Shown here: in pieces, positions 1 to 64,000 of the stretch | How the letters are laid out: each line of letters starts with the position of its first letter | Position numbering within the stretch: the stretch's first letter is position 1 | Origin: Planctomycetota bacterium | GTDB lineage: Bacteria > Planctomycetota > UBA8108 > SXIK01 | Assembly (NCBI GenBank): GCA_965223265.1 | Contig: OZ244999.1 | Location: 2,400,001 to 2,464,000, forward strand | DNA: 64,000 nt | Direction: 5' to 3' | Notes under the pieces: model-generated | What the model was told of the DNA's origin: nothing | The model's database searches: none | Seen by the model: only the letters and a program-made list of their open reading frames with translations | Translations under genes and position numbers: made by a program

Positions 1-602
1 ACGGCTTCGAGATTGACACATCAGTGTTCAAGTACGGCAAGATGAATACGAACATCCAGTTTGATTACTCGGGCGCCGAGAGCGAAGTTGTTCCATGGCC
101 TGCGTCTGAATCGAATGTGTGCCTCCGTGACCCTGATGGGAAGATTCTCGAGATACCGATTTATTGCGAGAGACGTCCGATATGGACTTTTCTGACGCGT
201 TGCCGTTTGCAGCGAGTGATGATGGCGCGGCGTTCTGCGAAGGTCGCGAAGGCTGCCGCGACCACCAACTCGGCACAACCAGGGACGACCGTGCAGTCGC
301 AACCTCGGGCGAGTCTCGCTCAGCGTGCTGCGAAGGCCGTCTCTATGGTCACTCAACTCCATCCGTGGAAACTGGACTTCAACCAGTGCTCAGGTCACCA
401 GATCGTCGCTGCTTTGAAGCGAATTCGTCGTACCTACAGCGATCTCGACGTCGAAATCCCGGTGGTGTTGATTGGACATTCGAAGCTCTACACCCATGAA
501 AACTCTAAGAGCCTGCGGCCGTTCCTTGAATTCGTCTCGAAAGAGCCTGAGATTCGCTTCGCGGCGTTTCGTGACGTGGACGTCGAAGCGTTTCGACGCT
601 GA
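1..602 (+). CDS. 5'-truncated protein, probably polysaccharide-deacetylase-like (C-terminal part)
   Basis: Frame is open from the window edge (GFEIDTSVFKYG...). The DTSV, LEIPI and VLIGHSK segments resemble NodB-like barrels; the stop is at 600-602. Confidence 0.45.
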   Translation, partial: GFEIDTSVFKYGKMNTNIQFDYSGAESEVVPWPASESNVCLRDPDGKILEIPIYCERRPIWTFLTRCRLQRVMMARRSAKVAKAAATTNSAQPGTTVQSQPRASLAQRAAKAVSMVTQLHPWKLDFNQCSGHQIVAALKRIRRTYSDLDVEIPVVLIGHSKLYTHENSKSLRPFLEFVSKEPEIRFAAFRDVDVEAFRR

Positions 603-665
603 AGAGCCCGGACGCCGCTGCGGCTGAAGGCGCGTTCAAAGGCGAGTGAGCACCGCGTTCGTCCC

Positions 666-1394
666 ATGGTGGACTTTGACGACTACTCGACCACGTACGA
701 TGAGGCCGTCGACCGCGGTTTGCGCCTCGTCGGAGAGTCGCGTGAGTACTTTGCCCAGGCGCGGGTTCGAGAGGTAGGGGCGACGTTAGCTCGTCATGCC
801 TCAGACCTCCAGGTGAGGAGGATTCTCGACTACGGGTGCGGCACCGGCGAGACTTCAATGTTGCTCGCCGAGGCGCTGGACGCGGAGACAGTCATTGGAG
901 TGGATGCATCGCAGCTGACGATTCGCGAAGCTCGACGCCGGTGCCGAGGCTCCACGGTGCGGTTTGTCACCGTCGAGGACGCCTGCTCCGAAGAGCTGTT
1001 TCAATCTCGATTCGACGTCGTTTACACCGCCTGTGTTTTTCACCACATCGATCCGGCCGAATGGCTCGTCACAGCGAAGCGACTTCACGAATCGCTGCGC
1101 CCTGGTGGCATGCTCGCTTTCTTTGAGCACAACCCTTGGAATCCCGGAACGAGGCTGGTCGTCTCTCGCGTCGAATTCGATCGCGACGCCGTACTTCTCA
1201 GTCGGCGTCGTGCGACGAGTCTCTTGCTAGAAGCGGGATTCCAAATAGCAGTGCGACGTAGCTACTTCTACTTTCCCCGCTGGCTGTCATTTTTGCGGCG
1301 GCTGGAGTTGCCCCTGGGGCGACTTCCTTTCGGCGGCCAGTACGCGCTCTACGCGCGGCGGAGGCAGCAGGTCGATCATGCGCCTGGGGGGTGA
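666..1394 (+). CDS. Class I SAM-dependent methyltransferase
   Basis: Motif I ILDYGCGTG, GVD motif II, FDVV...VFHH and LRPGG motifs. Confidence 0.9.
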   Translation: MVDFDDYSTTYDEAVDRGLRLVGESREYFAQARVREVGATLARHASDLQVRRILDYGCGTGETSMLLAEALDAETVIGVDASQLTIREARRRCRGSTVRFVTVEDACSEELFQSRFDVVYTACVFHHIDPAEWLVTAKRLHESLRPGGMLAFFEHNPWNPGTRLVVSRVEFDRDAVLLSRRRATSLLLEAGFQIAVRRSYFYFPRWLSFLRRLELPLGRLPFGGQYALYARRRQQVDHAPGG

Positions 1395-1439
1395 GCGCAT
1401 CGACCTATCCTAGCGCTAGCCTGACCTCTCGCTACGCAC

Positions 1440-3860
1440 TCAGAAGGCGCAGGCGTCAAACTGCTCGCAGGCGATTGGATCCTCAGTCGGGTCAACGCCG
1501 CATGCGAAGGTCGGCTCTGGTATCGCGCTACCGTTCAAGAACAGCGCTTCAAGAGCAAAGATCGCATCGCTGACGTCCATCAGCCCATCGTCGTTGCTGT
1601 CGCACGCGTCGTCACACGTCGGCAGCGTGACAAGCAGAGACTGGTCGAACATGAAGATCAGAAGAGTGAGTGGATCCGAGATGTCGACCGCCCCGTCTTG
1701 GTTGCAGTCGCCGCGTGAGAAGCTGAACTCTGTAACCACTACCGGCGCGGAACTCTTTGAAGGAGCCAATGTTGAGCCGTCGCACGTGACGGCCGATCCT
1801 GCTGTCGGGCTTTCCACGTCGATCTTAAGACAATCAACAAACGCCAACTCGGATGTGTCACCCGGTATGAGCAGAGGCGAGGACTCGTAGACGATCGTTG
1901 CAACCTTCTGATTGGAGCCTGGCGGTAAAGCCGCGGAGAGTGGGTCTGTGAGGCTGCCCACCATGGCGAAAAGTAGCCCTGCACGGGCTTCGTCGCACTC
2001 CGCGGTGACAGGGTTGAGCATCACGTTCGCGAAGTCGGGCCCCGACCCGGAATTAAGGTCCAGCGAGATGCCTGAAGGAAAACCGTCGACCGGCATCATG
2101 AACGCTTGATCGTGAGCGATTCCGAAACTCAGTCCGATCGTGTCGCAGGTAGAGCTGAGCTCGATGTCAGCTTCGAACAGGCCGGCGTGGCCGATCTTGA
2201 GCGCTCCGGAGGCCTGGCCGGTCTCCGGATCGACTTCATACAGATTCAAACCGTCTGAGAGTAGCAGTCGATCCGGCGTGCCGATGCCCGAGATCCCTCC
2301 CGTGAGGGTGGCGAGCGCTGGGTTGGTTGCATCGATGTCGAGCGTCGAGATCACAGTGTCTGTGTCAGGATCAAAAACATGCACGTCTGCGTCGCCTGCA
2401 TCGAGGATGTAGACCCTATCGTTGAGAACTGCCAGCCCTTGATAGTTTCCAGAACCGGTGGTGAAGATGTCAGCGTCGAGCACTTGTCCAGTATCAGGGT
2501 TGAGCTGGTAAAGTAAGTCCGACCCGAGTCCGTTGAGGAAGAACAGATCGCCGCCGCCGTATGCGAGTCCGTCGTTCTGTTCACTGGTGGATTCAGGTGC
2601 GGCGAAGCGATTGATTTCCGCGCCAGTCTGCGGATTCAATTCCACGATGTCATTCGTGGCGTCGACGGGGACTGCAAACAGTCTGCCCGGAAAGACGAAG
2701 TCGTCGCTCCCGAGCGCTGACAGCGGGTAGGGAAGTGCCAGGGTTCGTTTGGTATCGCCACCGCGGTCGATCACCGTCAGCTCTGCGACGCCGATTTCAC
2801 CGATGAACACGTCTCCGGCGACGACAGCAAGTCCTGACACTCCGGTTGTCGGTAGCGCGATCGGGTGAGGGCTTTGCGTTGTGATCGCTAACGACGCCGG
2901 AGGGGATGACGTGTTGTGTAGAACGAGGCGTGAGTCTTCGTGGCCGAGAGTGAAGGGAATACCAGTTCCGATCGGTTCGCCGTCTGCGAGTACGCCAGTT
3001 ACTCTCTCACTTGAGAAGGCGAGGTCAAAGCCAAAGAAATTCACTGTGCTGCCGGCAACGTTGCTCTCGTCGACGATCAGAGTCGAGCGAAATGTTCCTC
3101 CTTGGACGTTTAGTTCGCTGCTATCCACCTTCAGATCACCGCGGACCGTGCCGCTGGTGATCGTCAGAGCCCCGACGTCCTGCGCCGAAACGGTGAGGTT
3201 ACCAGAGACGAGGACGCCACTCACGTCGATCGCGGCGCGGTTGAGGCTCAAGTTGCCAGCGACGAAGCCGCCGGTGATGGATCCGAAGCTCGGCTCGGCG
3301 CCGCCGAGAGTCACATCTCCTGTCACCGTTCCACCTGAAAATTGAAGCCCGCCGCAAAGGAGCAGAGAGCCCTCGAGAATGCCGCCGGAGATCGCGACGG
3401 ATCCTGTTGACGGGATAATGTCGATGTCACCGACCATGCGACCACCACTCAGGGAGAACGTGAGTCCGTTGACAGAGTTGACGTTCCCCGTGACGTCACC
3501 GCTTGAGAGATTCAGTACGTTGAAGGATCCTGCGTCACCGATATCTCCATCGACGATGCCTCCAGCAACGTTGAGCGTGGCGCCTGCTGGTGGAAAATTG
3601 AAGTTGTCGAAGAGCGCGCCGTCAACTGAGCCTCCAGTGACGATGTCGACGGTGATGCCGTTGCCGGTGATGACGATTCGATCGGCGATCACTGTGTCGA
3701 TGACCGTGTCGGAGCTGATCGTCACGTCAGCGTCGACAAGAGTCGCTGCCGTGACAACCCAAACGGCTATGCAGAACGCTTGGCGGGCGAGGCGTTCGCT
3801 TGCGCGCGAAGAGCGTGACCGGTGAACCAACGCGTTCGCGTGCTTCGTCTTTCGCAACAT
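1440..3860 (-). CDS. Secreted multidomain protein: beta-helix-like N-terminus, beta-propeller, cohesin-like domain, C-terminal dockerin-like domain
   Basis: Signal-like N-terminus (VWVVTAATLVDA|DV) and repetitive GG/SG beta strands. The C-terminus FSRGDCNQDGAVDISD...DSNDDGLMDVSD has two EF-hand-like dockerin repeats. Confidence 0.75.
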   Translation of the reverse strand: MLRKTKHANALVHRSRSSRASERLARQAFCIAVWVVTAATLVDADVTISSDTVIDTVIADRIVITGNGITVDIVTGGSVDGALFDNFNFPPAGATLNVAGGIVDGDIGDAGSFNVLNLSSGDVTGNVNSVNGLTFSLSGGRMVGDIDIIPSTGSVAISGGILEGSLLLCGGLQFSGGTVTGDVTLGGAEPSFGSITGGFVAGNLSLNRAAIDVSGVLVSGNLTVSAQDVGALTITSGTVRGDLKVDSSELNVQGGTFRSTLIVDESNVAGSTVNFFGFDLAFSSERVTGVLADGEPIGTGIPFTLGHEDSRLVLHNTSSPPASLAITTQSPHPIALPTTGVSGLAVVAGDVFIGEIGVAELTVIDRGGDTKRTLALPYPLSALGSDDFVFPGRLFAVPVDATNDIVELNPQTGAEINRFAAPESTSEQNDGLAYGGGDLFFLNGLGSDLLYQLNPDTGQVLDADIFTTGSGNYQGLAVLNDRVYILDAGDADVHVFDPDTDTVISTLDIDATNPALATLTGGISGIGTPDRLLLSDGLNLYEVDPETGQASGALKIGHAGLFEADIELSSTCDTIGLSFGIAHDQAFMMPVDGFPSGISLDLNSGSGPDFANVMLNPVTAECDEARAGLLFAMVGSLTDPLSAALPPGSNQKVATIVYESSPLLIPGDTSELAFVDCLKIDVESPTAGSAVTCDGSTLAPSKSSAPVVVTEFSFSRGDCNQDGAVDISDPLTLLIFMFDQSLLVTLPTCDDACDSNDDGLMDVSDAIFALEALFLNGSAIPEPTFACGVDPTEDPIACEQFDACAF

Positions 3861-4139
3861 GTCGAGCCAGTCATTTGTTTCGTTGATGCCGCAAGACTGT
3901 CGCGCACGACTGGCGTCGCGTCATGCCTGGAACAAGCGGAGCGCGGGTCTGCGAAGATCTTTTTGCGGCGAGAAGTGCACCCCTGACAGGCCTCTGATTG
4001 TAACCTAACGAGGGCCTCCCACAACAACTCGTCGCGCAGCAGTCGTGCGCCCACCGTCAGGCACGACTCTGCGATCGGAAGCGCGGCGAGCGACCCCGAC
4101 CGTACTTCTAACGTACGACCGGCCGGGGTCGAATCTACA

Positions 4140-5774
4140 TCAGCTGTGTTCGGGTCCCGCATCGACCGGCGTGGACGTCTTGCTCCCTTTGCGAGCGACT
4201 TTTGTGCGATCCGCGCTTGCTTTGTTCGTACCTGCCGCGTCGTCTTTGACGAGCTTGCCGAAGAACTCGGGCATCTCGACGCCGCCAACGTCGCGCATGA
4301 TGTTCAGCATCGGAGGGAGCGACTTGGCCAAGCCCTGAAGAAACCCGGCAGTGCTCGTTGTGCCGTTGCCATTACCGCCGTTACCACCATCCCAGACGAC
4401 GACCTTGTCGAACTTGATGTTTGAGATCGCGGCCGCTGCTGTCTTCGAAAGCTCTTCGAGATGCTCGAGCATGAGCATTTGAAATGCTTCCTGCGAACCG
4501 CCGCAACCGTCGACGATCTGTTTGAGCCCCTCTGCTTTCTTCGCCAAGATCTCGTAGTTGCCTCGTGCTTCGGCCTCGAGCTTGGCGAAAATCGCAGATG
4601 CCTCTCCTTCCGCGTGAATGCGAATGCGCTCGGCGTCGGCTTCTGCGTCGACGATTTGTTTGGCCTTGGCCGCTCGTGCGACCGACTCGAGCTCGGCACG
4701 CTTTTCCTGCTCCACTTTTGATGCGAGCGCTTCCGCGGCCCGCGCTTCCGCGACGTACTGTGCTTCGCGAACTGCTGCCTCCGCCTCGCGATGGCGGGTT
4801 TCCGAGCGCTGAAACGCATCAGCTTGCTTGATCCGCAGCTCTGCGTTCACGTCAGCTACAGTGGCTGCGGCGACGTTTTCTCCAGAGACGGCCTGGGCGT
4901 TTGCATCTGCCACTGCAATGCGCATCTGCCGTTCGGCTTCCTTCACTTGAGCTTCGCGCTCGAACGCTGCCGCCTGCTCGCCGACCGTTTTCTCTCGGTC
5001 CAACTGGGCGACGCGCACGTTCTGGTCCTTCTCCGCCTCCTTCGTACCGATTTCTTGGAACTTGTGCGCTTCCGCCACCTCGATCGCTTGAACCTTCTGC
5101 GCTTCGGCGACGCCAATCGCTCCCTTTTTGACTTGATCGGCAACGTCAATTTCCGCCTGCTGGATTGCCTCGGAAGCGGCTTTGCGACCGATCGCCTCGA
5201 TGTAGCCGGACTCATCGGTGATGTCCTTGATGTTGACGTTGATCAGGACGAGACCGATTTTTTCCAGCTCTGGCTCGAGCGACGTTTGCACGTTTTGGAG
5301 GAACTTCTCGCGGTCACGATTGATGTCCTCGATACCCATCGAGGCGATGACTTGGCGGAGCTGGCCGAAGATGATGTCTTCCGCTTGCTTCATGATGTCT
5401 TCGGTCGTCAGGCCAAGCAGGCGTATCGCAGCGTTTTGCATCGCCTCGGGTTGAGTGCCGATCGCCACCGTGAAAACGCTCGGCACGTTGACGCGGATGT
5501 TTTCGATCGACAACGCGGCTTCGAGCGGAATCTCGATCTGAATGGGGTCAAGGGACAGATAGTCGAAGTCCTGAATCAGCGGCCAGATAAAAGCGCCGCC
5601 ACCGTGGAGACAGCGAGCTGATGTTCCACGTCGAACTTTGCCGTAGACGACGAGGATGCGGTTACTTGGGCAGCGCTTGTAGCGTTTGGCGAGAACGATG
5701 ATGAAGCCGCTCATGAAGAGCGTTGCAGCGATGATGATCGCAATGGCGTATGGGTTGTTCTCCAGCCACGGCAT
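4140..5774 (-). CDS. Flotillin / SPFH domain protein (FloT/YqiK-like)
   Basis: N-terminal TM helix, SPFH domain (GGGAFIWPLIQ...GQLRQVIASMGIEDINRDR), Ala/Glu-rich coiled coil, and a C-terminal IKFDKVVVWD motif. Confidence 0.92.
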   Translation of the reverse strand: MPWLENNPYAIAIIIAATLFMSGFIIVLAKRYKRCPSNRILVVYGKVRRGTSARCLHGGGAFIWPLIQDFDYLSLDPIQIEIPLEAALSIENIRVNVPSVFTVAIGTQPEAMQNAAIRLLGLTTEDIMKQAEDIIFGQLRQVIASMGIEDINRDREKFLQNVQTSLEPELEKIGLVLINVNIKDITDESGYIEAIGRKAASEAIQQAEIDVADQVKKGAIGVAEAQKVQAIEVAEAHKFQEIGTKEAEKDQNVRVAQLDREKTVGEQAAAFEREAQVKEAERQMRIAVADANAQAVSGENVAAATVADVNAELRIKQADAFQRSETRHREAEAAVREAQYVAEARAAEALASKVEQEKRAELESVARAAKAKQIVDAEADAERIRIHAEGEASAIFAKLEAEARGNYEILAKKAEGLKQIVDGCGGSQEAFQMLMLEHLEELSKTAAAAISNIKFDKVVVWDGGNGGNGNGTTSTAGFLQGLAKSLPPMLNIMRDVGGVEMPEFFGKLVKDDAAGTNKASADRTKVARKGSKTSTPVDAGPEHS

Positions 5775-5776
5775 AT

Positions 5777-6340
5777 TCAGCTCCTTTCCGTCAGTTGCAC
5801 GGCGAGGGTGTCCGACGTCGTCGTCCCAACGACTGTGACCTCAGCACCCGTGGGAATTTCCTCCCCCGAGGTCACAGCCTTGCATTCGAGGCGTCGTCCT
5901 TGCACTGAGACGATCACTTTTCCCGCTCCCGAGTTGTCCGCAGGGACAGTCAGATAGACTGTCGCGCTGCTCCCAACCGCATTGCGTAGATCCACGTTGC
6001 CCTTAGCCTCCAGCTTCGTCAGCAAAACCATCAGATAGGCCACGATGTAGAGCGCGGCGACGCCGGCAGCAATCGCAGTCAGGAGCGTCGGAATCGGTGC
6101 CAGTCCTCCAGTGCTGCTCGCGAGACCCGTGAGTCCGAAGAACGTGATGAAGGCGACCAATGTCTTGAAGGACAGTACTTTGAACGTGGCTTGAGACTCA
6201 TCACCGTCGAAATCTGAGTCGACATCGACATCGCCGTCGCCGCCGTCGCCGCCGACGAACAGAAGCGCTGTCTGCACTACTAGAAACGTGCCACCGACCA
6301 CTGCGGTGAGGAGATAGACGCTGTGCATGATCGCTTCCAT
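5777..6340 (-). CDS. NfeD-like membrane protein (YuaF-type), partner of flotillin
   Basis: TM helices, acidic DxD linker and C-terminal OB-fold (VGSSATVYLTVP...GKVIVSVQGR). Start moved to ATG 6340, which has an AGAGG RBS. Confidence 0.85.
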   Translation of the reverse strand: MEAIMHSVYLLTAVVGGTFLVVQTALLFVGGDGGDGDVDVDSDFDGDESQATFKVLSFKTLVAFITFFGLTGLASSTGGLAPIPTLLTAIAAGVAALYIVAYLMVLLTKLEAKGNVDLRNAVGSSATVYLTVPADNSGAGKVIVSVQGRRLECKAVTSGEEIPTGAEVTVVGTTTSDTLAVQLTERS

Positions 6341-6409
6341 GGGCACCTCTTTCGCCTGAAATATGTCTGCCTCACGAACCCGAACGAGCTGCAAGCCCTC
6401 AATGAAACA

Positions 6410-6435
6410 GTCGCGTTCAGTGGCTCTGCGTTACA
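6410..6435 (-). promoter_or_regulatory. Putative ECF sigma promoter of the nfeD-flotillin operon
   Basis: Minus strand reads TGTAAC-N16-CGAC about 70 nt upstream of the start, matching the AAC-N16-CGT/CGA ECF promoter pattern. Confidence 0.5.
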
Positions 6436-6567
6436 AGAATTGTCCAAGGGTACCCTCGCTGACGGCGTTATTCCCTGTTCTACAAGGTGTTATGCGCGTC
6501 GTCTGGTGCCCTATCAACAGCGCCTGCAAGTCGGGTCAGGCCCCCGGCGCCGCTGTGCAGTACCCTC

Positions 6568-7110
6568 TCACTCTGCGTCGCTCTGGCGTTTGAGGACGAG
6601 CAAGAACTGTCCGCGTTTGACGTCCGCAGCGAACTTCTTCGGACGCGGACCGGAATGAACAAAGCAGATGCGCAGAGTATTCTCACGAAACTCGTAGATC
6701 CCTGCCGCGGTGGCGCGCGGGCGCGGATCGCTGCTCCGATGCTGCAGATCGATCTCCTTGGGACTTTTTCCTGAGCGAAGCGTATAGAGGAGCTTCGAGC
6801 CGATCGTGCGTTCGCTGATCGGAATGAGGAAGGTCTTGCCGTTGACGGTGGCGGTCCACTTGCCGAGGATTCGCTGGCGGTCCTTGGGGGCGGCCTGCGC
6901 CGCGGCCTTTCGCTTTGTAGGAGTCTCCCCCGCAACGGCAAGGCTAGCTGCGGTGACGACGGCGATCAAGAGGAACGGTAAAAGGGCGCTCGCTACGACA
7001 CGCAGCGTGTTCCGCGCCTCACCACGAGTTGCTGAGCGGCAGTGTCGCGCGTCCCGTCGCGCTGCCTGAGGAGGTTCTTTGGTCGCAGCGTCCGGTAGCA
7101 GCCTAGCCAT
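6568..7110 (-). CDS. Planctomycete TIGR03067-like domain protein, probably secreted
   Basis: Hydrophobic signal segment, then LGKW...KSPKEIDL...GIYEFRENTLRICF...RPKKF...LVLKR. ATG 7110 overlaps the upstream stop. Confidence 0.7.
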   Translation of the reverse strand: MARLLPDAATKEPPQAARRDARHCRSATRGEARNTLRVVASALLPFLLIAVVTAASLAVAGETPTKRKAAAQAAPKDRQRILGKWTATVNGKTFLIPISERTIGSKLLYTLRSGKSPKEIDLQHRSSDPRPRATAAGIYEFRENTLRICFVHSGPRPKKFAADVKRGQFLLVLKRQSDAE

Positions 7111-8605
7111 AGATTTCTCGAATCGGCTGGCCCAAGTACACATAGTGCGGTCGTCCGGCGACGTCCTGATAGGTGGAGTTTTCCGGGATCCCAAGGGCGT
7201 CAAAGATCGTCGCGGCGAGATCCTCGGGTGTCTTCGGTAATTCTTTTGGGTGTCCTCCGATGCGGTCGGACGCACCGATGATGCTACCGCCATTGACCCC
7301 AGCACCCGCAAAGAGGACGGACTGGAGCGGTCCCCAGTGGTCTCTCCCTGGGCGCCTTCCAAGAGGTGCAGAGATGCGCGGCGTGCGGCCAAATTCGCCG
7401 GCGAGTACGACGAGCGTCTCGTCCAGGAGTCCATGTGCTGCCATGTCATCCAAGAACGTCGACACGGCGCGGTCGGTGTAAGGCAGCAGAAAGTCTTTGA
7501 GAAGTGGGAACGCTCGACGGTGAAGATCCCACGTGCCGTTGCGTCCAAGGCTGACTTGCACCATGTTGACACCGGCCTCGAGCAGTCGGCGCGTCAGGAG
7601 AAGCGACCAGCCGAACTTATTGCGGCCGTAGGCGTCGAGGACATTCTCTTTTTCATTGCTGAGATCCAGTGCGCGGCGCACGCGCGGCGACGTCAACAGG
7701 GAGACCGCCTGGTCGTGGAACTCGTCGCCGTGTTCTTGGCGACGTTCGGCGTTTTCGGAGAATGTCACGTGCGACTGCTCAAACGCATCGAGGAGCGAGA
7801 GCCGTGAGCCCAAGCGGCCCGGCGACAGCCCACTGGGGAGTCGGAGGTTGGGCGGATCGAACACCGGTCCCGAGACGGTGTGACCGTGCTCGAGACCAAA
7901 GGCAAAGACTGCATCATCATCACCGTCGTTGAAGCAGTCGGGGCACGCGCCCCAGCCAAGGCAGTCCGAGGCTGCCTTCACTAACCAGGGGTCGTGTCGC
8001 GCTCCAAGTCGACCGCCAGTCTGACCTGGGGTGATGCGTCCCGAACCCGATCCTCGTCCGACGTACTCTGGAAGCACCGCTGCGCCGGGAAGTCCACTCC
8101 GTCCCGGTCGATAGTATCCCGCCAGCGCGGCGATGCCGGGTGTGTCGTTGACGTCCGGGTTTTTATCCGCCGGCGTGAGCGAGGGAACCCGCGTGTCGCC
8201 CGACACCATGATTGTCGTGCCGGCGATGTGGTCGTTGCTGTGGTGGTGGAGAGTGCGAAGGATCGCAAAGCGTTGGCTGCGCTGCGCGAGGAGCGGCATG
8301 TGCTCGCAAAGATACATCCCGGGTGTGCGGGTCGGAATGACGCCAAATTCGCCGCGCACTTCCCGCGGCGCATCCGGTTTCGGGTCGAACGTCTCGTGCT
8401 GCGGAGGGCCGCCAGGGAGGAAGATAAACGCGACGTTCTTCGGCCTGCGACGGGGGCTCCGATCGGTGGCGTCGCGGCGCGCGCGATCTTCCGCCAGCAA
8501 TCGGCTGACACCGCTTGACGATAGCCCCAGAAGTCCAAGTCCACCAACCTGGAGCGTTTCACGTCGACTCAATCGCGGGTGTGCGAGTTGCGTAGGATCG
8601 TGCAT
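7103..8605 (-). CDS. DUF1501 family protein (Tat signal)
   Basis: SRRETLQVG twin-Arg leader, FLPGGPPQHETFDPKPDAP, WDLH, GEFGRTP and GRDHW motifs. Confidence 0.92.
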   Translation of the reverse strand: MHDPTQLAHPRLSRRETLQVGGLGLLGLSSSGVSRLLAEDRARRDATDRSPRRRPKNVAFIFLPGGPPQHETFDPKPDAPREVRGEFGVIPTRTPGMYLCEHMPLLAQRSQRFAILRTLHHHSNDHIAGTTIMVSGDTRVPSLTPADKNPDVNDTPGIAALAGYYRPGRSGLPGAAVLPEYVGRGSGSGRITPGQTGGRLGARHDPWLVKAASDCLGWGACPDCFNDGDDDAVFAFGLEHGHTVSGPVFDPPNLRLPSGLSPGRLGSRLSLLDAFEQSHVTFSENAERRQEHGDEFHDQAVSLLTSPRVRRALDLSNEKENVLDAYGRNKFGWSLLLTRRLLEAGVNMVQVSLGRNGTWDLHRRAFPLLKDFLLPYTDRAVSTFLDDMAAHGLLDETLVVLAGEFGRTPRISAPLGRRPGRDHWGPLQSVLFAGAGVNGGSIIGASDRIGGHPKELPKTPEDLAATIFDALGIPENSTYQDVAGRPHYVYLGQPIREIYG

Positions 8606-8726
8606 CGCGCCTCTCCGTACTTTAGCAGCCCGATCGACTCACCACGCCACGGATTGTACGCTGACGCCGGGGGGCGATGCATCGTTTTTGTCCGTGAATC
8701 GTCGCGACCGCGCTACGGGCGTAGCG

Positions 8727-9036
8727 TGTGGGTGTGGGGGCGTGGGCGGGGCGTGGGAGTGGGAGTGGGCGAGTGCGTGGGCGTGGGAGTGGGCGAGTGC
8801 GAGTGGGAGTGGGCGAGTAGTGCGAGTGCGAGTGCGAGTGCGTGGGCGAGTGCGAGTGCGAGTGCGTGGGCGTGGGCGTGGGAGTGGGCGTGGGAGTGGG
8901 CGTGGGAGTGGGAGTGGGCGTAGTGGGCGTGGGAGTGGGAGTGGGAGTGGGAGTGGGCGTGGGAGTGGGCGAGAGCGTGGGCGTGTGTGTCTCTGCCTCG
9001 TCATCCGTCTCCGTCTCTGTCTCTGCCCCTGTCCCT
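8727..9036 (+). repeat. Low-complexity degenerate hexamer tract (GGGAGT/GGGCGT/GCGAGT, then GTCTCY)
   Basis: Tandem hexamers over about 260 nt, followed by a pyrimidine-rich hexamer run; intergenic. Confidence 0.9.
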
Positions 9037-9323
9037 CGCGGGACTGACTCCTTCTCAGATGCGGCAAGGACAAGGTTCCCTTGTTCGTTCTCGGACTCGG
9101 AGTATGATGGCCGGAAGTGTCTGCTTGATTTCGAGCAGGTCTCCGTGCGCATCCCACGCACGGATCTCGTCACGAGTTCTCATCACAGCGTTCGCCGACA
9201 ACATGAGGCAGAAGACACGGTGACACTCTATCGAGTGGCTGTTAGCACGACTTGCACTCCCGTTGACGCCGAGTTCGTGCGTCTGTTCGTTGGACGCCAC
9301 CCGACACTTAGTCCGGCGTGCTC

Positions 9324-9761
9324 ATGACGCGGCGCCGCGCAGCCTCGAGGAGGATTACGTGGGTCGTGATGGTTCTTGCGGTGACGGTTTGTGCACTCGC
9401 GACCGTCTCTCTCCGGCGGCCGTTTCTCAAGCGCTGGTTTCTGCAGGAGTTTCGGAGCGCTGAAGGGAACGCGCGAGTCGTCGCTGCACGCAATCTGGCG
9501 AATGTCGCGGGTGTTGGAGACCTGCGAGAAGTTCTGGCTGCCACGGCCGCCCTGCGAGCCCACGATGCCGCTGCGGGACGGTATTGCGATGGCGATTTCT
9601 TTGGGCCGCTTGCAGCATTCGTCAAACCAGCCGAGCGCGCGTTCGCGATCGAGACGCTGAACGAAGCCCTTGAAGACGGGGATTCCAACGTTCGTTTCGC
9701 AGCTGCGCACCTCATTTGGAATCTGCTTTCGTCGCCGAGCTCGGTGCACGGGGCCGATTGA
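9324..9761 (+). CDS. Small membrane-anchored HEAT-repeat protein
   Basis: Basic N-terminus plus TM helix; HEAT motifs RVVAARNL and LNEALEDGDSNVRFAAAHLI. Confidence 0.65.
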   Translation: MTRRRAASRRITWVVMVLAVTVCALATVSLRRPFLKRWFLQEFRSAEGNARVVAARNLANVAGVGDLREVLAATAALRAHDAAAGRYCDGDFFGPLAAFVKPAERAFAIETLNEALEDGDSNVRFAAAHLIWNLLSSPSSVHGAD

Positions 9762-9873
9762 GGTCCAGGAACAGTCCCCGTATGAGCGAAGTCCGAAGCC
9801 CGAGAAAGTCCGTTGTCAGCGGTAGAGATGCGAATCTGTCGCTCCCTGCGACGGACGCTAGCGCTAGGCTCTA

Positions 9874-11271
9874 CTACGCGATGATGCCGCGCACCACTTC
9901 GCCGTAGACGTCCGTGAGGCGAAAGTCTCGCCCGGCATAGCGATACGTCAGGCGCTCGTGATCGATTCCGAGTAGGTGCAGGATCGTGGCGTGGAGATCG
10001 TGGACGTGCACTTTCTTCTGCACTGCCGCGAAGCCGAAGTCGTCGGTCTCGCCATAGGTCATGCCGCCGCGTACACCGCCTCCTGCCATCCACATAGTGA
10101 ATCCCCAGTGGTTGTGGTCACGCCCGTTGCCATTTTCGGAGACTGGTGTGCGACCAAACTCGCCTCCCCACATGACCAGCGTCTCCTCGAGCAGCCCGCG
10201 TTCCTTCAGATCGTTCAGCAGTGCAGCCATCGGTCGATCGATGTCGCGCGCGAGCTTACGCACGCGGGCGTTGTGGTCATTGTGCGTATCCCACGGCTGA
10301 CCGTCGCCGTAGTAGAGCTGAGTGAAGCGAACGCCACGCTCGGCGAGGCGGCGCGCTAAGAGACAGCCGTTCGCGAAGTGGCCTGTGCCATAACGCGCTC
10401 GCACTTCCGCGGGCTCGCGCGCGATGTCGAAAGCTTCGCTGGCTTCGAACTGCATGCGGAATGCTGTTTCCATCGCTTCGATTCGCGCGCTGAGAGCATC
10501 GTCTTGACCGCGCTGCGCGAGGTGCTCTTGATTGATCGCTTGCAGCAGATCAAGTTGCCGTCGCTGCTCCTGTCGATCGAGCGTCGGATTGCGAAGAAAC
10601 GGCACGAGCTTTTCGGGAGCGAGTTTCGAATGGTTGATATAGGTGCCTTGATGCCGCCGCGGTAGAAACGAGCTTGTCCACAGGAGGGGAAACTCGACCG
10701 GTCTGCCTGGGCAGAGTGCCACGAACCCGGGCAGATCTCGATTCTCGGTGCCGAGCCCATAGGAGAGCCAGGAACCCATTGACGGCGCAGTCGGCGCGAT
10801 GGTGCCGTTGTTGATCAAGAACATCGCGGGGTTGTGATTCGGATTGTCGCTGTGACAAGAGCGAATGACGCAGACGTCATCGATGCACTTGGCGAACTCC
10901 GGCAATAGCTCCGAGACTTCGAGGCTGCTTTCGCCGTGCCGTGCATAGGCAAACGGCGATGGCAAAAGTCCGCCGGTGACGCGTTCGGTGCGCAGGTCAG
11001 CGCCGGGCGGCCGCTTGCCGGCGTACTTCTTGAGCGCTGGCTTGGGATCGAGGAAGTCCGCCTGAAACGGACCACCGTTCATGAACAGGTGGATGACGCG
11101 TTTGGCGCGCGGAGCGAAGTGCGGCCCTGGCGTTCCGGTAGTGACGGCGCCGCTAAGAATGTCGTCGCCGAAGGCCGCAGCGATTCCGAGAGCTGCAGTG
11201 CTACCTCCGAGTCGTTGGATGAGCTCGCGTCGAGAAAGAGCTCGAACACTACGCTGCGCTGGATCCGTCAT
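9874..11271 (-). CDS. DUF1501 family protein (Tat signal)
   Basis: SRRELI leader, AKRVIHLFMNGGP, WDTH, GGEFGRTP, GRDHNHWGF, HVHDLHATILHLLG, FRLTDV. Confidence 0.95.
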   Translation of the reverse strand: MTDPAQRSVRALSRRELIQRLGGSTAALGIAAAFGDDILSGAVTTGTPGPHFAPRAKRVIHLFMNGGPFQADFLDPKPALKKYAGKRPPGADLRTERVTGGLLPSPFAYARHGESSLEVSELLPEFAKCIDDVCVIRSCHSDNPNHNPAMFLINNGTIAPTAPSMGSWLSYGLGTENRDLPGFVALCPGRPVEFPLLWTSSFLPRRHQGTYINHSKLAPEKLVPFLRNPTLDRQEQRRQLDLLQAINQEHLAQRGQDDALSARIEAMETAFRMQFEASEAFDIAREPAEVRARYGTGHFANGCLLARRLAERGVRFTQLYYGDGQPWDTHNDHNARVRKLARDIDRPMAALLNDLKERGLLEETLVMWGGEFGRTPVSENGNGRDHNHWGFTMWMAGGGVRGGMTYGETDDFGFAAVQKKVHVHDLHATILHLLGIDHERLTYRYAGRDFRLTDVYGEVVRGIIA

Positions 11272-11346
11272 GAGACTCTTTGCATCCTGTGATCGTTCGC
11301 TGCGCCGTTGATGGGCGGTGGTGTTTGAAACGCCCTCATGATCGAC

Positions 11347-13854
11347 TCAGTCGACAAATGCGAACTCGTTGCTTGCCAGCAAAGCCTGCAGATACTGCTG
11401 CCATGTTGTAGAGACTTCTGCTGCGTGTTGAGACCCAGTACGATTCTCGGCGCCGACGAAAACCCGTGCCAGGCGAATCTGCTGGGCTGTTGCGCGTCGC
11501 CCGAAGAGCCACAAGTACACCTGGCGTACCTTCTCGTCCGTCGTGGGAAGGCCGCGACGCGTGAGGCGGTCGTGGAGGTGACGAGCATGGGAGCGAATGA
11601 AGGGGCTGTTGAGGACGAACAGCTGCTGAACCGGTGTTGTCGTCGGTTCGCGGCGCGGGCTGTGGCCGGCGGGATCGGGAAAGTCGTGTAGCCGTAACAT
11701 CGTGTCGAGCTCGCGTCGGTCGATCAAACCGTATAGGGTGCGGCGGCGATTCTCGTCGGTGCTGAGCGCTTTCGGGGCGCCGCCGACCTGGAGATCAAGG
11801 CGACCGCTGGCGGCGAGTGCGGCGTCGCGCCACGACTCGAACTCGAGGCGGCGACGATTCATTCGCCAGAGCAGGCGATTCTCTGGATCGATTGCGAAGC
11901 TGTCGGAATGCATCCGGCTCGATTGCTGATAGGTCGCCGACAGCATGATCGTTCGGTGAAGCCATTTTAGGGACCAACCGCTGGCGATGAAGCGCGCTGC
12001 GAGATGGTCCAGAAGCTCGGGATGCGACGGCCGCGACCCCTGGGTGCCAAAATTGCTTGTTGTGGCGACGATGCCGCGGCCGAAGTGTTCGCCCCAGATG
12101 CGGTTGACGATCACCCGCGCCGTCAGCGGGGCGGCATCGTCGACGATCGCGTCGGCAAGCTCTCGGCGGCCGCTGCCTTGTGTGAAGCTGCGGCGGGGTC
12201 CTGTCGAGAGCACCGAAATGAAACCGCGCGGCACCGTCTCGCCGAGCTTCGTTGGGTCGCCGCGCAGGTGGACGCGCAGGTCTCGAGGTTCGCCCTTGCG
12301 ATACTCGATCTTCGTTCGGTTGGGGCCGTTGGCGAGGACGTGAATGCTCGACTCTTCGACCGCCGCTGCGAGCGGCAGGTCATAGTCTGCTACGGAGCGT
12401 TTCGCCGCATCGATTTCTGCGTTGATTTCGCGCCGGCGCTTCTCCTCCGACTCGCTGCGCGCTTTCTTCTCCTGAAGGCCTTGGCGCTCTTTGGTGAGTC
12501 GCGCAACGGTTTCGCGTGCTGCTTGGATCGGTTGCCAGCGCTCGTCCGAGACGATGGGGCGATCTTTCATCCGCGTGCTGGCAACGACGCCAGCGAGCGC
12601 GTAGTAGTCGGTCGTCTTGATCGGATCGAACTTGTGGTCGTGACAACGGGCGCACGCTAGTGTTAGCCCGAGAAACGTGCGACCGATCGTGTCGACGCGT
12701 TCCTCCCACTCTTCGGCGACAACGCCTTTGACGAGCGAGTTGTCGAGTTTGAGCTCCTTCCAGTATGTGGGGCTCAGGCCCAGGAGGCCGAGTGCGGGGT
12801 GGTCCTCCGGTCCGGTGCTCGGTAGAAGGTCGGTCGCAAGCTGTCGTGTGATGAACTCGTCGTAAGGCACATCGGCGTTGAAAGCACTGACGACCCAGTC
12901 GCGGTAGAGCCACGGCGACGCCTGGCTACCGTCCCAGCCTGCCAAGCGATCTGTGTAGCGGGCCTTGTCCAGCCAAAAGCGCGCCCAGCGTTCACCATAC
13001 TGATTCGTGGCCAGAAGACGATCGATCAGGCGTGTGTAAGCGTCGGGGGACTCGTCGCTGACGAACGCGGCGACATCTTCGGGAGTTGGCGGTAGACCGA
13101 TGAGGTCGAACGTCGCGCGTCTTAGGAGCGAGGCGCGATCCGCCCTCGGGGAAGGCTTGAGGCCGGCAGCTTCAAGCTTGGCGAGAATAAACGTGTCGAT
13201 GGGGTCGGCCACCGCGTCGATGTTTTGTACCGTCGGCGACGAGGCGCGGATGAGTGGACGCATCGACCAAAAGTCTCGCCCCTCTTCGATCGACATTCCT
13301 GCTAGCGGAGCTGACCCGGAGAGCTCGCGCTCGCGTGGATCTGGAAGGCCAAGCTTCACCCACTTCTTGATGAGAGCGACATCGTTCTCGGAGAGCTTTC
13401 CAGACGGCGGCATTTGGAGATCCGCGTCTTCGTAGCTGACCGCTGCGACGAGCAGGCTCTGGTCGGGGGAGCCGGGTAGGACGGCGGGTCCGCGACTGCC
13501 CCCCTCGAGAAGACCAGCGCGATGATCGAGCTGCAGCCCGCCGCGCGATTTCTTCGCGCTGGCCGAGTGGCAGCCGTAGCAGTGCTCGACCAGTAGCGGG
13601 CGAATGTCGGACTCAAAGAACTCGAGCTGCTCAGCGCCGAACTCAGGGGAGGCGGCGGTCGCGGGCGCCCTAACCATGAGCGAACCGGCGCTGGTGAGGA
13701 GTGCGGCGACGGCGCAGATGCCGCTGAGACTCGCTGGCCTGGCTAAACGCCGCTGGCCGCTTGGGGGTCTGGTCGTTCGGGGCCAGACGGTTCGCGCGAG
13801 AAGTGTCATGTGCTCCTGAAGCAAAGTGGACTGTGTCTTCGTCCGTCCCATCAT
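11347..13854 (-). CDS. Planctomycete cytochrome c / DUF1549 / DUF1553 (PSCyt1-PSCyt2-PSD1) protein
   Basis: FFESDIRPLLVEHCYGCH, CARCHDHKFDP, ARVIVNRIW...FGRGIV and PSHPELLDHLA motifs; canonical pairing with the downstream DUF1501 gene; true start may be later. Confidence 0.93.
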   Translation of the reverse strand: MMGRTKTQSTLLQEHMTLLARTVWPRTTRPPSGQRRLARPASLSGICAVAALLTSAGSLMVRAPATAASPEFGAEQLEFFESDIRPLLVEHCYGCHSASAKKSRGGLQLDHRAGLLEGGSRGPAVLPGSPDQSLLVAAVSYEDADLQMPPSGKLSENDVALIKKWVKLGLPDPRERELSGSAPLAGMSIEEGRDFWSMRPLIRASSPTVQNIDAVADPIDTFILAKLEAAGLKPSPRADRASLLRRATFDLIGLPPTPEDVAAFVSDESPDAYTRLIDRLLATNQYGERWARFWLDKARYTDRLAGWDGSQASPWLYRDWVVSAFNADVPYDEFITRQLATDLLPSTGPEDHPALGLLGLSPTYWKELKLDNSLVKGVVAEEWEERVDTIGRTFLGLTLACARCHDHKFDPIKTTDYYALAGVVASTRMKDRPIVSDERWQPIQAARETVARLTKERQGLQEKKARSESEEKRRREINAEIDAAKRSVADYDLPLAAAVEESSIHVLANGPNRTKIEYRKGEPRDLRVHLRGDPTKLGETVPRGFISVLSTGPRRSFTQGSGRRELADAIVDDAAPLTARVIVNRIWGEHFGRGIVATTSNFGTQGSRPSHPELLDHLAARFIASGWSLKWLHRTIMLSATYQQSSRMHSDSFAIDPENRLLWRMNRRRLEFESWRDAALAASGRLDLQVGGAPKALSTDENRRRTLYGLIDRRELDTMLRLHDFPDPAGHSPRREPTTTPVQQLFVLNSPFIRSHARHLHDRLTRRGLPTTDEKVRQVYLWLFGRRATAQQIRLARVFVGAENRTGSQHAAEVSTTWQQYLQALLASNEFAFVD

Positions 13855-14059
13855 GGACGGACGTCACGGCCGCTTCAAGAGCGAACACGGGCTCTTCAGG
13901 AGCGACGGGGCGCTCGCGGAAAGCTGGTTGCCGACAGATCGCGACAAGCAAGGCGCGCCCAGCGCAAGGTGGGCACAGTCGAGATGCAAACGAGCGCGCT
14001 GTTTTGAGAGCAGCGCGCTCGCGTGGTTTAAACTTGAAACTAACTCAGAAGGATCGTGG

Positions 14060-14692
14060 TTACGACTTGGGCAGGGCCTTGCGGCGACGGCGCAGACCCA
14101 GGCCGACCGCCGCGGCGCCAAATCCCAAGAGCAGCATCGATCCTGGCTCCGGAGTCGACAAGCCGCCGCCACCGCCGAGCGGGGCGTATTCGTACTTGAA
14201 GTTGTCGATCGAAAACGTCGAGCCGTGGTTATGGATCAGCACGTAACCGATCTTCTCGTTCGATTCCCAGCCGAGAAACCCTTCGCCCATGACGCCGATG
14301 CCGTCGTCTTCGGAGTCGTACAACTTGACGCCGTTTTCGTCGAAGACTTCGAGGTAGACGTCGCTGACGTTGACGTTGTAGTCGAAGCCGATGCGGTTAG
14401 CATCGACACCGCTAAGGTCAACCTTGATCGTGCCCGTGACACCGACCACCGCAATTGGCTGCAGGCTGTCGCTGCCGTCGTTGAGCACGTGGAGAATGGA
14501 GCCGTTGACGGCCTCAAACGTCACCGATCCCGATCCGAACGAGGCGTAGAGCCCGAGACTGATGTCTTCGAAGTTGATCGTTGTGGCTCCAGCGAAACTG
14601 CTATCGTCGTACAGCAATCCGGCATGGGCTTTCGGCGCCGAGAAAGCAAGTGCTAGAAGCGTTGCACAAGCACAAAAAGAAAGGCGGTTCAT
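14060..14692 (-). CDS. PEP-CTERM sorting domain protein
   Basis: Signal peptide (AHA|G) and C-terminal TPEPGSMLLLGFGAAAVGLGLRRRRK; AGGAGG RBS before ATG 14692. Confidence 0.9.
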   Translation of the reverse strand: MNRLSFCACATLLALAFSAPKAHAGLLYDDSSFAGATTINFEDISLGLYASFGSGSVTFEAVNGSILHVLNDGSDSLQPIAVVGVTGTIKVDLSGVDANRIGFDYNVNVSDVYLEVFDENGVKLYDSEDDGIGVMGEGFLGWESNEKIGYVLIHNHGSTFSIDNFKYEYAPLGGGGGLSTPEPGSMLLLGFGAAAVGLGLRRRRKALPKS

Positions 14693-15110
14693 GGCTGCCT
14701 CCTGAAGTTCCTTACGCGTCACTCACGTCAATATCGTTTGAGCTTCTGACCCCGTAGAACCCCCTGCGGGTTCTCCAACCAACGCCGTTAGGCTATCAAA
14801 ACCCGACAAGATTGCTACTCAAAAAACCTACCGCGCGCCGACTTTTTCCAGAAAGAGGGCGAGGAGTGAACAAAGACCAAACAAATGAGCACCGCGGCGC
14901 CCGCCGGGTTCCAGCGTGGCGCGTTGTTGTCAAGTTTGACCGCAGCAACGATATAACGTCTCGGATGGATCTCGAGCGCGCGCCTTCGTCCGGATGGCGC
15001 GAAGCGCGTCGAGGGCAGCTCGAAGAGCCATCCCCATTGACGACCGATTCGGGCATGATGAAGGTCGGGCCGACAAGGACTCAGACCGATTCAAGTCAGG
15101 AGAAAGCATC

Positions 15111-16337
15111 ATGCACCGTCGTCAGTTTCTCAGATCGGCTGCGCTCGCTGTCGCCGGCGCGCCTGTGTGGATGGCGTCGTTCCCCAGTCGCTTGTGGGCC
15201 AAAATCCCCAAAATTAAGATCACCGGGCTCAAGACTCTGATCGTCGAGGATGAGGTCTACTTGAAGATCTTCACCGACCAGGGCGTCGTCGGCGAAGGAC
15301 ACGCGACCGTGCACAGAAAGTCGCGGACGTGCGAGACTGCGGTCCAGGATCTGGAACGGGTGATCGTTGGAGAGGATCCGACGCGGATCGAGTTTCTCTG
15401 GCAAGCGATGTACCGTTGGCCTCGTTGGCGAGGCGGGCCGGTTCTGAACGCAGCGATCAGCGGCGTCGACCTGGCGCTGTGGGACATTCTCGGCAAGCTG
15501 CTCGATGCGCCGATCTGGCGACTGCTCGGAGGTGCAGCCCGCCAGCGTGTTCGGCTTTACATCCATGGTAGCGGCCGTCAGGGGGTGCGCCGCGCGAAGG
15601 AGCTCGGTTACACCGCCATCAAAACGTCGCCCTACGTCATCGATGAGATTGACGGCCGGCGCACGATCAAGCGGCCGTGGAATTTGAAGCGGGCTGTGAA
15701 AATCATCGAGGAGATGCGCGACGAGGCCGGCGATGACTTTGACATTCTGGTCGATGCGCATGGGCTCCTGACTCCCGTGATGGCGCTCGAGTTCGCGAAA
15801 GCGATTGAGCCCTTCCGGATCATGTTTCTTGAGGAGCCGATTCAGCTCGAAGGTAATGACGCCCTCGAATGGCTCGGCAGGCAAACGACCGTGCCGCTTG
15901 CCACCGGCGAGCGCCACACAACGAAGTGGATGTTCGAGGATCTCATCAGTCGTCACCTCGTCAGTTACGTGCAGCCTGACGTGATCCAGTGTGGCGGCAT
16001 CACCGAAATCAAGAAGATCGCCGCCATGGCCGAAGCCCAGTTCATCGAGGTGGCGCCGCACTGTCCTGGCAACTTTTCGACCGGTCTGGGCTTGGCGTCG
16101 CTCCACGTCAGTGGGTCGTCGCCGAGCTGTGTGATTCAGGAGTCGCAGCCGAACCCGACAGGTGCGCGCCTGGATCTCTTCAGCGGCCGGACCGTGAAGA
16201 TCACCGATGGCTACGCCGAGCTGCCGCCGTGGCCCGGTTTGGGGCTCAAGCTCGACGAGAATGTAGCGAAGAAGTTTCCGGCGCAGAACCCCAATCCGAA
16301 GGTTTACTTTGAAGATGGATCAGTAGCGGACTATTGA
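15111..16337 (+). CDS. Mandelate racemase/muconate lactonizing enzyme family dehydratase (DgoD-like) with Tat signal
   Basis: MHRRQFL leader, AISGVDLALWDILGK, metal ligands VDAH/EEP/GER, QPDV and APH motifs; AGGAGA RBS. Confidence 0.88.
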   Translation: MHRRQFLRSAALAVAGAPVWMASFPSRLWAKIPKIKITGLKTLIVEDEVYLKIFTDQGVVGEGHATVHRKSRTCETAVQDLERVIVGEDPTRIEFLWQAMYRWPRWRGGPVLNAAISGVDLALWDILGKLLDAPIWRLLGGAARQRVRLYIHGSGRQGVRRAKELGYTAIKTSPYVIDEIDGRRTIKRPWNLKRAVKIIEEMRDEAGDDFDILVDAHGLLTPVMALEFAKAIEPFRIMFLEEPIQLEGNDALEWLGRQTTVPLATGERHTTKWMFEDLISRHLVSYVQPDVIQCGGITEIKKIAAMAEAQFIEVAPHCPGNFSTGLGLASLHVSGSSPSCVIQESQPNPTGARLDLFSGRTVKITDGYAELPPWPGLGLKLDENVAKKFPAQNPNPKVYFEDGSVADY

Positions 16338-16358
16338 GTGGTGGCGAACTCTTGACCG

Positions 16359-16386
16359 ACTCACGCCGCGGGGCTGAGTGTTTTTT
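16359..16386 (+). terminator. Putative rho-independent terminator
   Basis: Hairpin ACTCA(C)GCC-gcgg-GGCTGAGT followed by T6, 21 nt after the stop codon. Confidence 0.55.
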
Positions 16387-16670
16387 AAAACGTGCCGTCG
16401 CAGCTCACGGTCACGGTCCACGGTCAGTTCACGTCCGGAACGGCACACGGGCTGCCGGAACCGCACTCAACTTACCCGGCGAGCACGATCTTCAAAAGGG
16501 TACAGCCGTGTGCCTGCTACTATAAAGACGTCGCCAACACGATCTTCAAAGTAGTAGGCACACTCCCGTGTGCCGTTTCGGCATTGAGCGCCAAGCGTGA
16601 CCGTGAGTTACGCTGGAGCGCTCCAAGAAGTTCACAGCCTCGCCGTGTGCCGTTCCGGAGGTGAGCGTGA
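16387..16670. repeat. Cluster of GTAG-type REP-like palindromes
   Basis: GTAGTAGGCACACTCCCGTGTGCCGT at 16551, an inverted partial copy at 16506-16520, and a perfect 17-bp inverted repeat 16434-16450/16643-16659. Confidence 0.75.
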
Positions 16671-16915
16671 GCTTCGACGGCCCGCTCAAAACTCACAACC
16701 TCGGCATGTGTTCGCTTGGGCGCTCGGCGGCGATTGGCACGGTTCCGTCTTGATCGACTCTGCTTTGCGGTTAAGTTGTGGCAGGTTGCGGCCGATTCCA
16801 TCGTCGCTGTCTGCACCGTCCGGTGAGCGTCGGGTGATCTCGCCATCCTGCCATTTTCGAGCACCGTCGGCCGCAGAGATTCCGTCGGCCCCAAGGAAGA
16901 GCTAGCCAAAACAAC

Positions 16916-18037
16916 ATGTTTGCGGATCAACTCGGAACACTCGCAGGAAAGTCGATTTTCGTTACCGGACATACTGGGTTCAAGGGGTCGTGGCTGTGTC
17001 TTTGGCTCTCGAAGCTCGGAGCTCGGGTGACTGGGTATGCACTCGAGCCGCCAACGCAGCCGAACCATTTCACCGAAGCCAACCTCGTCGAGTTGCTCGA
17101 GAATCACCACATCGCCGACCTGCGCGATCTACCGACACTACAGGCCGCAATCGAGGCCGCGAAGCCCGACGTCATCTTGCACCTCGCGGCGCAGTCGGTG
17201 GTTCGTACCGGCTTCGAGATCCCACGCGAGACGTTCGAAGTCAACACGATCGGAACTGTGAACGTCCTCGAGGCGGTTCGGGTGCTCGGTCATGCCTGCG
17301 CGATCGTCTGCATCACGAGCGACAAGTGCTACGAGAACGTCGAGCAGGTGTGGGGCTATCGAGAGATCGATGCCATGGGCGAACACGATCCCTATGGCGG
17401 CAGTAAGGGGGCTGCCGAGCTCGCGATTCGATCCTACCGGCACTCGTTCTTTCACCCGGAGGCGCTCCCCAAGCACGGTGTCAAGCTCGCTAGTGCGCGC
17501 GCCGGCAACGTCATCGGCGGCGGCGATTGGACGAAGGACGCGCTGATCCCCGACATCGTCGCGGCGGTCATTGAGGGGAAGCCGATTCAGATCCGCTACC
17601 CGAGTGCTCTGAGGCCGTGGCAACACGTCCTCCAGGCGCTGAGTGGCTACTTGGTCCTCGCCGCGAAACTGCTCACAACGGATGACAAACGCTTCATGGA
17701 TGGCTTCAACTTCGGGCCGCTACCGGGAAATGAGATCCCAGTGCGGGATGTCGTCGATGAATTCTGCCGAGAGTGGGGCAGTGGGACTTGGGAAGCGGAG
17801 TCGAACGTCGACCATCCGCACGAGTCGCAGGTGTTGCGCTTGGCCGTCGATAAAGCGTTGTGGACTCTCGGGTGGAAACCCGGGTGGCCGGTGCGCGAGT
17901 CGCTCCGCCAGACAGCGAGCTGGTTTAAACAGTGGAACGAGGGTGACGCCGACATGCGTTCCGTCGGCCGGTCGCAGATCGAGAGCTACGAGACGTTCGT
18001 CGACCGGATCGACGATGTGACGCGGCAACCTGTTTGA
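16916..18037 (+). CDS. rfbG: CDP-glucose 4,6-dehydratase
   Basis: VTGHTGFKGSWL, HLAAQ, TSDKCYEN, DPYGGSK, ARAGNVIGGGDW, RPWQHVL and NFGP motifs. Confidence 0.95.
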   Translation: MFADQLGTLAGKSIFVTGHTGFKGSWLCLWLSKLGARVTGYALEPPTQPNHFTEANLVELLENHHIADLRDLPTLQAAIEAAKPDVILHLAAQSVVRTGFEIPRETFEVNTIGTVNVLEAVRVLGHACAIVCITSDKCYENVEQVWGYREIDAMGEHDPYGGSKGAAELAIRSYRHSFFHPEALPKHGVKLASARAGNVIGGGDWTKDALIPDIVAAVIEGKPIQIRYPSALRPWQHVLQALSGYLVLAAKLLTTDDKRFMDGFNFGPLPGNEIPVRDVVDEFCREWGSGTWEAESNVDHPHESQVLRLAVDKALWTLGWKPGWPVRESLRQTASWFKQWNEGDADMRSVGRSQIESYETFVDRIDDVTRQPV

Positions 18038-18128
18038 AGGGCCCGTGCCGCGCGAGCTCGGTCCACAGGCGCGCGCGCGTTGTTCGATCGGAGAACCGCG
18101 CTGTGGAGGGCCGTCCCCAGGGCGACGT

Positions 18129-18290
18129 TTACCGGACGACCGGGGTTTTCAGGCGGCGAAGGAGCGTAGATATGTGCGCTCGGGCGCGGAATCGAGTAAC
18201 ATGACCGCGCGTCGCGCCGGTGTGCGGAACTTCTCGCACCTCTTCGGCAGGCGCACTAACGTGACGCTTCCTTCGCGACGCTCGTTTGCT
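18129..18290 (+). pseudogene. Decayed 3' relic of a DUF1592/DUF1588/DUF1585-type gene
   Basis: Fragments LPDDRGFQAAKE (18129) and ALGRGIE*HDRAS...FATLV (18176-18286) resemble the C-terminal motifs of the usual DUF1552 partner. Confidence 0.45.
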
Positions 18291-18353
18291 GGGGAACGCC
18301 ACAACAGCGCGCGGTAACCTGCCGCAGGTCACATGCCGGAGTGTAGCTGATCC

Positions 18354-19772
18354 ATGGCACCATCGTCACCGTCCACGGGGTTGCGAGTTTCACAGCGGGC
18401 CGGCGTCTCGCGCCGTGCGTTTTTACGCGGGCTCGGTACGACCATGGCGCTGCCGTTCCTCGAGACGTTCGCGCCGACGTCCGTCCTTGCCGGCGCTGCG
18501 GCGCGCGCAGTTCCACCGCCACGCCGTTTGGCATTCCTCTACATTCCCAACGGCGTGCAGATTCCCGAGTGGACGCCCACGAGCGAAGGGGCGAACTTTT
18601 CGCTGCCTTACATTTTGGAACCACTCAAGCCCCTCCGAAAAGAGTTTCTCGTTCTCACCGGCCTGACCAATGACAAGGCGCGTGTCAATGGCGACGGGGG
18701 CGGTGCCCACGCCCGGTCGTCGGCGGCTTTTCTGACGGCGGCGCAAGCGGTGAAGACCAACGGTGCCGGGATTCGTCTGGGGCGATCGGTCGACCAATTG
18801 GTGGCGCAGGTCGTCGGCCACGGGACGCGACTGCCGTCTCTCGAGCTCAGCTGCGATCCAGCGAGTCAATCGGGATCGTGCGACTCCGGGTACAGCTGCG
18901 CGTACACGAGCAACATCTCATGGCGCACCGAGACGACGCCGATGCCGCGCGAGATCGACCCGCGCCTTGTGTTCGAGCGGCTTTTTCGCAGCGGAGACGA
19001 CCGTGAGGACGCTCTCAGTCGTGCCCGGCGCCAGCAGGACCGGCGCAGCATCCTCGACTTCGTTTTGGAGCAAGCTCGTGGCGTCGAGCGGCGTGTCAGC
19101 GTCGACGACCGGCGGAAACTCGATGAGTACTTCGCGTCGATTCGCGAGATCGAGCGCCGCATCGACGTGGCAGCGATCCGCGAACCGCGACAGGAGAATG
19201 CGTCCTCGCCCGCGGCGGTTCCACCGGCAGGGGTCCCCGACGACTACCGCGAACACCTTCGCCTTCTCAGCGACATGATGGTCCTGGCGTTTCAAGGCGA
19301 TGTGACGCGTGTTGCGACGCTCATGTACGCCAACGCCGGAAGCAATCGAAGCTTCCGTTTCATCGGTGTGCCGGAAGGGCACCATGAGCTCACCCATCAC
19401 GGCGGCGACCTGAGGAAGCAGGAGAAGATCGCGGAGATCAACCGTTTTCAAATCGAGCAGTTCGCGTACTTGCTCGGTCGACTACAGTCGATTCGCGAAG
19501 GCGACGAAACGCTTCTGGATCACTGTATGATCATGTACGGCAGCGGCATCAGTGATGGAAACAAGCACAACCATGAGGATCTGCCGATCCTCTTGGCTGG
19601 ACGTGGAGGGGGCACGATCGACCCGGGTCGTCACGTTCGCTACCCGACCGAAACGCCGCTGAGTAACCTGTACCTTTCGCTGCTGGAGCGCATGCAGGTG
19701 CCGGTGGAACATTTCGGCGACAGCACACGCCCGCTCGACGGGCTCACCGCCGGATTGCCGCGACGATACTAA
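18354..19772 (+). CDS. DUF1552 family protein (Tat signal)
   Basis: SRRAFLRGLGTTMALPFLE, YIPNGV, CDSGYSCAYTSNISW, PRLVFERLF, HHELTHH and GSGISDGNKH motifs. Confidence 0.95.
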   Translation: MAPSSPSTGLRVSQRAGVSRRAFLRGLGTTMALPFLETFAPTSVLAGAAARAVPPPRRLAFLYIPNGVQIPEWTPTSEGANFSLPYILEPLKPLRKEFLVLTGLTNDKARVNGDGGGAHARSSAAFLTAAQAVKTNGAGIRLGRSVDQLVAQVVGHGTRLPSLELSCDPASQSGSCDSGYSCAYTSNISWRTETTPMPREIDPRLVFERLFRSGDDREDALSRARRQQDRRSILDFVLEQARGVERRVSVDDRRKLDEYFASIREIERRIDVAAIREPRQENASSPAAVPPAGVPDDYREHLRLLSDMMVLAFQGDVTRVATLMYANAGSNRSFRFIGVPEGHHELTHHGGDLRKQEKIAEINRFQIEQFAYLLGRLQSIREGDETLLDHCMIMYGSGISDGNKHNHEDLPILLAGRGGGTIDPGRHVRYPTETPLSNLYLSLLERMQVPVEHFGDSTRPLDGLTAGLPRRY

Positions 19773-19912
19773 CTCGGATCTCGCCGGAGGACGACGCGAA
19801 CTCCACTGCCGTCGGTTCGTTTCATTCGATTTGGCCGCTCGCTGCAAACCCGCGCGAAGCGCGTCGCTGGATGCTGTGACAGCGCGCCGTCATCAAGTCG
19901 CCGAGCTCGAGA

Positions 19913-22309
19913 TCAGAACTCGTGATACTTTGACAGTTTGAGCACGACTGCTTCGATGCGACGTCGAATCCCGTAGTCGCGACCCATCTGGCTCTGCTCG
20001 AGCAGCTCTTTGTCGGCCAGTCGCTCACGGAGAAACGGAACGGCGCGCAGCGCGTCGATTCCGAGGTTGTTCATGCCTTCGATCGCGGCGAGGCGAACGA
20101 ACGGACTTTCGTGCTTCATCTTTTCGACCAGCAGCGGAAGATCGTGCGGTCCGATCTTTGCGAGCGAAATCCGGGCAGCGTAGCGATCCTCGTCGTCCTC
20201 CATCAAGTTGAACAGCGCCGGGACGGCGGCCTGCGCCGGTGGGCCGATTTCTCCCAGTTCGTAGGCGGCCACACGCCGCACTTCGCGGTCTGCATCCTTG
20301 AGCGCTTTGAGAAGCGGTGGCACGAGCTGGGTGACGTCGTGGATGATGGGGCGGAACGATTCGATGACGAGAATGCGAAAGGCACTTTCCTCGTGATGGA
20401 GAGCGCTTACGAGTTGAGGTACGCACGGCAACGATTTCTCGCCGTGACGCTGGAGCGACAGAAGGGCCTGTCGCCGTACACTTACGGACGCATCGGCGAT
20501 CGCCGCGCCGAGCCCGGCGAGCAGCGGCGGTCCGGGGGCGTTCACCGTTCCGAGCGCGAACGCTGCGCTGGCGCGCACAGTCGGGACCGGATCCTGCAAG
20601 CTCTCCAGGAGAGGCGGCACGATCGCTGCCGTGACCGTATCCGTGGCGACTCCAGCTGCCGCGCCGAGTGCACGACTGGCTTCGCTGCGGATTTGGCTGT
20701 CGGTGTCGCGTAAGGCGTTGACGAGGGCTTGGGTGGCGCGCGCGGCGGTCCGCGGCTGACTCGCGAGTGAGACGGTCGCTGCCCGGCGCACCTGCGTTTC
20801 CGGGTCAGTGAGTGCGCCGACGTAGAGAGAAGTGTGCTCGACGTCGTCTCCTGCGGTCTGGCTCAGCGCGATCGCTGCTGCGGCGCGAACCGCCGCGCTC
20901 GTGTCCGACAGCGCGGCCGCAAGATCGTCGGATCGGTCGCGGGCAGAGGCGCCAAACTCGCCGAGGGTCTCGGCTGCCGCCGCGCGCACGATCGCCGCGT
21001 CATCGTGCAGTAGCGAAGCGATGCGCGCCACGATTCTTGCACGGAGGTCAGCATCGGCACTCTTTCCCATCGCGAGCGCGAGGGAGGCACCCGCGCGAAC
21101 GCCGGGGGAGCGATGATCGAGACTGTCGACGAGGGAAGGTATGGCGTCCGATCCAATCTCGACGAGGGCCGTGACGAGACGGCGCAGGGTCGACTCGCCG
21201 AGTGACGGCGTCGTGAGAGCGCCAAGAATGCTTGGGACTGCGACGACGCCAAACGCGCTGAGTGCCTCGGGAAGCACGAAGTCGCTGTCTGATTCTCCGA
21301 TCCTCACAAGCGCGCCGACCAGTACCGCCGCGGCGTTCGACGAGATTTCGCTCGCACCTCCGACATCGAGTAAGTTCAGAAGATGCGCCGCACGAAGGAC
21401 CGTGGCGACGTCACCACGAGCGACCAGCTGGTTGAGGCCCGCGATTGCGATCGCGGGCGGTCGAACAAGGACCAAGAGTTCACCGGCTGTGTGGCGGACT
21501 GCGGCGTCATCGTCTTGAAGGAGCTGCGTGAGGAGCGGGACTAGTTCGGACGGTGCCAGGCCAATGAGAGCCACCGCTCGCGCCGCGCTGGATCGAACAT
21601 CTGCGCGGCCGTCATGGACAAACTCTTTGACCGTGGACAGTGTTGCGTGTGCTGGTGGACCGATGGCTTGGAGCGCACGGAGAGCGCCCGCGATGGCGTC
21701 GCTTTCCGTGTCCGCCAACACGCCGAGCAGAGGAGACACACTTTGGCCGCCGAACCGTCCGAGCGCGAGGGCCGCTTGGTCGCGCACGGTAGCATCCGTG
21801 TCGCCCAGAAGAGCTATGAGGTGTGGCGTCGACTTGGCGGCCGATACTCCGATCCAGCCGAGTGCCTGCGCCGCGCCGGCGCGGCGGCGCGCGGAGTCCG
21901 AGGTCAACGCTTTGACCAAGGCCGGCATCGAGCTCGGTCCGATCCTGGCGAGCGTGTCGGCTGAGCGATACCTGACCTGAGCTCGATCATGGTCGAGCGC
22001 TTCGACAATCACCGGCACCGCCGCGTGGGCTTTAGGTCCCAGCTCACGGAGAGCTCGCAGTGCGTCGGACCACACCTGCGGATCTCTGTCTGCGAGCGCT
22101 TCGATGAGCGCCGCGATGGCGCGCGGCGTCGAAGTGCGACGAAGCAGCAGTTTTCGCGCTGCATCGCGACGCACCTGAACTTCAGATGACTGAAGATCGG
22201 CGAGCGCTGCGATGACGGTGGCGTCGTCATCGTCACCGGACGCGTGTGCGGGATGCGAAGAGCACAGGCTGAGCGCGGCTATCGTGAAAGCTATGAACGA
22301 TCTATTCAA
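19913..22309 (-). CDS. Secreted HEAT/PBS-lyase repeat protein
   Basis: Signal peptide (PAHA|S) and many L..D.D..VR..AA.AL repeats. Confidence 0.88.
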   Translation of the reverse strand: MNRSFIAFTIAALSLCSSHPAHASGDDDDATVIAALADLQSSEVQVRRDAARKLLLRRTSTPRAIAALIEALADRDPQVWSDALRALRELGPKAHAAVPVIVEALDHDRAQVRYRSADTLARIGPSSMPALVKALTSDSARRRAGAAQALGWIGVSAAKSTPHLIALLGDTDATVRDQAALALGRFGGQSVSPLLGVLADTESDAIAGALRALQAIGPPAHATLSTVKEFVHDGRADVRSSAARAVALIGLAPSELVPLLTQLLQDDDAAVRHTAGELLVLVRPPAIAIAGLNQLVARGDVATVLRAAHLLNLLDVGGASEISSNAAAVLVGALVRIGESDSDFVLPEALSAFGVVAVPSILGALTTPSLGESTLRRLVTALVEIGSDAIPSLVDSLDHRSPGVRAGASLALAMGKSADADLRARIVARIASLLHDDAAIVRAAAAETLGEFGASARDRSDDLAAALSDTSAAVRAAAAIALSQTAGDDVEHTSLYVGALTDPETQVRRAATVSLASQPRTAARATQALVNALRDTDSQIRSEASRALGAAAGVATDTVTAAIVPPLLESLQDPVPTVRASAAFALGTVNAPGPPLLAGLGAAIADASVSVRRQALLSLQRHGEKSLPCVPQLVSALHHEESAFRILVIESFRPIIHDVTQLVPPLLKALKDADREVRRVAAYELGEIGPPAQAAVPALFNLMEDDEDRYAARISLAKIGPHDLPLLVEKMKHESPFVRLAAIEGMNNLGIDALRAVPFLRERLADKELLEQSQMGRDYGIRRRIEAVVLKLSKYHEF

Positions 22310-22497
22310 CGTTCTCGTCGCCGGAAACGCAGTCAGTCATCGAAGTCTCGTGGAGTCATTGTATCCCATGATCCTCGAGAAGAGTGCCCCGATCGGCTAT
22401 AACGGGCGTAAAGATGGCTCATGTACGGCACAAGCGCGGACGTGGCACGGAAGGTATTTCGGCTGAATCTCCCGTCGCTGTGCAGCAAGGATAACTT

Positions 22498-25400
22498 TTG
22501 TATGAGCTCGAAACGATGATCGAAGCGGCGGCGACGAACGCCTGCCCCCAGCCTCTCGGCGCTTGTGAACAAGCAGCGAGTTGGCGACCTCGATGTCTGC
22601 GTTCGGCGCGTGCCGGTTCGGCGGCGGTGGCGCTCGGGATTTGCATCGCGAGTCTGTTGTGGGGCACGGCCTCTCTCGTTGCAGACGTTGAGGAACCAAC
22701 TGTGAAGCCGTTGCTGCTTCGCGAGTGGCGTTTCGATCGCGATGGTGCAGGGTGGATCGCCCAGAGGGATTGCCGCCGGACGGTCATCGACGGCATGCTC
22801 TCTGTCGAGTGTACGGGTGACAACGCAGCTCTCGTGGAGCATGTTTCTGCCGCGCCGGGGCTCATGAAGCTCTCGCTGCGCATGCGCGTTGAGTCGGAAC
22901 ACCCAGGTCGCGGACAACTGTTTTGGGTCACTTCGAGCCATCCGCGTCCTTCCACCGCACGATCGACGGTGTTCTCGGTCTTTCGCGGTTTTCAGTGGCA
23001 TGATTACGCGCTCTGGATTCGCCCTGACGAGGCCATCAGCGCGCTTTGGTTCGCGCCGATGAACACACCAGCGCGGGTGGACATCGAACGCATGGCGCTC
23101 GAGCGCGCGGAGTTTCCGGCTGCGCAGGCAACTCCGGTGAGCGATATCGAACTGTTGCCGGGTTTTCGTGCTGAGCTTCTTTACTCAGTTCCCAAGGAAG
23201 AGCACGGCTCGTGGGTGTGCATGGCCTTCGACCCGCGTGGCCGTCTGGTCGCATCGGATCAGTACGGTTCGCTCTATCGCATCACACTTCCGCGCGGCGA
23301 TCGCGCCATTGAGGTCGAAAGGCTGGACGTCGACATCGGTCAGTGCCAGGGAATGCTGTTTGCGTACGACAGTCTCTACGTCACTGTCAACGGTGTCGCG
23401 GCGCAGAGTCGCGGTTTCTATCGTCTCCAGGATACGAGCGGCGACGATCAATTCGACAAGGTCGAGCTCCTCAAAAGTTTCACTCCCGTCCCGCGCGATC
23501 ACAGCGATCATGGTCCCCATGCAATTGCTTTAGGACCGGACGGCATGTTGTACGTGTTGGGAGGAAATAACTGTGCGATTCCAACGGACTCGACACCCAC
23601 GTCACCGCATCGCAACTGGAGAGAGGACCTCCTCATTCCCCGACACACTGATCCCAACGGCCACAACACGCGCTGTTTGGCCCCCGGTGGCTGGGTTTTT
23701 CGCACAGATAGGGACGCACGCGTCTGGGAGTTTGTGGCGGGGGGCTTTCGTAACCCGTACGACATTGCCTTCAATGAGCGGGGGGACTTGTTCACGTTCG
23801 ACTCGGACATGGAGTGGGACGTCGGCTGTCCGTGGTATCGACCGACGCGTGTCAACATGGTCTCGAGTGGTGCCGAGTATGGCTGGCGCAATGGTGCGGG
23901 AAAGTGGCCGCCATACTTTCCAGACAGTCTGCCGGCGATCATCGACATCGGCTTGGGTTGTCCGACCGGAGTCACAACGGGCGTCGGCGCGCGTTTCCCG
24001 GCGAAGTATCAACGTGCGCTGTTCGTGAACGACTGGACCTACGGCAAGATGTACGCCGTCCACTTGGTGCCGACCGGATCAGCGTACACCGCGACGTTTG
24101 AGACGTTTGTCAGCGGAAAACCTTTACCTCTCACAGACGTCGCGGTCGGGCCAGATGGTGCGCTCTACTTTTTGATCGGCGGGCGTCGACTGCAGTCCGG
24201 TCTCTATCGTGTGACCTACTTTGGGCGCGACCCGCCGCAGCGGGCGCTGGCGACTGAAGGGGCCGCGAAGGTCGACGGGACGGCGATCGACGGGAAAGCG
24301 ACGACGACTGACGAGGTCGCTACCAAGAAGGTGGCCGCGGCCCGCCGACTGCGCCGGCGCTTGGAAGCGTACCATGGACGTCACAACGCGAATGCCGTCA
24401 ATGAGGCGTGGGAGCACTTGAACAGCGATGACCCGTTCTTGCGCAGTGCTGCCCGCATCGCGATCGAACATCAGCCAGTGTCTACCTGGCGTGAACGAGC
24501 CCTGGCAGAGATGCGGCCGACTGCCGCGATCCAGGCGCTCGTAGCGCTGGCGAGGAACGGATCTCCAGAGGTGCAAGGACGACTGATCAAGCAGCTGAGC
24601 GCTCTCCCCATCGAACGACTCACAGAAGAACAGGCTCTTGGCATTCTGCGCGCGTACGCTCTCGCCTTCAGCCGTTTGGGACCCCCGGACGATGCCACGG
24701 CGGCTGAAGTCGTCGGTCGTCTCGATCCTCTCTACCCCTCACCGAGCGACCTCTTGAATCGAGAGCTCTGTCGAGTGCTGACGTACTTGCAGGCGCCGAC
24801 CGTGGTCCCCAAGACGATGGCTCTTCTGGAACGGGCGGCGACGCAGGAAGATCAGATGTATTTCGTCTACGCTTTGAGTAGCGCACGAGAGGGTTGGACT
24901 CTTCCGCTGCAGAGAAAGTACTTCAGCTGGTTCCATGTCGCGACTGCGAAGTACACCGGCGGCGTGTCGTTTCAGGGATATGTGAAGAGTATTCAGAAGG
25001 CTGCTGAGGCGCATCTCAGCGATGCGTCGCGAGCTGCTCTCAAGGACGTCTTGGAGGGTGAAGTCACGCTGTCAGTAGTCTCCTCAGATGTCAGTCGACG
25101 CTACGTTCACAACTGGCAGATGGCAGATATTGTCCCTGCACTTGCCGACGTTTCTCATGGGCGGTCTTTCGAAAAAGGAAAAGCTGCGTTTGAGGCGACG
25201 AGGTGTCTTGCATGCCACCGTCTCAACGGTCAAGGAGGGGCGACGGGTCCAGATCTCACCACCGTGGGCAACCGGTTCAGTGACCGCGACGTCCTCGAGT
25301 CGATCTTACATCCCTCGAAGGTGATTGCGGACCAGTATCGGCCAACGCAGTTCGTATTGAACGACGGCAGTGTGCTGGTCGGTAACGTCGAAGAAGAGAG

Positions 25401-25674
25401 CGACGAGAGCTTGGTTCTCAGGGCGCATCCGCTCGCACCGGAGAGTCGTCGATTCAAAAAGTCGAGTGTGGTCACACGCCAGCCCGCGGCGCTTTCCTTG
25501 ATGCCAGCGGGTCTGGTCAGCATCCTCACGAAGGACGAGGTGCTCGACTTGGTCGCCTATGTGCGGGCAGGAGGTAACCCCAAAGCAGCCGCGTTTCAGC
25601 CGCGACCATCGCAAGGTAAGGGGCAGTCATCGGATCCACCTCGTCAGAAGAGTGCGGACTCGGGCACACCGTGA
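22498..25674 (+). CDS. PVC-type putative membrane-bound dehydrogenase with C-terminal heme-binding cytochrome c domain
   Basis: Beta-propeller motifs (GFRNPYDIAF, TFDSDMEWD, WYRPTR), helical middle region, CLACH...GPDLT...ESILHPS...SLMP; start uncertain. Confidence 0.88.
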   Translation: MYELETMIEAAATNACPQPLGACEQAASWRPRCLRSARAGSAAVALGICIASLLWGTASLVADVEEPTVKPLLLREWRFDRDGAGWIAQRDCRRTVIDGMLSVECTGDNAALVEHVSAAPGLMKLSLRMRVESEHPGRGQLFWVTSSHPRPSTARSTVFSVFRGFQWHDYALWIRPDEAISALWFAPMNTPARVDIERMALERAEFPAAQATPVSDIELLPGFRAELLYSVPKEEHGSWVCMAFDPRGRLVASDQYGSLYRITLPRGDRAIEVERLDVDIGQCQGMLFAYDSLYVTVNGVAAQSRGFYRLQDTSGDDQFDKVELLKSFTPVPRDHSDHGPHAIALGPDGMLYVLGGNNCAIPTDSTPTSPHRNWREDLLIPRHTDPNGHNTRCLAPGGWVFRTDRDARVWEFVAGGFRNPYDIAFNERGDLFTFDSDMEWDVGCPWYRPTRVNMVSSGAEYGWRNGAGKWPPYFPDSLPAIIDIGLGCPTGVTTGVGARFPAKYQRALFVNDWTYGKMYAVHLVPTGSAYTATFETFVSGKPLPLTDVAVGPDGALYFLIGGRRLQSGLYRVTYFGRDPPQRALATEGAAKVDGTAIDGKATTTDEVATKKVAAARRLRRRLEAYHGRHNANAVNEAWEHLNSDDPFLRSAARIAIEHQPVSTWRERALAEMRPTAAIQALVALARNGSPEVQGRLIKQLSALPIERLTEEQALGILRAYALAFSRLGPPDDATAAEVVGRLDPLYPSPSDLLNRELCRVLTYLQAPTVVPKTMALLERAATQEDQMYFVYALSSAREGWTLPLQRKYFSWFHVATAKYTGGVSFQGYVKSIQKAAEAHLSDASRAALKDVLEGEVTLSVVSSDVSRRYVHNWQMADIVPALADVSHGRSFEKGKAAFEATRCLACHRLNGQGGATGPDLTTVGNRFSDRDVLESILHPSKVIADQYRPTQFVLNDGSVLVGNVEEESDESLVLRAHPLAPESRRFKKSSVVTRQPAALSLMPAGLVSILTKDEVLDLVAYVRAGGNPKAAAFQPRPSQGKGQSSDPPRQKSADSGTP

Positions 25675-25773
25675 GCGGGGCGCCGACGCTGGCAGGATCG
25701 ACCTGAGCGACTTGAACAACTTGAACGATCTGCGACGAGGCATCGGGCACGTGAAAGTTCTTGGAGGCGAACA

Positions 25774-28062
25774 ATGAGAAAGCAGCGCGCGAGCTGGCGG
25801 CGAGGCACCCTGAACGTTGGACAAGTTGCGGGCGTATTCGTCTGTTTTGCTGCGTTTCTCTCGTGCCTCTTGCTCGATTCAGTGGCGGCTCAAGAGCAAG
25901 ACCGTGTAGGCGTGAAGAATTCGACCGACGATGCGGAGATGATCTTGATCCCGGCGGGGACCTTCTTCATGGGAAGCTCGTCGGACGAGGTCGATGCTCA
26001 GTTTCTCGATACGAAGTTGCCGGAGGATTGGAAGAAGTACACTGCCGACGAGCAGCCGCGACACGAACGCGAGGTGCGGGCTTTCTACATCTACAAGTAC
26101 GAAGTGACGAATGCGCAGTACAAGATGTTCGTTGACGCTACGGGGCACCGGTCGCCACCGCACTGGAGTGGAACGACTTACCCAGAAGGTAAAGACAAAC
26201 ACCCGGTGGTGGAGGTGAGCTGGGACGACGCGCAGGCATACTGTCGCTGGGCCGGAACGCGCCTGCCGACCGAGGCCGAGTGGGAGTACGCTGCCCGGGG
26301 CGACGGCGGAGCCGGAGAGGCAAGCCTCGCGTTTCCGTGGGGAGACGCGTGGGATCGAACCGTCTGCAACAACTCGTCGTTTCACGCCGGCAAAGAGATC
26401 ACAAGCGCTGACGACTGGAACGCGTGGTACAAGGGCGTCGAGGCGTCGTCGTTTCCGCTCACAACTCCCGTCGGTCTGTTCTCGAAGTCGGCGAGCCCTT
26501 TTGGAGTCGAGGACATGGCAGGCAACGCGTGGGAGTGGTGTGCGGACATTCAGGCACCCTATCCTGAGCAGCGCGCCAACGACGCGGACAACCAGAAACT
26601 ACGCGCACGGCGCGGCGGATCGTGGGCGAACGTCGCGCTTCACATTCGCAGCGCTGACAGGCAACCTGCAGCGCACGACAACGTGAATCTCTACACCGGG
26701 TTTCGTTGCGTCAAACCAGTCATCGAGCAAGCCGGCGATCTCTTCGTCGAGTTCGTTTTGAATGAAATCGAAGCAGCGCGGCATCAACTGCCGGTGATGA
26801 CGCAAGCCGCAGAGCTCGCGGCGCAGCGCATCGTCGATCGAAAAGGCGAGTTGCTGTCGGCCGGGGATCAGAGTTTTGCATTGGAGCCGGTGTGGCGAGC
26901 CGGTGGGATCGCCTTCGCGCGACAGTACCAACCGGACAAAGAGAGCGCCGGTTTTTCACAGCTGGAATCGACCGGGGATGAAGTCCCGTACTATCGCACG
27001 AAAGAATTCGTCGAACACTTCACTGTGCAGAAGGCTTCGAAGGACGACGTCGTCCTTTTGGGTTTCGAGAACGAGAAGGAGGAGCAGCGTCATCTCACTT
27101 CGACGGTGGAAGAACTCTTGAGCGCCGAGGCGCTTGTCGTGTTCTTTGGCTCGTCGTTGGCAGCCGCAGAGCTGCAGGCAAAGTTCGGGGCGCGCGACAA
27201 CTTAGTCATCGTTTCCCACCATGTCCCGGACGGCGGCATCGTCGAGGTCTCGGGCTGGCCTGAGAAGATCTGTTCCGGTCGAAGCATCGCCAATCGGCTC
27301 TACCTGTGGGCGTTTCAGGCCGAGCTGATCAGCGCCTTCATGCGGCGCGGCAAGATTCCTGGAATCTTGCTTTCGGTGACGTATGAAAGCCCTCAGATCT
27401 GGAATCTCCCGTTGCTCCATTCGTACCGATTCGTACCGGCGTTCGACGTCACGCCAGTGAAGGAAGGCGTTTTCGGAAACACCTACCTCGACCACTTGCG
27501 CCGGATCGTCGGCAGCATCGTGCCAGCGCAGCGTCGTCAGTTTCGCCAGGCGGCGACGTGGCTTGCCGATGCCGTCCGCTCGAAGGCGACCGCTTTCGCA
27601 CTTTTGATCCATGGCCTCGATCCCGAGGGCCTGCCCGGCGACCCAGGGTTCTTCAAGGTCTACAGTGAGGGGAACGCCTACTACCCGCAGCTCGACGGGG
27701 AGATGAAGAAGGGCGATGTGGCACTCTTCGTCGGCTACAACTGGTATCCGCGGCGACTGGCGGAGACGGTCGACCGCGCGGAGGGGAAGCAGATCCTCTG
27801 TTTCACTCTCGTCCAGGACGTGCCGCCCGTGCCGGCGGTCTACGGTGAGGTCGGCGAGCTCTTTCACCCGACGTCGTTCGACCAGGTGCCGCAGGGGGAC
27901 AACCGGATTTACATCGATCTGAAGTTCGCGCAGTACAACGCCGTTCTGAAGATTCCGGACTACCCGATTCCCGCGCTCGAAACATCGTCGTTTGCCGAGG
28001 ACGTGGTCTACTGGCACTTGGTGGCGGATGTCGCCGAAATCCTGGCGAAGGACTCCAAATGA
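25774..28062 (+). CDS. Secreted FGE-sulfatase (SUMF1-like) domain fused to a C-terminal SIS-like region
   Basis: IPAGTFFMGS, YEVTNAQY, RLPTEAEWEYAARG, DMAGNAWEW, RGGSW and GFRC motifs; about 450-aa alpha/beta C-terminal extension. Confidence 0.8.
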   Translation: MRKQRASWRRGTLNVGQVAGVFVCFAAFLSCLLLDSVAAQEQDRVGVKNSTDDAEMILIPAGTFFMGSSSDEVDAQFLDTKLPEDWKKYTADEQPRHEREVRAFYIYKYEVTNAQYKMFVDATGHRSPPHWSGTTYPEGKDKHPVVEVSWDDAQAYCRWAGTRLPTEAEWEYAARGDGGAGEASLAFPWGDAWDRTVCNNSSFHAGKEITSADDWNAWYKGVEASSFPLTTPVGLFSKSASPFGVEDMAGNAWEWCADIQAPYPEQRANDADNQKLRARRGGSWANVALHIRSADRQPAAHDNVNLYTGFRCVKPVIEQAGDLFVEFVLNEIEAARHQLPVMTQAAELAAQRIVDRKGELLSAGDQSFALEPVWRAGGIAFARQYQPDKESAGFSQLESTGDEVPYYRTKEFVEHFTVQKASKDDVVLLGFENEKEEQRHLTSTVEELLSAEALVVFFGSSLAAAELQAKFGARDNLVIVSHHVPDGGIVEVSGWPEKICSGRSIANRLYLWAFQAELISAFMRRGKIPGILLSVTYESPQIWNLPLLHSYRFVPAFDVTPVKEGVFGNTYLDHLRRIVGSIVPAQRRQFRQAATWLADAVRSKATAFALLIHGLDPEGLPGDPGFFKVYSEGNAYYPQLDGEMKKGDVALFVGYNWYPRRLAETVDRAEGKQILCFTLVQDVPPVPAVYGEVGELFHPTSFDQVPQGDNRIYIDLKFAQYNAVLKIPDYPIPALETSSFAEDVVYWHLVADVAEILAKDSK

Positions 28063-28108
28063 GTTCCGCTGTCCAGTCACACTGGCGCCCGAAACTCATG
28101 TCCGGAAG

Positions 28109-28180
28109 GTAGCAGGCACACTCCTGTGTGCCGTCCGGAGGTGACCGTGGACCCGTGGCCGCGAGTAACAACGGCACGTG
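28109..28180. repeat. GTAG-type REP doublet
   Basis: GTAGCAGGCACACTCCTGTGTGCCGT...ACGGCACGT; aligns with the reverse complement of 16390-16450. Confidence 0.75.
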
Positions 28181-28602
28181 TTATTCACAGCCTCAGGAGT
28201 GCGCTCGCCGCTTCGGTGCACGAAGCGACCAACTGAATCTGCGTGAAGTGCTCGCGCTGCGAGCTCGGCGGCTCGCAAGGGGAACACTGTCAAGAAACGT
28301 GACAGATCGGACAAGCCCTCTCGCTCGCGCCGTTGCCCAAACCACAGCGAAGTGTCAACCGATGACGATGGCTGAAATCGCAGCGACGCCTCTCCGAACT
28401 TGTTTTCCTTACACGGTTCTGTGCGGTGATTTCCACGACTCGCTATAGGCAAGCGCTGCGGTCGCGAGTCGCGTCCGGAGAACCTGCTCGTAAGGCTGTG
28501 CGGCGATTCGGCACGAATCTTGACGCATCCTTCGATGACAGTTCACTCGGGAAGCTCACCTTCCGCTTTTGATTTATATCTCCCACCTTCGAAAGGTTCG
28601 AC

Positions 28603-29805
28603 ATGCTCTACCGTGCCACCCCTCAACGCGGCCACGCCTTGATCCTCAGCGTCATGGCTCTCGCCCTGTTGGCCGGACTTTCGGCGGCTCAGGTTACTTC
28701 GTACGTGAAAAATCAGCAGCAGGCCTCCTTTTTTGAGACGCGATCTGAGTTGCGGGACGCCGCTGAGTCGGGTCTTGCCATCGCGGTGCATGACTTCGAG
28801 AGCGGTGCCGGCGAGCTGGGATTCATCGGTACGAGCGCATGGACCACGGACTCTGACTTTGGCGCCGACGGCTATCCTGGAACGCTTGACGACGGTGAGT
28901 CAGACGGTTTGCCGACAGCAGGAGAGCCTGGAGTTTTTCCGGTTCGGTTCGGGGCTGATCGTTTTCGTATGAGAGTCTACACGACAGTCGTTGACACTGC
29001 GTTTCCGAACGTGCGCCGTGCGATCTCCACCGCCATCACGGATTCGGACCAGGTTACTGTTGAGAAGTTGATTCAGACGACTGAGGCGTTCACGATCCCG
29101 AAAGTCGGCGCACTCTTCGTTGACCCAGGCGTGGCACTCGATTTCAACGGCAATGCTTTCTTTATCTCGGGGAACGACACCAATCCCGACGGCTCTGAGG
29201 GAAGCGGCGACGATCTTGCTGCACTGTCGACGGAAGAGGATCCCGACGAGCCAGGCGACAATCTCAACTCCCTCATGTCACAGCTCGACGACAAGACGTA
29301 CGATCAGCTCGAAGGTGCCGGCGGTTTTCCGTCCGTCGACGAGAGCAGCGACATCGACGTGAACGCCCTCGCAGACCAGCTCTTCGCCATGGCGACGCCG
29401 CTGGAGCCCGGCGACTACTCGAGCGCCAGCTTCGGCAACTGGGAAAATCAGGACTTCCAGCTTCAGGCCGTACAGGGCAACCTGACGCTCTCGGGGTCGA
29501 CCAGTGGTGCTGGAATCCTCGTCGTCGACGGCTCACTGGATATCAGCGGCGAGTTTCAATACTACGGCCTCATTCTCGTCCGCGGCGACCTGCGCCTCAC
29601 CGGCGGTGGGTCGCAGGCTCACGTCTATGGCGCCGTCATGGTGACGGACTCCTTCAGCGCGATTGACCCGAGCGACTCCGGCGAGAGCGAAGTGACAGTG
29701 AACGGCACCGCCGACATCTACTACAGCTCGCAGGTCATCGACGCGATTCAGAATGCGTTTCAGCGAGACCCGACGCTTTCGACTCTCTACTACAAGGAGT
29801 CGTGA
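28603..29805 (+). CDS. PilX-like N-terminal domain protein with acidic beta-helix-like C-terminus
   Basis: QRG|HALILSVMALALL prepilin-like start, AAESGL PilX motif, C-terminal V.G.L.LSG...G.GILVV.G repeats. Confidence 0.7.
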   Translation: MLYRATPQRGHALILSVMALALLAGLSAAQVTSYVKNQQQASFFETRSELRDAAESGLAIAVHDFESGAGELGFIGTSAWTTDSDFGADGYPGTLDDGESDGLPTAGEPGVFPVRFGADRFRMRVYTTVVDTAFPNVRRAISTAITDSDQVTVEKLIQTTEAFTIPKVGALFVDPGVALDFNGNAFFISGNDTNPDGSEGSGDDLAALSTEEDPDEPGDNLNSLMSQLDDKTYDQLEGAGGFPSVDESSDIDVNALADQLFAMATPLEPGDYSSASFGNWENQDFQLQAVQGNLTLSGSTSGAGILVVDGSLDISGEFQYYGLILVRGDLRLTGGGSQAHVYGAVMVTDSFSAIDPSDSGESEVTVNGTADIYYSSQVIDAIQNAFQRDPTLSTLYYKES

Positions 29806-29967
29806 GCACTCCCGGGGGGGCCGGAGTCGACGGACTTCGGCCCAGGTTCATTTTTGACCCCGACGGAGGAATCGGCCGTTCGGTGAGGCGATGGCAACTT
29901 TCCGCTGGTGAAAAACGCCCGCCTTACGGCGGATCGCCGTCAGAGACAACCGTTTCCGGTGCTGACG

Positions 29968-30170
29968 GGAATTCTCATGCAGCTCTGAGAGTTCGGAGAC
30001 AAGAGCTGACCGCAGACGGAGCTCCAAACAGAGCGTGATCTGACCAGCTGACCAGCCGCCCTACGGCGGTCGCACGCGGTCAGGTTGATTCGAGCATGGC
30101 GTTTTCAGCTCCGCGTCAAGAGTCGTGGTTAACCTACGCCCCTGAGTTGCGACAACTGCATGAGAATCCC
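29968..30170. mobile_element. Putative 203-bp MITE
   Basis: Terminal inverted repeats GGAATTCTCATGCAG (29968-29982) and the reverse complement of 30156-30170 (GGGATTCTCATGCAG), 14/15 match; no coding capacity, no clear TSD. Confidence 0.5.
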
Positions 30171-30241
30171 CTTCGTAGTGTCAAAACGAGAGCCCCCGAC
30201 AGAGGTGCGCCCCCGAAGCACGTCGTTTCGACGTCCGAAGC

Positions 30242-30349
30242 AACGACCTGATTGACCGCCTTGCAAGGGCGCAGAAGGAACTGGCGCTGCGCACAGCGTC
30301 TGGTGATCATGTAAGTCGTCCCAGGGATGATTCGTCGCGGCGCTGTCAT
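30242..30349 (-). pseudogene. N-terminal remnant of a Y1/HUH (RAYT-like) transposase
   Basis: MTAPRRIIPGTTYMITRRCAQRQFLLRP..VNQV is a typical RAYT/IS200-like N-terminus; similarity stops after about 36 codons. Confidence 0.7.
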
Positions 30350-30364
30350 CGCCGCGACCTATAG

Positions 30365-30379
30365 GCAAACGCTGTTCCA
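30365..30379 (-). promoter_or_regulatory. Putative sigma-54 promoter
   Basis: Minus strand TGGAAC-AGCGT-TTGC with correct GG/GC spacing, just upstream of the transposase remnant. Confidence 0.45.
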
Positions 30380-30620
30380 CGGGGTGGAAGCGGTGGGCAA
30401 TCCGACGTAAATCAGTGCGAGAACTCAGTCTCGTCAGCACTGCCGACTCTCAAGACATCGATCAGTTGTTTCATAATTGCTACAGTGTTCGAATACGGAC
30501 GACCGAATTTGACATCGCGGGTTTTTTGTTCGATTTGTGACGCTATCTTGTTGTCAAGAAGCCGAAAAGATGACCCTGGGACGGGTTCGACGGGCATTGG
30601 AGGGTAGAATGGAAGGATCG

Positions 30621-31497
30621 ATGAGACGGTGTTTTCTGTTCGCAAGAGCCGTGGGTGGTGGCGATTACGAGAGAAGAGTCGTTTCGGACTTGCAACTCGA
30701 CGACGTGTCTCAGGTCTCTTTCTCATCGTCCGGGAGTCGGCTTGCGGTGGCCACCGGCTTCCGGATTTGATGACTCCCTGTTGGTGGTCGAGGTGAAGTT
30801 GGGATTTCTTCGCCGTTCGGCGGCGGGAGGCATGCGTGTCGACGACTTTCGATTGGAAGGCGACTTGGCGTTCGATTTTTTAGGCGAATCTCCCTTCTTC
30901 TTGCTGGGAAGGAAGGAGTCTCCGGTCGAGATTTGGACGTACGAAACGTGGCCGCCGCACAAAGTCGCGGACATCGAGGTGAAGTGGGACTATTACTTCT
31001 TGTTCCCGTGGGAACTCAGGTCGAACGCTGACGACCATACACTCGTCATCGAAACTGAAGATACAATCCGGGCGTACGTGTTGAAGACGGGGACGACTGC
31101 GACCTCGGCGCTTGTCGCTGAGCGGAAGAGTTCAGGCATTCTATCTTGCTCGCTCTCCGACGATGGAATGACGCTGGACTATTTGACGGAGGACGGTGAG
31201 CTTCGAGAGTGGGAGCTCGCAACCAGCAAAGATCGGCTTGTGGCACAAGAATCTGTTTTCGACGACTTCTCGGATTCCTCGATCTTGGCGTCTTTGGAGA
31301 GCTTCATAGTGGTTTTCGAGACAAACCGCCGATGGTTTGTTGGTCGTCACCGAGCTGTGATCGTGGAGCGATCATCCGGCAGATCTATCAGCGACTCGGC
31401 GCTCCCGAGCCGAGTCACCGATGTTCAGGAGTTCGGCGACGGGCGACACATCGTTGTCGGAAGTGCTGACGGCAGCGCTTCAATTCTTCGCTTTTGA
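30621..31497 (+). pseudogene. Frameshifted WD40-like beta-propeller protein, possible orphan immunity gene
   Basis: The WD-like motif VSFSSSGSRLAVAT is in one frame (stop at 30770). CSLSDDG and DGRHIVVGSADGSASILRF are in another frame, so the shift lies near 30760. Confidence 0.55.
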
Positions 31498-31704
31498 ACA
31501 AGCAAGACGGTTGAAGTGGGGGGCTGGGTAACAGCTGACAATGCGGGCGATCGCCACAAGGTGTCTTTCGTTCTGCGAGGATCTGTGGATTGGTCAGACG
31601 AGAGAGTTGTCAGGTACTTCGCAAGATCCAGTATCGTATTCCAATCGACTTGGTCAGTTTTCATGGCATTCTGGGACGACTTTCTAAGTGTCGAAGATGA
31701 CTGA
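31498..31704 (+). pseudogene. Gene fragment, DUF2947-like
   Basis: VDWSDERVVRYF...STWSVFMAFWDDFLSVEDD resembles the W..F...W..FL..DD motif from memory; no proper start. Confidence 0.3.
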
Positions 31705-31710
31705 GACCGT

Positions 31711-32487
31711 ATGGATTGGAATGCAAAATTACGCGACGCGGTACAGGAATCGGACTACGGGGGCACGATCTGGGCAATCAGAGGCGGTGCGGACGCAAAC
31801 GTTCGGGACGGTGACGGCGACCCTATACTCGTTTCGGCGTTCCTCTCCGGCGACCTTGAGATTGTTCGACTCCTTCTTGACGCTGGTGCAGATCCTAATA
31901 CGCGAGATGGCAGCGGCTGTCCGCTCTTGAGATTCGTGCCGATTAAAGCCGCGGAGGTCCTCATCGAAGCAGGCGCCAATCCAAACGCGAGTGATTCCGT
32001 TGGCTCACTCTTGAACCACGCCGTTTTTAGCGGGGATGAAGCCCTCGTGAAGGTGCTCGTCAACGCAGGTGCTAGCGTGGTCGGTGGCGAAGAGGACCAA
32101 AGCTCACTTCACCTCGCAGCCGAGGCTGGATCGATCGAGATCGTTCGGATTCTGTTGACCGGTTCCGACGTTTGCCTGAACAGTTTCGATGAGCTTGACT
32201 ACACACCGCTTTGTTGGGCGGCGTACAACGGCGATGTCGAGATGGCGCGACTGTTCATCGAAGCAGGTGCCGACATCAACTGTCACAATGGACGTCGTGC
32301 CGGGGAGACAGCTTTGAACGTTGCCGTGGAGAACAGTAAGGTCGATGTCGTCGCGCTACTTCTTCAGTTCGGTGCTAGCATCTCGGTTCCCGGGTGGATG
32401 GGGAATACGGCAATGGACCGCGCCGAACGCTTGACTGGACCGAATGGCAAAAAGATTCGCGAAATGCTGGAGTCTCAATCTAGTTAG
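31711..32487 (+). CDS. Ankyrin repeat protein, candidate immunity protein
   Basis: Multiple G.TPL..A...G..E.V..LL..GAD.N repeats. Confidence 0.88.
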   Translation: MDWNAKLRDAVQESDYGGTIWAIRGGADANVRDGDGDPILVSAFLSGDLEIVRLLLDAGADPNTRDGSGCPLLRFVPIKAAEVLIEAGANPNASDSVGSLLNHAVFSGDEALVKVLVNAGASVVGGEEDQSSLHLAAEAGSIEIVRILLTGSDVCLNSFDELDYTPLCWAAYNGDVEMARLFIEAGADINCHNGRRAGETALNVAVENSKVDVVALLLQFGASISVPGWMGNTAMDRAERLTGPNGKKIREMLESQSS

Positions 32488-32623
32488 ACTTCGAGCGACT
32501 CCTCAGTGAAATCCAGTCCTCGCCGGAGCCCCAGGTTTGTTTTTGAACCGAAACTCCCAGACGAGGAAAAGCGGAGACCCAGGAGCGAAGATCGATTCCA
32601 CTTGAACCCCGAGCCAAGACAAT

Positions 32624-33219
32624 ATGCACGAAGTCGAATACGTTGATGGATTGGAGGGCCCGGTTCTGGCCCATACTTGGGATCTTGGCGGATTGGCCTC
32701 CGCGCTGCGTACTCGCTTGTGCGAGGCTGCTTCGTGGTGTCTTTTGGAATTGGGAGACGACCCGGACGATCCCGCGACTCTGTTTCGGTCGCCGGAATTG
32801 AGGCCGCCACAGTCGGCAAATTGACGAGATCATGGGAGTGCGTTCCCTTGATTCGTGAATGCGTTGAGTATATCGCTCACATGCGATCGCGATGTCTTCG
32901 TGACAGAAGAGTCGGGCAAGTGTCATTGGAGTTCGCATTACAGTCTGGTTGGATCCTAGGCCATGCCATTTCGCGTTGTACAGCTGACCACACAGCTCAC
33001 ACAGTTTCTCCTGTGTTCGACAGGTGGGACAACATTGGCTGGGATTGTTGGGTCATCTTTGGATCGACAACTGATCTCACGCCGCCACCGAGTGAATTCG
33101 ACTTCACACTGTCGTGGATGCCGAAAAAGATAGTCCCGCTGGTCGACGAGGCGATGTTTGGCCCTGATGATTGTCTCGTCTGGATTCCCCCGGAGCGCTT
33201 GTCGTTGACGTCGTCGTGA
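32624..33219 (+). pseudogene. Frameshifted paralog of 55977-56585 (immunity-like)
   Basis: Collinear with 55977-56585, with a 1-bp deletion (CCAC-AGTCGG vs CCACGAGTCGG) at about 32810. Confidence 0.8.
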
Positions 33220-33285
33220 ATTCGCTTTTTTTTTACGAATCGTCTTTCAACGCGCGAGCTGCAGGGATGTCCGACTTGATTGAAG

Positions 33286-33933
33286 TCATCCGGGTATGAA
33301 CGGATCACCCTTCAGCCCGTGCTTGAGCGACTCATAGGTGCGTTGCAGCCGCCAATGGACGGTACTTCGGCTGATCTCCCGCTCCCGTGCAAACTTTGTG
33401 CGCTGCTGGTTGCGGTAGAACGTGGCGTCGAGAAGATCCCGGTCCATAGTGTCGAGACGCTCCTTGATCGCACGCTGTAGATCTCCGACGACTTCGAACA
33501 GCTGGCACAGATGATCAGGCTCGTGAAGGTTCGACGCGGGCAGCACTTCTCGAATCTTTTCCGACTGGCTGTAGGAGACTTCCGGCGGCCGCGGGGAGCG
33601 TCGGGAAGCGAACTCGACGCGGCGTCGATTGAACACGACGTGGCGGACGATCGACAGAATCAAACGTCTCATTGTTTTTTCGCACTGTGGCAGATTCAAA
33701 TCGCGGCGCCAAGCGACGATCAACGTCTCCTGAAAGAGATCGTCCACTTCGCAGCGTTTCAGTAGCGACCGCGACGCGCAGCGTGCAATGACGCGTCGGA
33801 TTTCATCTTCCACCGCGAGGATCATCTCAATCGATCCCACGCTGCCGTTGTGCTCCCTCCGCGCTCGGCGTCGACTCGACGTCGGAGTGCCCATGTCTTC
33901 TCCCCATCGTGGCTTGCTTGGTTTGCCCGTCAT
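33286..33933 (-). CDS. ECF-type RNA polymerase sigma-70 factor
   Basis: Region 2 (VDDLFQETLIVAW...RRLILSIVRHVVFNRRR) and region 4 HTH (FAREREISRSTVHWRLQR); true start may be later. Confidence 0.8.
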   Translation of the reverse strand: MTGKPSKPRWGEDMGTPTSSRRRARREHNGSVGSIEMILAVEDEIRRVIARCASRSLLKRCEVDDLFQETLIVAWRRDLNLPQCEKTMRRLILSIVRHVVFNRRRVEFASRRSPRPPEVSYSQSEKIREVLPASNLHEPDHLCQLFEVVGDLQRAIKERLDTMDRDLLDATFYRNQQRTKFAREREISRSTVHWRLQRTYESLKHGLKGDPFIPG

Positions 33934-34165
33934 TCGATCCGTCGCTTGAGCACAATCTGCTCACTCGATCGACATCGAATCACCCAAAACGAAACGATAT
34001 GTTCGCTACCGCAGCGCGACTCCACCAGGAAACGAACGCTGCTGTTCAAGCGTGCCCACAGCTCGAGTTGATGGTTCCTCGTTCTCGATTTCACTAACCG
34101 TAGGGTGTGTCTGTGCGCTTCGCAAAAAAAAAATTGGAGGAGAATTTTTTCAAAAAACAGTGCGA

Positions 34166-34186
34166 CACATTTCGTATTTCGTACCT
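34166..34186 (+). promoter_or_regulatory. Conserved bipartite motif CACAT-N9-CGTACCT upstream of the Gsp operon (putative ECF promoter)
   Basis: Same elements and spacing as the three copies at 46792, 47020 and 47153; A/T tracts upstream. Confidence 0.55.
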
Positions 34187-34401
34187 AGGAAAAGAGAGGG
34201 GAGAACAAAATTTCGGCTGCACAAGCATTAGCAGTTCAACGACCCACGGATTGTGAGTGGCATAGTCTATAATGCGTACGAGCGGCGGCTTCGTCGAGAT
34301 TGGTCTTTTTCGTAGCTGCTGATGGAGAAAGCGTTTCGATTGTATGAAATGACTCGGATTCAAGAGTTGCGGCACAGAGAATCAAGAACTGGAAACCCAT
34401 A

Positions 34402-36951
34402 GTGAGTCAACCATTCGTAGTTCATGATTTCAGGGCGCTCGCCATCTCTACCCGCGTCCTTCGCAAAGCTCCGGTGCAGAGCACGACCCCAAGTGAAGGC
34501 GGCATACGGGCGGCTCTACGATCCGCTAATGGGGCGAGGGTTGCGCCAATGGTGGCGTCGCATCCGGCAGCGCTGCGCTCGCAGCGACGCTGCTGCAGTC
34601 CGGTGCGCGGTCTCGTGATCGCCGCGGTCGCCGCCTTCGCCGTCGGGTATCCGAATACCTCTGTCCCTCAGGAGACGGACAGGGAACCAGAAGTTTCCGC
34701 CTCACCTGAGGATACGATCCAGCTCAATCTGCCCGGCGAAATTGAGCTCAAAGTCTTCGTCGACCTCGTGAGTCAGCAGCTCGGAGTGAGGATCCTCCAC
34801 GACGAACGTCTGAGCGGCAAGCGTCTGACGGTCAAAGCGCCGACCGACATCTCTAAGTCGTCGCTGCGCGGCATCTTGGAGAGTGCGCTGCGGATGAAGA
34901 ACCTCGCGTTAGTGGAGGCGGGGGAGCCCGGTTGGCTGAAGATCGTCGAGGCGCAGAACCTCGCAGCGGTTTCGAGTCCCGCGTCGAAGATGCCGGCAGA
35001 TCTCAGCACCGCCAACCCAGTGCGTGCTGTGACGCAGGTCTTTCAGCTCCGGCATGTTGCACCGTCCCGCGTGCAACAGGTGATCAAGCCATTCCTCTCA
35101 GACCGCGGCGACAACGCCATCAGCGTTGAGGAGCAGCGCATTCTCATCGTCACGGACTACGCCGGCAACATGAACCGCATCCAGGAGCTCGTCGATCTCG
35201 TCGATCGGAAGGCTCACACGGTCAGCGTCACCTTCATCGATGTCCAGCACCAAGCAGCGGCCGATGTTGCTGCAAATCTGACGGAAATCCTCGACGCCCA
35301 GCACAAAGCGGAAGGAGCGAGCGGCAAGCGGGAGGGCCTCGAGATTCTCAATCTGGAGCGCACGAATCAACTGATCGTGATTGCCGCACCGCCGATTCTG
35401 CAAGAGGTCGAGAGGCTTGCCAAGCAGGTCGACGTTCCGCTCGGACTTGAGACCAAGGTTTACCGATTCACGAGTGCCTCGGCAAAAGTCGTCGACCAGT
35501 TGCTGCGGAGCTTGGTGGCGCCACAGGCGCGCGATCGGTTGTATCAGGCCGCCGTCAACGAGCCCGCCAACAGTCTCGTCGTGACAACGACACCAGAGAT
35601 TCACGCACGTGTCGAGTCGATCAAGTCGAATCTGGATACGCAGCTGGCGAAGCGTGAGCGTTCGGTTCGTTTCTATAAACTCGCGAACGCGACAGCGGCA
35701 GAAGTTCTCTTTGCGATTCAAGCGATCGAAGGCGTCCAATCAAATGGAGTCGGGGGCGGACCCGGCTCAGGCCTCGGTCCCGGGAGTTCCTCGAGGCCAT
35801 CTCTGGATCCTATTGCTACGTCGCCAGTCGATCTGCCCGAAGGATTGACTCCCGAGCCACAAGTCCCCGCTGGACCGCCGTCCGATCAGGAAGCTGCGCC
35901 GCCGGACGCCGCGCCCCCGGGCGGCGCGCCGCTCGAGGAGACCTCTCTGCCGAATCGCACCGCGTCGTCGAGCCGTAGCGCGGTGGGCAGGTCAGGAAGT
36001 GCCCAAGGAGTCACCACCTCCCGCGGCCGGATCATCGCCGAGCCGAACACGAACAGCATTGTCGTCGTCGCTACGGACGAGGATCAAGAGATGTACGCAG
36101 AGCTGATCCGCAAGCTCGATCGTCGTCGTCCTCAGGTGCTCGTGGAGGTGACCCTCGTTACGCTCGACACGAGCGGCAGTTTCTCGCTCGGAGTGGAGCT
36201 CTCGCACGCCGACGAAGACGACGATGGGGACCCACGCGTTCTCAACTTCAGTTCGTTCGGACTGAGCGAAGTAGATCCAGCGACTGGACGACTGACGCTC
36301 GCGCCCGGCCTTGGATTCAATGGCGCGCTCATCAGCGAGGACATCGCCGACGGCGTCGTCCGCGCCTTGGCGACGAGCGGTCGGGCAAAAGTCACCTCGG
36401 CACCCAAGATCCTCGTCAACGACAACGCCTCAGGAACTCTCAATAGCGTCCAAGACGCGCCTTTTACCAGCGTCAACGCTTCGAATACGGTCGCGACGAC
36501 GAGCTTCGGCGGCTTTGAAAACGCCGGTACGACCATTTCGGTCACACCCCACATCTCCGAAGGAGAACACGTCAGGCTCGAGTACTCGATCACTCTGAGC
36601 ACCTTCACCGGAGATTCGGGTGACGGTATTCCGCCACCTCGGCAACGCAACGAAGTCGAGAGCGAAGTGACGATTCCCGATGGCCACACGATCGTCGTCG
36701 GTGGGCTGCACCGCTCTGATTTCAGTGAAACCATCACGAAGGTGCCAATCCTCGGCGACATCCCGATCCTTGGTTGGCTCTTCAGCAACCGATCGAAGAA
36801 CGACACCGCGTCGACGCTGTTTGTATTCATTCGGCCGGTGATCTTACGGCAAGACCAGTTCGAAGATCTGAAGTTCATTTCGTCCCTCGATCTCAGAGAA
36901 GCCGGAGTGGCGTCGAACTATCCTGCCAGTGAGCCAGTGCTGATCGATTGA
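34402..36951 (+). CDS. gspD: Type II secretion secretin
   Basis: N0 and N domains, LDRRRPQVLVEV, SAPKILVNDN, VTIPDGHTIVVGGL, KVPILGDIPILGWLF and VFIRPVI; real start probably downstream of 34402. Confidence 0.93.
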   Translation: MSQPFVVHDFRALAISTRVLRKAPVQSTTPSEGGIRAALRSANGARVAPMVASHPAALRSQRRCCSPVRGLVIAAVAAFAVGYPNTSVPQETDREPEVSASPEDTIQLNLPGEIELKVFVDLVSQQLGVRILHDERLSGKRLTVKAPTDISKSSLRGILESALRMKNLALVEAGEPGWLKIVEAQNLAAVSSPASKMPADLSTANPVRAVTQVFQLRHVAPSRVQQVIKPFLSDRGDNAISVEEQRILIVTDYAGNMNRIQELVDLVDRKAHTVSVTFIDVQHQAAADVAANLTEILDAQHKAEGASGKREGLEILNLERTNQLIVIAAPPILQEVERLAKQVDVPLGLETKVYRFTSASAKVVDQLLRSLVAPQARDRLYQAAVNEPANSLVVTTTPEIHARVESIKSNLDTQLAKRERSVRFYKLANATAAEVLFAIQAIEGVQSNGVGGGPGSGLGPGSSSRPSLDPIATSPVDLPEGLTPEPQVPAGPPSDQEAAPPDAAPPGGAPLEETSLPNRTASSSRSAVGRSGSAQGVTTSRGRIIAEPNTNSIVVVATDEDQEMYAELIRKLDRRRPQVLVEVTLVTLDTSGSFSLGVELSHADEDDDGDPRVLNFSSFGLSEVDPATGRLTLAPGLGFNGALISEDIADGVVRALATSGRAKVTSAPKILVNDNASGTLNSVQDAPFTSVNASNTVATTSFGGFENAGTTISVTPHISEGEHVRLEYSITLSTFTGDSGDGIPPPRQRNEVESEVTIPDGHTIVVGGLHRSDFSETITKVPILGDIPILGWLFSNRSKNDTASTLFVFIRPVILRQDQFEDLKFISSLDLREAGVASNYPASEPVLID

Positions 36952-36997
36952 ACGAAGGTCAACGGATGACACCAATGCACCTCAAGAGAGAGATCAC

Positions 36998-38869
36998 TTG
37001 CATGGGGCGATGGGTTCCATGAAGCACGAGCCAACGAAGCATGCCCGTTCGCCCCACGACGTGCGGTTGATCGCCCCGCCACGCTGCGACGTTGAGCGCC
37101 GCCGCGAACGTGCCGACATCATTGACCGCACGGCAGAGCTAGACTCGGTCGATCAAGCGGAGAATATAGGCTCCGCGTCGTCGACTCCATCGCCCGACTC
37201 GGACGCCGACTCCACGCCAGCGCGAGAGATCCCTGGTCTGCGCGCTGTCAATTCAAGCCTTGGCGAGCATGAGCTGACATCGATCGCTGATTCCGCGGTG
37301 TCCTTCTCGCGCTGGCAAGACGTCGCCGAGCGTCTTGGCGTCTCGAGTATTGATGACGTTTCGAATTGCGTCGCCGACCCACGATTTGTTAGCCGCATCT
37401 CCATCCAGTACGCGCGGCAGCACGGTGTTCTTGGAGTCGATCGCCAAGGCCAGGGCTTGACGCTTCTCACGGCGACGCTCGAAGACTTCGACGTCTTCGA
37501 CGTGCTGGCTCGTTACCTTGGCGTCACCGTGACGCCATGCCTCGCACCGCGGCGCGCCATCGAGCGAGCCATCAATCAAGCCTACGAGCAGAAGAGCGGA
37601 GAGACAGAGGAACTCATCGGCACCATCGACCGCGACTCCGTGCTCGGTGAGCTGAATCAAGTGACGACGCGCGAAGACTTGCTCGAAACTTCAAGTCGCG
37701 CTCCCGTGATCAAGCTCGTGAACCTTCTGCTCTTCGAGGCGGTCAAGACTTACGCTTCGGACGTTCATATTCAGCCCTACGAAGACACGCTCGCTGTCCG
37801 CATGCGGATCGATGGCGTTCTCTTCGACATGTTCACGGTGCCAAAGGCGATTCAAGAGGAGGTCGCTAGTCGCGTCAAGATCCTCGGCAACATGAACATT
37901 GCAGAGAAGAGACTGCCGCAAGACGGCCGGGCGACGGTCAAAGTCGGTGAACGCGTCATCGATTTGCGTCTGTCATCAGTGCCGACGAGTCATGGTGAAC
38001 GCATTGTCATTCGGCTACTCGATAAGAGCGCGCGGCTCTACACGCTCGAGGAGATCGGCATGGACGCCGACACGCTCACCGCGTTTCGCGAACTTATTCG
38101 CGTCGAGCACGGGCTCGTGCTCGTGACCGGACCGACTGGTAGCGGCAAATCGACGACGCTCTACGCCGCGCTCACTGAGATCAACAACCGTCAGGGCAAC
38201 ATTATCACGCTCGAAGATCCGATCGAGTACCAGCTCGAGGGCATCAGCCAGATTCAAATTGCATCCAAAAAGGGGATGACGTTTGCGAGTGGACTCCGGA
38301 GCGTTCTGCGGCAAGATCCCGACATCATCATGGTCGGGGAAATCCGCGACGAAGAGACCGCCGTCATGGCGATCCAGTCAGCGCTCACAGGGCATCTCGT
38401 CTTCTCCACGCTGCACACAAACGATGCGGCGAGTGCGGTGACCCGGCTCCTTGACCTTGGGATCGAGCCCTACCTCGTGGCCAGCTCCGTGATCGGAGTG
38501 CTCGCGCAGCGACTCGTACGGCGCATCTGTCCGAACTGCGCCGAAGCGTACGCGCCCTCGCGTCGCGAGAAGCAGCAGTTGGAGCTGACCGCCGAAGCGG
38601 TGAGCGGGGCCCGCGTGCAGGTGGGGCGTGGTTGTCGTCGGTGTCGCACGACCGGCTACCAAGGGCGCGTGGGGCTCTTTGAGCTTCTTCCCACCAGCGC
38701 TCGCATCCGTGAGCTCGTGAGCGCCCGCGCCACGGCAGCGGAGATCAAGGACGCCGCACTCGACGCCGGCATGCGCGCGCTCCGCGACGACGGTGTTGAG
38801 AAGGTTCTCCGCGGCGCCACGACGATTGAAGAGGTGAAGCGCGTCACCATCGCGAGAAGAGCATCGTAA
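36998..38869 (+). CDS. gspE: Type II secretion ATPase
   Basis: ASDVHIQP, NIAEKRLPQDGR, Walker A GPTGSGKST, LRQDPDIIMVGEIRD, TGHLVFSTLHTN, and CPNC/CRRC Zn motif. Confidence 0.96.
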   Translation: MHGAMGSMKHEPTKHARSPHDVRLIAPPRCDVERRRERADIIDRTAELDSVDQAENIGSASSTPSPDSDADSTPAREIPGLRAVNSSLGEHELTSIADSAVSFSRWQDVAERLGVSSIDDVSNCVADPRFVSRISIQYARQHGVLGVDRQGQGLTLLTATLEDFDVFDVLARYLGVTVTPCLAPRRAIERAINQAYEQKSGETEELIGTIDRDSVLGELNQVTTREDLLETSSRAPVIKLVNLLLFEAVKTYASDVHIQPYEDTLAVRMRIDGVLFDMFTVPKAIQEEVASRVKILGNMNIAEKRLPQDGRATVKVGERVIDLRLSSVPTSHGERIVIRLLDKSARLYTLEEIGMDADTLTAFRELIRVEHGLVLVTGPTGSGKSTTLYAALTEINNRQGNIITLEDPIEYQLEGISQIQIASKKGMTFASGLRSVLRQDPDIIMVGEIRDEETAVMAIQSALTGHLVFSTLHTNDAASAVTRLLDLGIEPYLVASSVIGVLAQRLVRRICPNCAEAYAPSRREKQQLELTAEAVSGARVQVGRGCRRCRTTGYQGRVGLFELLPTSARIRELVSARATAAEIKDAALDAGMRALRDDGVEKVLRGATTIEEVKRVTIARRAS

Positions 38870-38904
38870 ACGATTGGGATCGACAACCGACCGAGGCACG
38901 AGAC

Positions 38905-40107
38905 ATGGCCCTCTTTCATTACAGAGCTTTCGACGGCGGCATGGTCGAGGTCAGCGGCACGATCGTCGCCGACTCGCCACGCCATGCTCGGGACACCCTC
39001 CGCGGCAAGGGGTTTCTCGTCGAGCATGTCGAGCCACTCCGCGAGGTGCGGCGACGGGCCGCGAAGCTCGTCTCGCGAGCTCCAAACTCAGCCCGTCTGA
39101 CAGAGTTGATTCGGGAGCTTTCGACCCTCCTGGCGGTCGACATCCCGCTTCTCCAAGCTCTCGACACTGTGATTCAGCAGCAGCGCGGCCACTTTCGTGA
39201 CGTGCTCCTTCGCCTACGCGAGCGCGTTGCGGGCGGCGCCAGCTTAGCCGAGAGCATGCGAGCGGAACCGATCGTCTTTGACGACCTCACCGTCAATATC
39301 ACCGAGGTCGGCGAACGATCCGGGACGCTCGACGAGGTCCTCACGCGCCTCGCGGAATTCAAGGAGCGCGCGGGCATGCTCAAAGGCCGGATCGGGAACG
39401 CACTCATCTATCCAGCGATCGTTCTCTCTATGGCTTTTCTTATCGCTCTGCTCCTCATGACGTTCGTCGTCCCAAATATCCTCGAGCCGCTCGTCGAAGC
39501 CGGCGGCGAGTTACCGCTCGTCACGGAGGTGGTGAAGAGCATGAGCGATGTTTTGATCAACTACTGGTGGCTGTTGGTCGTGGCGGGCGGCTGGGCCGCG
39601 GCGACCGTCGTCTTCTTTCTTCGCAGCGAACGTGGCCGTCTTCTCTGGCACCGCCTGCAGCTTCGATTGCCAATGATCGGCGGCATGGTGCGGCGCCAGT
39701 CGATGGTTAGGATCGGCATGATCATCGCGACGCTCATGCGGAGCGGCATCGCATTTCTTGAGGCACTGCAGATCGCCAAGCGGTCGACCTCAAACCGGGT
39801 CATGCGAGCGGCTCTGGACGACTGTGAGACGGCGGTGACCGCGGGCCGTGACATCTCCGAAGCGCTCGACAAAACGGGGGCGTTTTCACCGACGGTCGTG
39901 CAGGTGTTCGCGGTGGGGCAGCAGTCCGGTCGACTGGAAGCGATGCTCGAGCGTCTCGCAGTCGACTATGACCAACAGCTTCAGAGTCAAGCGCAGAGAC
40001 TCACGGCGCTCCTCGAGCCGGTGATGATTCTGATCCTCGCGTTCGTGGTTGGGTTCATCGCGTTTGCCACCATCCTTCCAATTCTGGAGGCAGGAAATGT
40101 TTTATGA
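38905..40107 (+). CDS. gspF: Type II secretion inner-membrane platform protein
   Basis: Two T2SSF domains (GERSGTL...ALIYP; GQQSGRL...LLEP) with TM helices. Confidence 0.95.
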   Translation: MALFHYRAFDGGMVEVSGTIVADSPRHARDTLRGKGFLVEHVEPLREVRRRAAKLVSRAPNSARLTELIRELSTLLAVDIPLLQALDTVIQQQRGHFRDVLLRLRERVAGGASLAESMRAEPIVFDDLTVNITEVGERSGTLDEVLTRLAEFKERAGMLKGRIGNALIYPAIVLSMAFLIALLLMTFVVPNILEPLVEAGGELPLVTEVVKSMSDVLINYWWLLVVAGGWAAATVVFFLRSERGRLLWHRLQLRLPMIGGMVRRQSMVRIGMIIATLMRSGIAFLEALQIAKRSTSNRVMRAALDDCETAVTAGRDISEALDKTGAFSPTVVQVFAVGQQSGRLEAMLERLAVDYDQQLQSQAQRLTALLEPVMILILAFVVGFIAFATILPILEAGNVL

Positions 40108-40555
40108 CAGCACCGTCCATCGTCGCCGGCGAGTGCTCGAGATTGGCGATGATTCGGGTCGTCGGCCGGCCGGCAGTGGCTTCTCTCTCATCGAGGTCAT
40201 GGTCGTCTTGGTGATCATCGCGCTTCTTGCCAGCATCGTTGGCATCAATGTCAAAAGTCACATCGACCGGGGCCGCCAGAAGAAGGCGCGCGCCGATATC
40301 TCGGTTTTGACCACGCAAGTCAAGCTCTTCTACGCCAACACTGGACGTTATCCCACGGCGAGCGAAGGGCTGCAGGTGCTTGTTCCGGAATACGTCGAGA
40401 CGCTGTCGAGAGATCCGTGGCGGAACGACTATCAGTACGAAATCCCTGGCCGCGGCGGCGCGTTCGACGTGATCTGCTTCGGCGCCGATGGACGTGAGGG
40501 CGGCGAGGAAAGCGCTCAGGACATCACCAACTGGGACCTCGACGAAGAGGGGTAG
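40097..40555 (+). CDS. gspG: Major pseudopilin
   Basis: G|FSLIEVMVVLVII, GRYPT..GL..L, DPWRNDYQY..PG and FGADGREGG...DI motifs; ATG 40097 has a GGAGG RBS. Confidence 0.93.
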   Translation: MFYDSTVHRRRRVLEIGDDSGRRPAGSGFSLIEVMVVLVIIALLASIVGINVKSHIDRGRQKKARADISVLTTQVKLFYANTGRYPTASEGLQVLVPEYVETLSRDPWRNDYQYEIPGRGGAFDVICFGADGREGGEESAQDITNWDLDEEG

Positions 40556-40563
40556 CTGCTGAC

Positions 40564-41082
40564 GTGAACGAACGAGGTTTTACTTTGATCGAAGTCGTCG
40601 CCGTGCTTGTTCTCACGGCGCTCCTCGCCGGCGGTGTCGCCGTCTCACTTCGCAGGGCGCTGTACAGCGTTCAGCTCCGAGACGTCATTGGTCGTCTTGT
40701 GGCGTTTGATGTCGAGCTGCGAGCGGCGGGCGTCGCGACGGGCGAACCGCAGGCGCTGCGGTACTCACTCGACGAGAACCGCGTGGCGCGTGTTCGTGAT
40801 CGTGACCGCGGCTCACGCGCGACTGTCGAGACGTACGCGTTGCCGCAGCGCTTCGACCTGCGGAAAGTGTGGCTCTCGGGTCACGGCGAGCGTCCGGTCA
40901 TCAGCGGCACCGAGACCATCGGAAGCTCGGCCGACGGACAGACGCCGTCCTATGCGGTCTCTGTCGCGGACGGCACCACAGGGCAGACGGCGACGCTCGT
41001 GTTCTCAGGGCTTTCAGGGCAAATCACAAGGCTGGACGATGAACAAAAGATCAGCGAGATCTTTCGACTCTTGGCGCGGTAG
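40564..41082 (+). CDS. Minor pseudopilin (GspH-like)
   Basis: RG|FTLIEVVAVLVL prepilin motif; position after gspG. Confidence 0.8.
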   Translation: MNERGFTLIEVVAVLVLTALLAGGVAVSLRRALYSVQLRDVIGRLVAFDVELRAAGVATGEPQALRYSLDENRVARVRDRDRGSRATVETYALPQRFDLRKVWLSGHGERPVISGTETIGSSADGQTPSYAVSVADGTTGQTATLVFSGLSGQITRLDDEQKISEIFRLLAR

Positions 41083-41482
41083 TACCCTTGTCGAAGTGAT
41101 CGCCGGGCTCGGTTTGCTCGGGACGCTTCTCGTCGCTCTCGTTCTGGCGCGCTCCCGGCTGCTGGAGCAGAATGCGCTCGCGCAAAAAAAGATGGACGCC
41201 GCCGCCGTCGCCGAACGTCTGCTTGCGAGTTGGTGGACGAGCGGCGAGCCCATGCCACGAGAGGAGAGGGGTGAGGCGGATGGGCACCGCTGGCAGACGC
41301 GAGTTGTGTCGAACGATGCGCTGCGCGCCTGCGACGGAGAAATCCTTCGCCTCGAGCTGCTTGCGCAGACACCAGCACTCAGCGGTGACCCACTCGTGGC
41401 GGTGGAAATCGCCCTCCCGCGCCCCGAGGCGGACGCGAAAGACTCCAATGCAACTGGAGTGCGAACAGGAGTCGTTCGATGA
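41039..41482 (+). CDS. Minor pseudopilin (GspI-like)
   Basis: RG|STLVEVIAGLGLL variant prepilin motif; ATG at 41039 within the 40607 ORF. Confidence 0.75.
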   Translation: MNKRSARSFDSWRGSTLVEVIAGLGLLGTLLVALVLARSRLLEQNALAQKKMDAAAVAERLLASWWTSGEPMPREERGEADGHRWQTRVVSNDALRACDGEILRLELLAQTPALSGDPLVAVEIALPRPEADAKDSNATGVRTGVVR

Positions 41483-42234
41483 GAAGAGCCGCACCGGGTT
41501 TCACACTCATCGAAGTCCTCCTAGCTGCAACCTTGAGCTTGCTCCTCCTCGCGGCGCTCATGCCGCTGGTCGGCTTGACGGCTCGCGATGCACGCGCTGC
41601 GCTCGAATCGAGTCAGAGGCGGGAGCCGCGCTGGGTGAGCGCCGCGGTGGAGGGGTTGCGGGCGGATCTTGAGAACGCGCGTCGGATGGCGGTGAGCCCC
41701 GGTGTGCTGCGTCTTCTGAGTTTTCGTAGCCTTGACGGTGAGTCGACGCGAAATGGTTCCCTGCGGGAGGAGCACGACCTGGTGTTCATCTCGTACGTCC
41801 GCCTGGCCGGCGGCTGGCTGGTGCGTTGGGAGCGTCGTGCGGGTGCGCAAGCGACTGGCGGTGATTTCATCGAGATTGTCGCTGGTGGTATTCGACACTT
41901 CCAGGTGAGCGATGCTGAACAGGAGGTCCTTCGTTCTGCAGACGGAGTCGCTAACGCGCGGCGCGCGAGCGGAACGCGCAGCGACGGCGGCCCTCTCTCA
42001 CGGCGGCGCGGTGGAACTCGAGGGGCGCTTGATCTACACGCCGACACATTCGCTGAACTGGACTCGTCGCCTGACGAGTGGCAGCCGATGCCAGACGCGC
42101 TTCTCGTGTGGCTTGAGTTCACACGCGACCGCGACGCAGCGAGCGGACGCGTGTCGGCGATGGCTCGTCGGCCTGGATCTCCTGAAGTCGAGTCCACACA
42201 TGTCGTCACCGAACACGTGATCGTTCTGAGGTGA
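41479..42234 (+). CDS. Minor pseudopilin (GspJ-like)
   Basis: PG|FTLIEVLLAATL and LRADLENA; ATGA coupling to the previous gene. Confidence 0.8.
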   Translation: MRRAAPGFTLIEVLLAATLSLLLLAALMPLVGLTARDARAALESSQRREPRWVSAAVEGLRADLENARRMAVSPGVLRLLSFRSLDGESTRNGSLREEHDLVFISYVRLAGGWLVRWERRAGAQATGGDFIEIVAGGIRHFQVSDAEQEVLRSADGVANARRASGTRSDGGPLSRRRGGTRGALDLHADTFAELDSSPDEWQPMPDALLVWLEFTRDRDAASGRVSAMARRPGSPEVESTHVVTEHVIVLR

Positions 42235-43310
42235 TAAGGATGCGAACAGTGCCGGGACGAAAAGATCTCGATCACCACCAGCGAGGATACGCGCTTCTCC
42301 TGGCGCTCTTCATGGTCGTGCTCATGGCGTTTTCGATCGCCGGCTTAGCACGAGCCAGCCTCGCAGCGGCGCTGGACGCCCAGCGAGTTGAGTCAGACCT
42401 CCGGCGTCGCTGGGCGACGCTCAGTTCGCGGCGCCTGCTCGCGGCGCAGCTGCCGGAGCTCCTGGACGAGGAGTTCTTGCGTTACCACGACGAGCAAGTG
42501 AAAGCGTCGAAGAGTCGATCGCAAGCGGCGGTGCGGCATCGGCGTCCGCCGCCGACCGCGCTCGTCGGTTCCTTCCAGCTCGGCGGCCAACACGTCGAGT
42601 TTCGTTTCGCGGACGAGGAGGCGAAGGTGAACTTGAACACCCTTTCATCTTCGGTGGACTCTGAACGCGAACTGGAGCGGCGTGCTGAGAACCTGCTGGC
42701 CGGACGCGATTTTGGACTCTCAGTTAACCTTCAGCCACACTCGGAATTCGAGCGTGAGCAGCTGAAGATTCCGCCTTACACCCACCTAGGCCAGGTGGTC
42801 GCGACCGTGACGCCCGCCGCTTTGGTGTTCGGAGACGGTGGTGATCACGACGTGCCCGCTCTCGCGACCGAGAGCTCGGGCCAAACGCCTTCGTCGCAGC
42901 GAACTGGCGTGGCCGCTGAGCGGACCAGCGCACAGTCTCCTTTCCTTGTTTCGCCGTCTCCGGCCGTACCGCCCGCGCCGCTTGATCGTGTGACGCTTTG
43001 GGGGACGGGAAGGCTCCGTCTGCAGCGAGCTGCAGATGTTTCCGTAGAAACGCTACTGAAAAAGAAGCTGCGCCCTGAAAAGCTCGCCGCCTTCTTGGCG
43101 GCACGGCGTTCGTCGCCCAGTGCGCTTTCCGCCGCACTCGCGCACCGCGTCGCGCTCAGCGTTGAGGAGCACCATGCCGTACGTCGTCTTCTCAGTGACC
43201 GCGACGATACGTACTCGCTTTGGCTGCGTGTGTCGGGCGCGCGCCGAGCGTCGTCTTCCTTGTCTTTGCATCGCCGCCGCGGTGGCGAGGTCGAAATCTT
43301 TTCATGGTGA
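42231..43310 (+). CDS. gspK: Minor pseudopilin GspK-like
   Basis: RG|YALLLAL (no Glu5, as in GspK) and the DEEAKVNLN motif. Confidence 0.78.
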   Translation: MIRMRTVPGRKDLDHHQRGYALLLALFMVVLMAFSIAGLARASLAAALDAQRVESDLRRRWATLSSRRLLAAQLPELLDEEFLRYHDEQVKASKSRSQAAVRHRRPPPTALVGSFQLGGQHVEFRFADEEAKVNLNTLSSSVDSERELERRAENLLAGRDFGLSVNLQPHSEFEREQLKIPPYTHLGQVVATVTPAALVFGDGGDHDVPALATESSGQTPSSQRTGVAAERTSAQSPFLVSPSPAVPPAPLDRVTLWGTGRLRLQRAADVSVETLLKKKLRPEKLAAFLAARRSSPSALSAALAHRVALSVEEHHAVRRLLSDRDDTYSLWLRVSGARRASSSLSLHRRRGGEVEIFSW

Positions 43311-43313
43311 GAC

Positions 43314-43811
43314 ATGCGCGTTGAAACCTTGAGTCGACTCTGCTGGAGCGGTAGCTGCACACTGACGTTGCTCGGCGGCGCGGCGATCTGGTATGCCTTC
43401 GCTCGACCACTCGACCTGCCGCCGCAGGGTAAACAGACGACCGCCGAAGTCGTGCCCGTGGCAAGCGAAGTGAGCCGCGAAGAGCCTGAGCTTGAAGCAC
43501 TCCTGGCAGCGTGCAGGGTGCCGCTGCGCAGGCCGATTTTCGACCCACCGCCGCCGTTACCGCCCGCGCCGCCGCCGAAGATCGTGAGACCACCGCCGCC
43601 TGTGAAACTCCTTGGCACCGTCCTTGGCAGCGGCGAACCCATGGCGATGATCGCCGACGCCAGTGGTGCGGTTGAGTTCAAGAAGGTTGGCGACGGCATC
43701 GGCGCGAAAGACAGCCAGGCGGTAATTGCCGCGATCGAGGCCTCCAGGGTCGAAGTCGCGCACGAGGGACGCACGATCGAACTGCGGATCGAAGGAAAGG
43801 AAAAACGCTGA
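43314..43811 (+). CDS. GspC/PilP-like periplasmic HR-domain protein
   Basis: TM helix, Pro-rich linker, LLGTV....MAMI...G.V....GD.I....I.AIE...V. Confidence 0.6.
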   Translation: MRVETLSRLCWSGSCTLTLLGGAAIWYAFARPLDLPPQGKQTTAEVVPVASEVSREEPELEALLAACRVPLRRPIFDPPPPLPPAPPPKIVRPPPPVKLLGTVLGSGEPMAMIADASGAVEFKKVGDGIGAKDSQAVIAAIEASRVEVAHEGRTIELRIEGKEKR

Positions 43812-45310
43812 TGCGAAGATCTCCGTTTGTCCTTTCTCTCGAGACCGCGACGAGCGGTGTGGGATGCGTTCGCGCGTCGTGTCTACGCGATGGCGAAGTT
43901 GAGGCAGCGGAGCGCGCTGGCAGCCAGGCGACAGATGAGCACGCTGCTGCAGCGGCTACGCTCTTGCGCGAGCTCGGTTGGAAGAGTGAGCCTTTGATTC
44001 TTGTGCTTTCGTCGCGGGAGTGTCTGAGTGCACGCGTCGAGATTCGCGACTTGCCGGAGCGGGGTCGTGAGCGCCTTCTGCTCTATCGGTTGGAGGAAAA
44101 GTTGCCACTGACGGCTGAGGAGGTCGCAGTTGACTTCGTCACGTGCGACGAATGTGCTGTCGGTGTGGCGGTCGAGGCCGAGCGATGGGCAGAGTTCCTC
44201 GCCCAGCTCGAAGCTCGGGGGATCTTTGTCGAGCAGATCGTCCCGGCGGCGTTCCTCACGCTCTGCGGAGAACAGTCCGTCAACGACAGAAGTGAGTTCA
44301 CGGGTGCCGTAGTTTCGTCAGGCGGTGACTCCGCCGACGTGTTCGCGTTCAACACCGGGAGACTCATCGCATGGAGGCACTTGGTCGGCGAACTGGAGGA
44401 GGCCCTCAAAGTGACTCTACGGCAGCTGGCACTGGAAGCAGAGGCGCCGCGAGGCAGCGACGGTGAAGTCAGGCGGTCACAATCGAACGGCGACCACACG
44501 GACAGTTCGTATCGCGTTCGGTTCTTCGATCCGCCGGAGGGAGTGACAGCTGCTCTCGGGGACCTGCCCGAGATAGCAGTCGAGACCGACGCGGCGGACT
44601 CGCGCCAAAAGACGCTCCTTTCGGGAGCGGCGCGCAGCCTGGCTCGCGGTGTCCCGTGGGCGTTGAACTTGCGGCGGGGGCCGCTCGCACCCGCGGATCC
44701 ATTCCGCCGCGCGCGGTTGCCGGCACGAGTTGCCGCGCTCGCCGCGCTCGTCTTCGTCGTCTGTCTGAATGTAGCACTCATCGTCCGCGCACGTGCCTAC
44801 GACACGGCCGCAACAAGCGCACGAGATCGCGTCGCCCAGGTCTACCGCACGGCGTTTCCCGACGAAGCATCTCGCTCCCTACCGACGAGTGTTGAGCGTC
44901 GCATGGAGAGCCGAGCACGTGAATTGGAAGGACTGCGAGGCGTTGCAGCTAGTCCCGAGAAGAGGCCACCCTCGATGGAGAGAGTCTCCGCGTTGAGCGC
45001 TCTGGTTGACGTGACGAATGGACTCCGCGGCGACGTGCGATTTGCGCTGTTCGCGCTGCGGATCGAAGGGGAGAACGTGTCCCTGCGCGGACGGACTCGG
45101 AGTCACGGCGACGCCGACCGCCTCGCAACAAGTCTCCGACAAGAGGGACGCTTGGCCGTCGACCCGCCGGTGACAGAGATTCTGCAGGCGCAGGGCGTAG
45201 GTTTTGCGCTCGCTGCGAAGCGCGTCCATGCGGCGTCTGAAGGGGAGAGCGCACACCTTTTCCCGACGCGAGAGACGAGAGAACAGCCCCGCGGCGGAGG
45301 TCATCCATGA
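43811..45310 (+). CDS. gspL: GspL-like assembly platform protein
   Basis: Actin-like cytoplasmic part (LLYRLEEKLP..EEV..D), NLRRGPLA before the TM helix, and periplasmic YRTAFP. Confidence 0.75.
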   Translation: MRRSPFVLSLETATSGVGCVRASCLRDGEVEAAERAGSQATDEHAAAAATLLRELGWKSEPLILVLSSRECLSARVEIRDLPERGRERLLLYRLEEKLPLTAEEVAVDFVTCDECAVGVAVEAERWAEFLAQLEARGIFVEQIVPAAFLTLCGEQSVNDRSEFTGAVVSSGGDSADVFAFNTGRLIAWRHLVGELEEALKVTLRQLALEAEAPRGSDGEVRRSQSNGDHTDSSYRVRFFDPPEGVTAALGDLPEIAVETDAADSRQKTLLSGAARSLARGVPWALNLRRGPLAPADPFRRARLPARVAALAALVFVVCLNVALIVRARAYDTAATSARDRVAQVYRTAFPDEASRSLPTSVERRMESRARELEGLRGVAASPEKRPPSMERVSALSALVDVTNGLRGDVRFALFALRIEGENVSLRGRTRSHGDADRLATSLRQEGRLAVDPPVTEILQAQGVGFALAAKRVHAASEGESAHLFPTRETREQPRGGGHP

Positions 45311-45834
45311 GCGACACTCCGAGAAGGCGTTGGCGTTGGCTCTGGGCTCTTCTGGTTGGGCTCTTGGTCACGGGGTGGAGCTACGTTGAGCTCGCCGGCG
45401 CGGCGGCCCGCGCCACATCCAACCTTCGCGAGCTCAAAGGTTGCCAGCGATTGGCAGCAAGAATTTCTGGTTTGCGCGAACGACCCGAAGTGGCGGAGCG
45501 CCGCGAGCTCGAGGCGAGTGAGCTCACTGCGCGGATCGAAGAGGCGGCTGCGCGAGCGGGCATCGGCACGGAGCAGCTGCTGCGGATCGAGCCGGGGCCG
45601 GCGCGGCGGCTTGGTGAGAGTGCCTACCGGGAGAAGCCGACACGCGTCGAGCTCGGGCGGCTCAAGTTGGAGGCGCTTGTGAGATTCCTGCACGACCTGG
45701 TGGCGCAGGGGAGCTCGCTTATGGTGACGGATCTGAGAATCGAGGCACCGCATGGTGACGAGGAGGGCGAGGATTGGACGGCTGAGGCGACGTTGAGCTA
45801 TCTCGTCTATGACCCGAAGGTTGCGAAGGAATGA
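45307..45834 (+). CDS. GspM-like protein
   Basis: TM helix, coiled coil and ferredoxin-like C-terminus (LVRFLHDL...L.VTDLRI); follows gspL. Confidence 0.65.
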   Translation: MSDTPRRRWRWLWALLVGLLVTGWSYVELAGAAARATSNLRELKGCQRLAARISGLRERPEVAERRELEASELTARIEEAAARAGIGTEQLLRIEPGPARRLGESAYREKPTRVELGRLKLEALVRFLHDLVAQGSSLMVTDLRIEAPHGDEEGEDWTAEATLSYLVYDPKVAKE

Positions 45835-46014
45835 GTGCAAGAGTGATGCGTGCGTCGGCTCGCACGCCGAGAGTGAGTTTTGAGATTGCACCGGCGGAGG
45901 CCAGGACGAAGCCGGGTCGCGTGTCGACGAGGCTCTTTTCTGCGGACTCTACCGAGACCCACACTCGCCGTTTTCTGTCGCGCCTTGGTCCGACGCTGTG
46001 AAGGAGGAAGTTTC

Positions 46015-46689
46015 GTGAGAGCGATCAAGAATTCGCCGGCAGGCCTACGTTCCGCGCGAGGGTTGTGGCGCGCAGTAGGAACCTCGATCACACACATCCT
46101 GTGGATCGTTGTGGTGGGTCTCTTCGGCGTGCAGGGCTGCGCAGGGCCTGAAGCGACTGGAGGAGAGACGTACGCCACCGTGGAAGTTGACGTGGAACGA
46201 AGGACGGAGACCGCGAGGCAGCAGAACGCGAGGGCGGCGGAGCTCGTACGGGGCGGCGAGTACGACGAGGCGGAGACGCTGCTGAAGGAGGCGCTGACGG
46301 CGGACGTGGCGTTTGGTCCGGCTCACAACAATCTCGGCAAGGTGTACTTTCAAACGGGCAGGCTCTATCTGGCGGCGTGGGAATTTCAATACGCGGCGAA
46401 GCTCATGCCGCACCATCCAGGCCCGAAGAACAACCTGGGGCTCGTGTTCGAGCGCGTCGGAAAGTACGACGACGCGGTCGCGCAGTACGAGGGCGCCCTC
46501 GGGATCGAGGCGGACAACCCGGAGTTCTTAGGCAACTTGGCGCGCGCGAGAGTGCGTCGAGGCGATCGCGGCGGTGAGGTGGCGGACCTCCTCGAGGACG
46601 TCGCGCTCAAGGACACGCGGCCCGAGTGGGTGGCGTGGGCGAGGGAGCGACTGCACACGCTTGAGCGCAAAGAGACGCAAAAAAAGTAG
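46015..46689 (+). CDS. TPR lipoprotein (PilF/PilW-like candidate pilotin)
   Basis: GTG start with AAGGAGG RBS, lipobox VQG|C, and TPR motifs AHNNLG and KNNLG. Confidence 0.75.
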   Translation: MRAIKNSPAGLRSARGLWRAVGTSITHILWIVVVGLFGVQGCAGPEATGGETYATVEVDVERRTETARQQNARAAELVRGGEYDEAETLLKEALTADVAFGPAHNNLGKVYFQTGRLYLAAWEFQYAAKLMPHHPGPKNNLGLVFERVGKYDDAVAQYEGALGIEADNPEFLGNLARARVRRGDRGGEVADLLEDVALKDTRPEWVAWARERLHTLERKETQKK

Positions 46690-47184
46690 CAGGCACGCTC
46701 CGCGTGCCGTCTGTTTGATTCTCCGACTACAGAAAGCCGGGTGTGCATGCCACCGGCTCACCAAACAGAGAAATCTGAGAATTGATTCTAGCACATTCGC
46801 AAAAACCTACCTTAGTAAGATAGGAGCGCAGAGTTTTTGTTAGTAGGCGGGCGGAGGGAGGTTGACCGAAACTCCGATATCTTCGGTCTTCGAAAAAGTA
46901 GCAGGCACACTCCGTGTGCCGTCTTCTCTTGTCTCTTCTCCTCTTCTCCGGCTGCAGCGCACTGAACGTGCCTGCCACCTTGGTTCGCCAAATGGAAGAA
47001 ATCTGAGAATTGATCCTAGCACATTCAAAAAAACGTACCTTAGTAAGATAGACATTCAAAGTTTTTGAGAGCGGATCGAGATATCAAGTCAGGAGTCGAG
47101 AAGGATTTCAATCATCCCAGGGATTCTGTGAAAAAGATCAAAAACCGTCTAGCACATCTGAAAAAACCTACCTTAGTAAGGTAG
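46681..47184 (+). repeat. Tandem duplication of a REP-doublet plus promoter-like unit, with a third copy of the motif
   Basis: GTAGCAGGCACRCTCCGYGTGCCGTC at 46686 and 46898; CTAGCACAT-N9-CSTACCTTAGTAAGRTAG at 46788, 47016 and 47149. Confidence 0.85.
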
Positions 47185-47545
47185 CGCGTACAGTTGACAG
47201 GCTCACAGCGAGCCGGCGCCAGAGCGCGGCGGGAATGGCAGAAACTTCGCGTGCGAAAGAGAGAACGCATCGATCCTGAGGCTCACGCCTCGAGAGACAT
47301 CTCAAGGAACCCACGGAAAACTGAACCAATCGGCGGGAGAGGAAAAAGGCGATCAAATGCTCAGTTCGAAAGCAGCAGTTGACAACACGTCGTAGCTCGC
47401 CCGTCGAGCGGTAGCGCTTGCGGCGCCGCGGTGGAAGTAGCCGTGGCGCCGAAGCGAGGACAACACGGCAGTCGTTCAGGCCCGCGTGGGCAGTGCCCGC
47501 TCGGGGCTTCAAAAAAGAGCCTCTTCGGAGGTGCGGGAGGATTCT

Positions 47546-49027
47546 ATGCCTATTTCGCGGCTTTTACTTTGTGCGGTCGGACTTTTCGGCGTCGGTGCGG
47601 TGCTCTTTTTGACCTTACGCTCGCCAGCGGCGTCGCAGGAGTTCCAGCAGATCACGAAGGATCAGTACGAAGAGGAGCTCAGATCGGCTCCGTACGCCGG
47701 CCGTCTTGCCCGCGCCCGTGAGGTGCTGCTTGGAACGAGCGACGCGGAGGTCGCGGTCAAGGCGCTGCGGGAACTGCGCGACGTCTCCAAGGAGCTCGGG
47801 CGTGAAGACGAAGCACTCGAGGCCGTGGAAGCTTTTCTCGCCCAGGAGCCCGAAGGGAGCGTACTCTACCAAGACGCCCACTACGTCAAGGCGCGGCTGC
47901 TTTTTAGAAGCGGCGAGACCGACGCGGCCCGGGCGCTCTTCGCTCAAGGAAGCACCAGCGGCTGGACGCCGTACGACCGCGAAGATCCCTTCGAGGCGCT
48001 CAAAGACACGCTCTACCAAAGTGACGTTGCCAGCTACGCGGTGGAGAACTGTAACCGCGCCCTCACCGACGAAGCGTGGTATGAGCGTGAGGGCGATTAC
48101 CTGAAGATCCTCGGCATCAATCTTCTTTGGAGGGCACGCCGAAGCGGCGAGACCTTCGCCGAGCGCGACGTCCTGCCAAACTTAGGCGAGCGCACCGACG
48201 CGCCGCACCATCGCCAAGCAGCGAAGGTCGTCTGCATGATCGCCGACGGGCGCTACGCCGAGGCGCGCGATGAGATCGGCGTGCTCGAGCGCCAGCTCGC
48301 CGGTGTGCATTCGGCAGCTGCGGGGGACACGCAGGGGTACTTCCGCGCCAACGAGAAGCGTAACGTGCCGCTCTACATGGCGGCAGTTCTACTCCTCGAG
48401 GGACGCGACCTCTCCGGCGCGCGCGCCGCGATGGGCGACTTCTACGCGCTTAACACCGACCGCGCTGAGTACGTGCGCGAGCGACTCATGCGCCTTGTCT
48501 TCACGCTCGAAGGCGGCGGGGCGTCGCCGTATCGGCGCGCCTCGGCGGCGACGTCGTTTCTCATCGACAGCGGCTTCACTTCGGACCCGTCGATTCTCTC
48601 TCAGTTCGCGCCGAGCTCGCACCTCTGGATCCTCGACCACCAGCTGATCTCGCTCTTTCACCAGCGGCGCTGGGACGAGGCCGTAAGTGTCGCCGAGGAA
48701 ATGGCAGCGCAGTACGACCCAGACGACATGGCGGCCAACAACGGCCTCTACACGCTGGGGCTGATCCACCTGCGTGAAGGGCGCCCCAGCGAAGCGGAGG
48801 CGGCATTTCAGCGTCAGATCGCAGCCGAGACGCCGGCGCGCTGGGAGCGTGCGGCGAAGGCCAAGCTTGCCGAGACCTGGATTGCACTCGAGAAGCCTGC
48901 CTCCGAGGTCCTGGGCCTCACAGCCAATCTCTTGGAACAAGCGTCGCCTGAGGAGGCGAGCTTCTATGGATACGGTCGGAGCATTCACCGCGCTGGGCGT
49001 TATGCGGCTCAAAAGAGTGAGGGATGA
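47546..49027 (+). CDS. Exported or membrane-anchored TPR-like helical protein
   Basis: ATG 47546 with GGAGG RBS, N-terminal hydrophobic segment, TPR-like repeats (LYTLGLIHLREG...AEAAFQ). Confidence 0.7.
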   Translation: MPISRLLLCAVGLFGVGAVLFLTLRSPAASQEFQQITKDQYEEELRSAPYAGRLARAREVLLGTSDAEVAVKALRELRDVSKELGREDEALEAVEAFLAQEPEGSVLYQDAHYVKARLLFRSGETDAARALFAQGSTSGWTPYDREDPFEALKDTLYQSDVASYAVENCNRALTDEAWYEREGDYLKILGINLLWRARRSGETFAERDVLPNLGERTDAPHHRQAAKVVCMIADGRYAEARDEIGVLERQLAGVHSAAAGDTQGYFRANEKRNVPLYMAAVLLLEGRDLSGARAAMGDFYALNTDRAEYVRERLMRLVFTLEGGGASPYRRASAATSFLIDSGFTSDPSILSQFAPSSHLWILDHQLISLFHQRRWDEAVSVAEEMAAQYDPDDMAANNGLYTLGLIHLREGRPSEAEAAFQRQIAAETPARWERAAKAKLAETWIALEKPASEVLGLTANLLEQASPEEASFYGYGRSIHRAGRYAAQKSEG

Positions 49028-49099
49028 ACAGGCCGGAGGAGAGTTCGAGCGAGTGATGAGCGAATCGTTAAGGACAGAACACTGAAGAATTCGAGTCTC

Positions 49100-52000
49100 A
49101 TGAGGTCAATCGTGAACGGTCAAGAAGCTCAAACGCCAAGAAGTGTTGTCGAACAGTGGGTTGTGTCTCTGCTGTTTTGCGCTGTTGTCATGTGGGGGAA
49201 CTTTCTGCAGGCCAACACCCCGGTCTACCCTGAGTTCTTCGTGGTGGATACTCCGAACATTCATGATCAGCACTCGATCGATGACGGAAGGAGCCCGAGC
49301 GAGGTCACTCTCACCTGCAGCGGTACTGGTCCATGCGGGGTCGTCCAAGACGGAGTCGGGTCATGCAGCTCTGACTCCGCAGTCGTCGGAAAAACCTCCG
49401 CTCCGGTGTTTCTCTATCGAGGATCTGCTGTCGAAGCGGTGACCGATCTCAGTCTCCCCGGGATCGCCTTTCCCTGGAGCCACACGCGGACGTACGACAG
49501 CAGGTTGATCTCGTCGACCTCGGCCCCTTTGCCCTCGATCAGTGGCGAACGCTGGATCGGCGGTTTGGCAGAGCTCCACATTGAAGAGGATGCAGCTTCT
49601 GGAGACATAACACTGATCGTGAACGCGTCCACGAAGCGAGTCTTCGACGAGGACTCTGGAAGCTATACCGCGCCTCTTGACTACACGGCGACATTGGAAA
49701 TAGCGAATGCTGGAACTTCCACTGAAGAGTTCACTCTCACGCATGTTGACACTGGTGAAGTTTTTGTCTTCTACGGCTTCACCCCCGAGCCATCAGGCAT
49801 TGACGCCGATCTACACGGAAAGCTTAAGCGCCGTTCCAATCGACACTTTGAAGAGGAGTCAAAAAATGGGAACGAGTACGTCTATGATGAAGACAATGGT
49901 CAAGTTGAGACGATCAATATCAAAAATGGGGCGGCGGTTCTTTACACAGTAACGTACAGCTATAGCAGCGACAGAATCTCGAGTATTGTTCTCAAGGAGG
50001 GGGCGACCGAGCTGAAGAAGGTGGAGTACACCTATTTTAACGCTGCCTCACATCATGAAGATGTCGGTGCTGCTGGCGATCTCGTGCAGGTTAGCCAGTC
50101 TGAGAAAGCCTCGGACGGCAGTACGTGGATCACGCACATTACCCAGTATCGCTACTATTCAGACGGCGACGACGATGGCGGAGCACATCAATTGAAGGCA
50201 GTCTACGAGCCTGGAGCTATTGAAAGGCTCGTTGGACATATCCCGGAGATCACCTCGGCAAGTGGCATTCTCGGCGAAGCCGATAACTATTCGGGCACCG
50301 GCTCAAGCGCGGTGGAGGCGTTCTCCTCGCGCAACTTCACATACTACACGAGTGCATTCGACACTGGTACCGCGCAGACGCCAACTCCTTGGGGTGTTCA
50401 GAATCTGGAATCAGACTATGGTGGCAGCAACCTCTTTGAGTCTGGTTGGGTGCGAACCGAGACCGTAAATGGTTCATGCTCGAGCTGTGGCGGTGGGTCC
50501 GGTGGTGGTCAGAAACGGACCTACTTCTATATGTCTCTTTCTCAAACGCAGCCTTCGGTTTCCGAGGTGACGCGTATTGTGGTCGAAGACACGGAAGACG
50601 CAAGTGGAGGCGAAGCGTACCGTCGCATCTATGGACTGAACAAGCAGGGTAAAGTACTTCGCAGGGCGTTTGTTGAAGACCCGACGGCGACCACGCTCAC
50701 GGTTTGGTGTGATTCGGTCAAGATCAACTCCTCGAGCCGTGTGACAGAGCTTCGAAAACCCTCAGCACACGAAGTGACGAGCAACTCTCTGTTGACGAAA
50801 TTCCTCGATCCTGAGGGGGGATCGCCGACCGCCGGCCAGAACGACACTGACACGCTGAAACCGAGCGATGGGGCGATCTACGTCTACGACCATAACGCCG
50901 ACGGACGGCGCAGGTGGACGCAGATAAAGAAGGGGCGAACCGGAACAGCGTACTATGTCAGCGGGACAAAGTGGGGCGACGGCATCGTCGCCGACGAACC
51001 CAAACACCTTCCCGTAGCAACTTACAGATTCCCGAAGAAGACAACGAACTCGGGCGACACGTCCCGCGTCGACACGAGCTTTGCCTACGATTTCTGGGAT
51101 ACAGATGACACCCAGATCAAGGTGAAGACAACGACGCTGCCGGTCATCTCTACGAGTCAAAACGGCTCCGGCACTGCGACCGAGCTCAAGGAATACCATG
51201 ACGAACTCGGGCGTCTTCGCTGGGTGAAGGATGGAGAGGGGAACATCACCTACCACTCGTATCACCCCGAGCTCGGCAGACGGGCTTACACTATGGTCGA
51301 TGTCGAGACGGACTCTCTACGGAGCGACATCACCGCCGGGGTGAGCGGTAAGTACGTCGAGTGGGACGATGGAGCGGGAGGTGACACGATCCCGAGTGGA
51401 TTCACGAACACCGACAACGACAACCTCGAGATTGTCACCAAGACCGAATACGACGAGCTCGGCCGCACCGAGCTCCAGATCGACGCCAAGAGTTTCGAGC
51501 ACTACACCGTCTACCAGGATGGTCGTACGCTCGAGTTTCCGTATTGGGATAGATCGGGCGGGGAACCGAAGCGTGCCATTCGGGTAGTGGAAACAGATGA
51601 TGCCGGCAACCCCGTCGACTTCTTCACCATGTCGCCCTCCCAAGCGACGTCCACAGGGGGCGGTTCGAACAAAGTTCCAACTGGAGTCTCGGACGCTGAT
51701 AACCAGGTCTACTATCTGAGCTGGACGCATTTTGGCTATGACCCGGACAGCGGTGAGTTGGTCGAAGAGGATCGCTATTTCGATATTCCCCGGGAGGTCG
51801 ATCGTGAGCTTGGCACGCTGTCGACAGACTTTCACCGGAAGGCCTTCAAGTACGACGGACTGGGCCGGCGGGAGTTCGTCATCGAGGTCTCGAGTGGCAC
51901 GCTCACAAGCAGTGGTGTCGAGCAGATTACGGAGAACGTCTATGATGTACGTGGTCGCATCACGAGGATTAAACGCGGGATCAGCGACGACTCACACAAT

Positions 52001-55000
52001 ATGGGCGCAAGCTACTCGATTCCCACGAGCGGCATCGATACGGTCGAAGAAATCGTGTACGACGACGGCGGTGTCGGCGACGGGTACGTCACAACTCGTA
52101 GGAGATACCATACGACAACTGGTTTCACCGGCGAAAGATCGCACATCAGTTACAGAGGAGACCTGCGCGGGATTGAACCCTTCTACGGTAGCGGGGCCAC
52201 CGAAACGGCGATCGGCCCCTTCACGGTCTATGACATGAACTGGGCGGGCGACTGGACCGCGATCGGTGTCTACGACGTGGAGCCCAGTTGGGAGGGTGTC
52301 GGTTCCACCGTTCTCGCTGGCGACGGGTACAACGACTTTGCCAACACGCAAGAGAGCAATCGAAAGGCACTCACGAAGCGCGCCTACGACGATCTCGGAC
52401 GCGTTTACGAGACGGAAGTCTGGACAATCAACGCATCGACCGGGCAGAAAGGGGTCAAATCTGCTATCGAGCAGTTCTACGATCGTAACGACAACATCGT
52501 CGCGCAGACGACGAAGAATGAGGCGTTCGTCGAGCAGGCCTACGATGGAGCGGGAAGGCGCTATCAGTCGAGAGTCGTCGTCGACGACATCGCCGCGAAT
52601 CCCTATTCTTCAGGAGCGTTCGTCTACCGCGACCCGAAGCCAGATCCGGAAGTGCGAGACATGGACGCCTTGACGTCGAGCGGTGGTGACGATGATGTTC
52701 TACAGATAAGTCACCAGGAGCTCGACGCTTCCGGGCAGACGGTCGAGATTCATGTCTTTGAAGCCAACCATGACGACACTGACGGGATTGACCTCACAGA
52801 CGACGACGACTACGTACGTCTCTCAGACTTCTTTTGGTATGACGCGAACACGGATTTCTTAACGACGCGGGCCAACTACGGCAGTGGGGACACCGCTGCG
52901 GGTGCGGGTACATGGGATCGCTTCGCGATACCCTCGCCAGCCACAGCGCCTACTTCCAGCAGTGATCAGACGCTCGTGACGAAGTTCTTATTTACCGATT
53001 CTAGCGACTTAGAGACGGTCACCAGGCCGAGTGGCGCTTCCGGCGAGAGCGTCGAGAAAATCTTCTACGACGATCTCGGCCGCAAAACGTACGTAGCAGA
53101 AAACTTCGTCGATTTCGTAGTCTCGAGCGAGTCTGGAACGGGAGGAACGGACAAGTCAGAGGATCGCGTTACGTATATCTCCTACAACGGTCTCGATCAG
53201 ATCACCGAGCAGGCCGCGCTCGACGCTAACGGCGACGGCTCGACGAGCGACGAGCAGATCACGACCTACCTCTACGAAGACTCGCACTCGGCTGCGCTCG
53301 TCACCAGCATCATCTATCCCGACTCCGCCGATACAGATTCCACGGGCTCGGACCAAGTGAAGTTCGAGTGGAACCTTGACGGCTCGCTCGAGCGTAAGAC
53401 CGATCAGCTCGAAACAGTGATCGAGCGCACGTACAACAATCGCCGTCAGCTGGACTTCGAGAAAGTCACGACGCTCGCTGAGGACGTCGACGGACACGTG
53501 CGTTCGATAAAGATAGAGTACGACTCTGTGGCGCGCCTCGAAAAAGTCACTTCATACGCCAACAGCGATGGCACGGGCACAATCCGCAACCAGATCCTCT
53601 TTGAGTACAACGACCTTGGCCAAGTCGAAAAATCCTGGCAGTCGCACGAAGGGGCGAAGATTTCGACAACGCCGAAGGTTGAGTACGACTACGATCTCTC
53701 CTCGCTCAACGGCGTCTACAACGACGGCGCCCGCTTGAATTACGTTCAGTACCCCGATGGCCGTAAGATCCACTACGGCTACTCGACGAGCGGTTCGGCC
53801 TCTGACCGAATGAACCGCGTGGCGTCGATCTCCGAGGACAACGGCTCGGGCTCGCCGGCAGCGACGCCGCTGGTGAGTTACGACTTCAGCGGGCTAAACC
53901 GGCTCGCTGAGACGCACCTCGAAGCCCCCGGGGTGAGGTTGACACACCATCACGGTGACACCGACGGCGACTACGAGGGGCTTGACCGCTTTGCGCGGCC
54001 GAAGGATCACTTCTGGGACGGCTCGCCGGACGTCGATCGATTCAAGTACACCTACGACCGCGCGCACAACGTCACTCAGCGAATCGTCGACTCATCGATC
54101 TACTCGACGCAGGACAAGGACCAGGTCTTCGAGTACGACGGCCTGGAGCGTTTGACCTCCTACGAGCGGCGAGTGCTCGTCATCGGCCCGGTCAATCACG
54201 AGCAGGACTACACGCTCGATCAGCTCGGCAACTGGACGGACTTTGTCGAAAAGACCAGCGGCACGACGGATCTCGATCAGGACCGCGGCCACAACGACGC
54301 CAATGAGATCACCTCCGTCAGTGCCCCGCCGATGCAGCCGCAGTGGATCACACCGCTCTTCGACGCTGCCGGGAACATGACTGAAGGGCCGAAGCCGGGC
54401 GACGAGACAACGAAGCACCTCTATGTTTACGATGCCTGGAATCGGCTCGTCAAAGTGAAGAACGCAGCGGGCACGACAACGCTAGCGACGTACGAGTACG
54501 ATGGCTTGGACAGGAGGATCCGCGTCGAGGACAGCTCCCAGGATAACTGGGACTACTACTACAACGAAGACTGGCAGGTCATCGAGATCCGCGAGGACGC
54601 CGACCCCGATCCGCTCAAGCAGTACGTCTGGCATCCGTATTACATCGACGCTCTGGCGGTGCGCTTTTGGGACCAGCACACAACGGGGTCCCAGACGACG
54701 CACTTCTACACTCACGATGCCAACATGAACGTTACGGCGCTTCTCGACGACAATGGAAGCGTCAAGGAGCGATACGAGTACACTCCGTACGGCCAGGTGA
54801 ACGTACTTAACTCGACTTTCGGTGCTGGGGGCGGAAGTCTTTACGACCAGGAAGTGCTGTACACCGGTCAGCGTCGAGAGCCAATTTCAAAGCTCCATCA
54901 CTACCGCAACCGAGAGTATGATTCGTCTCTAGGACGATTCCTAACGCGAGATCCACTTGACTATGTCGACGGCTTGAACCTCTACGAGTACGTCAAGAGT

Positions 55001-55585
55001 GGCCCAATCATCGGAAGAGACCCGTCAGGACTTCTGGTCCCTCAGGCGTTTTGCGTTGGGTGTTTTGCTGCCCTAGCCGACCTTGCGAAGGTATGGATTG
55101 ACGCATGTATAGGCAATGCTGCTCACCCAGATTTCATGAAGTGCTTTCTTTACGGTGATGGCACGCCGGGTTCTGGCTATCTGGCGTCCATTGACACATG
55201 GGGGATTTTTGCCGTTTGTCTCTGTTGTGGCGGATCTGCGGTTTTCAGGAAATTCGGTGAGAACGCTGCAAAAAAAGCCTGGGAAAAGTGGCTTAAGAAA
55301 AAAGCCAAGAAAAAGCTCCTAGCACGGCAAAAAGCCAGACAACTCGCTAAGAAGAAATTCCAAGACGAGGTGTCGGAAAAATCCAAAAAGAGGATTATCG
55401 AGTGGATGAAAGATATCGATAGAGGTTCAGTGGACGTGAATGAACTGCCTGACGGTGTGACCATAGACGATGCGAAGCGGTGGCTCGATTTGCTTGAGAA
55501 ATCGCTCGGTGAGCGGAGTGGATTCCAGACGATCGACAAACGCCTTCCGGCTATTCGAGAAGCGATTCGGCGTGCAAAACCTTGA
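49100..55585 (+). CDS. rhs: Full-length Rhs (YD-repeat) polymorphic toxin with signal peptide, DUF6531-like domain and C-terminal toxin tip
   Basis: Hydrophobic leader (WVVSLLFCAVVMWGNFLQA|N), PV.L..G......DLSLPG..FPWSHTRTYDS, many YD..GR repeats, core RNREYD..LGRFLTRDP...DG.NLYEYV...P....DPSGL. Confidence 0.93.
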   Translation: MRSIVNGQEAQTPRSVVEQWVVSLLFCAVVMWGNFLQANTPVYPEFFVVDTPNIHDQHSIDDGRSPSEVTLTCSGTGPCGVVQDGVGSCSSDSAVVGKTSAPVFLYRGSAVEAVTDLSLPGIAFPWSHTRTYDSRLISSTSAPLPSISGERWIGGLAELHIEEDAASGDITLIVNASTKRVFDEDSGSYTAPLDYTATLEIANAGTSTEEFTLTHVDTGEVFVFYGFTPEPSGIDADLHGKLKRRSNRHFEEESKNGNEYVYDEDNGQVETINIKNGAAVLYTVTYSYSSDRISSIVLKEGATELKKVEYTYFNAASHHEDVGAAGDLVQVSQSEKASDGSTWITHITQYRYYSDGDDDGGAHQLKAVYEPGAIERLVGHIPEITSASGILGEADNYSGTGSSAVEAFSSRNFTYYTSAFDTGTAQTPTPWGVQNLESDYGGSNLFESGWVRTETVNGSCSSCGGGSGGGQKRTYFYMSLSQTQPSVSEVTRIVVEDTEDASGGEAYRRIYGLNKQGKVLRRAFVEDPTATTLTVWCDSVKINSSSRVTELRKPSAHEVTSNSLLTKFLDPEGGSPTAGQNDTDTLKPSDGAIYVYDHNADGRRRWTQIKKGRTGTAYYVSGTKWGDGIVADEPKHLPVATYRFPKKTTNSGDTSRVDTSFAYDFWDTDDTQIKVKTTTLPVISTSQNGSGTATELKEYHDELGRLRWVKDGEGNITYHSYHPELGRRAYTMVDVETDSLRSDITAGVSGKYVEWDDGAGGDTIPSGFTNTDNDNLEIVTKTEYDELGRTELQIDAKSFEHYTVYQDGRTLEFPYWDRSGGEPKRAIRVVETDDAGNPVDFFTMSPSQATSTGGGSNKVPTGVSDADNQVYYLSWTHFGYDPDSGELVEEDRYFDIPREVDRELGTLSTDFHRKAFKYDGLGRREFVIEVSSGTLTSSGVEQITENVYDVRGRITRIKRGISDDSHNMGASYSIPTSGIDTVEEIVYDDGGVGDGYVTTRRRYHTTTGFTGERSHISYRGDLRGIEPFYGSGATETAIGPFTVYDMNWAGDWTAIGVYDVEPSWEGVGSTVLAGDGYNDFANTQESNRKALTKRAYDDLGRVYETEVWTINASTGQKGVKSAIEQFYDRNDNIVAQTTKNEAFVEQAYDGAGRRYQSRVVVDDIAANPYSSGAFVYRDPKPDPEVRDMDALTSSGGDDDVLQISHQELDASGQTVEIHVFEANHDDTDGIDLTDDDDYVRLSDFFWYDANTDFLTTRANYGSGDTAAGAGTWDRFAIPSPATAPTSSSDQTLVTKFLFTDSSDLETVTRPSGASGESVEKIFYDDLGRKTYVAENFVDFVVSSESGTGGTDKSEDRVTYISYNGLDQITEQAALDANGDGSTSDEQITTYLYEDSHSAALVTSIIYPDSADTDSTGSDQVKFEWNLDGSLERKTDQLETVIERTYNNRRQLDFEKVTTLAEDVDGHVRSIKIEYDSVARLEKVTSYANSDGTGTIRNQILFEYNDLGQVEKSWQSHEGAKISTTPKVEYDYDLSSLNGVYNDGARLNYVQYPDGRKIHYGYSTSGSASDRMNRVASISEDNGSGSPAATPLVSYDFSGLNRLAETHLEAPGVRLTHHHGDTDGDYEGLDRFARPKDHFWDGSPDVDRFKYTYDRAHNVTQRIVDSSIYSTQDKDQVFEYDGLERLTSYERRVLVIGPVNHEQDYTLDQLGNWTDFVEKTSGTTDLDQDRGHNDANEITSVSAPPMQPQWITPLFDAAGNMTEGPKPGDETTKHLYVYDAWNRLVKVKNAAGTTTLATYEYDGLDRRIRVEDSSQDNWDYYYNEDWQVIEIREDADPDPLKQYVWHPYYIDALAVRFWDQHTTGSQTTHFYTHDANMNVTALLDDNGSVKERYEYTPYGQVNVLNSTFGAGGGSLYDQEVLYTGQRREPISKLHHYRNREYDSSLGRFLTRDPLDYVDGLNLYEYVKSGPIIGRDPSGLLVPQAFCVGCFAALADLAKVWIDACIGNAAHPDFMKCFLYGDGTPGSGYLASIDTWGIFAVCLCCGGSAVFRKFGENAAKKAWEKWLKKKAKKKLLARQKARQLAKKKFQDEVSEKSKKRIIEWMKDIDRGSVDVNELPDGVTIDDAKRWLDLLEKSLGERSGFQTIDKRLPAIREAIRRAKP

Positions 55586-55976
55586 GAGTTTCCTATACAG
55601 CGGCGAAACTAGACGGTGCGCAACTAATATGTAGATTGCAGGACCGGACTGATTCACTATTGATTCTGTGTGTGGGTAGGTGGGGGGGATTGTACCGTGC
55701 TGGACGATGAGAGTTCGTCAGAGTGAAGACACATCGGTTGCCCGAGTGGACGAGAGCACGATAGGCAGACGATGTGAATTATCGATCGCGAGGTGATTCT
55801 CGCGTTGATTCGAAGAGGAGGTTTCGGTAGCGCAAGATTGCACGTCATGTGGCGTGCCGGAGCAGAGTCTCGCCCGCCGCGGGATGGGTTTCTGAGCGCT
55901 GACGAGCGCGTCTCACGAGGAGAGCGGAAACTCAAGATCGAAGAATCATTCCACTTGAATCCCGAGCCAAAACAAT

Positions 55977-56585
55977 ATGCACGAAGTAGAGTACGTTGAT
56001 GGATTGGAGGGCCCGGTTCTGGCCCATAATTGGGACGTTGGCGGATTGGCCTCCGCGCTGCGAACTGGCTTGTGCGATGCAGCTTCGTGGTGTCTTTCGG
56101 AATTGAGAAACGACCCGGAAGATCCCGCGACTCTGTTTCGGTCGCCGGAACTGAGGCCGCCACGAGTCGGCGAATTGACCAGATCATGGGAGTGCGTTCC
56201 GTTGATTCGTGAATGCGTTGAGTATGTCGCTCACATGCGATCGCGATTTCTTCGAGACAGAAGAGTCGAGCAAGTGTCATTGGAGTTCGCGTTGCAGTCT
56301 GGTTGGATCCTTGGCCACGCCATTTCGCGTTGTACGGCTGACCACACAGCTCACACAGTTTCTCCAGTGTTCGACAGGTGGGACAACATTGGCTGGGATT
56401 GTTGGGTAATGTTTGGATCGACGACTGATTTCACGTCGCCACCGAGTGAATTCGACTACACTCTGTCGTGGATACCGAAAAAGATAATCCCTCTTGTCGA
56501 CGAGGCGATGTTGGGCCCTGATGATTGTCTTGTCTGGATTCCTCCGAAACGGCTTGATCTAGATTCCGAGTGGGTCAAGTTGTAG
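55977..56585 (+). CDS. Hypothetical protein, candidate immunity protein
   Basis: 202-aa ORF downstream of the Rhs gene; a conserved paralog at 32624-33219 supports coding status. Confidence 0.65.
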   Translation: MHEVEYVDGLEGPVLAHNWDVGGLASALRTGLCDAASWCLSELRNDPEDPATLFRSPELRPPRVGELTRSWECVPLIRECVEYVAHMRSRFLRDRRVEQVSLEFALQSGWILGHAISRCTADHTAHTVSPVFDRWDNIGWDCWVMFGSTTDFTSPPSEFDYTLSWIPKKIIPLVDEAMLGPDDCLVWIPPKRLDLDSEWVKL

Positions 56586-56615
56586 GTTGCCGCAGTTGGG
56601 GGTTGTGTGGGGAGC

Positions 56616-58153
56616 CATGCGGCATCGGATAACACGCGAAGCGCTGTAGTAGTGAAACTTGCGGCGCCGCACATGCGTGATCGGTTAGCCGTAAGCTCCA
56701 TCGTAGTCATCGCTTACGACTCGAGCGATTCGTGCGTATAGAAAAAGAGGCCAAAATCTCGGACACTTCGTGACTCACCAAAGAAACGGAGTGAAGAGAT
56801 CATGGCCACAAGGAAGTGTATCGAACTACGATCCTGTCTCAAGAGCCTCTTTCCCGACAAGTTGATCCGCGATGAGTCTCGAGCGAGTGGTTTTGTGCTC
56901 CGGGAGCGAAAGATCAGGGCGGTTCCGTTCTTTTGGACATTGGTCCTGGGCTTTGGGGTTGGATCGGAGCGGACGATCTCTGCGCTGCGTCGAGCCTACG
57001 AACGCTCGACGTCGTCGACCGTTGTTCCGTCCTCGTTCTACGATCGTTTCGACGCCAGTCTTGTGCGCTTTCTGAAAGCTGCGGTGAAGCGATCGTTGGC
57101 AACCTTTCAGGCATCGTGGACTGAAATCGAGGAGCGCGTCGGAAAGTTTACGGACTTGATCATCGTTGACTCCACAGTGATGAAGCTTCACGAAAAGCTC
57201 AGAGGATCGTTCCCAGGGTGCCGAACGAACTCAGCGCCGGCTGCGGCGAAACTTCATGCAGTCCTCAGTGTGCGCGGCAAAGGAGGCTCGACGGTCGCTC
57301 TCACTTCGGAGCGAAGTGCGGACCTGCGAAAACTTCGCACAGGTCCGTGGGTTCGAGACCGCCTTCTCCTCTTCGATCTCGGCTACTTCAAGTGGCAGCT
57401 CTTCCATCGCATCAGGAAAAACGGTGGCTTCTTCCTGACTCGATTGAAGCAAAACGCCAACCCGACAATTACTAAAATCCATCGCAGTGTTCGCGGCAAC
57501 TCGATCCCCCTCGTGGGGGAGAGACTTCAAGACGTCCTACCTCGATTGAAAAGAGAAACTCTCGACGTTGAGATCGAAGCCTCGTTTGCAACCCGCAAGC
57601 ACCGAGGCCGAGCGCGTCGCGCTCACGAGCGTTTTCGACTTGTCGCCATCCGCAACGAAGACGACGGCCAGTATCACCTCTACGTCACCAACGTCGAACA
57701 CGACGATCTCATCGCCGAGGAGATCGCCAACGTCTACCGCTATCGCTGGGAAATCGAACTCATCTTCAAGGAGCTAAAGTCCGGCTACCGAATGGACCAG
57801 CTGACGAGCCGGCGCCCCCACGTGGTGGAAGCGATGATCTACTGTGCAATTCTGACACTTGTCGTCAGCCGAGAGCTTCTACGCCACCTTGCCTCACGAG
57901 TCCGCAGCGGTGCCGAGCGAGTCGCTGCGGGGCGTTGGTGGAAGCTTCTGGCGAACTACGCTCAGGAGCTTCAACTCCTCGTCGTTCGACCACGCCGAGA
58001 CGCTCACCTCGCCGCTGGACTCGTCGACACCTTCCTGCACGAAATTGTCGACCCTCATACTGACAGACGCCCACTCTTGAGTCAGGTGTTTCGTTGATGT
58101 GGCGCCGTAAGTTTCATCTCTACAGAGCTTTGCGCGTTATCCGATGCCGCATG
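56616..58153 (+). mobile_element. IS4-family insertion sequence (1538 bp)
   Basis: Ends CATGCGGCATCGGATAAC and GTTATCCGATGCCGCATG form a perfect 18-bp inverted repeat that extends imperfectly to about 55 bp; no flanking direct repeat. Confidence 0.9.
56802..58097 (+). CDS. IS4-family DDE transposase
   Basis: IVDST, LFDLGYF and the YREK motif YRYRWEIELIFKELKS. Confidence 0.93.
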   Translation: MATRKCIELRSCLKSLFPDKLIRDESRASGFVLRERKIRAVPFFWTLVLGFGVGSERTISALRRAYERSTSSTVVPSSFYDRFDASLVRFLKAAVKRSLATFQASWTEIEERVGKFTDLIIVDSTVMKLHEKLRGSFPGCRTNSAPAAAKLHAVLSVRGKGGSTVALTSERSADLRKLRTGPWVRDRLLLFDLGYFKWQLFHRIRKNGGFFLTRLKQNANPTITKIHRSVRGNSIPLVGERLQDVLPRLKRETLDVEIEASFATRKHRGRARRAHERFRLVAIRNEDDGQYHLYVTNVEHDDLIAEEIANVYRYRWEIELIFKELKSGYRMDQLTSRRPHVVEAMIYCAILTLVVSRELLRHLASRVRSGAERVAAGRWWKLLANYAQELQLLVVRPRRDAHLAAGLVDTFLHEIVDPHTDRRPLLSQVFR

Positions 58154-61100
58154 AGGACACGGAAGACTCCGCAGGGAACGAGGCGTGCCGTCGCATCTAT
58201 GGGTTGAACAAACAGGGTAAAGTGCTTCGCAGGGCGTTTATTGAAGACCCGATGGCGACGACGCTGACAGCTTGGTGCGATTCGGTCAAGATCAACTCCT
58301 CCAGCCGCGTCACGGAGGTTCGAAGGCCGTCAGCGCACGAGGTGACGAGCAACTCCCTGATGACGAAGTTCCTAGATCCTGAAGGGGGATCGCCCACCGC
58401 CGGTCAGAACGACATCGACACGCTGAAACCGAGCGACGGCGCGATCTACGTCTACGACCACAACCCCGATGGGCGACGTACGTGGACTCGGATCAAGAAG
58501 GGGCGAACCGGAACCGCATACTATGTCAACGGAACAAAGTGGGGTGACGGCCTCGTGGCTGATCAACCCAAGCACCTCCCCGTAGCAACCTACAGGTTTC
58601 CGACGAAGACAGATGATTCGGACGACTTGTCGCGGGTCGACACGAGCTTCGCCTACGATTTCTGGGATGCGGATGAGACCCAGATCAAGGTGAAGACAAC
58701 GACGCTACCGGAAATTCCTACTAGTCAGAACGGCGCCGGCACCGGCAACGCCACGGTACTCAAGGAGTATCATGATGAGCTCGGGCGACTTCGTTGGGTG
58801 AAGGATGGAGAGGGATACATCACCTATCACTCGTATCACCCAGAGCTTGGCAGGCGCGCCTACACCATGATCGACGTCGACACCGACGCTCTACGGAGCG
58901 ACATCACCTCTGGGGTGAGTGGCAAGTATGTGAAATGGGAGGACGACTCGGGCGGCAGCGACGCGCCGAGCGGATTTCTGAACGGCGGCAACGACAACCT
59001 CGAGATTGTCACCAAGGCCGAATATGACGAGCTTGGCCGCACCGAGCTTGAGATCGACGCCAAAGGCTTCAAGCACTACACCGTCTACCAGGACGGTCGC
59101 ACCCTGGAGTTTCCGTATTGGGATGGATCGGACGGGAAACCGAAACGTGCCATTCAAGTCGTGGAAACAAATGATGCAGGCAAGCCCGTCGATGTCTTCA
59201 CGGTGTCGCCCTCTCAGGCGACGTCGACCGGGAGCAATCCGGACAAGGTTCCGAGCGGGGTCTCGGATGCAGACGACCAGACCAACTACCTGAGCTGGAC
59301 AAACTTTGGCTACGATTCCCAGACTGGCGAGCTCGTCGAGGAAGATCGTTACTTTGACATTCCCGGCGCCGGGTCCGGGACGCTTTCGACACACTTCCAT
59401 CGCATAGCCTACAAGTACGATGAACTCGGCCGTCGCGAGTTCGTCATCGAGGTCTCCAGCGGCACGCTCACGAGCAACGGTGTCGAGCAAATCACGCAGA
59501 ACGTCTACGATGTGCGTGACCGCATCACGTGCATCAAACGTGGTGTCAGCGGCGATTCACACAATCTGGGTTCGAGCTATGCAATCCCCACGAGCGGCAT
59601 CGATACGGTCGAAGAGGTCGATTACGACGACGGTGGTGTCGGCGACGGGTACGTCACAACTCGTAGGAGATACCATACGACAACCGATTTCACGGGTACG
59701 AAGGTCCACATCACCTACAAAGGCGAACGGCGCGGGGTCGAGCGTTTTTTCGGTAACGGAACCACCGAGACCGCGGTCGGACCGTTTATTGTCTACGACA
59801 TCAACTGGGAAGGAAACAGAACCGCGGCAGGTATCTACGATGTCGAGCCCAGTTGGGAAGGCAGCGGTTCCAGCGTCCTCGCTGATGAGGGATACACCGA
59901 TTTCGCGAATACGCAAGAAAGCAATCGAAGGGCGCTAAAGAAGAACGCTTACGACGATCTCGGACGCATCTACCAGACAGAGATTTGGACGATCAACGCA
60001 TCGACCGGGCAAAAAGGGGTTAAGTTTCTTATCGAGCGATTCTACGATCGTAACGACAGCATTGTCGCCCAAACAACAAAGAACGGGACGTTCGTCGAGC
60101 ATGCCTATGACGGAGCGGGAAGGCGTTATCAGTCCCGGGTCGTCGCCGACAACATTGCTACGAACCCCTATTCTTCAGGAGGGTTCGTTTACCGCGATCC
60201 AAAGCCGGATCCGGAAGTGCGAGACATGGACGCTTTGACGTCAGGCGGTGGTGACGATGATGTTGTCGAGGTAAAGCATCAAGAACTCGACGCTTCCGGG
60301 CGAATCATCGAGAGTCATGTCTTTGAAGCGAACCACGACGACACTGACGGGATCGACCTTACAGACGACGACGACTACGTACGTCTCTCAAAGTTCTTCT
60401 GGTATGACGGGAAAACGGATTTCTTAACGACGAGCGCCAACTACGGCAGTGGGGACACCGCTACGGGTGCGGGTACATGGGATCGCTTCGATATACCTGC
60501 ACCAGCCTCAGCGCCTACTTCCAGCAGTGATCAGACGCTCGTGACGGAGTTTTTTTTTAACGATTCGAGCTACCTAGAGACGGTCACCAGGCCCATTGGC
60601 GCTTCCGGCGAGAGCGTCGAAAAGATCTTCTACGACGATCTCGGCCGCAAAAAATACGTAGCGGAAAATTTCGTCAATTTCATAGCCTCAACCGAGTCTG
60701 GAACAGGAGGAACCGACAAATCAGAGGATCGCGTTACGTACATCTCGTACAACGGTCTGAATCAGATCACCGAGCGGGCCGCGCTCGACGCTAATGGGGA
60801 CGGCTCGACGAGCGACGAACAGATCACGACCCGCCTCTACGAAGATTCGCACGATGCGGCTCTCGTCACCAGCATCATATATCCCGACTCTACCGATACG
60901 GATTCTTCGGGTTCGGACCAAGTGAAATTCGAGTGGAACCTTGACGGCTCGCTCGAGCGCAGGACCGATCAACTCGAAACAGTGATCGAGCGCACGTACA
61001 ACAATCGTCGCCAGGTGGAGTTTCAGAAGGTCTCGACGCTCGCGAGCGGCGTTGACGGGCATGTGCGTTCGGTGAAACGAGAGTACGACTCGCTGGCGCG

Positions 61101-63273
61101 CCTCGAGAAGGTCACTTCATACGCCAACAGCGACGGCACGGGCACGGTCCGCAACCAGATCCTCTTCGAGTACAACGACCTTGGTCAGGTCAAGAAGTCT
61201 TGGCAGTCGCACGAGGGGAACAAGATTTCCACGACGCCGAAGGTTGAGTACGACTATGACCTCTCGGCTCTCAACAGTATCTACGATGATGGTGCACGTC
61301 TGAACTATGTTCAGTACCCCGATGGCCGCAAGATCCATTACGGCTATTCGACGGGCGGTTCGGCCTCTGACCGTATGAGCCGCGTTGTGTCGATCGCCGA
61401 GGATAACGGCTCGGGCTCTCCGGCCACGACACCGCTGGTCAACTACGCCTTCAATGGTCTAAGCCGGTTGGCTGAGACGAATTTCGACGAGCCTGACGTC
61501 CGTCTGACGTACCACCAGGGAGACGGCGACGGGGACTACGAGGGCTTTGACCGTTTCGGTCGCCCAAAAGACCATTTCTGGGACGGCTACAGTACAACCT
61601 CGGATGTTGACCGCTTCAAGTACGTCTACAACCAGGCCGGTACTGTTACGCACCGGATTATCGATTCGTCAATCCACTCGACGCAGGACAAGGACCAGGT
61701 TTTCGAGTACGACGGACTCGAGCGTCTGACTTCTTATGACCGGCGGGTGCTCGTTGGATCGATCAACTACGAGCAGGACTATACGCTTGATCAACTCGGC
61801 AACTGGACGGACTTTGTCGAAAAGACAAACGGCACGACGGATCTCGATCAGGACCGCGGCCATAACGACGTCAATGAGATCACCTCCGTCAGTGCCCCGC
61901 CGATGCAGCCGCAGTGGATCACACCGCTCTTCGACGCCGCCGGGAACATGACCGAAGGGCCGAAGCCGGGCGACGAGACAACGAAGCACCTCTATGTCTA
62001 CGACGCCTGGAATCGGCTCGTCAAAGTGAAAAACGCAGCAGGCACGACAACGCTGGCGACGTACGAGTACGACGGCTTGAATCGCCGGATCCGCGTCGAG
62101 GATAGCTCTCAGGAGAGCTGGGACTACTACTATAACGAAGACTGGCAGGTCATCGAGATCCGTGAGGACGCCGACCCCGATCCGCTCAAGCAGTACGTCT
62201 GGCACCCGTACTACATCGACGCGCTGGCGGTGCGCTTTTGGGACCAGCACACAACGGGAACGCCGACGACGCACTTCTACACCCACGATGCCAACATGAA
62301 CGTTACGGCGCTTTGCGGCGACGACGGAGGCGTGAAGGAACGATACGAGTACACTCCGTACGGCGAGGTAAGTATTCTGACCGCGGCTTTCGCAGAGAGG
62401 GGCTCGAGTCTCTATGATCAAGAAGTGCTTCACACAGGGCGCCGACGGGAGCCCATCTCTCGTCTTTACCACTGCAGAAACCGTGAGTATCATCCAAATC
62501 TCGGGAGATGGACTCGGCGCGACCCACGGGGGTTCGGAGACGGCATGAATTTGTACGAGTTCGTACGGGCCCAACCGGTTGGTAGAGTAGATCCGTACGG
62601 TCTCGAGAGTAAGATCTACTTCGAAGCGGAAGTTAAGATTCTTGAGTTGGATCTCATTTATGATGATGTCATGTATCATGCACGTATAGCCGATACATTC
62701 CGCTGTGAAAAAGACGTCCCGGTGGTTGGTCACGCGGCCCCCGAGACAATAGTCGATGAAGGGGATTCTCAAACAAACAATCCCCCTCATGTTGAACCGA
62801 ACGCAGATTGTGGAAAGAACCAGAGTCCTGGAGTTGTGTATTCATGGAACGGGTCTTCGATTGAGGACGACGCGTTAGGGATGGAAATCGCTGCGGGGCT
62901 CGGTGCTGCTGGTGCGGCAGGCGCTGGCGCTGTTTTCGGCTTCGGAGGTGGGGCCATAGCACTCGGAGCCCCTGCCGGTTGGCCCGGGGCTCTCGCGGGT
63001 GCTTCCGCTGGTGGTACCATTGGGGGCGCCGCAGGGGCTGGTGTTGGAGGGGCGGCTGAGGAATTACTTGATGACGAGTGGAGTTTGCACTGGCGAGTGA
63101 GGTTTAGGCTCTGCTGCATCTGCGAAGAAGCGAGAGAGGGGTTCATTGGGCCCGCAAGCCCGGATCCAGTTTACGAACCTAGGTTGAAGTTCCTCGAGGC
63201 AAACCTTAGCTTTGATTCGTTTGGGGAGGATGAGTTCGTGGCGGAGTCTTTCTGGGCTGCACGAGAACGCTAA
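58144..63273 (+). pseudogene. rhs: 5'-truncated (orphan) Rhs module with a distinct toxin tip; reading frame still open
   Basis: Collinear with Rhs1 from residue 496 (EDTED); starts at the IS4 right end; core ends DPYGL at 62590-62604. Confidence 0.85.
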
Positions 63274-63296
63274 TGGCGTACGAATGTACGGCGACC

Positions 63297-63336
63297 CATG
63301 TGGCATTAGATAACGCTCGTTATCCGATGCCACGTG
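63297..63336. mobile_element. 40-bp mini-element made of two abutted IS4-like ends
   Basis: CATGTGGCATTAGATAAC-gctc-GTTATCCGATGCCACGTG; each arm resembles the corresponding IS4 terminus. Confidence 0.7.
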
Positions 63337-63455
63337 GGTGATGACCCTGACCGCGGATCTGTGTCGAGAGTGGCAATGTATAGCTCGGGGTTGTTGGGAA
63401 TCTTCCAGAGTGAGGGCTCCTTCGGGTAAGGTACTTACCCGAATGGAGGTGACCA

Positions 63456-63764
63456 ATGGGAAAGCGATCGGAGTTGAGCGCCGCGAAACGGCGTGAGGTG
63501 GTGCTGGCGTTGATCAAGAGAGGAGAGCCCGCAGCGCAGTTGGCTCGAAGGTATGGAATCTCGGAACAGACGCTGTATCGCTGGCGGGACGAATTCCTCT
63601 CGGCCGGGGAGGCGGCGCTGTCGCCGAAGAAGACCGAGAAGGGAGACCCTCAACGACGAAAGATCGAGCAGCTGGAACGTGAGCTCGCTCAGCGTGACCA
63701 GGTCATCGGCGAGCTCACCATCGCCAATCGGCTTTTTAAAAAACTTTCGGACGGTTCCCTGTGA
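63456..63764 (+). CDS. IS3-family transposase OrfA (HTH)
   Basis: LARRYGISEQTLYRWRDEF HTH and a leucine-zipper-like tail. Confidence 0.9.
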   Translation: MGKRSELSAAKRREVVLALIKRGEPAAQLARRYGISEQTLYRWRDEFLSAGEAALSPKKTEKGDPQRRKIEQLERELAQRDQVIGELTIANRLFKKLSDGSL

Positions 63765-64000
63765 AGCAGCGAGACCGTGACCGAGTACGTAGCGAGATCG
63801 AGAGCAACGCTCCGGCCCGGCTTACCGAGGTGTTGCGGTTGCTGGGGATCGCCTCCAGTAGCTGGTACCGCGAGGCTGTGCCGAGCGAAGAGCGTAAGCA
63901 TCCCGGGCCGACTGCGAAGGCTATCCCCAAGGAGATTTCCGAAGCCGTCGTGAAGATGGCTACGGACAACCCGTGGTACGGCTACAAGAGGATCGCAGTG
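63743..64000 (+). CDS. IS3-family transposase OrfB (partial)
   Basis: The -1 frame after TTTTTAAAAAAC reads ...LGIASSSWYR...NPWYGYKRIAV; an alternative GTG at 63761 overlaps the orfA stop. Confidence 0.8.

Follow-up and report, generated by a model that had tools for sequence, protein, structure and literature searches.

A Sec-type Rhs toxin candidate encoded beside a complete type II secretion operon in Planctomycetota

[quoted passage not shown] In the available text of Zhang et al. 2012 (PMC3482391), the T2SS is the predicted route for many RHS toxins; as in the present case these carry signal peptides, and some are planctomycete. That assignment is a column in a table of export pathways, whereas the present case is one of linkage to a gsp operon. 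A related experimental case is Bcn-A of Xanthomonas perforans, a 1398-aa Rhs/teneurin-like antibacterial protein with a neighboring immunity gene. According to the available text (PMC7259588, 2020), the supernatant shows its activity, and mutation of xpsD (GspD) abolishes it. Bcn-A depends on the housekeeping Xps T2SS, which is encoded elsewhere, whereas Rhs1, the protein described here, is encoded beside a gsp operon. Bcn-A is also far smaller than the 2161-aa Rhs1, and its activity has been demonstrated, whereas Rhs1 is known from sequence alone.

Two Rhs families defined by their N-terminal regions, XRhs F VIII of Xanthomonas (180 toxins in 118 genomes) and RRhs F II of Ralstonia (56 toxins), resemble the present system in being linked to T2SS genes, not T6SS genes. 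Both are gspG-linked and predicted to be exported by a T2SS in the available text of bioRxiv 10.1101/2025.05.08.652813, whose authors themselves describe export as not functionally confirmed. The link given in that text is to a gspG gene, whereas the window (the whole 64-kb stretch of DNA analyzed here) and related loci L001, L002, L028, L039 and L073 have the whole or most of a gsp operon. The window system comes from Planctomycetota and is compared with the Xanthomonas and Ralstonia families by description, not by sequence. In Omnitrophota, a conserved gspD/E/F locus lies beside genes for giant extracellular proteins with predicted structures that resemble Rhs beta-helices, but this cargo is of the giant adhesin or hydrolase type and does not consist of Rhs-core toxins with immunity genes (available text of bioRxiv 10.1101/2023.11.21.568195).

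T2SS export of Rhs proteins is already proposed for plant pathogens, and the addition made here is the pairing with a whole gsp operon in a distant phylum. A preliminary description of this DNA had suggested that the T2SS–Rhs system might be new, which was too strong in view of the predictions in 10.1101/2025.05.08.652813, PMC7259588 and PMC3482391, as far as their available text goes. The locus bears on the exit of Rhs toxins from diderm cells when T6SS or Tc components are missing. Whole gsp operons found with Rhs genes in varied gene orders, and two paralogous pairs beside an unpaired T2SS, strengthen the idea of a T2SS route. If confirmed, this route would add a way of delivering Rhs toxins that is contact-independent or works by surface display, and it would raise a structural question: by what means a very large folded cocoon could pass a secretin or be mounted on it.

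The window contains a complete T2SS operon, gspD-E-F-G-H-I-J-K-C-L-M followed by a TPR lipoprotein gene, which spans 34402 to 46689 on the plus strand and is tightly packed (intergenic distances of –44 to +46 bp). The product of gspD (34402–36951), the secretin, matches Pfam Secretin (134.6 bits, E 3.3e-39), Secretin_N in four stretches (127.1 bits) and the N0 domain (29.1 bits), all above their cut-offs, and scores 338.9 bits against TIGR02517, slightly below the 351.35 cut-off. The gspD reading frame opens with a GTG at 34402; an internal Met that precedes a hydrophobic leader points to translation actually beginning further in, near 34549. The GspE ATPase (36998–38869; T2SSE E 7.6e-131) and the pseudopilin GspG (40049–40555; N_methyl motif) both score above NCBIfam equivalog cut-offs, with 636.1 bits for TIGR02533 (cut-off 630.25) and 106.1 bits for TIGR01710 (cut-off 88.85), respectively. 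Between them lies gspF for the platform protein (38905–40107; T2SSF 185.3 bits, E 4.7e-55). The remaining pseudopilin genes are gspH (40564–41082; N_methyl motif), gspI (41039–41482; prepilin-like GSTLVEV, from our reading of ORF 40607–41482), gspJ (41479–42234; N_methyl motif) and gspK (42231–43310; NF037980 E 4.8e-8).

The operon continues with gspC-like (43314–43811; T2SSC E 2.9e-5), gspL (43811–45310; TIGR01709 E 4.7e-15) and gspM (45307–45834; NF040576 E 9.2e-8). Their top matches are the T2SSC, GspL and GspM families, each below its curated cut-off. Gene order and size fit a T2SS, and homologs occupy the same positions in many of 80 related loci described below. GspC, GspL and GspM form the T2SS-specific assembly platform that distinguishes these systems from type IV pili. 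The last gene encodes a PilW/Tgl-like TPR lipoprotein (45880–46689; TPR families, TIGR02521 PilW E 3.7e-13) with a lipobox-like LFGVQG/C. It is matched downstream of gspM in 58 of the 80 loci by tblastn and is the conserved final gene of this T2SS operon family. Pfam and NCBIfam scans found no prepilin peptidase GspO among the scanned ORFs of the window; GspO is often encoded away from the T2SS operon.

Rhs1 (49100–55585, plus strand) is an intact 2161-aa polymorphic-toxin candidate composed of a Sec-type leader, a Cys-rich linker, the Rhs shell, the core and a 187-aa C-terminal tip. RHS_repeat (PF05593) scores 25.3 bits (cut-off 22), and the core matches TIGR03696 with 66.8 bits (cut-off 32.5) at residues 1894–1978, ending in GRDPSGL. 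The N-terminus is leader-like: R2 and R14 are followed by a hydrophobic segment (residues 20–35) and then LQA/NT. A leader-like hydrophobic N-terminus is also present in 16 of 21 database homologs of the Rhs1 N-terminal region, and its retention across the family favors an extracytoplasmic role. The preliminary description had reported the leader and a DUF6531-like domain; the leader is borne out by the homologs, and the domain match exists at a score below its cut-off (20.2 versus 24.1). The tip contains two hydrophobic segments and a Lys-rich helix, giving it a membrane-active look, and has no match in Pfam or the Atlas. Precomputed Pfam annotations on two database homologs of Rhs1 are PF15649 and PF14252.

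The solved structure nearest to Rhs1 is the T6SS Rhs protein 7q97, with a match confined to the core region (residues 1754–1995, E 2.8e-10). The window Rhs proteins share with T6SS Rhs effectors the shell, the core that ends in DPxGL, a tip that varies, orphan copies and rearrangement by IS elements. The T6SS effectors have a PAAR or prePAAR N-terminus, whereas Rhs1 has a Sec-type leader in that place. Among the 41 window ORFs scanned, there is no Eag-type gene, and Pfam finds no PAAR, VgrG, Hcp, WXG100, TcB or T9SS family, as had been read from the sequence earlier. A Tc toxin was considered and rejected: the PDB matches to TcdB2-TccC3 and YenC2 span only the core (1870–1981), and the scanned ORFs include no TcA or TcB.

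We collected 80 related T2SS loci by GspF alignment and screened them with tblastn and an HMM built from three full-length Rhs proteins. In addition to the window, seven of the 80 are linked to polymorphic-toxin genes. A quick GspF tree with SH-aLRT supports places the window with L001, L002, L073 and L067 (support 98), and L028, L029, L039 and L035 form a second clade (support 95). Loci were counted as testable if at least 1.5 kb of upstream DNA was visible, which left out L067 (400 bp) and L035 (812 bp). In these two clades, which were recognized after the data had been seen and in which L001 and L002 belong to one genome, an Rhs or PT-HINT toxin gene lies within about 2 kb upstream of the T2SS genes in 6/6 testable loci, and the window is a further linked case; outside them a toxin gene is found in 1/57. 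The preliminary description had proposed looking for a secretin clade consistently linked to signal-peptide Rhs genes, and the linkage is present in this sample of 80. The toxin label requires five changes on the GspF tree against a mean of 7.8 when shuffled, and one shuffle in 500 reached so low a value.

In L028 (Aeoliella sp. SH292) and in L039, a full-length Rhs1 homolog is encoded directly upstream of gspF, with 34–35% identity to Rhs1 over residues ~80–2046, and L029 has the C-terminal part of a homolog in this position (46% identity). The L028 genes are tightly packed on one strand: Rhs, two small ORFs, a 252-bp gap and gspF. L039 also carries an orphan Rhs-core cassette within its T2SS operon (TIGR03696 41.6 bits, cut-off 32.5). 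In the clade of the window, L001 and L002 encode Rhs-core proteins upstream of gspD, and L073 has a PT-HINT toxin end in that position. The linked locus outside both clades, L047, has an Rhs gene with a leader-like N-terminus, divergent from gspD. The Rhs tips of L028, L039, L029, L001 and L002 all differ, and none matches a named toxin family. Gene orders differ between the two clades, and the Rhs position is downstream of the operon in the window and upstream in every other linked locus. In all seven cases the end of the toxin gene lies no more than 2.5 kb upstream of the T2SS genes. Of the visible flank, 546 kb in total, this zone covers 29% (p about 2e-4 for seven events, about 7e-3 if these are four lineages). 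Two cultured carriers, Aeoliella sp. SH292 and Fontivita pretiosa B-254, are suited to direct testing.

A rather unlikely reading of this linkage is that the T2SS is a general secretion machine for which Rhs is one of many cargoes, adjacency reflecting co-regulation or convenience. Most of the 80 loci, which belong to the same operon family down to the TPR lipoprotein, do lack a toxin neighbor and lie in conserved, housekeeping-type contexts (ExbB-ExbD-TonB-TPR, DUF1800, rpoB, EF-Ts), the scores of GspE and GspG are those of ordinary equivalogs, and Bcn-A implicates the housekeeping Xps system of Xanthomonas in the available text of PMC7259588. Yet the toxin-linked loci cluster in two clades, and the genome of L001 and L002 carries a third T2SS, L013, that belongs to a different clade and has no toxin; of the three operons only the two in the toxin-linked clade adjoin Rhs. 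L001 and L002 share 87% nucleotide identity in their T2SS genes and 64–66% in their Rhs genes, with the order kept.

Within the window, the T2SS and Rhs modules are less closely joined than the genes of the operon. A 796-bp intergenic region (46690–47485) follows the TPR lipoprotein gene and contains a terminator-like hairpin (46692–46708), a unit of ~170 bp that occurs twice and the palindrome TACCTTAGTAAGRTA in three copies, at 46808, 47036 and 47169 (plus-strand site count, 3 versus 0 expected); an Rfam search of the region gave no match. Because of this gap, hairpin and repeats, the TPR and Rhs genes probably do not belong to the T2SS operon. The downstream module opens with a 513-aa TPR protein (47486–49027, plus strand; TPR families) encoded 72 bp upstream of Rhs1, in the arrangement described earlier. 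It is membrane-anchored by a single N-terminal hydrophobic segment (residues 21–47). Its Atlas matches are generic TPR, it has no homology to the TPR or partner genes of the other loci, and tblastn finds it in 0/80, which speaks against a conserved part of the system.

Divergent from gspD, on the minus strand, is a 215-aa sigma-70/ECF-like gene (33286–33933). It matches TIGR02937 over its full length (E 2.2e-8) with 33.9 bits, below the 42.9 cut-off; a Pfam scan gives no sigma family, and region 2 matches the PDB ECF factor SigL (E 4.9e-4). We consider it only weakly ECF-like. No anti-sigma-like gene adjoins it, the neighbor being a frameshifted paralog of a 202-aa ORF described below. Homologs were found in 0/80 related loci by tblastn, and Pfam identified no sigma gene among 75 small upstream ORFs. 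The preliminary description had a divergent ECF gene controlling the system; the divergent gene is there, its ECF identity is weak and the related loci give no support for control of the system by an ECF factor of its own. Like the 513-aa TPR protein, this ECF-like gene is a local addition outside the conserved set.

Base composition also changes across the region, with GC of 0.63–0.65 in the T2SS genes and 0.55–0.59 in the Rhs region. Transposase genes also occur at other loci of the collection: Mutator copies on either side of the T2SS in L001, and a DDE transposase downstream of that in L047. Given the GC step, the IS elements of the window and these transposases, the T2SS and Rhs genes may just share variable islands, their adjacency having no functional meaning and the Rhs protein leaving the cell otherwise (vesicles, lysis, an unknown system) or staying cell-bound. 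We think this somewhat unlikely. It would accommodate an IS4 and an IS3 element in the window's Rhs region, the 796-bp gap with its hairpin, several T2SS copies in one genome and the absence of sigma, 513-aa TPR and 202-aa ORF matches from all 80 loci. It is harder to reconcile with linkage in 6/6 against 1/57 testable loci, with toxin genes that are always within 2.5 kb upstream when 71% of the visible flank lies elsewhere, with linkage that survives duplication despite the divergence of both L001 and L002 modules, with the one-strand packing of L028, or with an orphan Rhs cassette inside the L039 operon.

We favor a reading of the region as a Sec-dependent Rhs polymorphic-toxin locus beside a complete T2SS that may export the toxin, and judge the case for it to be evenly balanced. 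The T2SS belongs to a clade whose members in other Planctomycetota likewise neighbor Rhs or PT-HINT toxin genes, as would fit paralogs that may have specialized for such cargo. Rhs1 would cross the inner membrane via Sec with a cleavable leader, as its sequence and the family conservation suggest, and would fold and form disulfides in the periplasm, as the Cys-rich linker and a conserved CxxC suggest. The neighboring T2SS would then carry it across or onto the outer membrane, a step that we infer entirely from gene position and its recurrence. Finally, the variable C-terminal tip would act on competitors, with the product of a candidate immunity gene protecting producers. The lumen of solved GspD secretins has about the width of an Rhs or Tc cocoon or is narrower, which makes passage of a folded ~230-kDa cocoon physically doubtful. 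A bolder and more tentative version, which we would rate as somewhat doubtful, is that Planctomycetota T2SS paralogs are dedicated exporters or surface launchers of ~230-kDa Sec-delivered Rhs cocoons, each traveling with its own toxin while a separate T2SS handles ordinary cargo. If true, this would be the first dedicated weapon pairing a T2SS with a polymorphic toxin, and the secretin would have to pass a folded cocoon that reaches or exceeds the accepted channel size limit, or mount it on the surface.

The immunity position is occupied by a 202-aa ORF (55977–56585, plus strand) that starts 391 bp past the end of Rhs1. It belongs to an unnamed family of ~180–200-aa proteins (72 representatives at E ≤ 1e-3), and Pfam gave no match for 40 members. 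The AF2 model has a pLDDT of 90.1, and a PDB fold search with it found no match (best E 0.83). Homologs are present at 0/80 related loci by tblastn. We assign it as a candidate immunity gene, without confidence: the immunity-like gene noted earlier is present, it has no family name and it has a frameshifted paralog. The protein has no hydrophobic segment, and the lack of a membrane segment counts against the proposed pairing, given a Rhs1 tip that looks membrane-active.

The paralog (32624–33219, plus strand) is 91% identical in nucleotide sequence over 643 bp, with a 1-bp deletion at codon 63 and 26 synonymous and 27 non-synonymous codon differences. The two copies stand on either side of a segment that comprises the sigma gene, the T2SS operon, the TPR gene and Rhs1. 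These direct 643-bp repeats, like the transposase copies that bracket the L001 T2SS, could suggest that the toxin/immunity cassette is an addiction module that stabilizes a mobile T2SS island, serving DNA retention and not export. A leader-bearing, secreted 2161-aa toxin would be an odd stabilizer, the leader conservation across the Rhs family argues for an extracytoplasmic role, and the literature searched contained no comparable case; we consider an addiction module very improbable.

Between Rhs1 and a second Rhs gene sits an IS4-family element (56616–58153, plus strand) that was absent from the preliminary description. Its transposase (56802–58097; DDE_Tnp_1) scores 238.9 bits against NF033592 (cut-off 115), and it is bounded by 56-bp inverted repeats (56616–56671 and 58098–58153), with no target-site duplication visible at its flanks. 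Rhs2 (58144–63273, plus strand; 1709 aa) is a 5′-truncated copy whose homology to Rhs1 begins exactly at the IS end (83% nucleotide identity, 58153–62493 against 50585–54922). The IS4 terminus supplies its ATG, and the start is equivalent to Rhs1 residue ~497; the first ~496 residues, including the leader, are missing. After the core, its Gly-rich C-terminal tip is unrelated to that of Rhs1. The different tip had been recognized earlier, but the truncation does not fit a working second Rhs, and Rhs2 can be viewed as an IS-truncated orphan and potential spare tip. An IS3-family orfA-like HTH gene (63456–63764, plus strand; HTH_28, HTH_Tnp_1, NF033516 E 1.8e-11) closes the Rhs region.

The T2SS operon in the window is complete and lies on the plus strand, as judged from an ORF listing and scans against Pfam and NCBIfam. 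It opens with gspD (34402-36951), gspE (36998-38869), gspF (38905-40107) and gspG (40049-40555); gspD and gspF are clear by Pfam, and gspE and gspG score above the NCBIfam equivalog cut-offs. These genes are followed by gspH (40564-41082), gspI (41039-41482, which shares the frame of ORF 40607-41482 and has a prepilin-like GSTLVEV), gspJ (41479-42234) and gspK (42231-43310). For the gspC-like gene (43314-43811), gspL (43811-45310) and gspM (45307-45834), the best match is the right family at a score under the curated cut-off. The last gene encodes a TPR lipoprotein (45880-46689) with a lipobox-like LFGVQG/C. Spacing within the operon ranges from a 44-bp overlap to 46 bp. In GspD, a Pro/Gly/Ser-rich low-complexity insertion of ~100 residues (~440-545) separates the N-domains from the secretin domain. 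Divergent from gspD, on the minus strand, is a gene for a 215-residue sigma-70/ECF-like protein (33286-33933). Its TIGR02937 score is 33.9 bits against an NCBIfam cut-off of 42.9, its region 2 resembles the ECF factor SigL in the PDB (E 4.9e-4) and no sigma family is matched in Pfam, a combination weakly consistent with a sigma-70/ECF assignment. The remainder of the window encodes typical planctomycete families (PSCyt1/PSCyt2/PSD1, DUF1501, DUF1552).

Downstream of the operon, also on the plus strand, TPR513 (a 513-residue TPR protein with a single hydrophobic segment, at its N-terminus; 47486-49027) is separated by 72 bp from Rhs1, an intact Rhs protein of 2161 residues (49100-55585). The N-terminus of Rhs1 is leader-like, with R2 and R14, hydrophobic residues at 20-35 and then LQA/NT. 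A Cys-rich stretch, a sub-threshold DUF6531 match and the Rhs repeats follow, and the Rhs core (residues 1894-1978) ends in DPSGL. The 187-residue tip contains two hydrophobic segments and a Lys-rich helix and has no match in Pfam or the ESM Atlas. In the databases, 21 proteins of 1515-2302 residues are homologous to the first 500 residues of Rhs1, at 28-44% identity. A basic-then-hydrophobic N-terminus is present in 16 of the 21; the other five appear to start inside the protein. The Cys/Pro/Gly-rich stretch after the leader (residues ~70-90 of Rhs1) is found at the same place in the database homologues and in the Rhs proteins of three loci from other genomes (L028, L039 and L047), and a CxxC motif near residue 460 (~455-470 in Rhs1) recurs across the family, these three included. 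Both features would fit disulfide formation outside the cytoplasm.

Related loci were collected with GspF because GspL is too divergent, yielding only two homologues at 30-34% identity. GspF aligned with 30 homologues led to 80 loci on one-genome-per-species contigs, with 10-kb flanks and the source genome not included, against which 18 window proteins were searched by tblastn. The operon with its terminal TPR lipoprotein is widespread in Phycisphaerae and Planctomycetia, the lipoprotein being found at 58 of the 80 loci. The sigma protein, TPR513, the 202-residue ORF downstream of Rhs1 and the IS4 transposase beside it are each found at none. The preliminary description had placed the system under its own sigma factor and included the TPR protein; neither is supported as a conserved part of it.

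Rhs1 matches occur at six of the 80 loci by tblastn. L028 (Aeoliella sp. SH292) encodes a full-length Rhs of 2208 residues directly upstream of gspF, 35% identical over residues 80-2046, with two small ORFs and a 252-bp gap between the Rhs gene and gspF. In L039 a full-length homologue of 2400 residues, and in L029 the C-terminal part of one, likewise precede gspF; gspD is preceded by genes for Rhs-core proteins in L001 and L002. In L047 (Fontivita pretiosa) the Rhs gene is divergent from gspD (HMM E 7.7e-39). Leader-like N-termini are present on the Rhs proteins of L028, L039 and L047. All six loci are confirmed by an HMM derived from three full-length Rhs proteins, and the Rhs-core model backs five, being inapplicable to L047 because only the N-terminal part of its Rhs is visible. 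The L002 protein also bears a PT-HINT domain. The contig edge truncates a PT-HINT toxin gene in L073, leaving only its end visible, ahead of two small ORFs and gspD. Five weaker HMM matches were examined. Those in L063, L067, L068 and L076 (E 6.5e-9 to 2e-5) fall under the Rhs-core cut-off and were rejected, the L067 match also lying antisense to the gene for the TPR lipoprotein. The remaining match, within the L039 operon, is an orphan Rhs-core cassette (TIGR03696, 41.6 bits against 32.5). It lies between the pseudopilin genes and gspL, where a transglutaminase-like gene (387 residues) and this Rhs-core/tip cassette (262 residues) are found at 14212-16176.

On a tree of 81 GspF sequences from a quick IQ-TREE search, toxin linkage is concentrated in two clades. 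One comprises the window, L001, L002, L073 and L067 (SH-aLRT 98), and the other L028, L029, L039 and L035 (SH-aLRT 95). L067 and L035 were not judged, because only 400 bp and 812 bp are visible upstream. All six other members have a toxin gene beside the T2SS, as does the window, compared with one of 57 loci outside the two clades (L047) with at least 1.5 kb visible upstream; the two clades were picked out post hoc, once the data had been seen, and L001 and L002 are not mutually independent. Explaining the toxin label takes five changes on the tree, compared with 7.8 on average after shuffling; one of 500 shuffles gave as low a number. Measured from the first T2SS gene, the ends of all seven toxin genes lie no more than 2.5 kb upstream, in a zone covering 29% of the visible flank (546 kb in all). 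Unlike all other linked loci, the window carries its Rhs genes downstream of the operon; the visible downstream flank mostly reaches ~3.4 kb past the lipoprotein gene, enough to reveal no more than the divergent start of an Rhs gene placed as in the window. The linkage noted in the preliminary description therefore extends beyond this contig, and comparative genomics supports, but does not prove, the central idea that such a T2SS exports Rhs proteins.

L001 and L002 lie in one 5.76-Mb Phycisphaeraceae genome (OY763327.1), which contains three T2SS operons of this family. Nucleotide identity is 87% between their T2SS genes and 64-66% between their Rhs genes, and the gene order is the same. The third operon, L013, falls in another clade and has no toxin neighbour. 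The L001 T2SS is flanked by 306-bp repeats with 99% identity, which belong to Mutator-family transposase genes.

Directly before the signal-peptide Rhs genes of L028 (28-1974), L039 (37-1653) and L047 (3479-5293, minus strand) are related genes for proteins of 540-650 residues that combine a PA14-like beta part with a helical part. The L047 protein has a leader-like start. This family is a candidate Rhs partner or chaperone; the structure model of the L028 member is poor (pLDDT 60, pTM 0.37), too low to classify the fold. TPR513 has no detectable relationship with these proteins (L028_648, L039_538 and L047_605; hhalign probability 0.1). Nor does it resemble the product of the TPR gene that precedes gspD in L042 (E 0.25), and in the ESM Atlas it matches only generic TPR clusters. 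With its absence from the 80 loci in tblastn, it was rejected as a conserved adaptor. A complex prediction for TPR513 (residues 48-513) with the Rhs1 N-region (37-520) scored 0.00, which is evidence neither way. No relationship links the small ORFs that follow the Rhs genes at different loci, as expected of immunity genes matched to different tips.

The TPR lipoprotein gene and TPR513 are separated by a 796-bp non-coding stretch. A terminator-like hairpin (46692-46708) lies immediately past the lipoprotein stop codon, and the stretch contains a duplicated unit. The palindrome TACCTTAGTAAGRTA occurs three times (46808-46822, 47036-47050 and 47169-47183; none expected by chance), each copy inside a repeated unit of ~40-170 bp, and within the window it is confined to this gap. 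It may act as an operator or an AT-rich terminator, or represent a small mobile repeat. Rfam gave no match over 30000-64000. A promoter motif common to the sigma-gspD and T2SS-TPR513 intergenic regions was sought and rejected: the longest shared sequence is a 10-mer, and the single AAC...CGT match that each region contains carries no weight.

The 202-residue ORF (55977-56585, plus strand) starts 391 bp downstream of Rhs1 and is a putative immunity protein. At E<=1e-3 its family counts 72 representatives, and none of the 40 members scanned matched a Pfam model. The AF2 model is confident (pLDDT 90.1) and has no fold match in the PDB (best E 0.83). A paralogue with a 1-bp deletion at codon 63 lies at 32624-33219 on the plus strand, and the two copies are contained in a 643-bp direct repeat with 91% identity (32561-33201, frameshifted; 55915-56556, intact). 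Everything from the sigma gene through the T2SS operon and the TPR gene to Rhs1 lies between the copies, and the repeat pair may be left over from a tandem duplication or may allow the entire block to be deleted. Immediately before the frameshifted copy, a 258-residue ankyrin-repeat gene and a familyless 280-residue ORF (30655-32487, GC 0.556) may be a remnant immunity array, since ankyrin proteins are among the immunity proteins listed by Zhang et al. 2012 (PMC3482391).

An IS4 element with 56-bp inverted repeats (56616-58153, plus strand; transposase NF033592, 238.9 bits) follows the intact copy. The gene layout in the preliminary description was largely right and overlooked this element. 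No target-site duplication is visible at the element, and the ATG of Rhs2 (58144-63273, plus strand) comes from the element's right end, a pattern that suggests IS-mediated deletion or recombination, not simple insertion. Homology of Rhs2 to Rhs1 is limited to the part beyond the IS end and starts at the equivalent of Rhs1 residue ~497 (58153-62493 against 50585-54922, 83% nucleotide identity); the Gly-rich tip of Rhs2 differs from that of Rhs1. This makes Rhs2 a leaderless orphan copy and not a second working toxin. An IS3-type orfA begins after it at 63456.

Direct observation covers the gene content, the leader-like N-termini found across the family and the repeated T2SS linkage in two clades. 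In the proposed mechanism, the Rhs protein would be exported by Sec, fold in the periplasm and be handed over to the T2SS, and its tip would act on competitors. Against this stand the gap with its hairpin, the step in GC content (0.63-0.65 across the T2SS genes versus 0.55-0.59 across the Rhs region and 30-34 kb), the IS elements, and the size of the Rhs cocoon relative to secretin channels, which counts against passage through a T2SS.

The concept of a T2SS-Rhs link is already known. Zhang et al. 2012 give the T2SS as the predicted route for many RHS toxins, and Marutani-Hert et al. 2020 (PMC7259588) report that Bcn-A, a Rhs-like protein of 1398 residues, is inactive in an xpsD mutant. Rhs families linked to gspG are described in Xanthomonas and Ralstonia (10.1101/2025.05.08.652813, a 2025 preprint), with T2SS export predicted and called not functionally confirmed by the authors themselves. 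A 2023 preprint describes T2SS-like loci that adjoin giant genes in Omnitrophota (10.1101/2023.11.21.568195). In the literature on Rhs and type II secretion we found no published description of the linkage in planctomycetes; what is new is that, in Planctomycetota, whole gsp operons are paired with Rhs genes, and that one genome has paralogous pairs.

The wider neighbourhood was surveyed in 75 small and 74 large upstream ORFs, the latter leaving out 14 near-duplicates of the TPR gene type, and in 99 ORFs in the first two downstream positions; no sigma factor is among them. In a large Phycisphaeraceae clade, ExbB-ExbD-TonB and then a TPR protein of 450-550 residues are conserved directly upstream of gspD (L042, L046, L053, L054, L058, L061 and relatives, ~2-6 kb of each), and Tepidisphaeraceae have divergent DUF1800/CHRD genes. 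Downstream neighbours are varied and of housekeeping type (rpoB, EF-Ts, SelB, transporters, glycoside hydrolases). Overall, with mostly TonB/TPR, DUF1800 and housekeeping neighbours, the operon family resembles an ordinary T2SS, and toxin linkage is a property of particular clades. In another Planctomycetia clade (L074, L076 and L077), two large beta-propeller proteins hold the position upstream of gspF instead of Rhs. These genes (L074 5257-9840, L076 4550-8863 and L077 772-3117) encode Reg_prop and a hydrazine-synthase-alpha-like middle domain, and may be cargo genes built into T2SS operons. In L074, gspD and gspE lie downstream of the operon.
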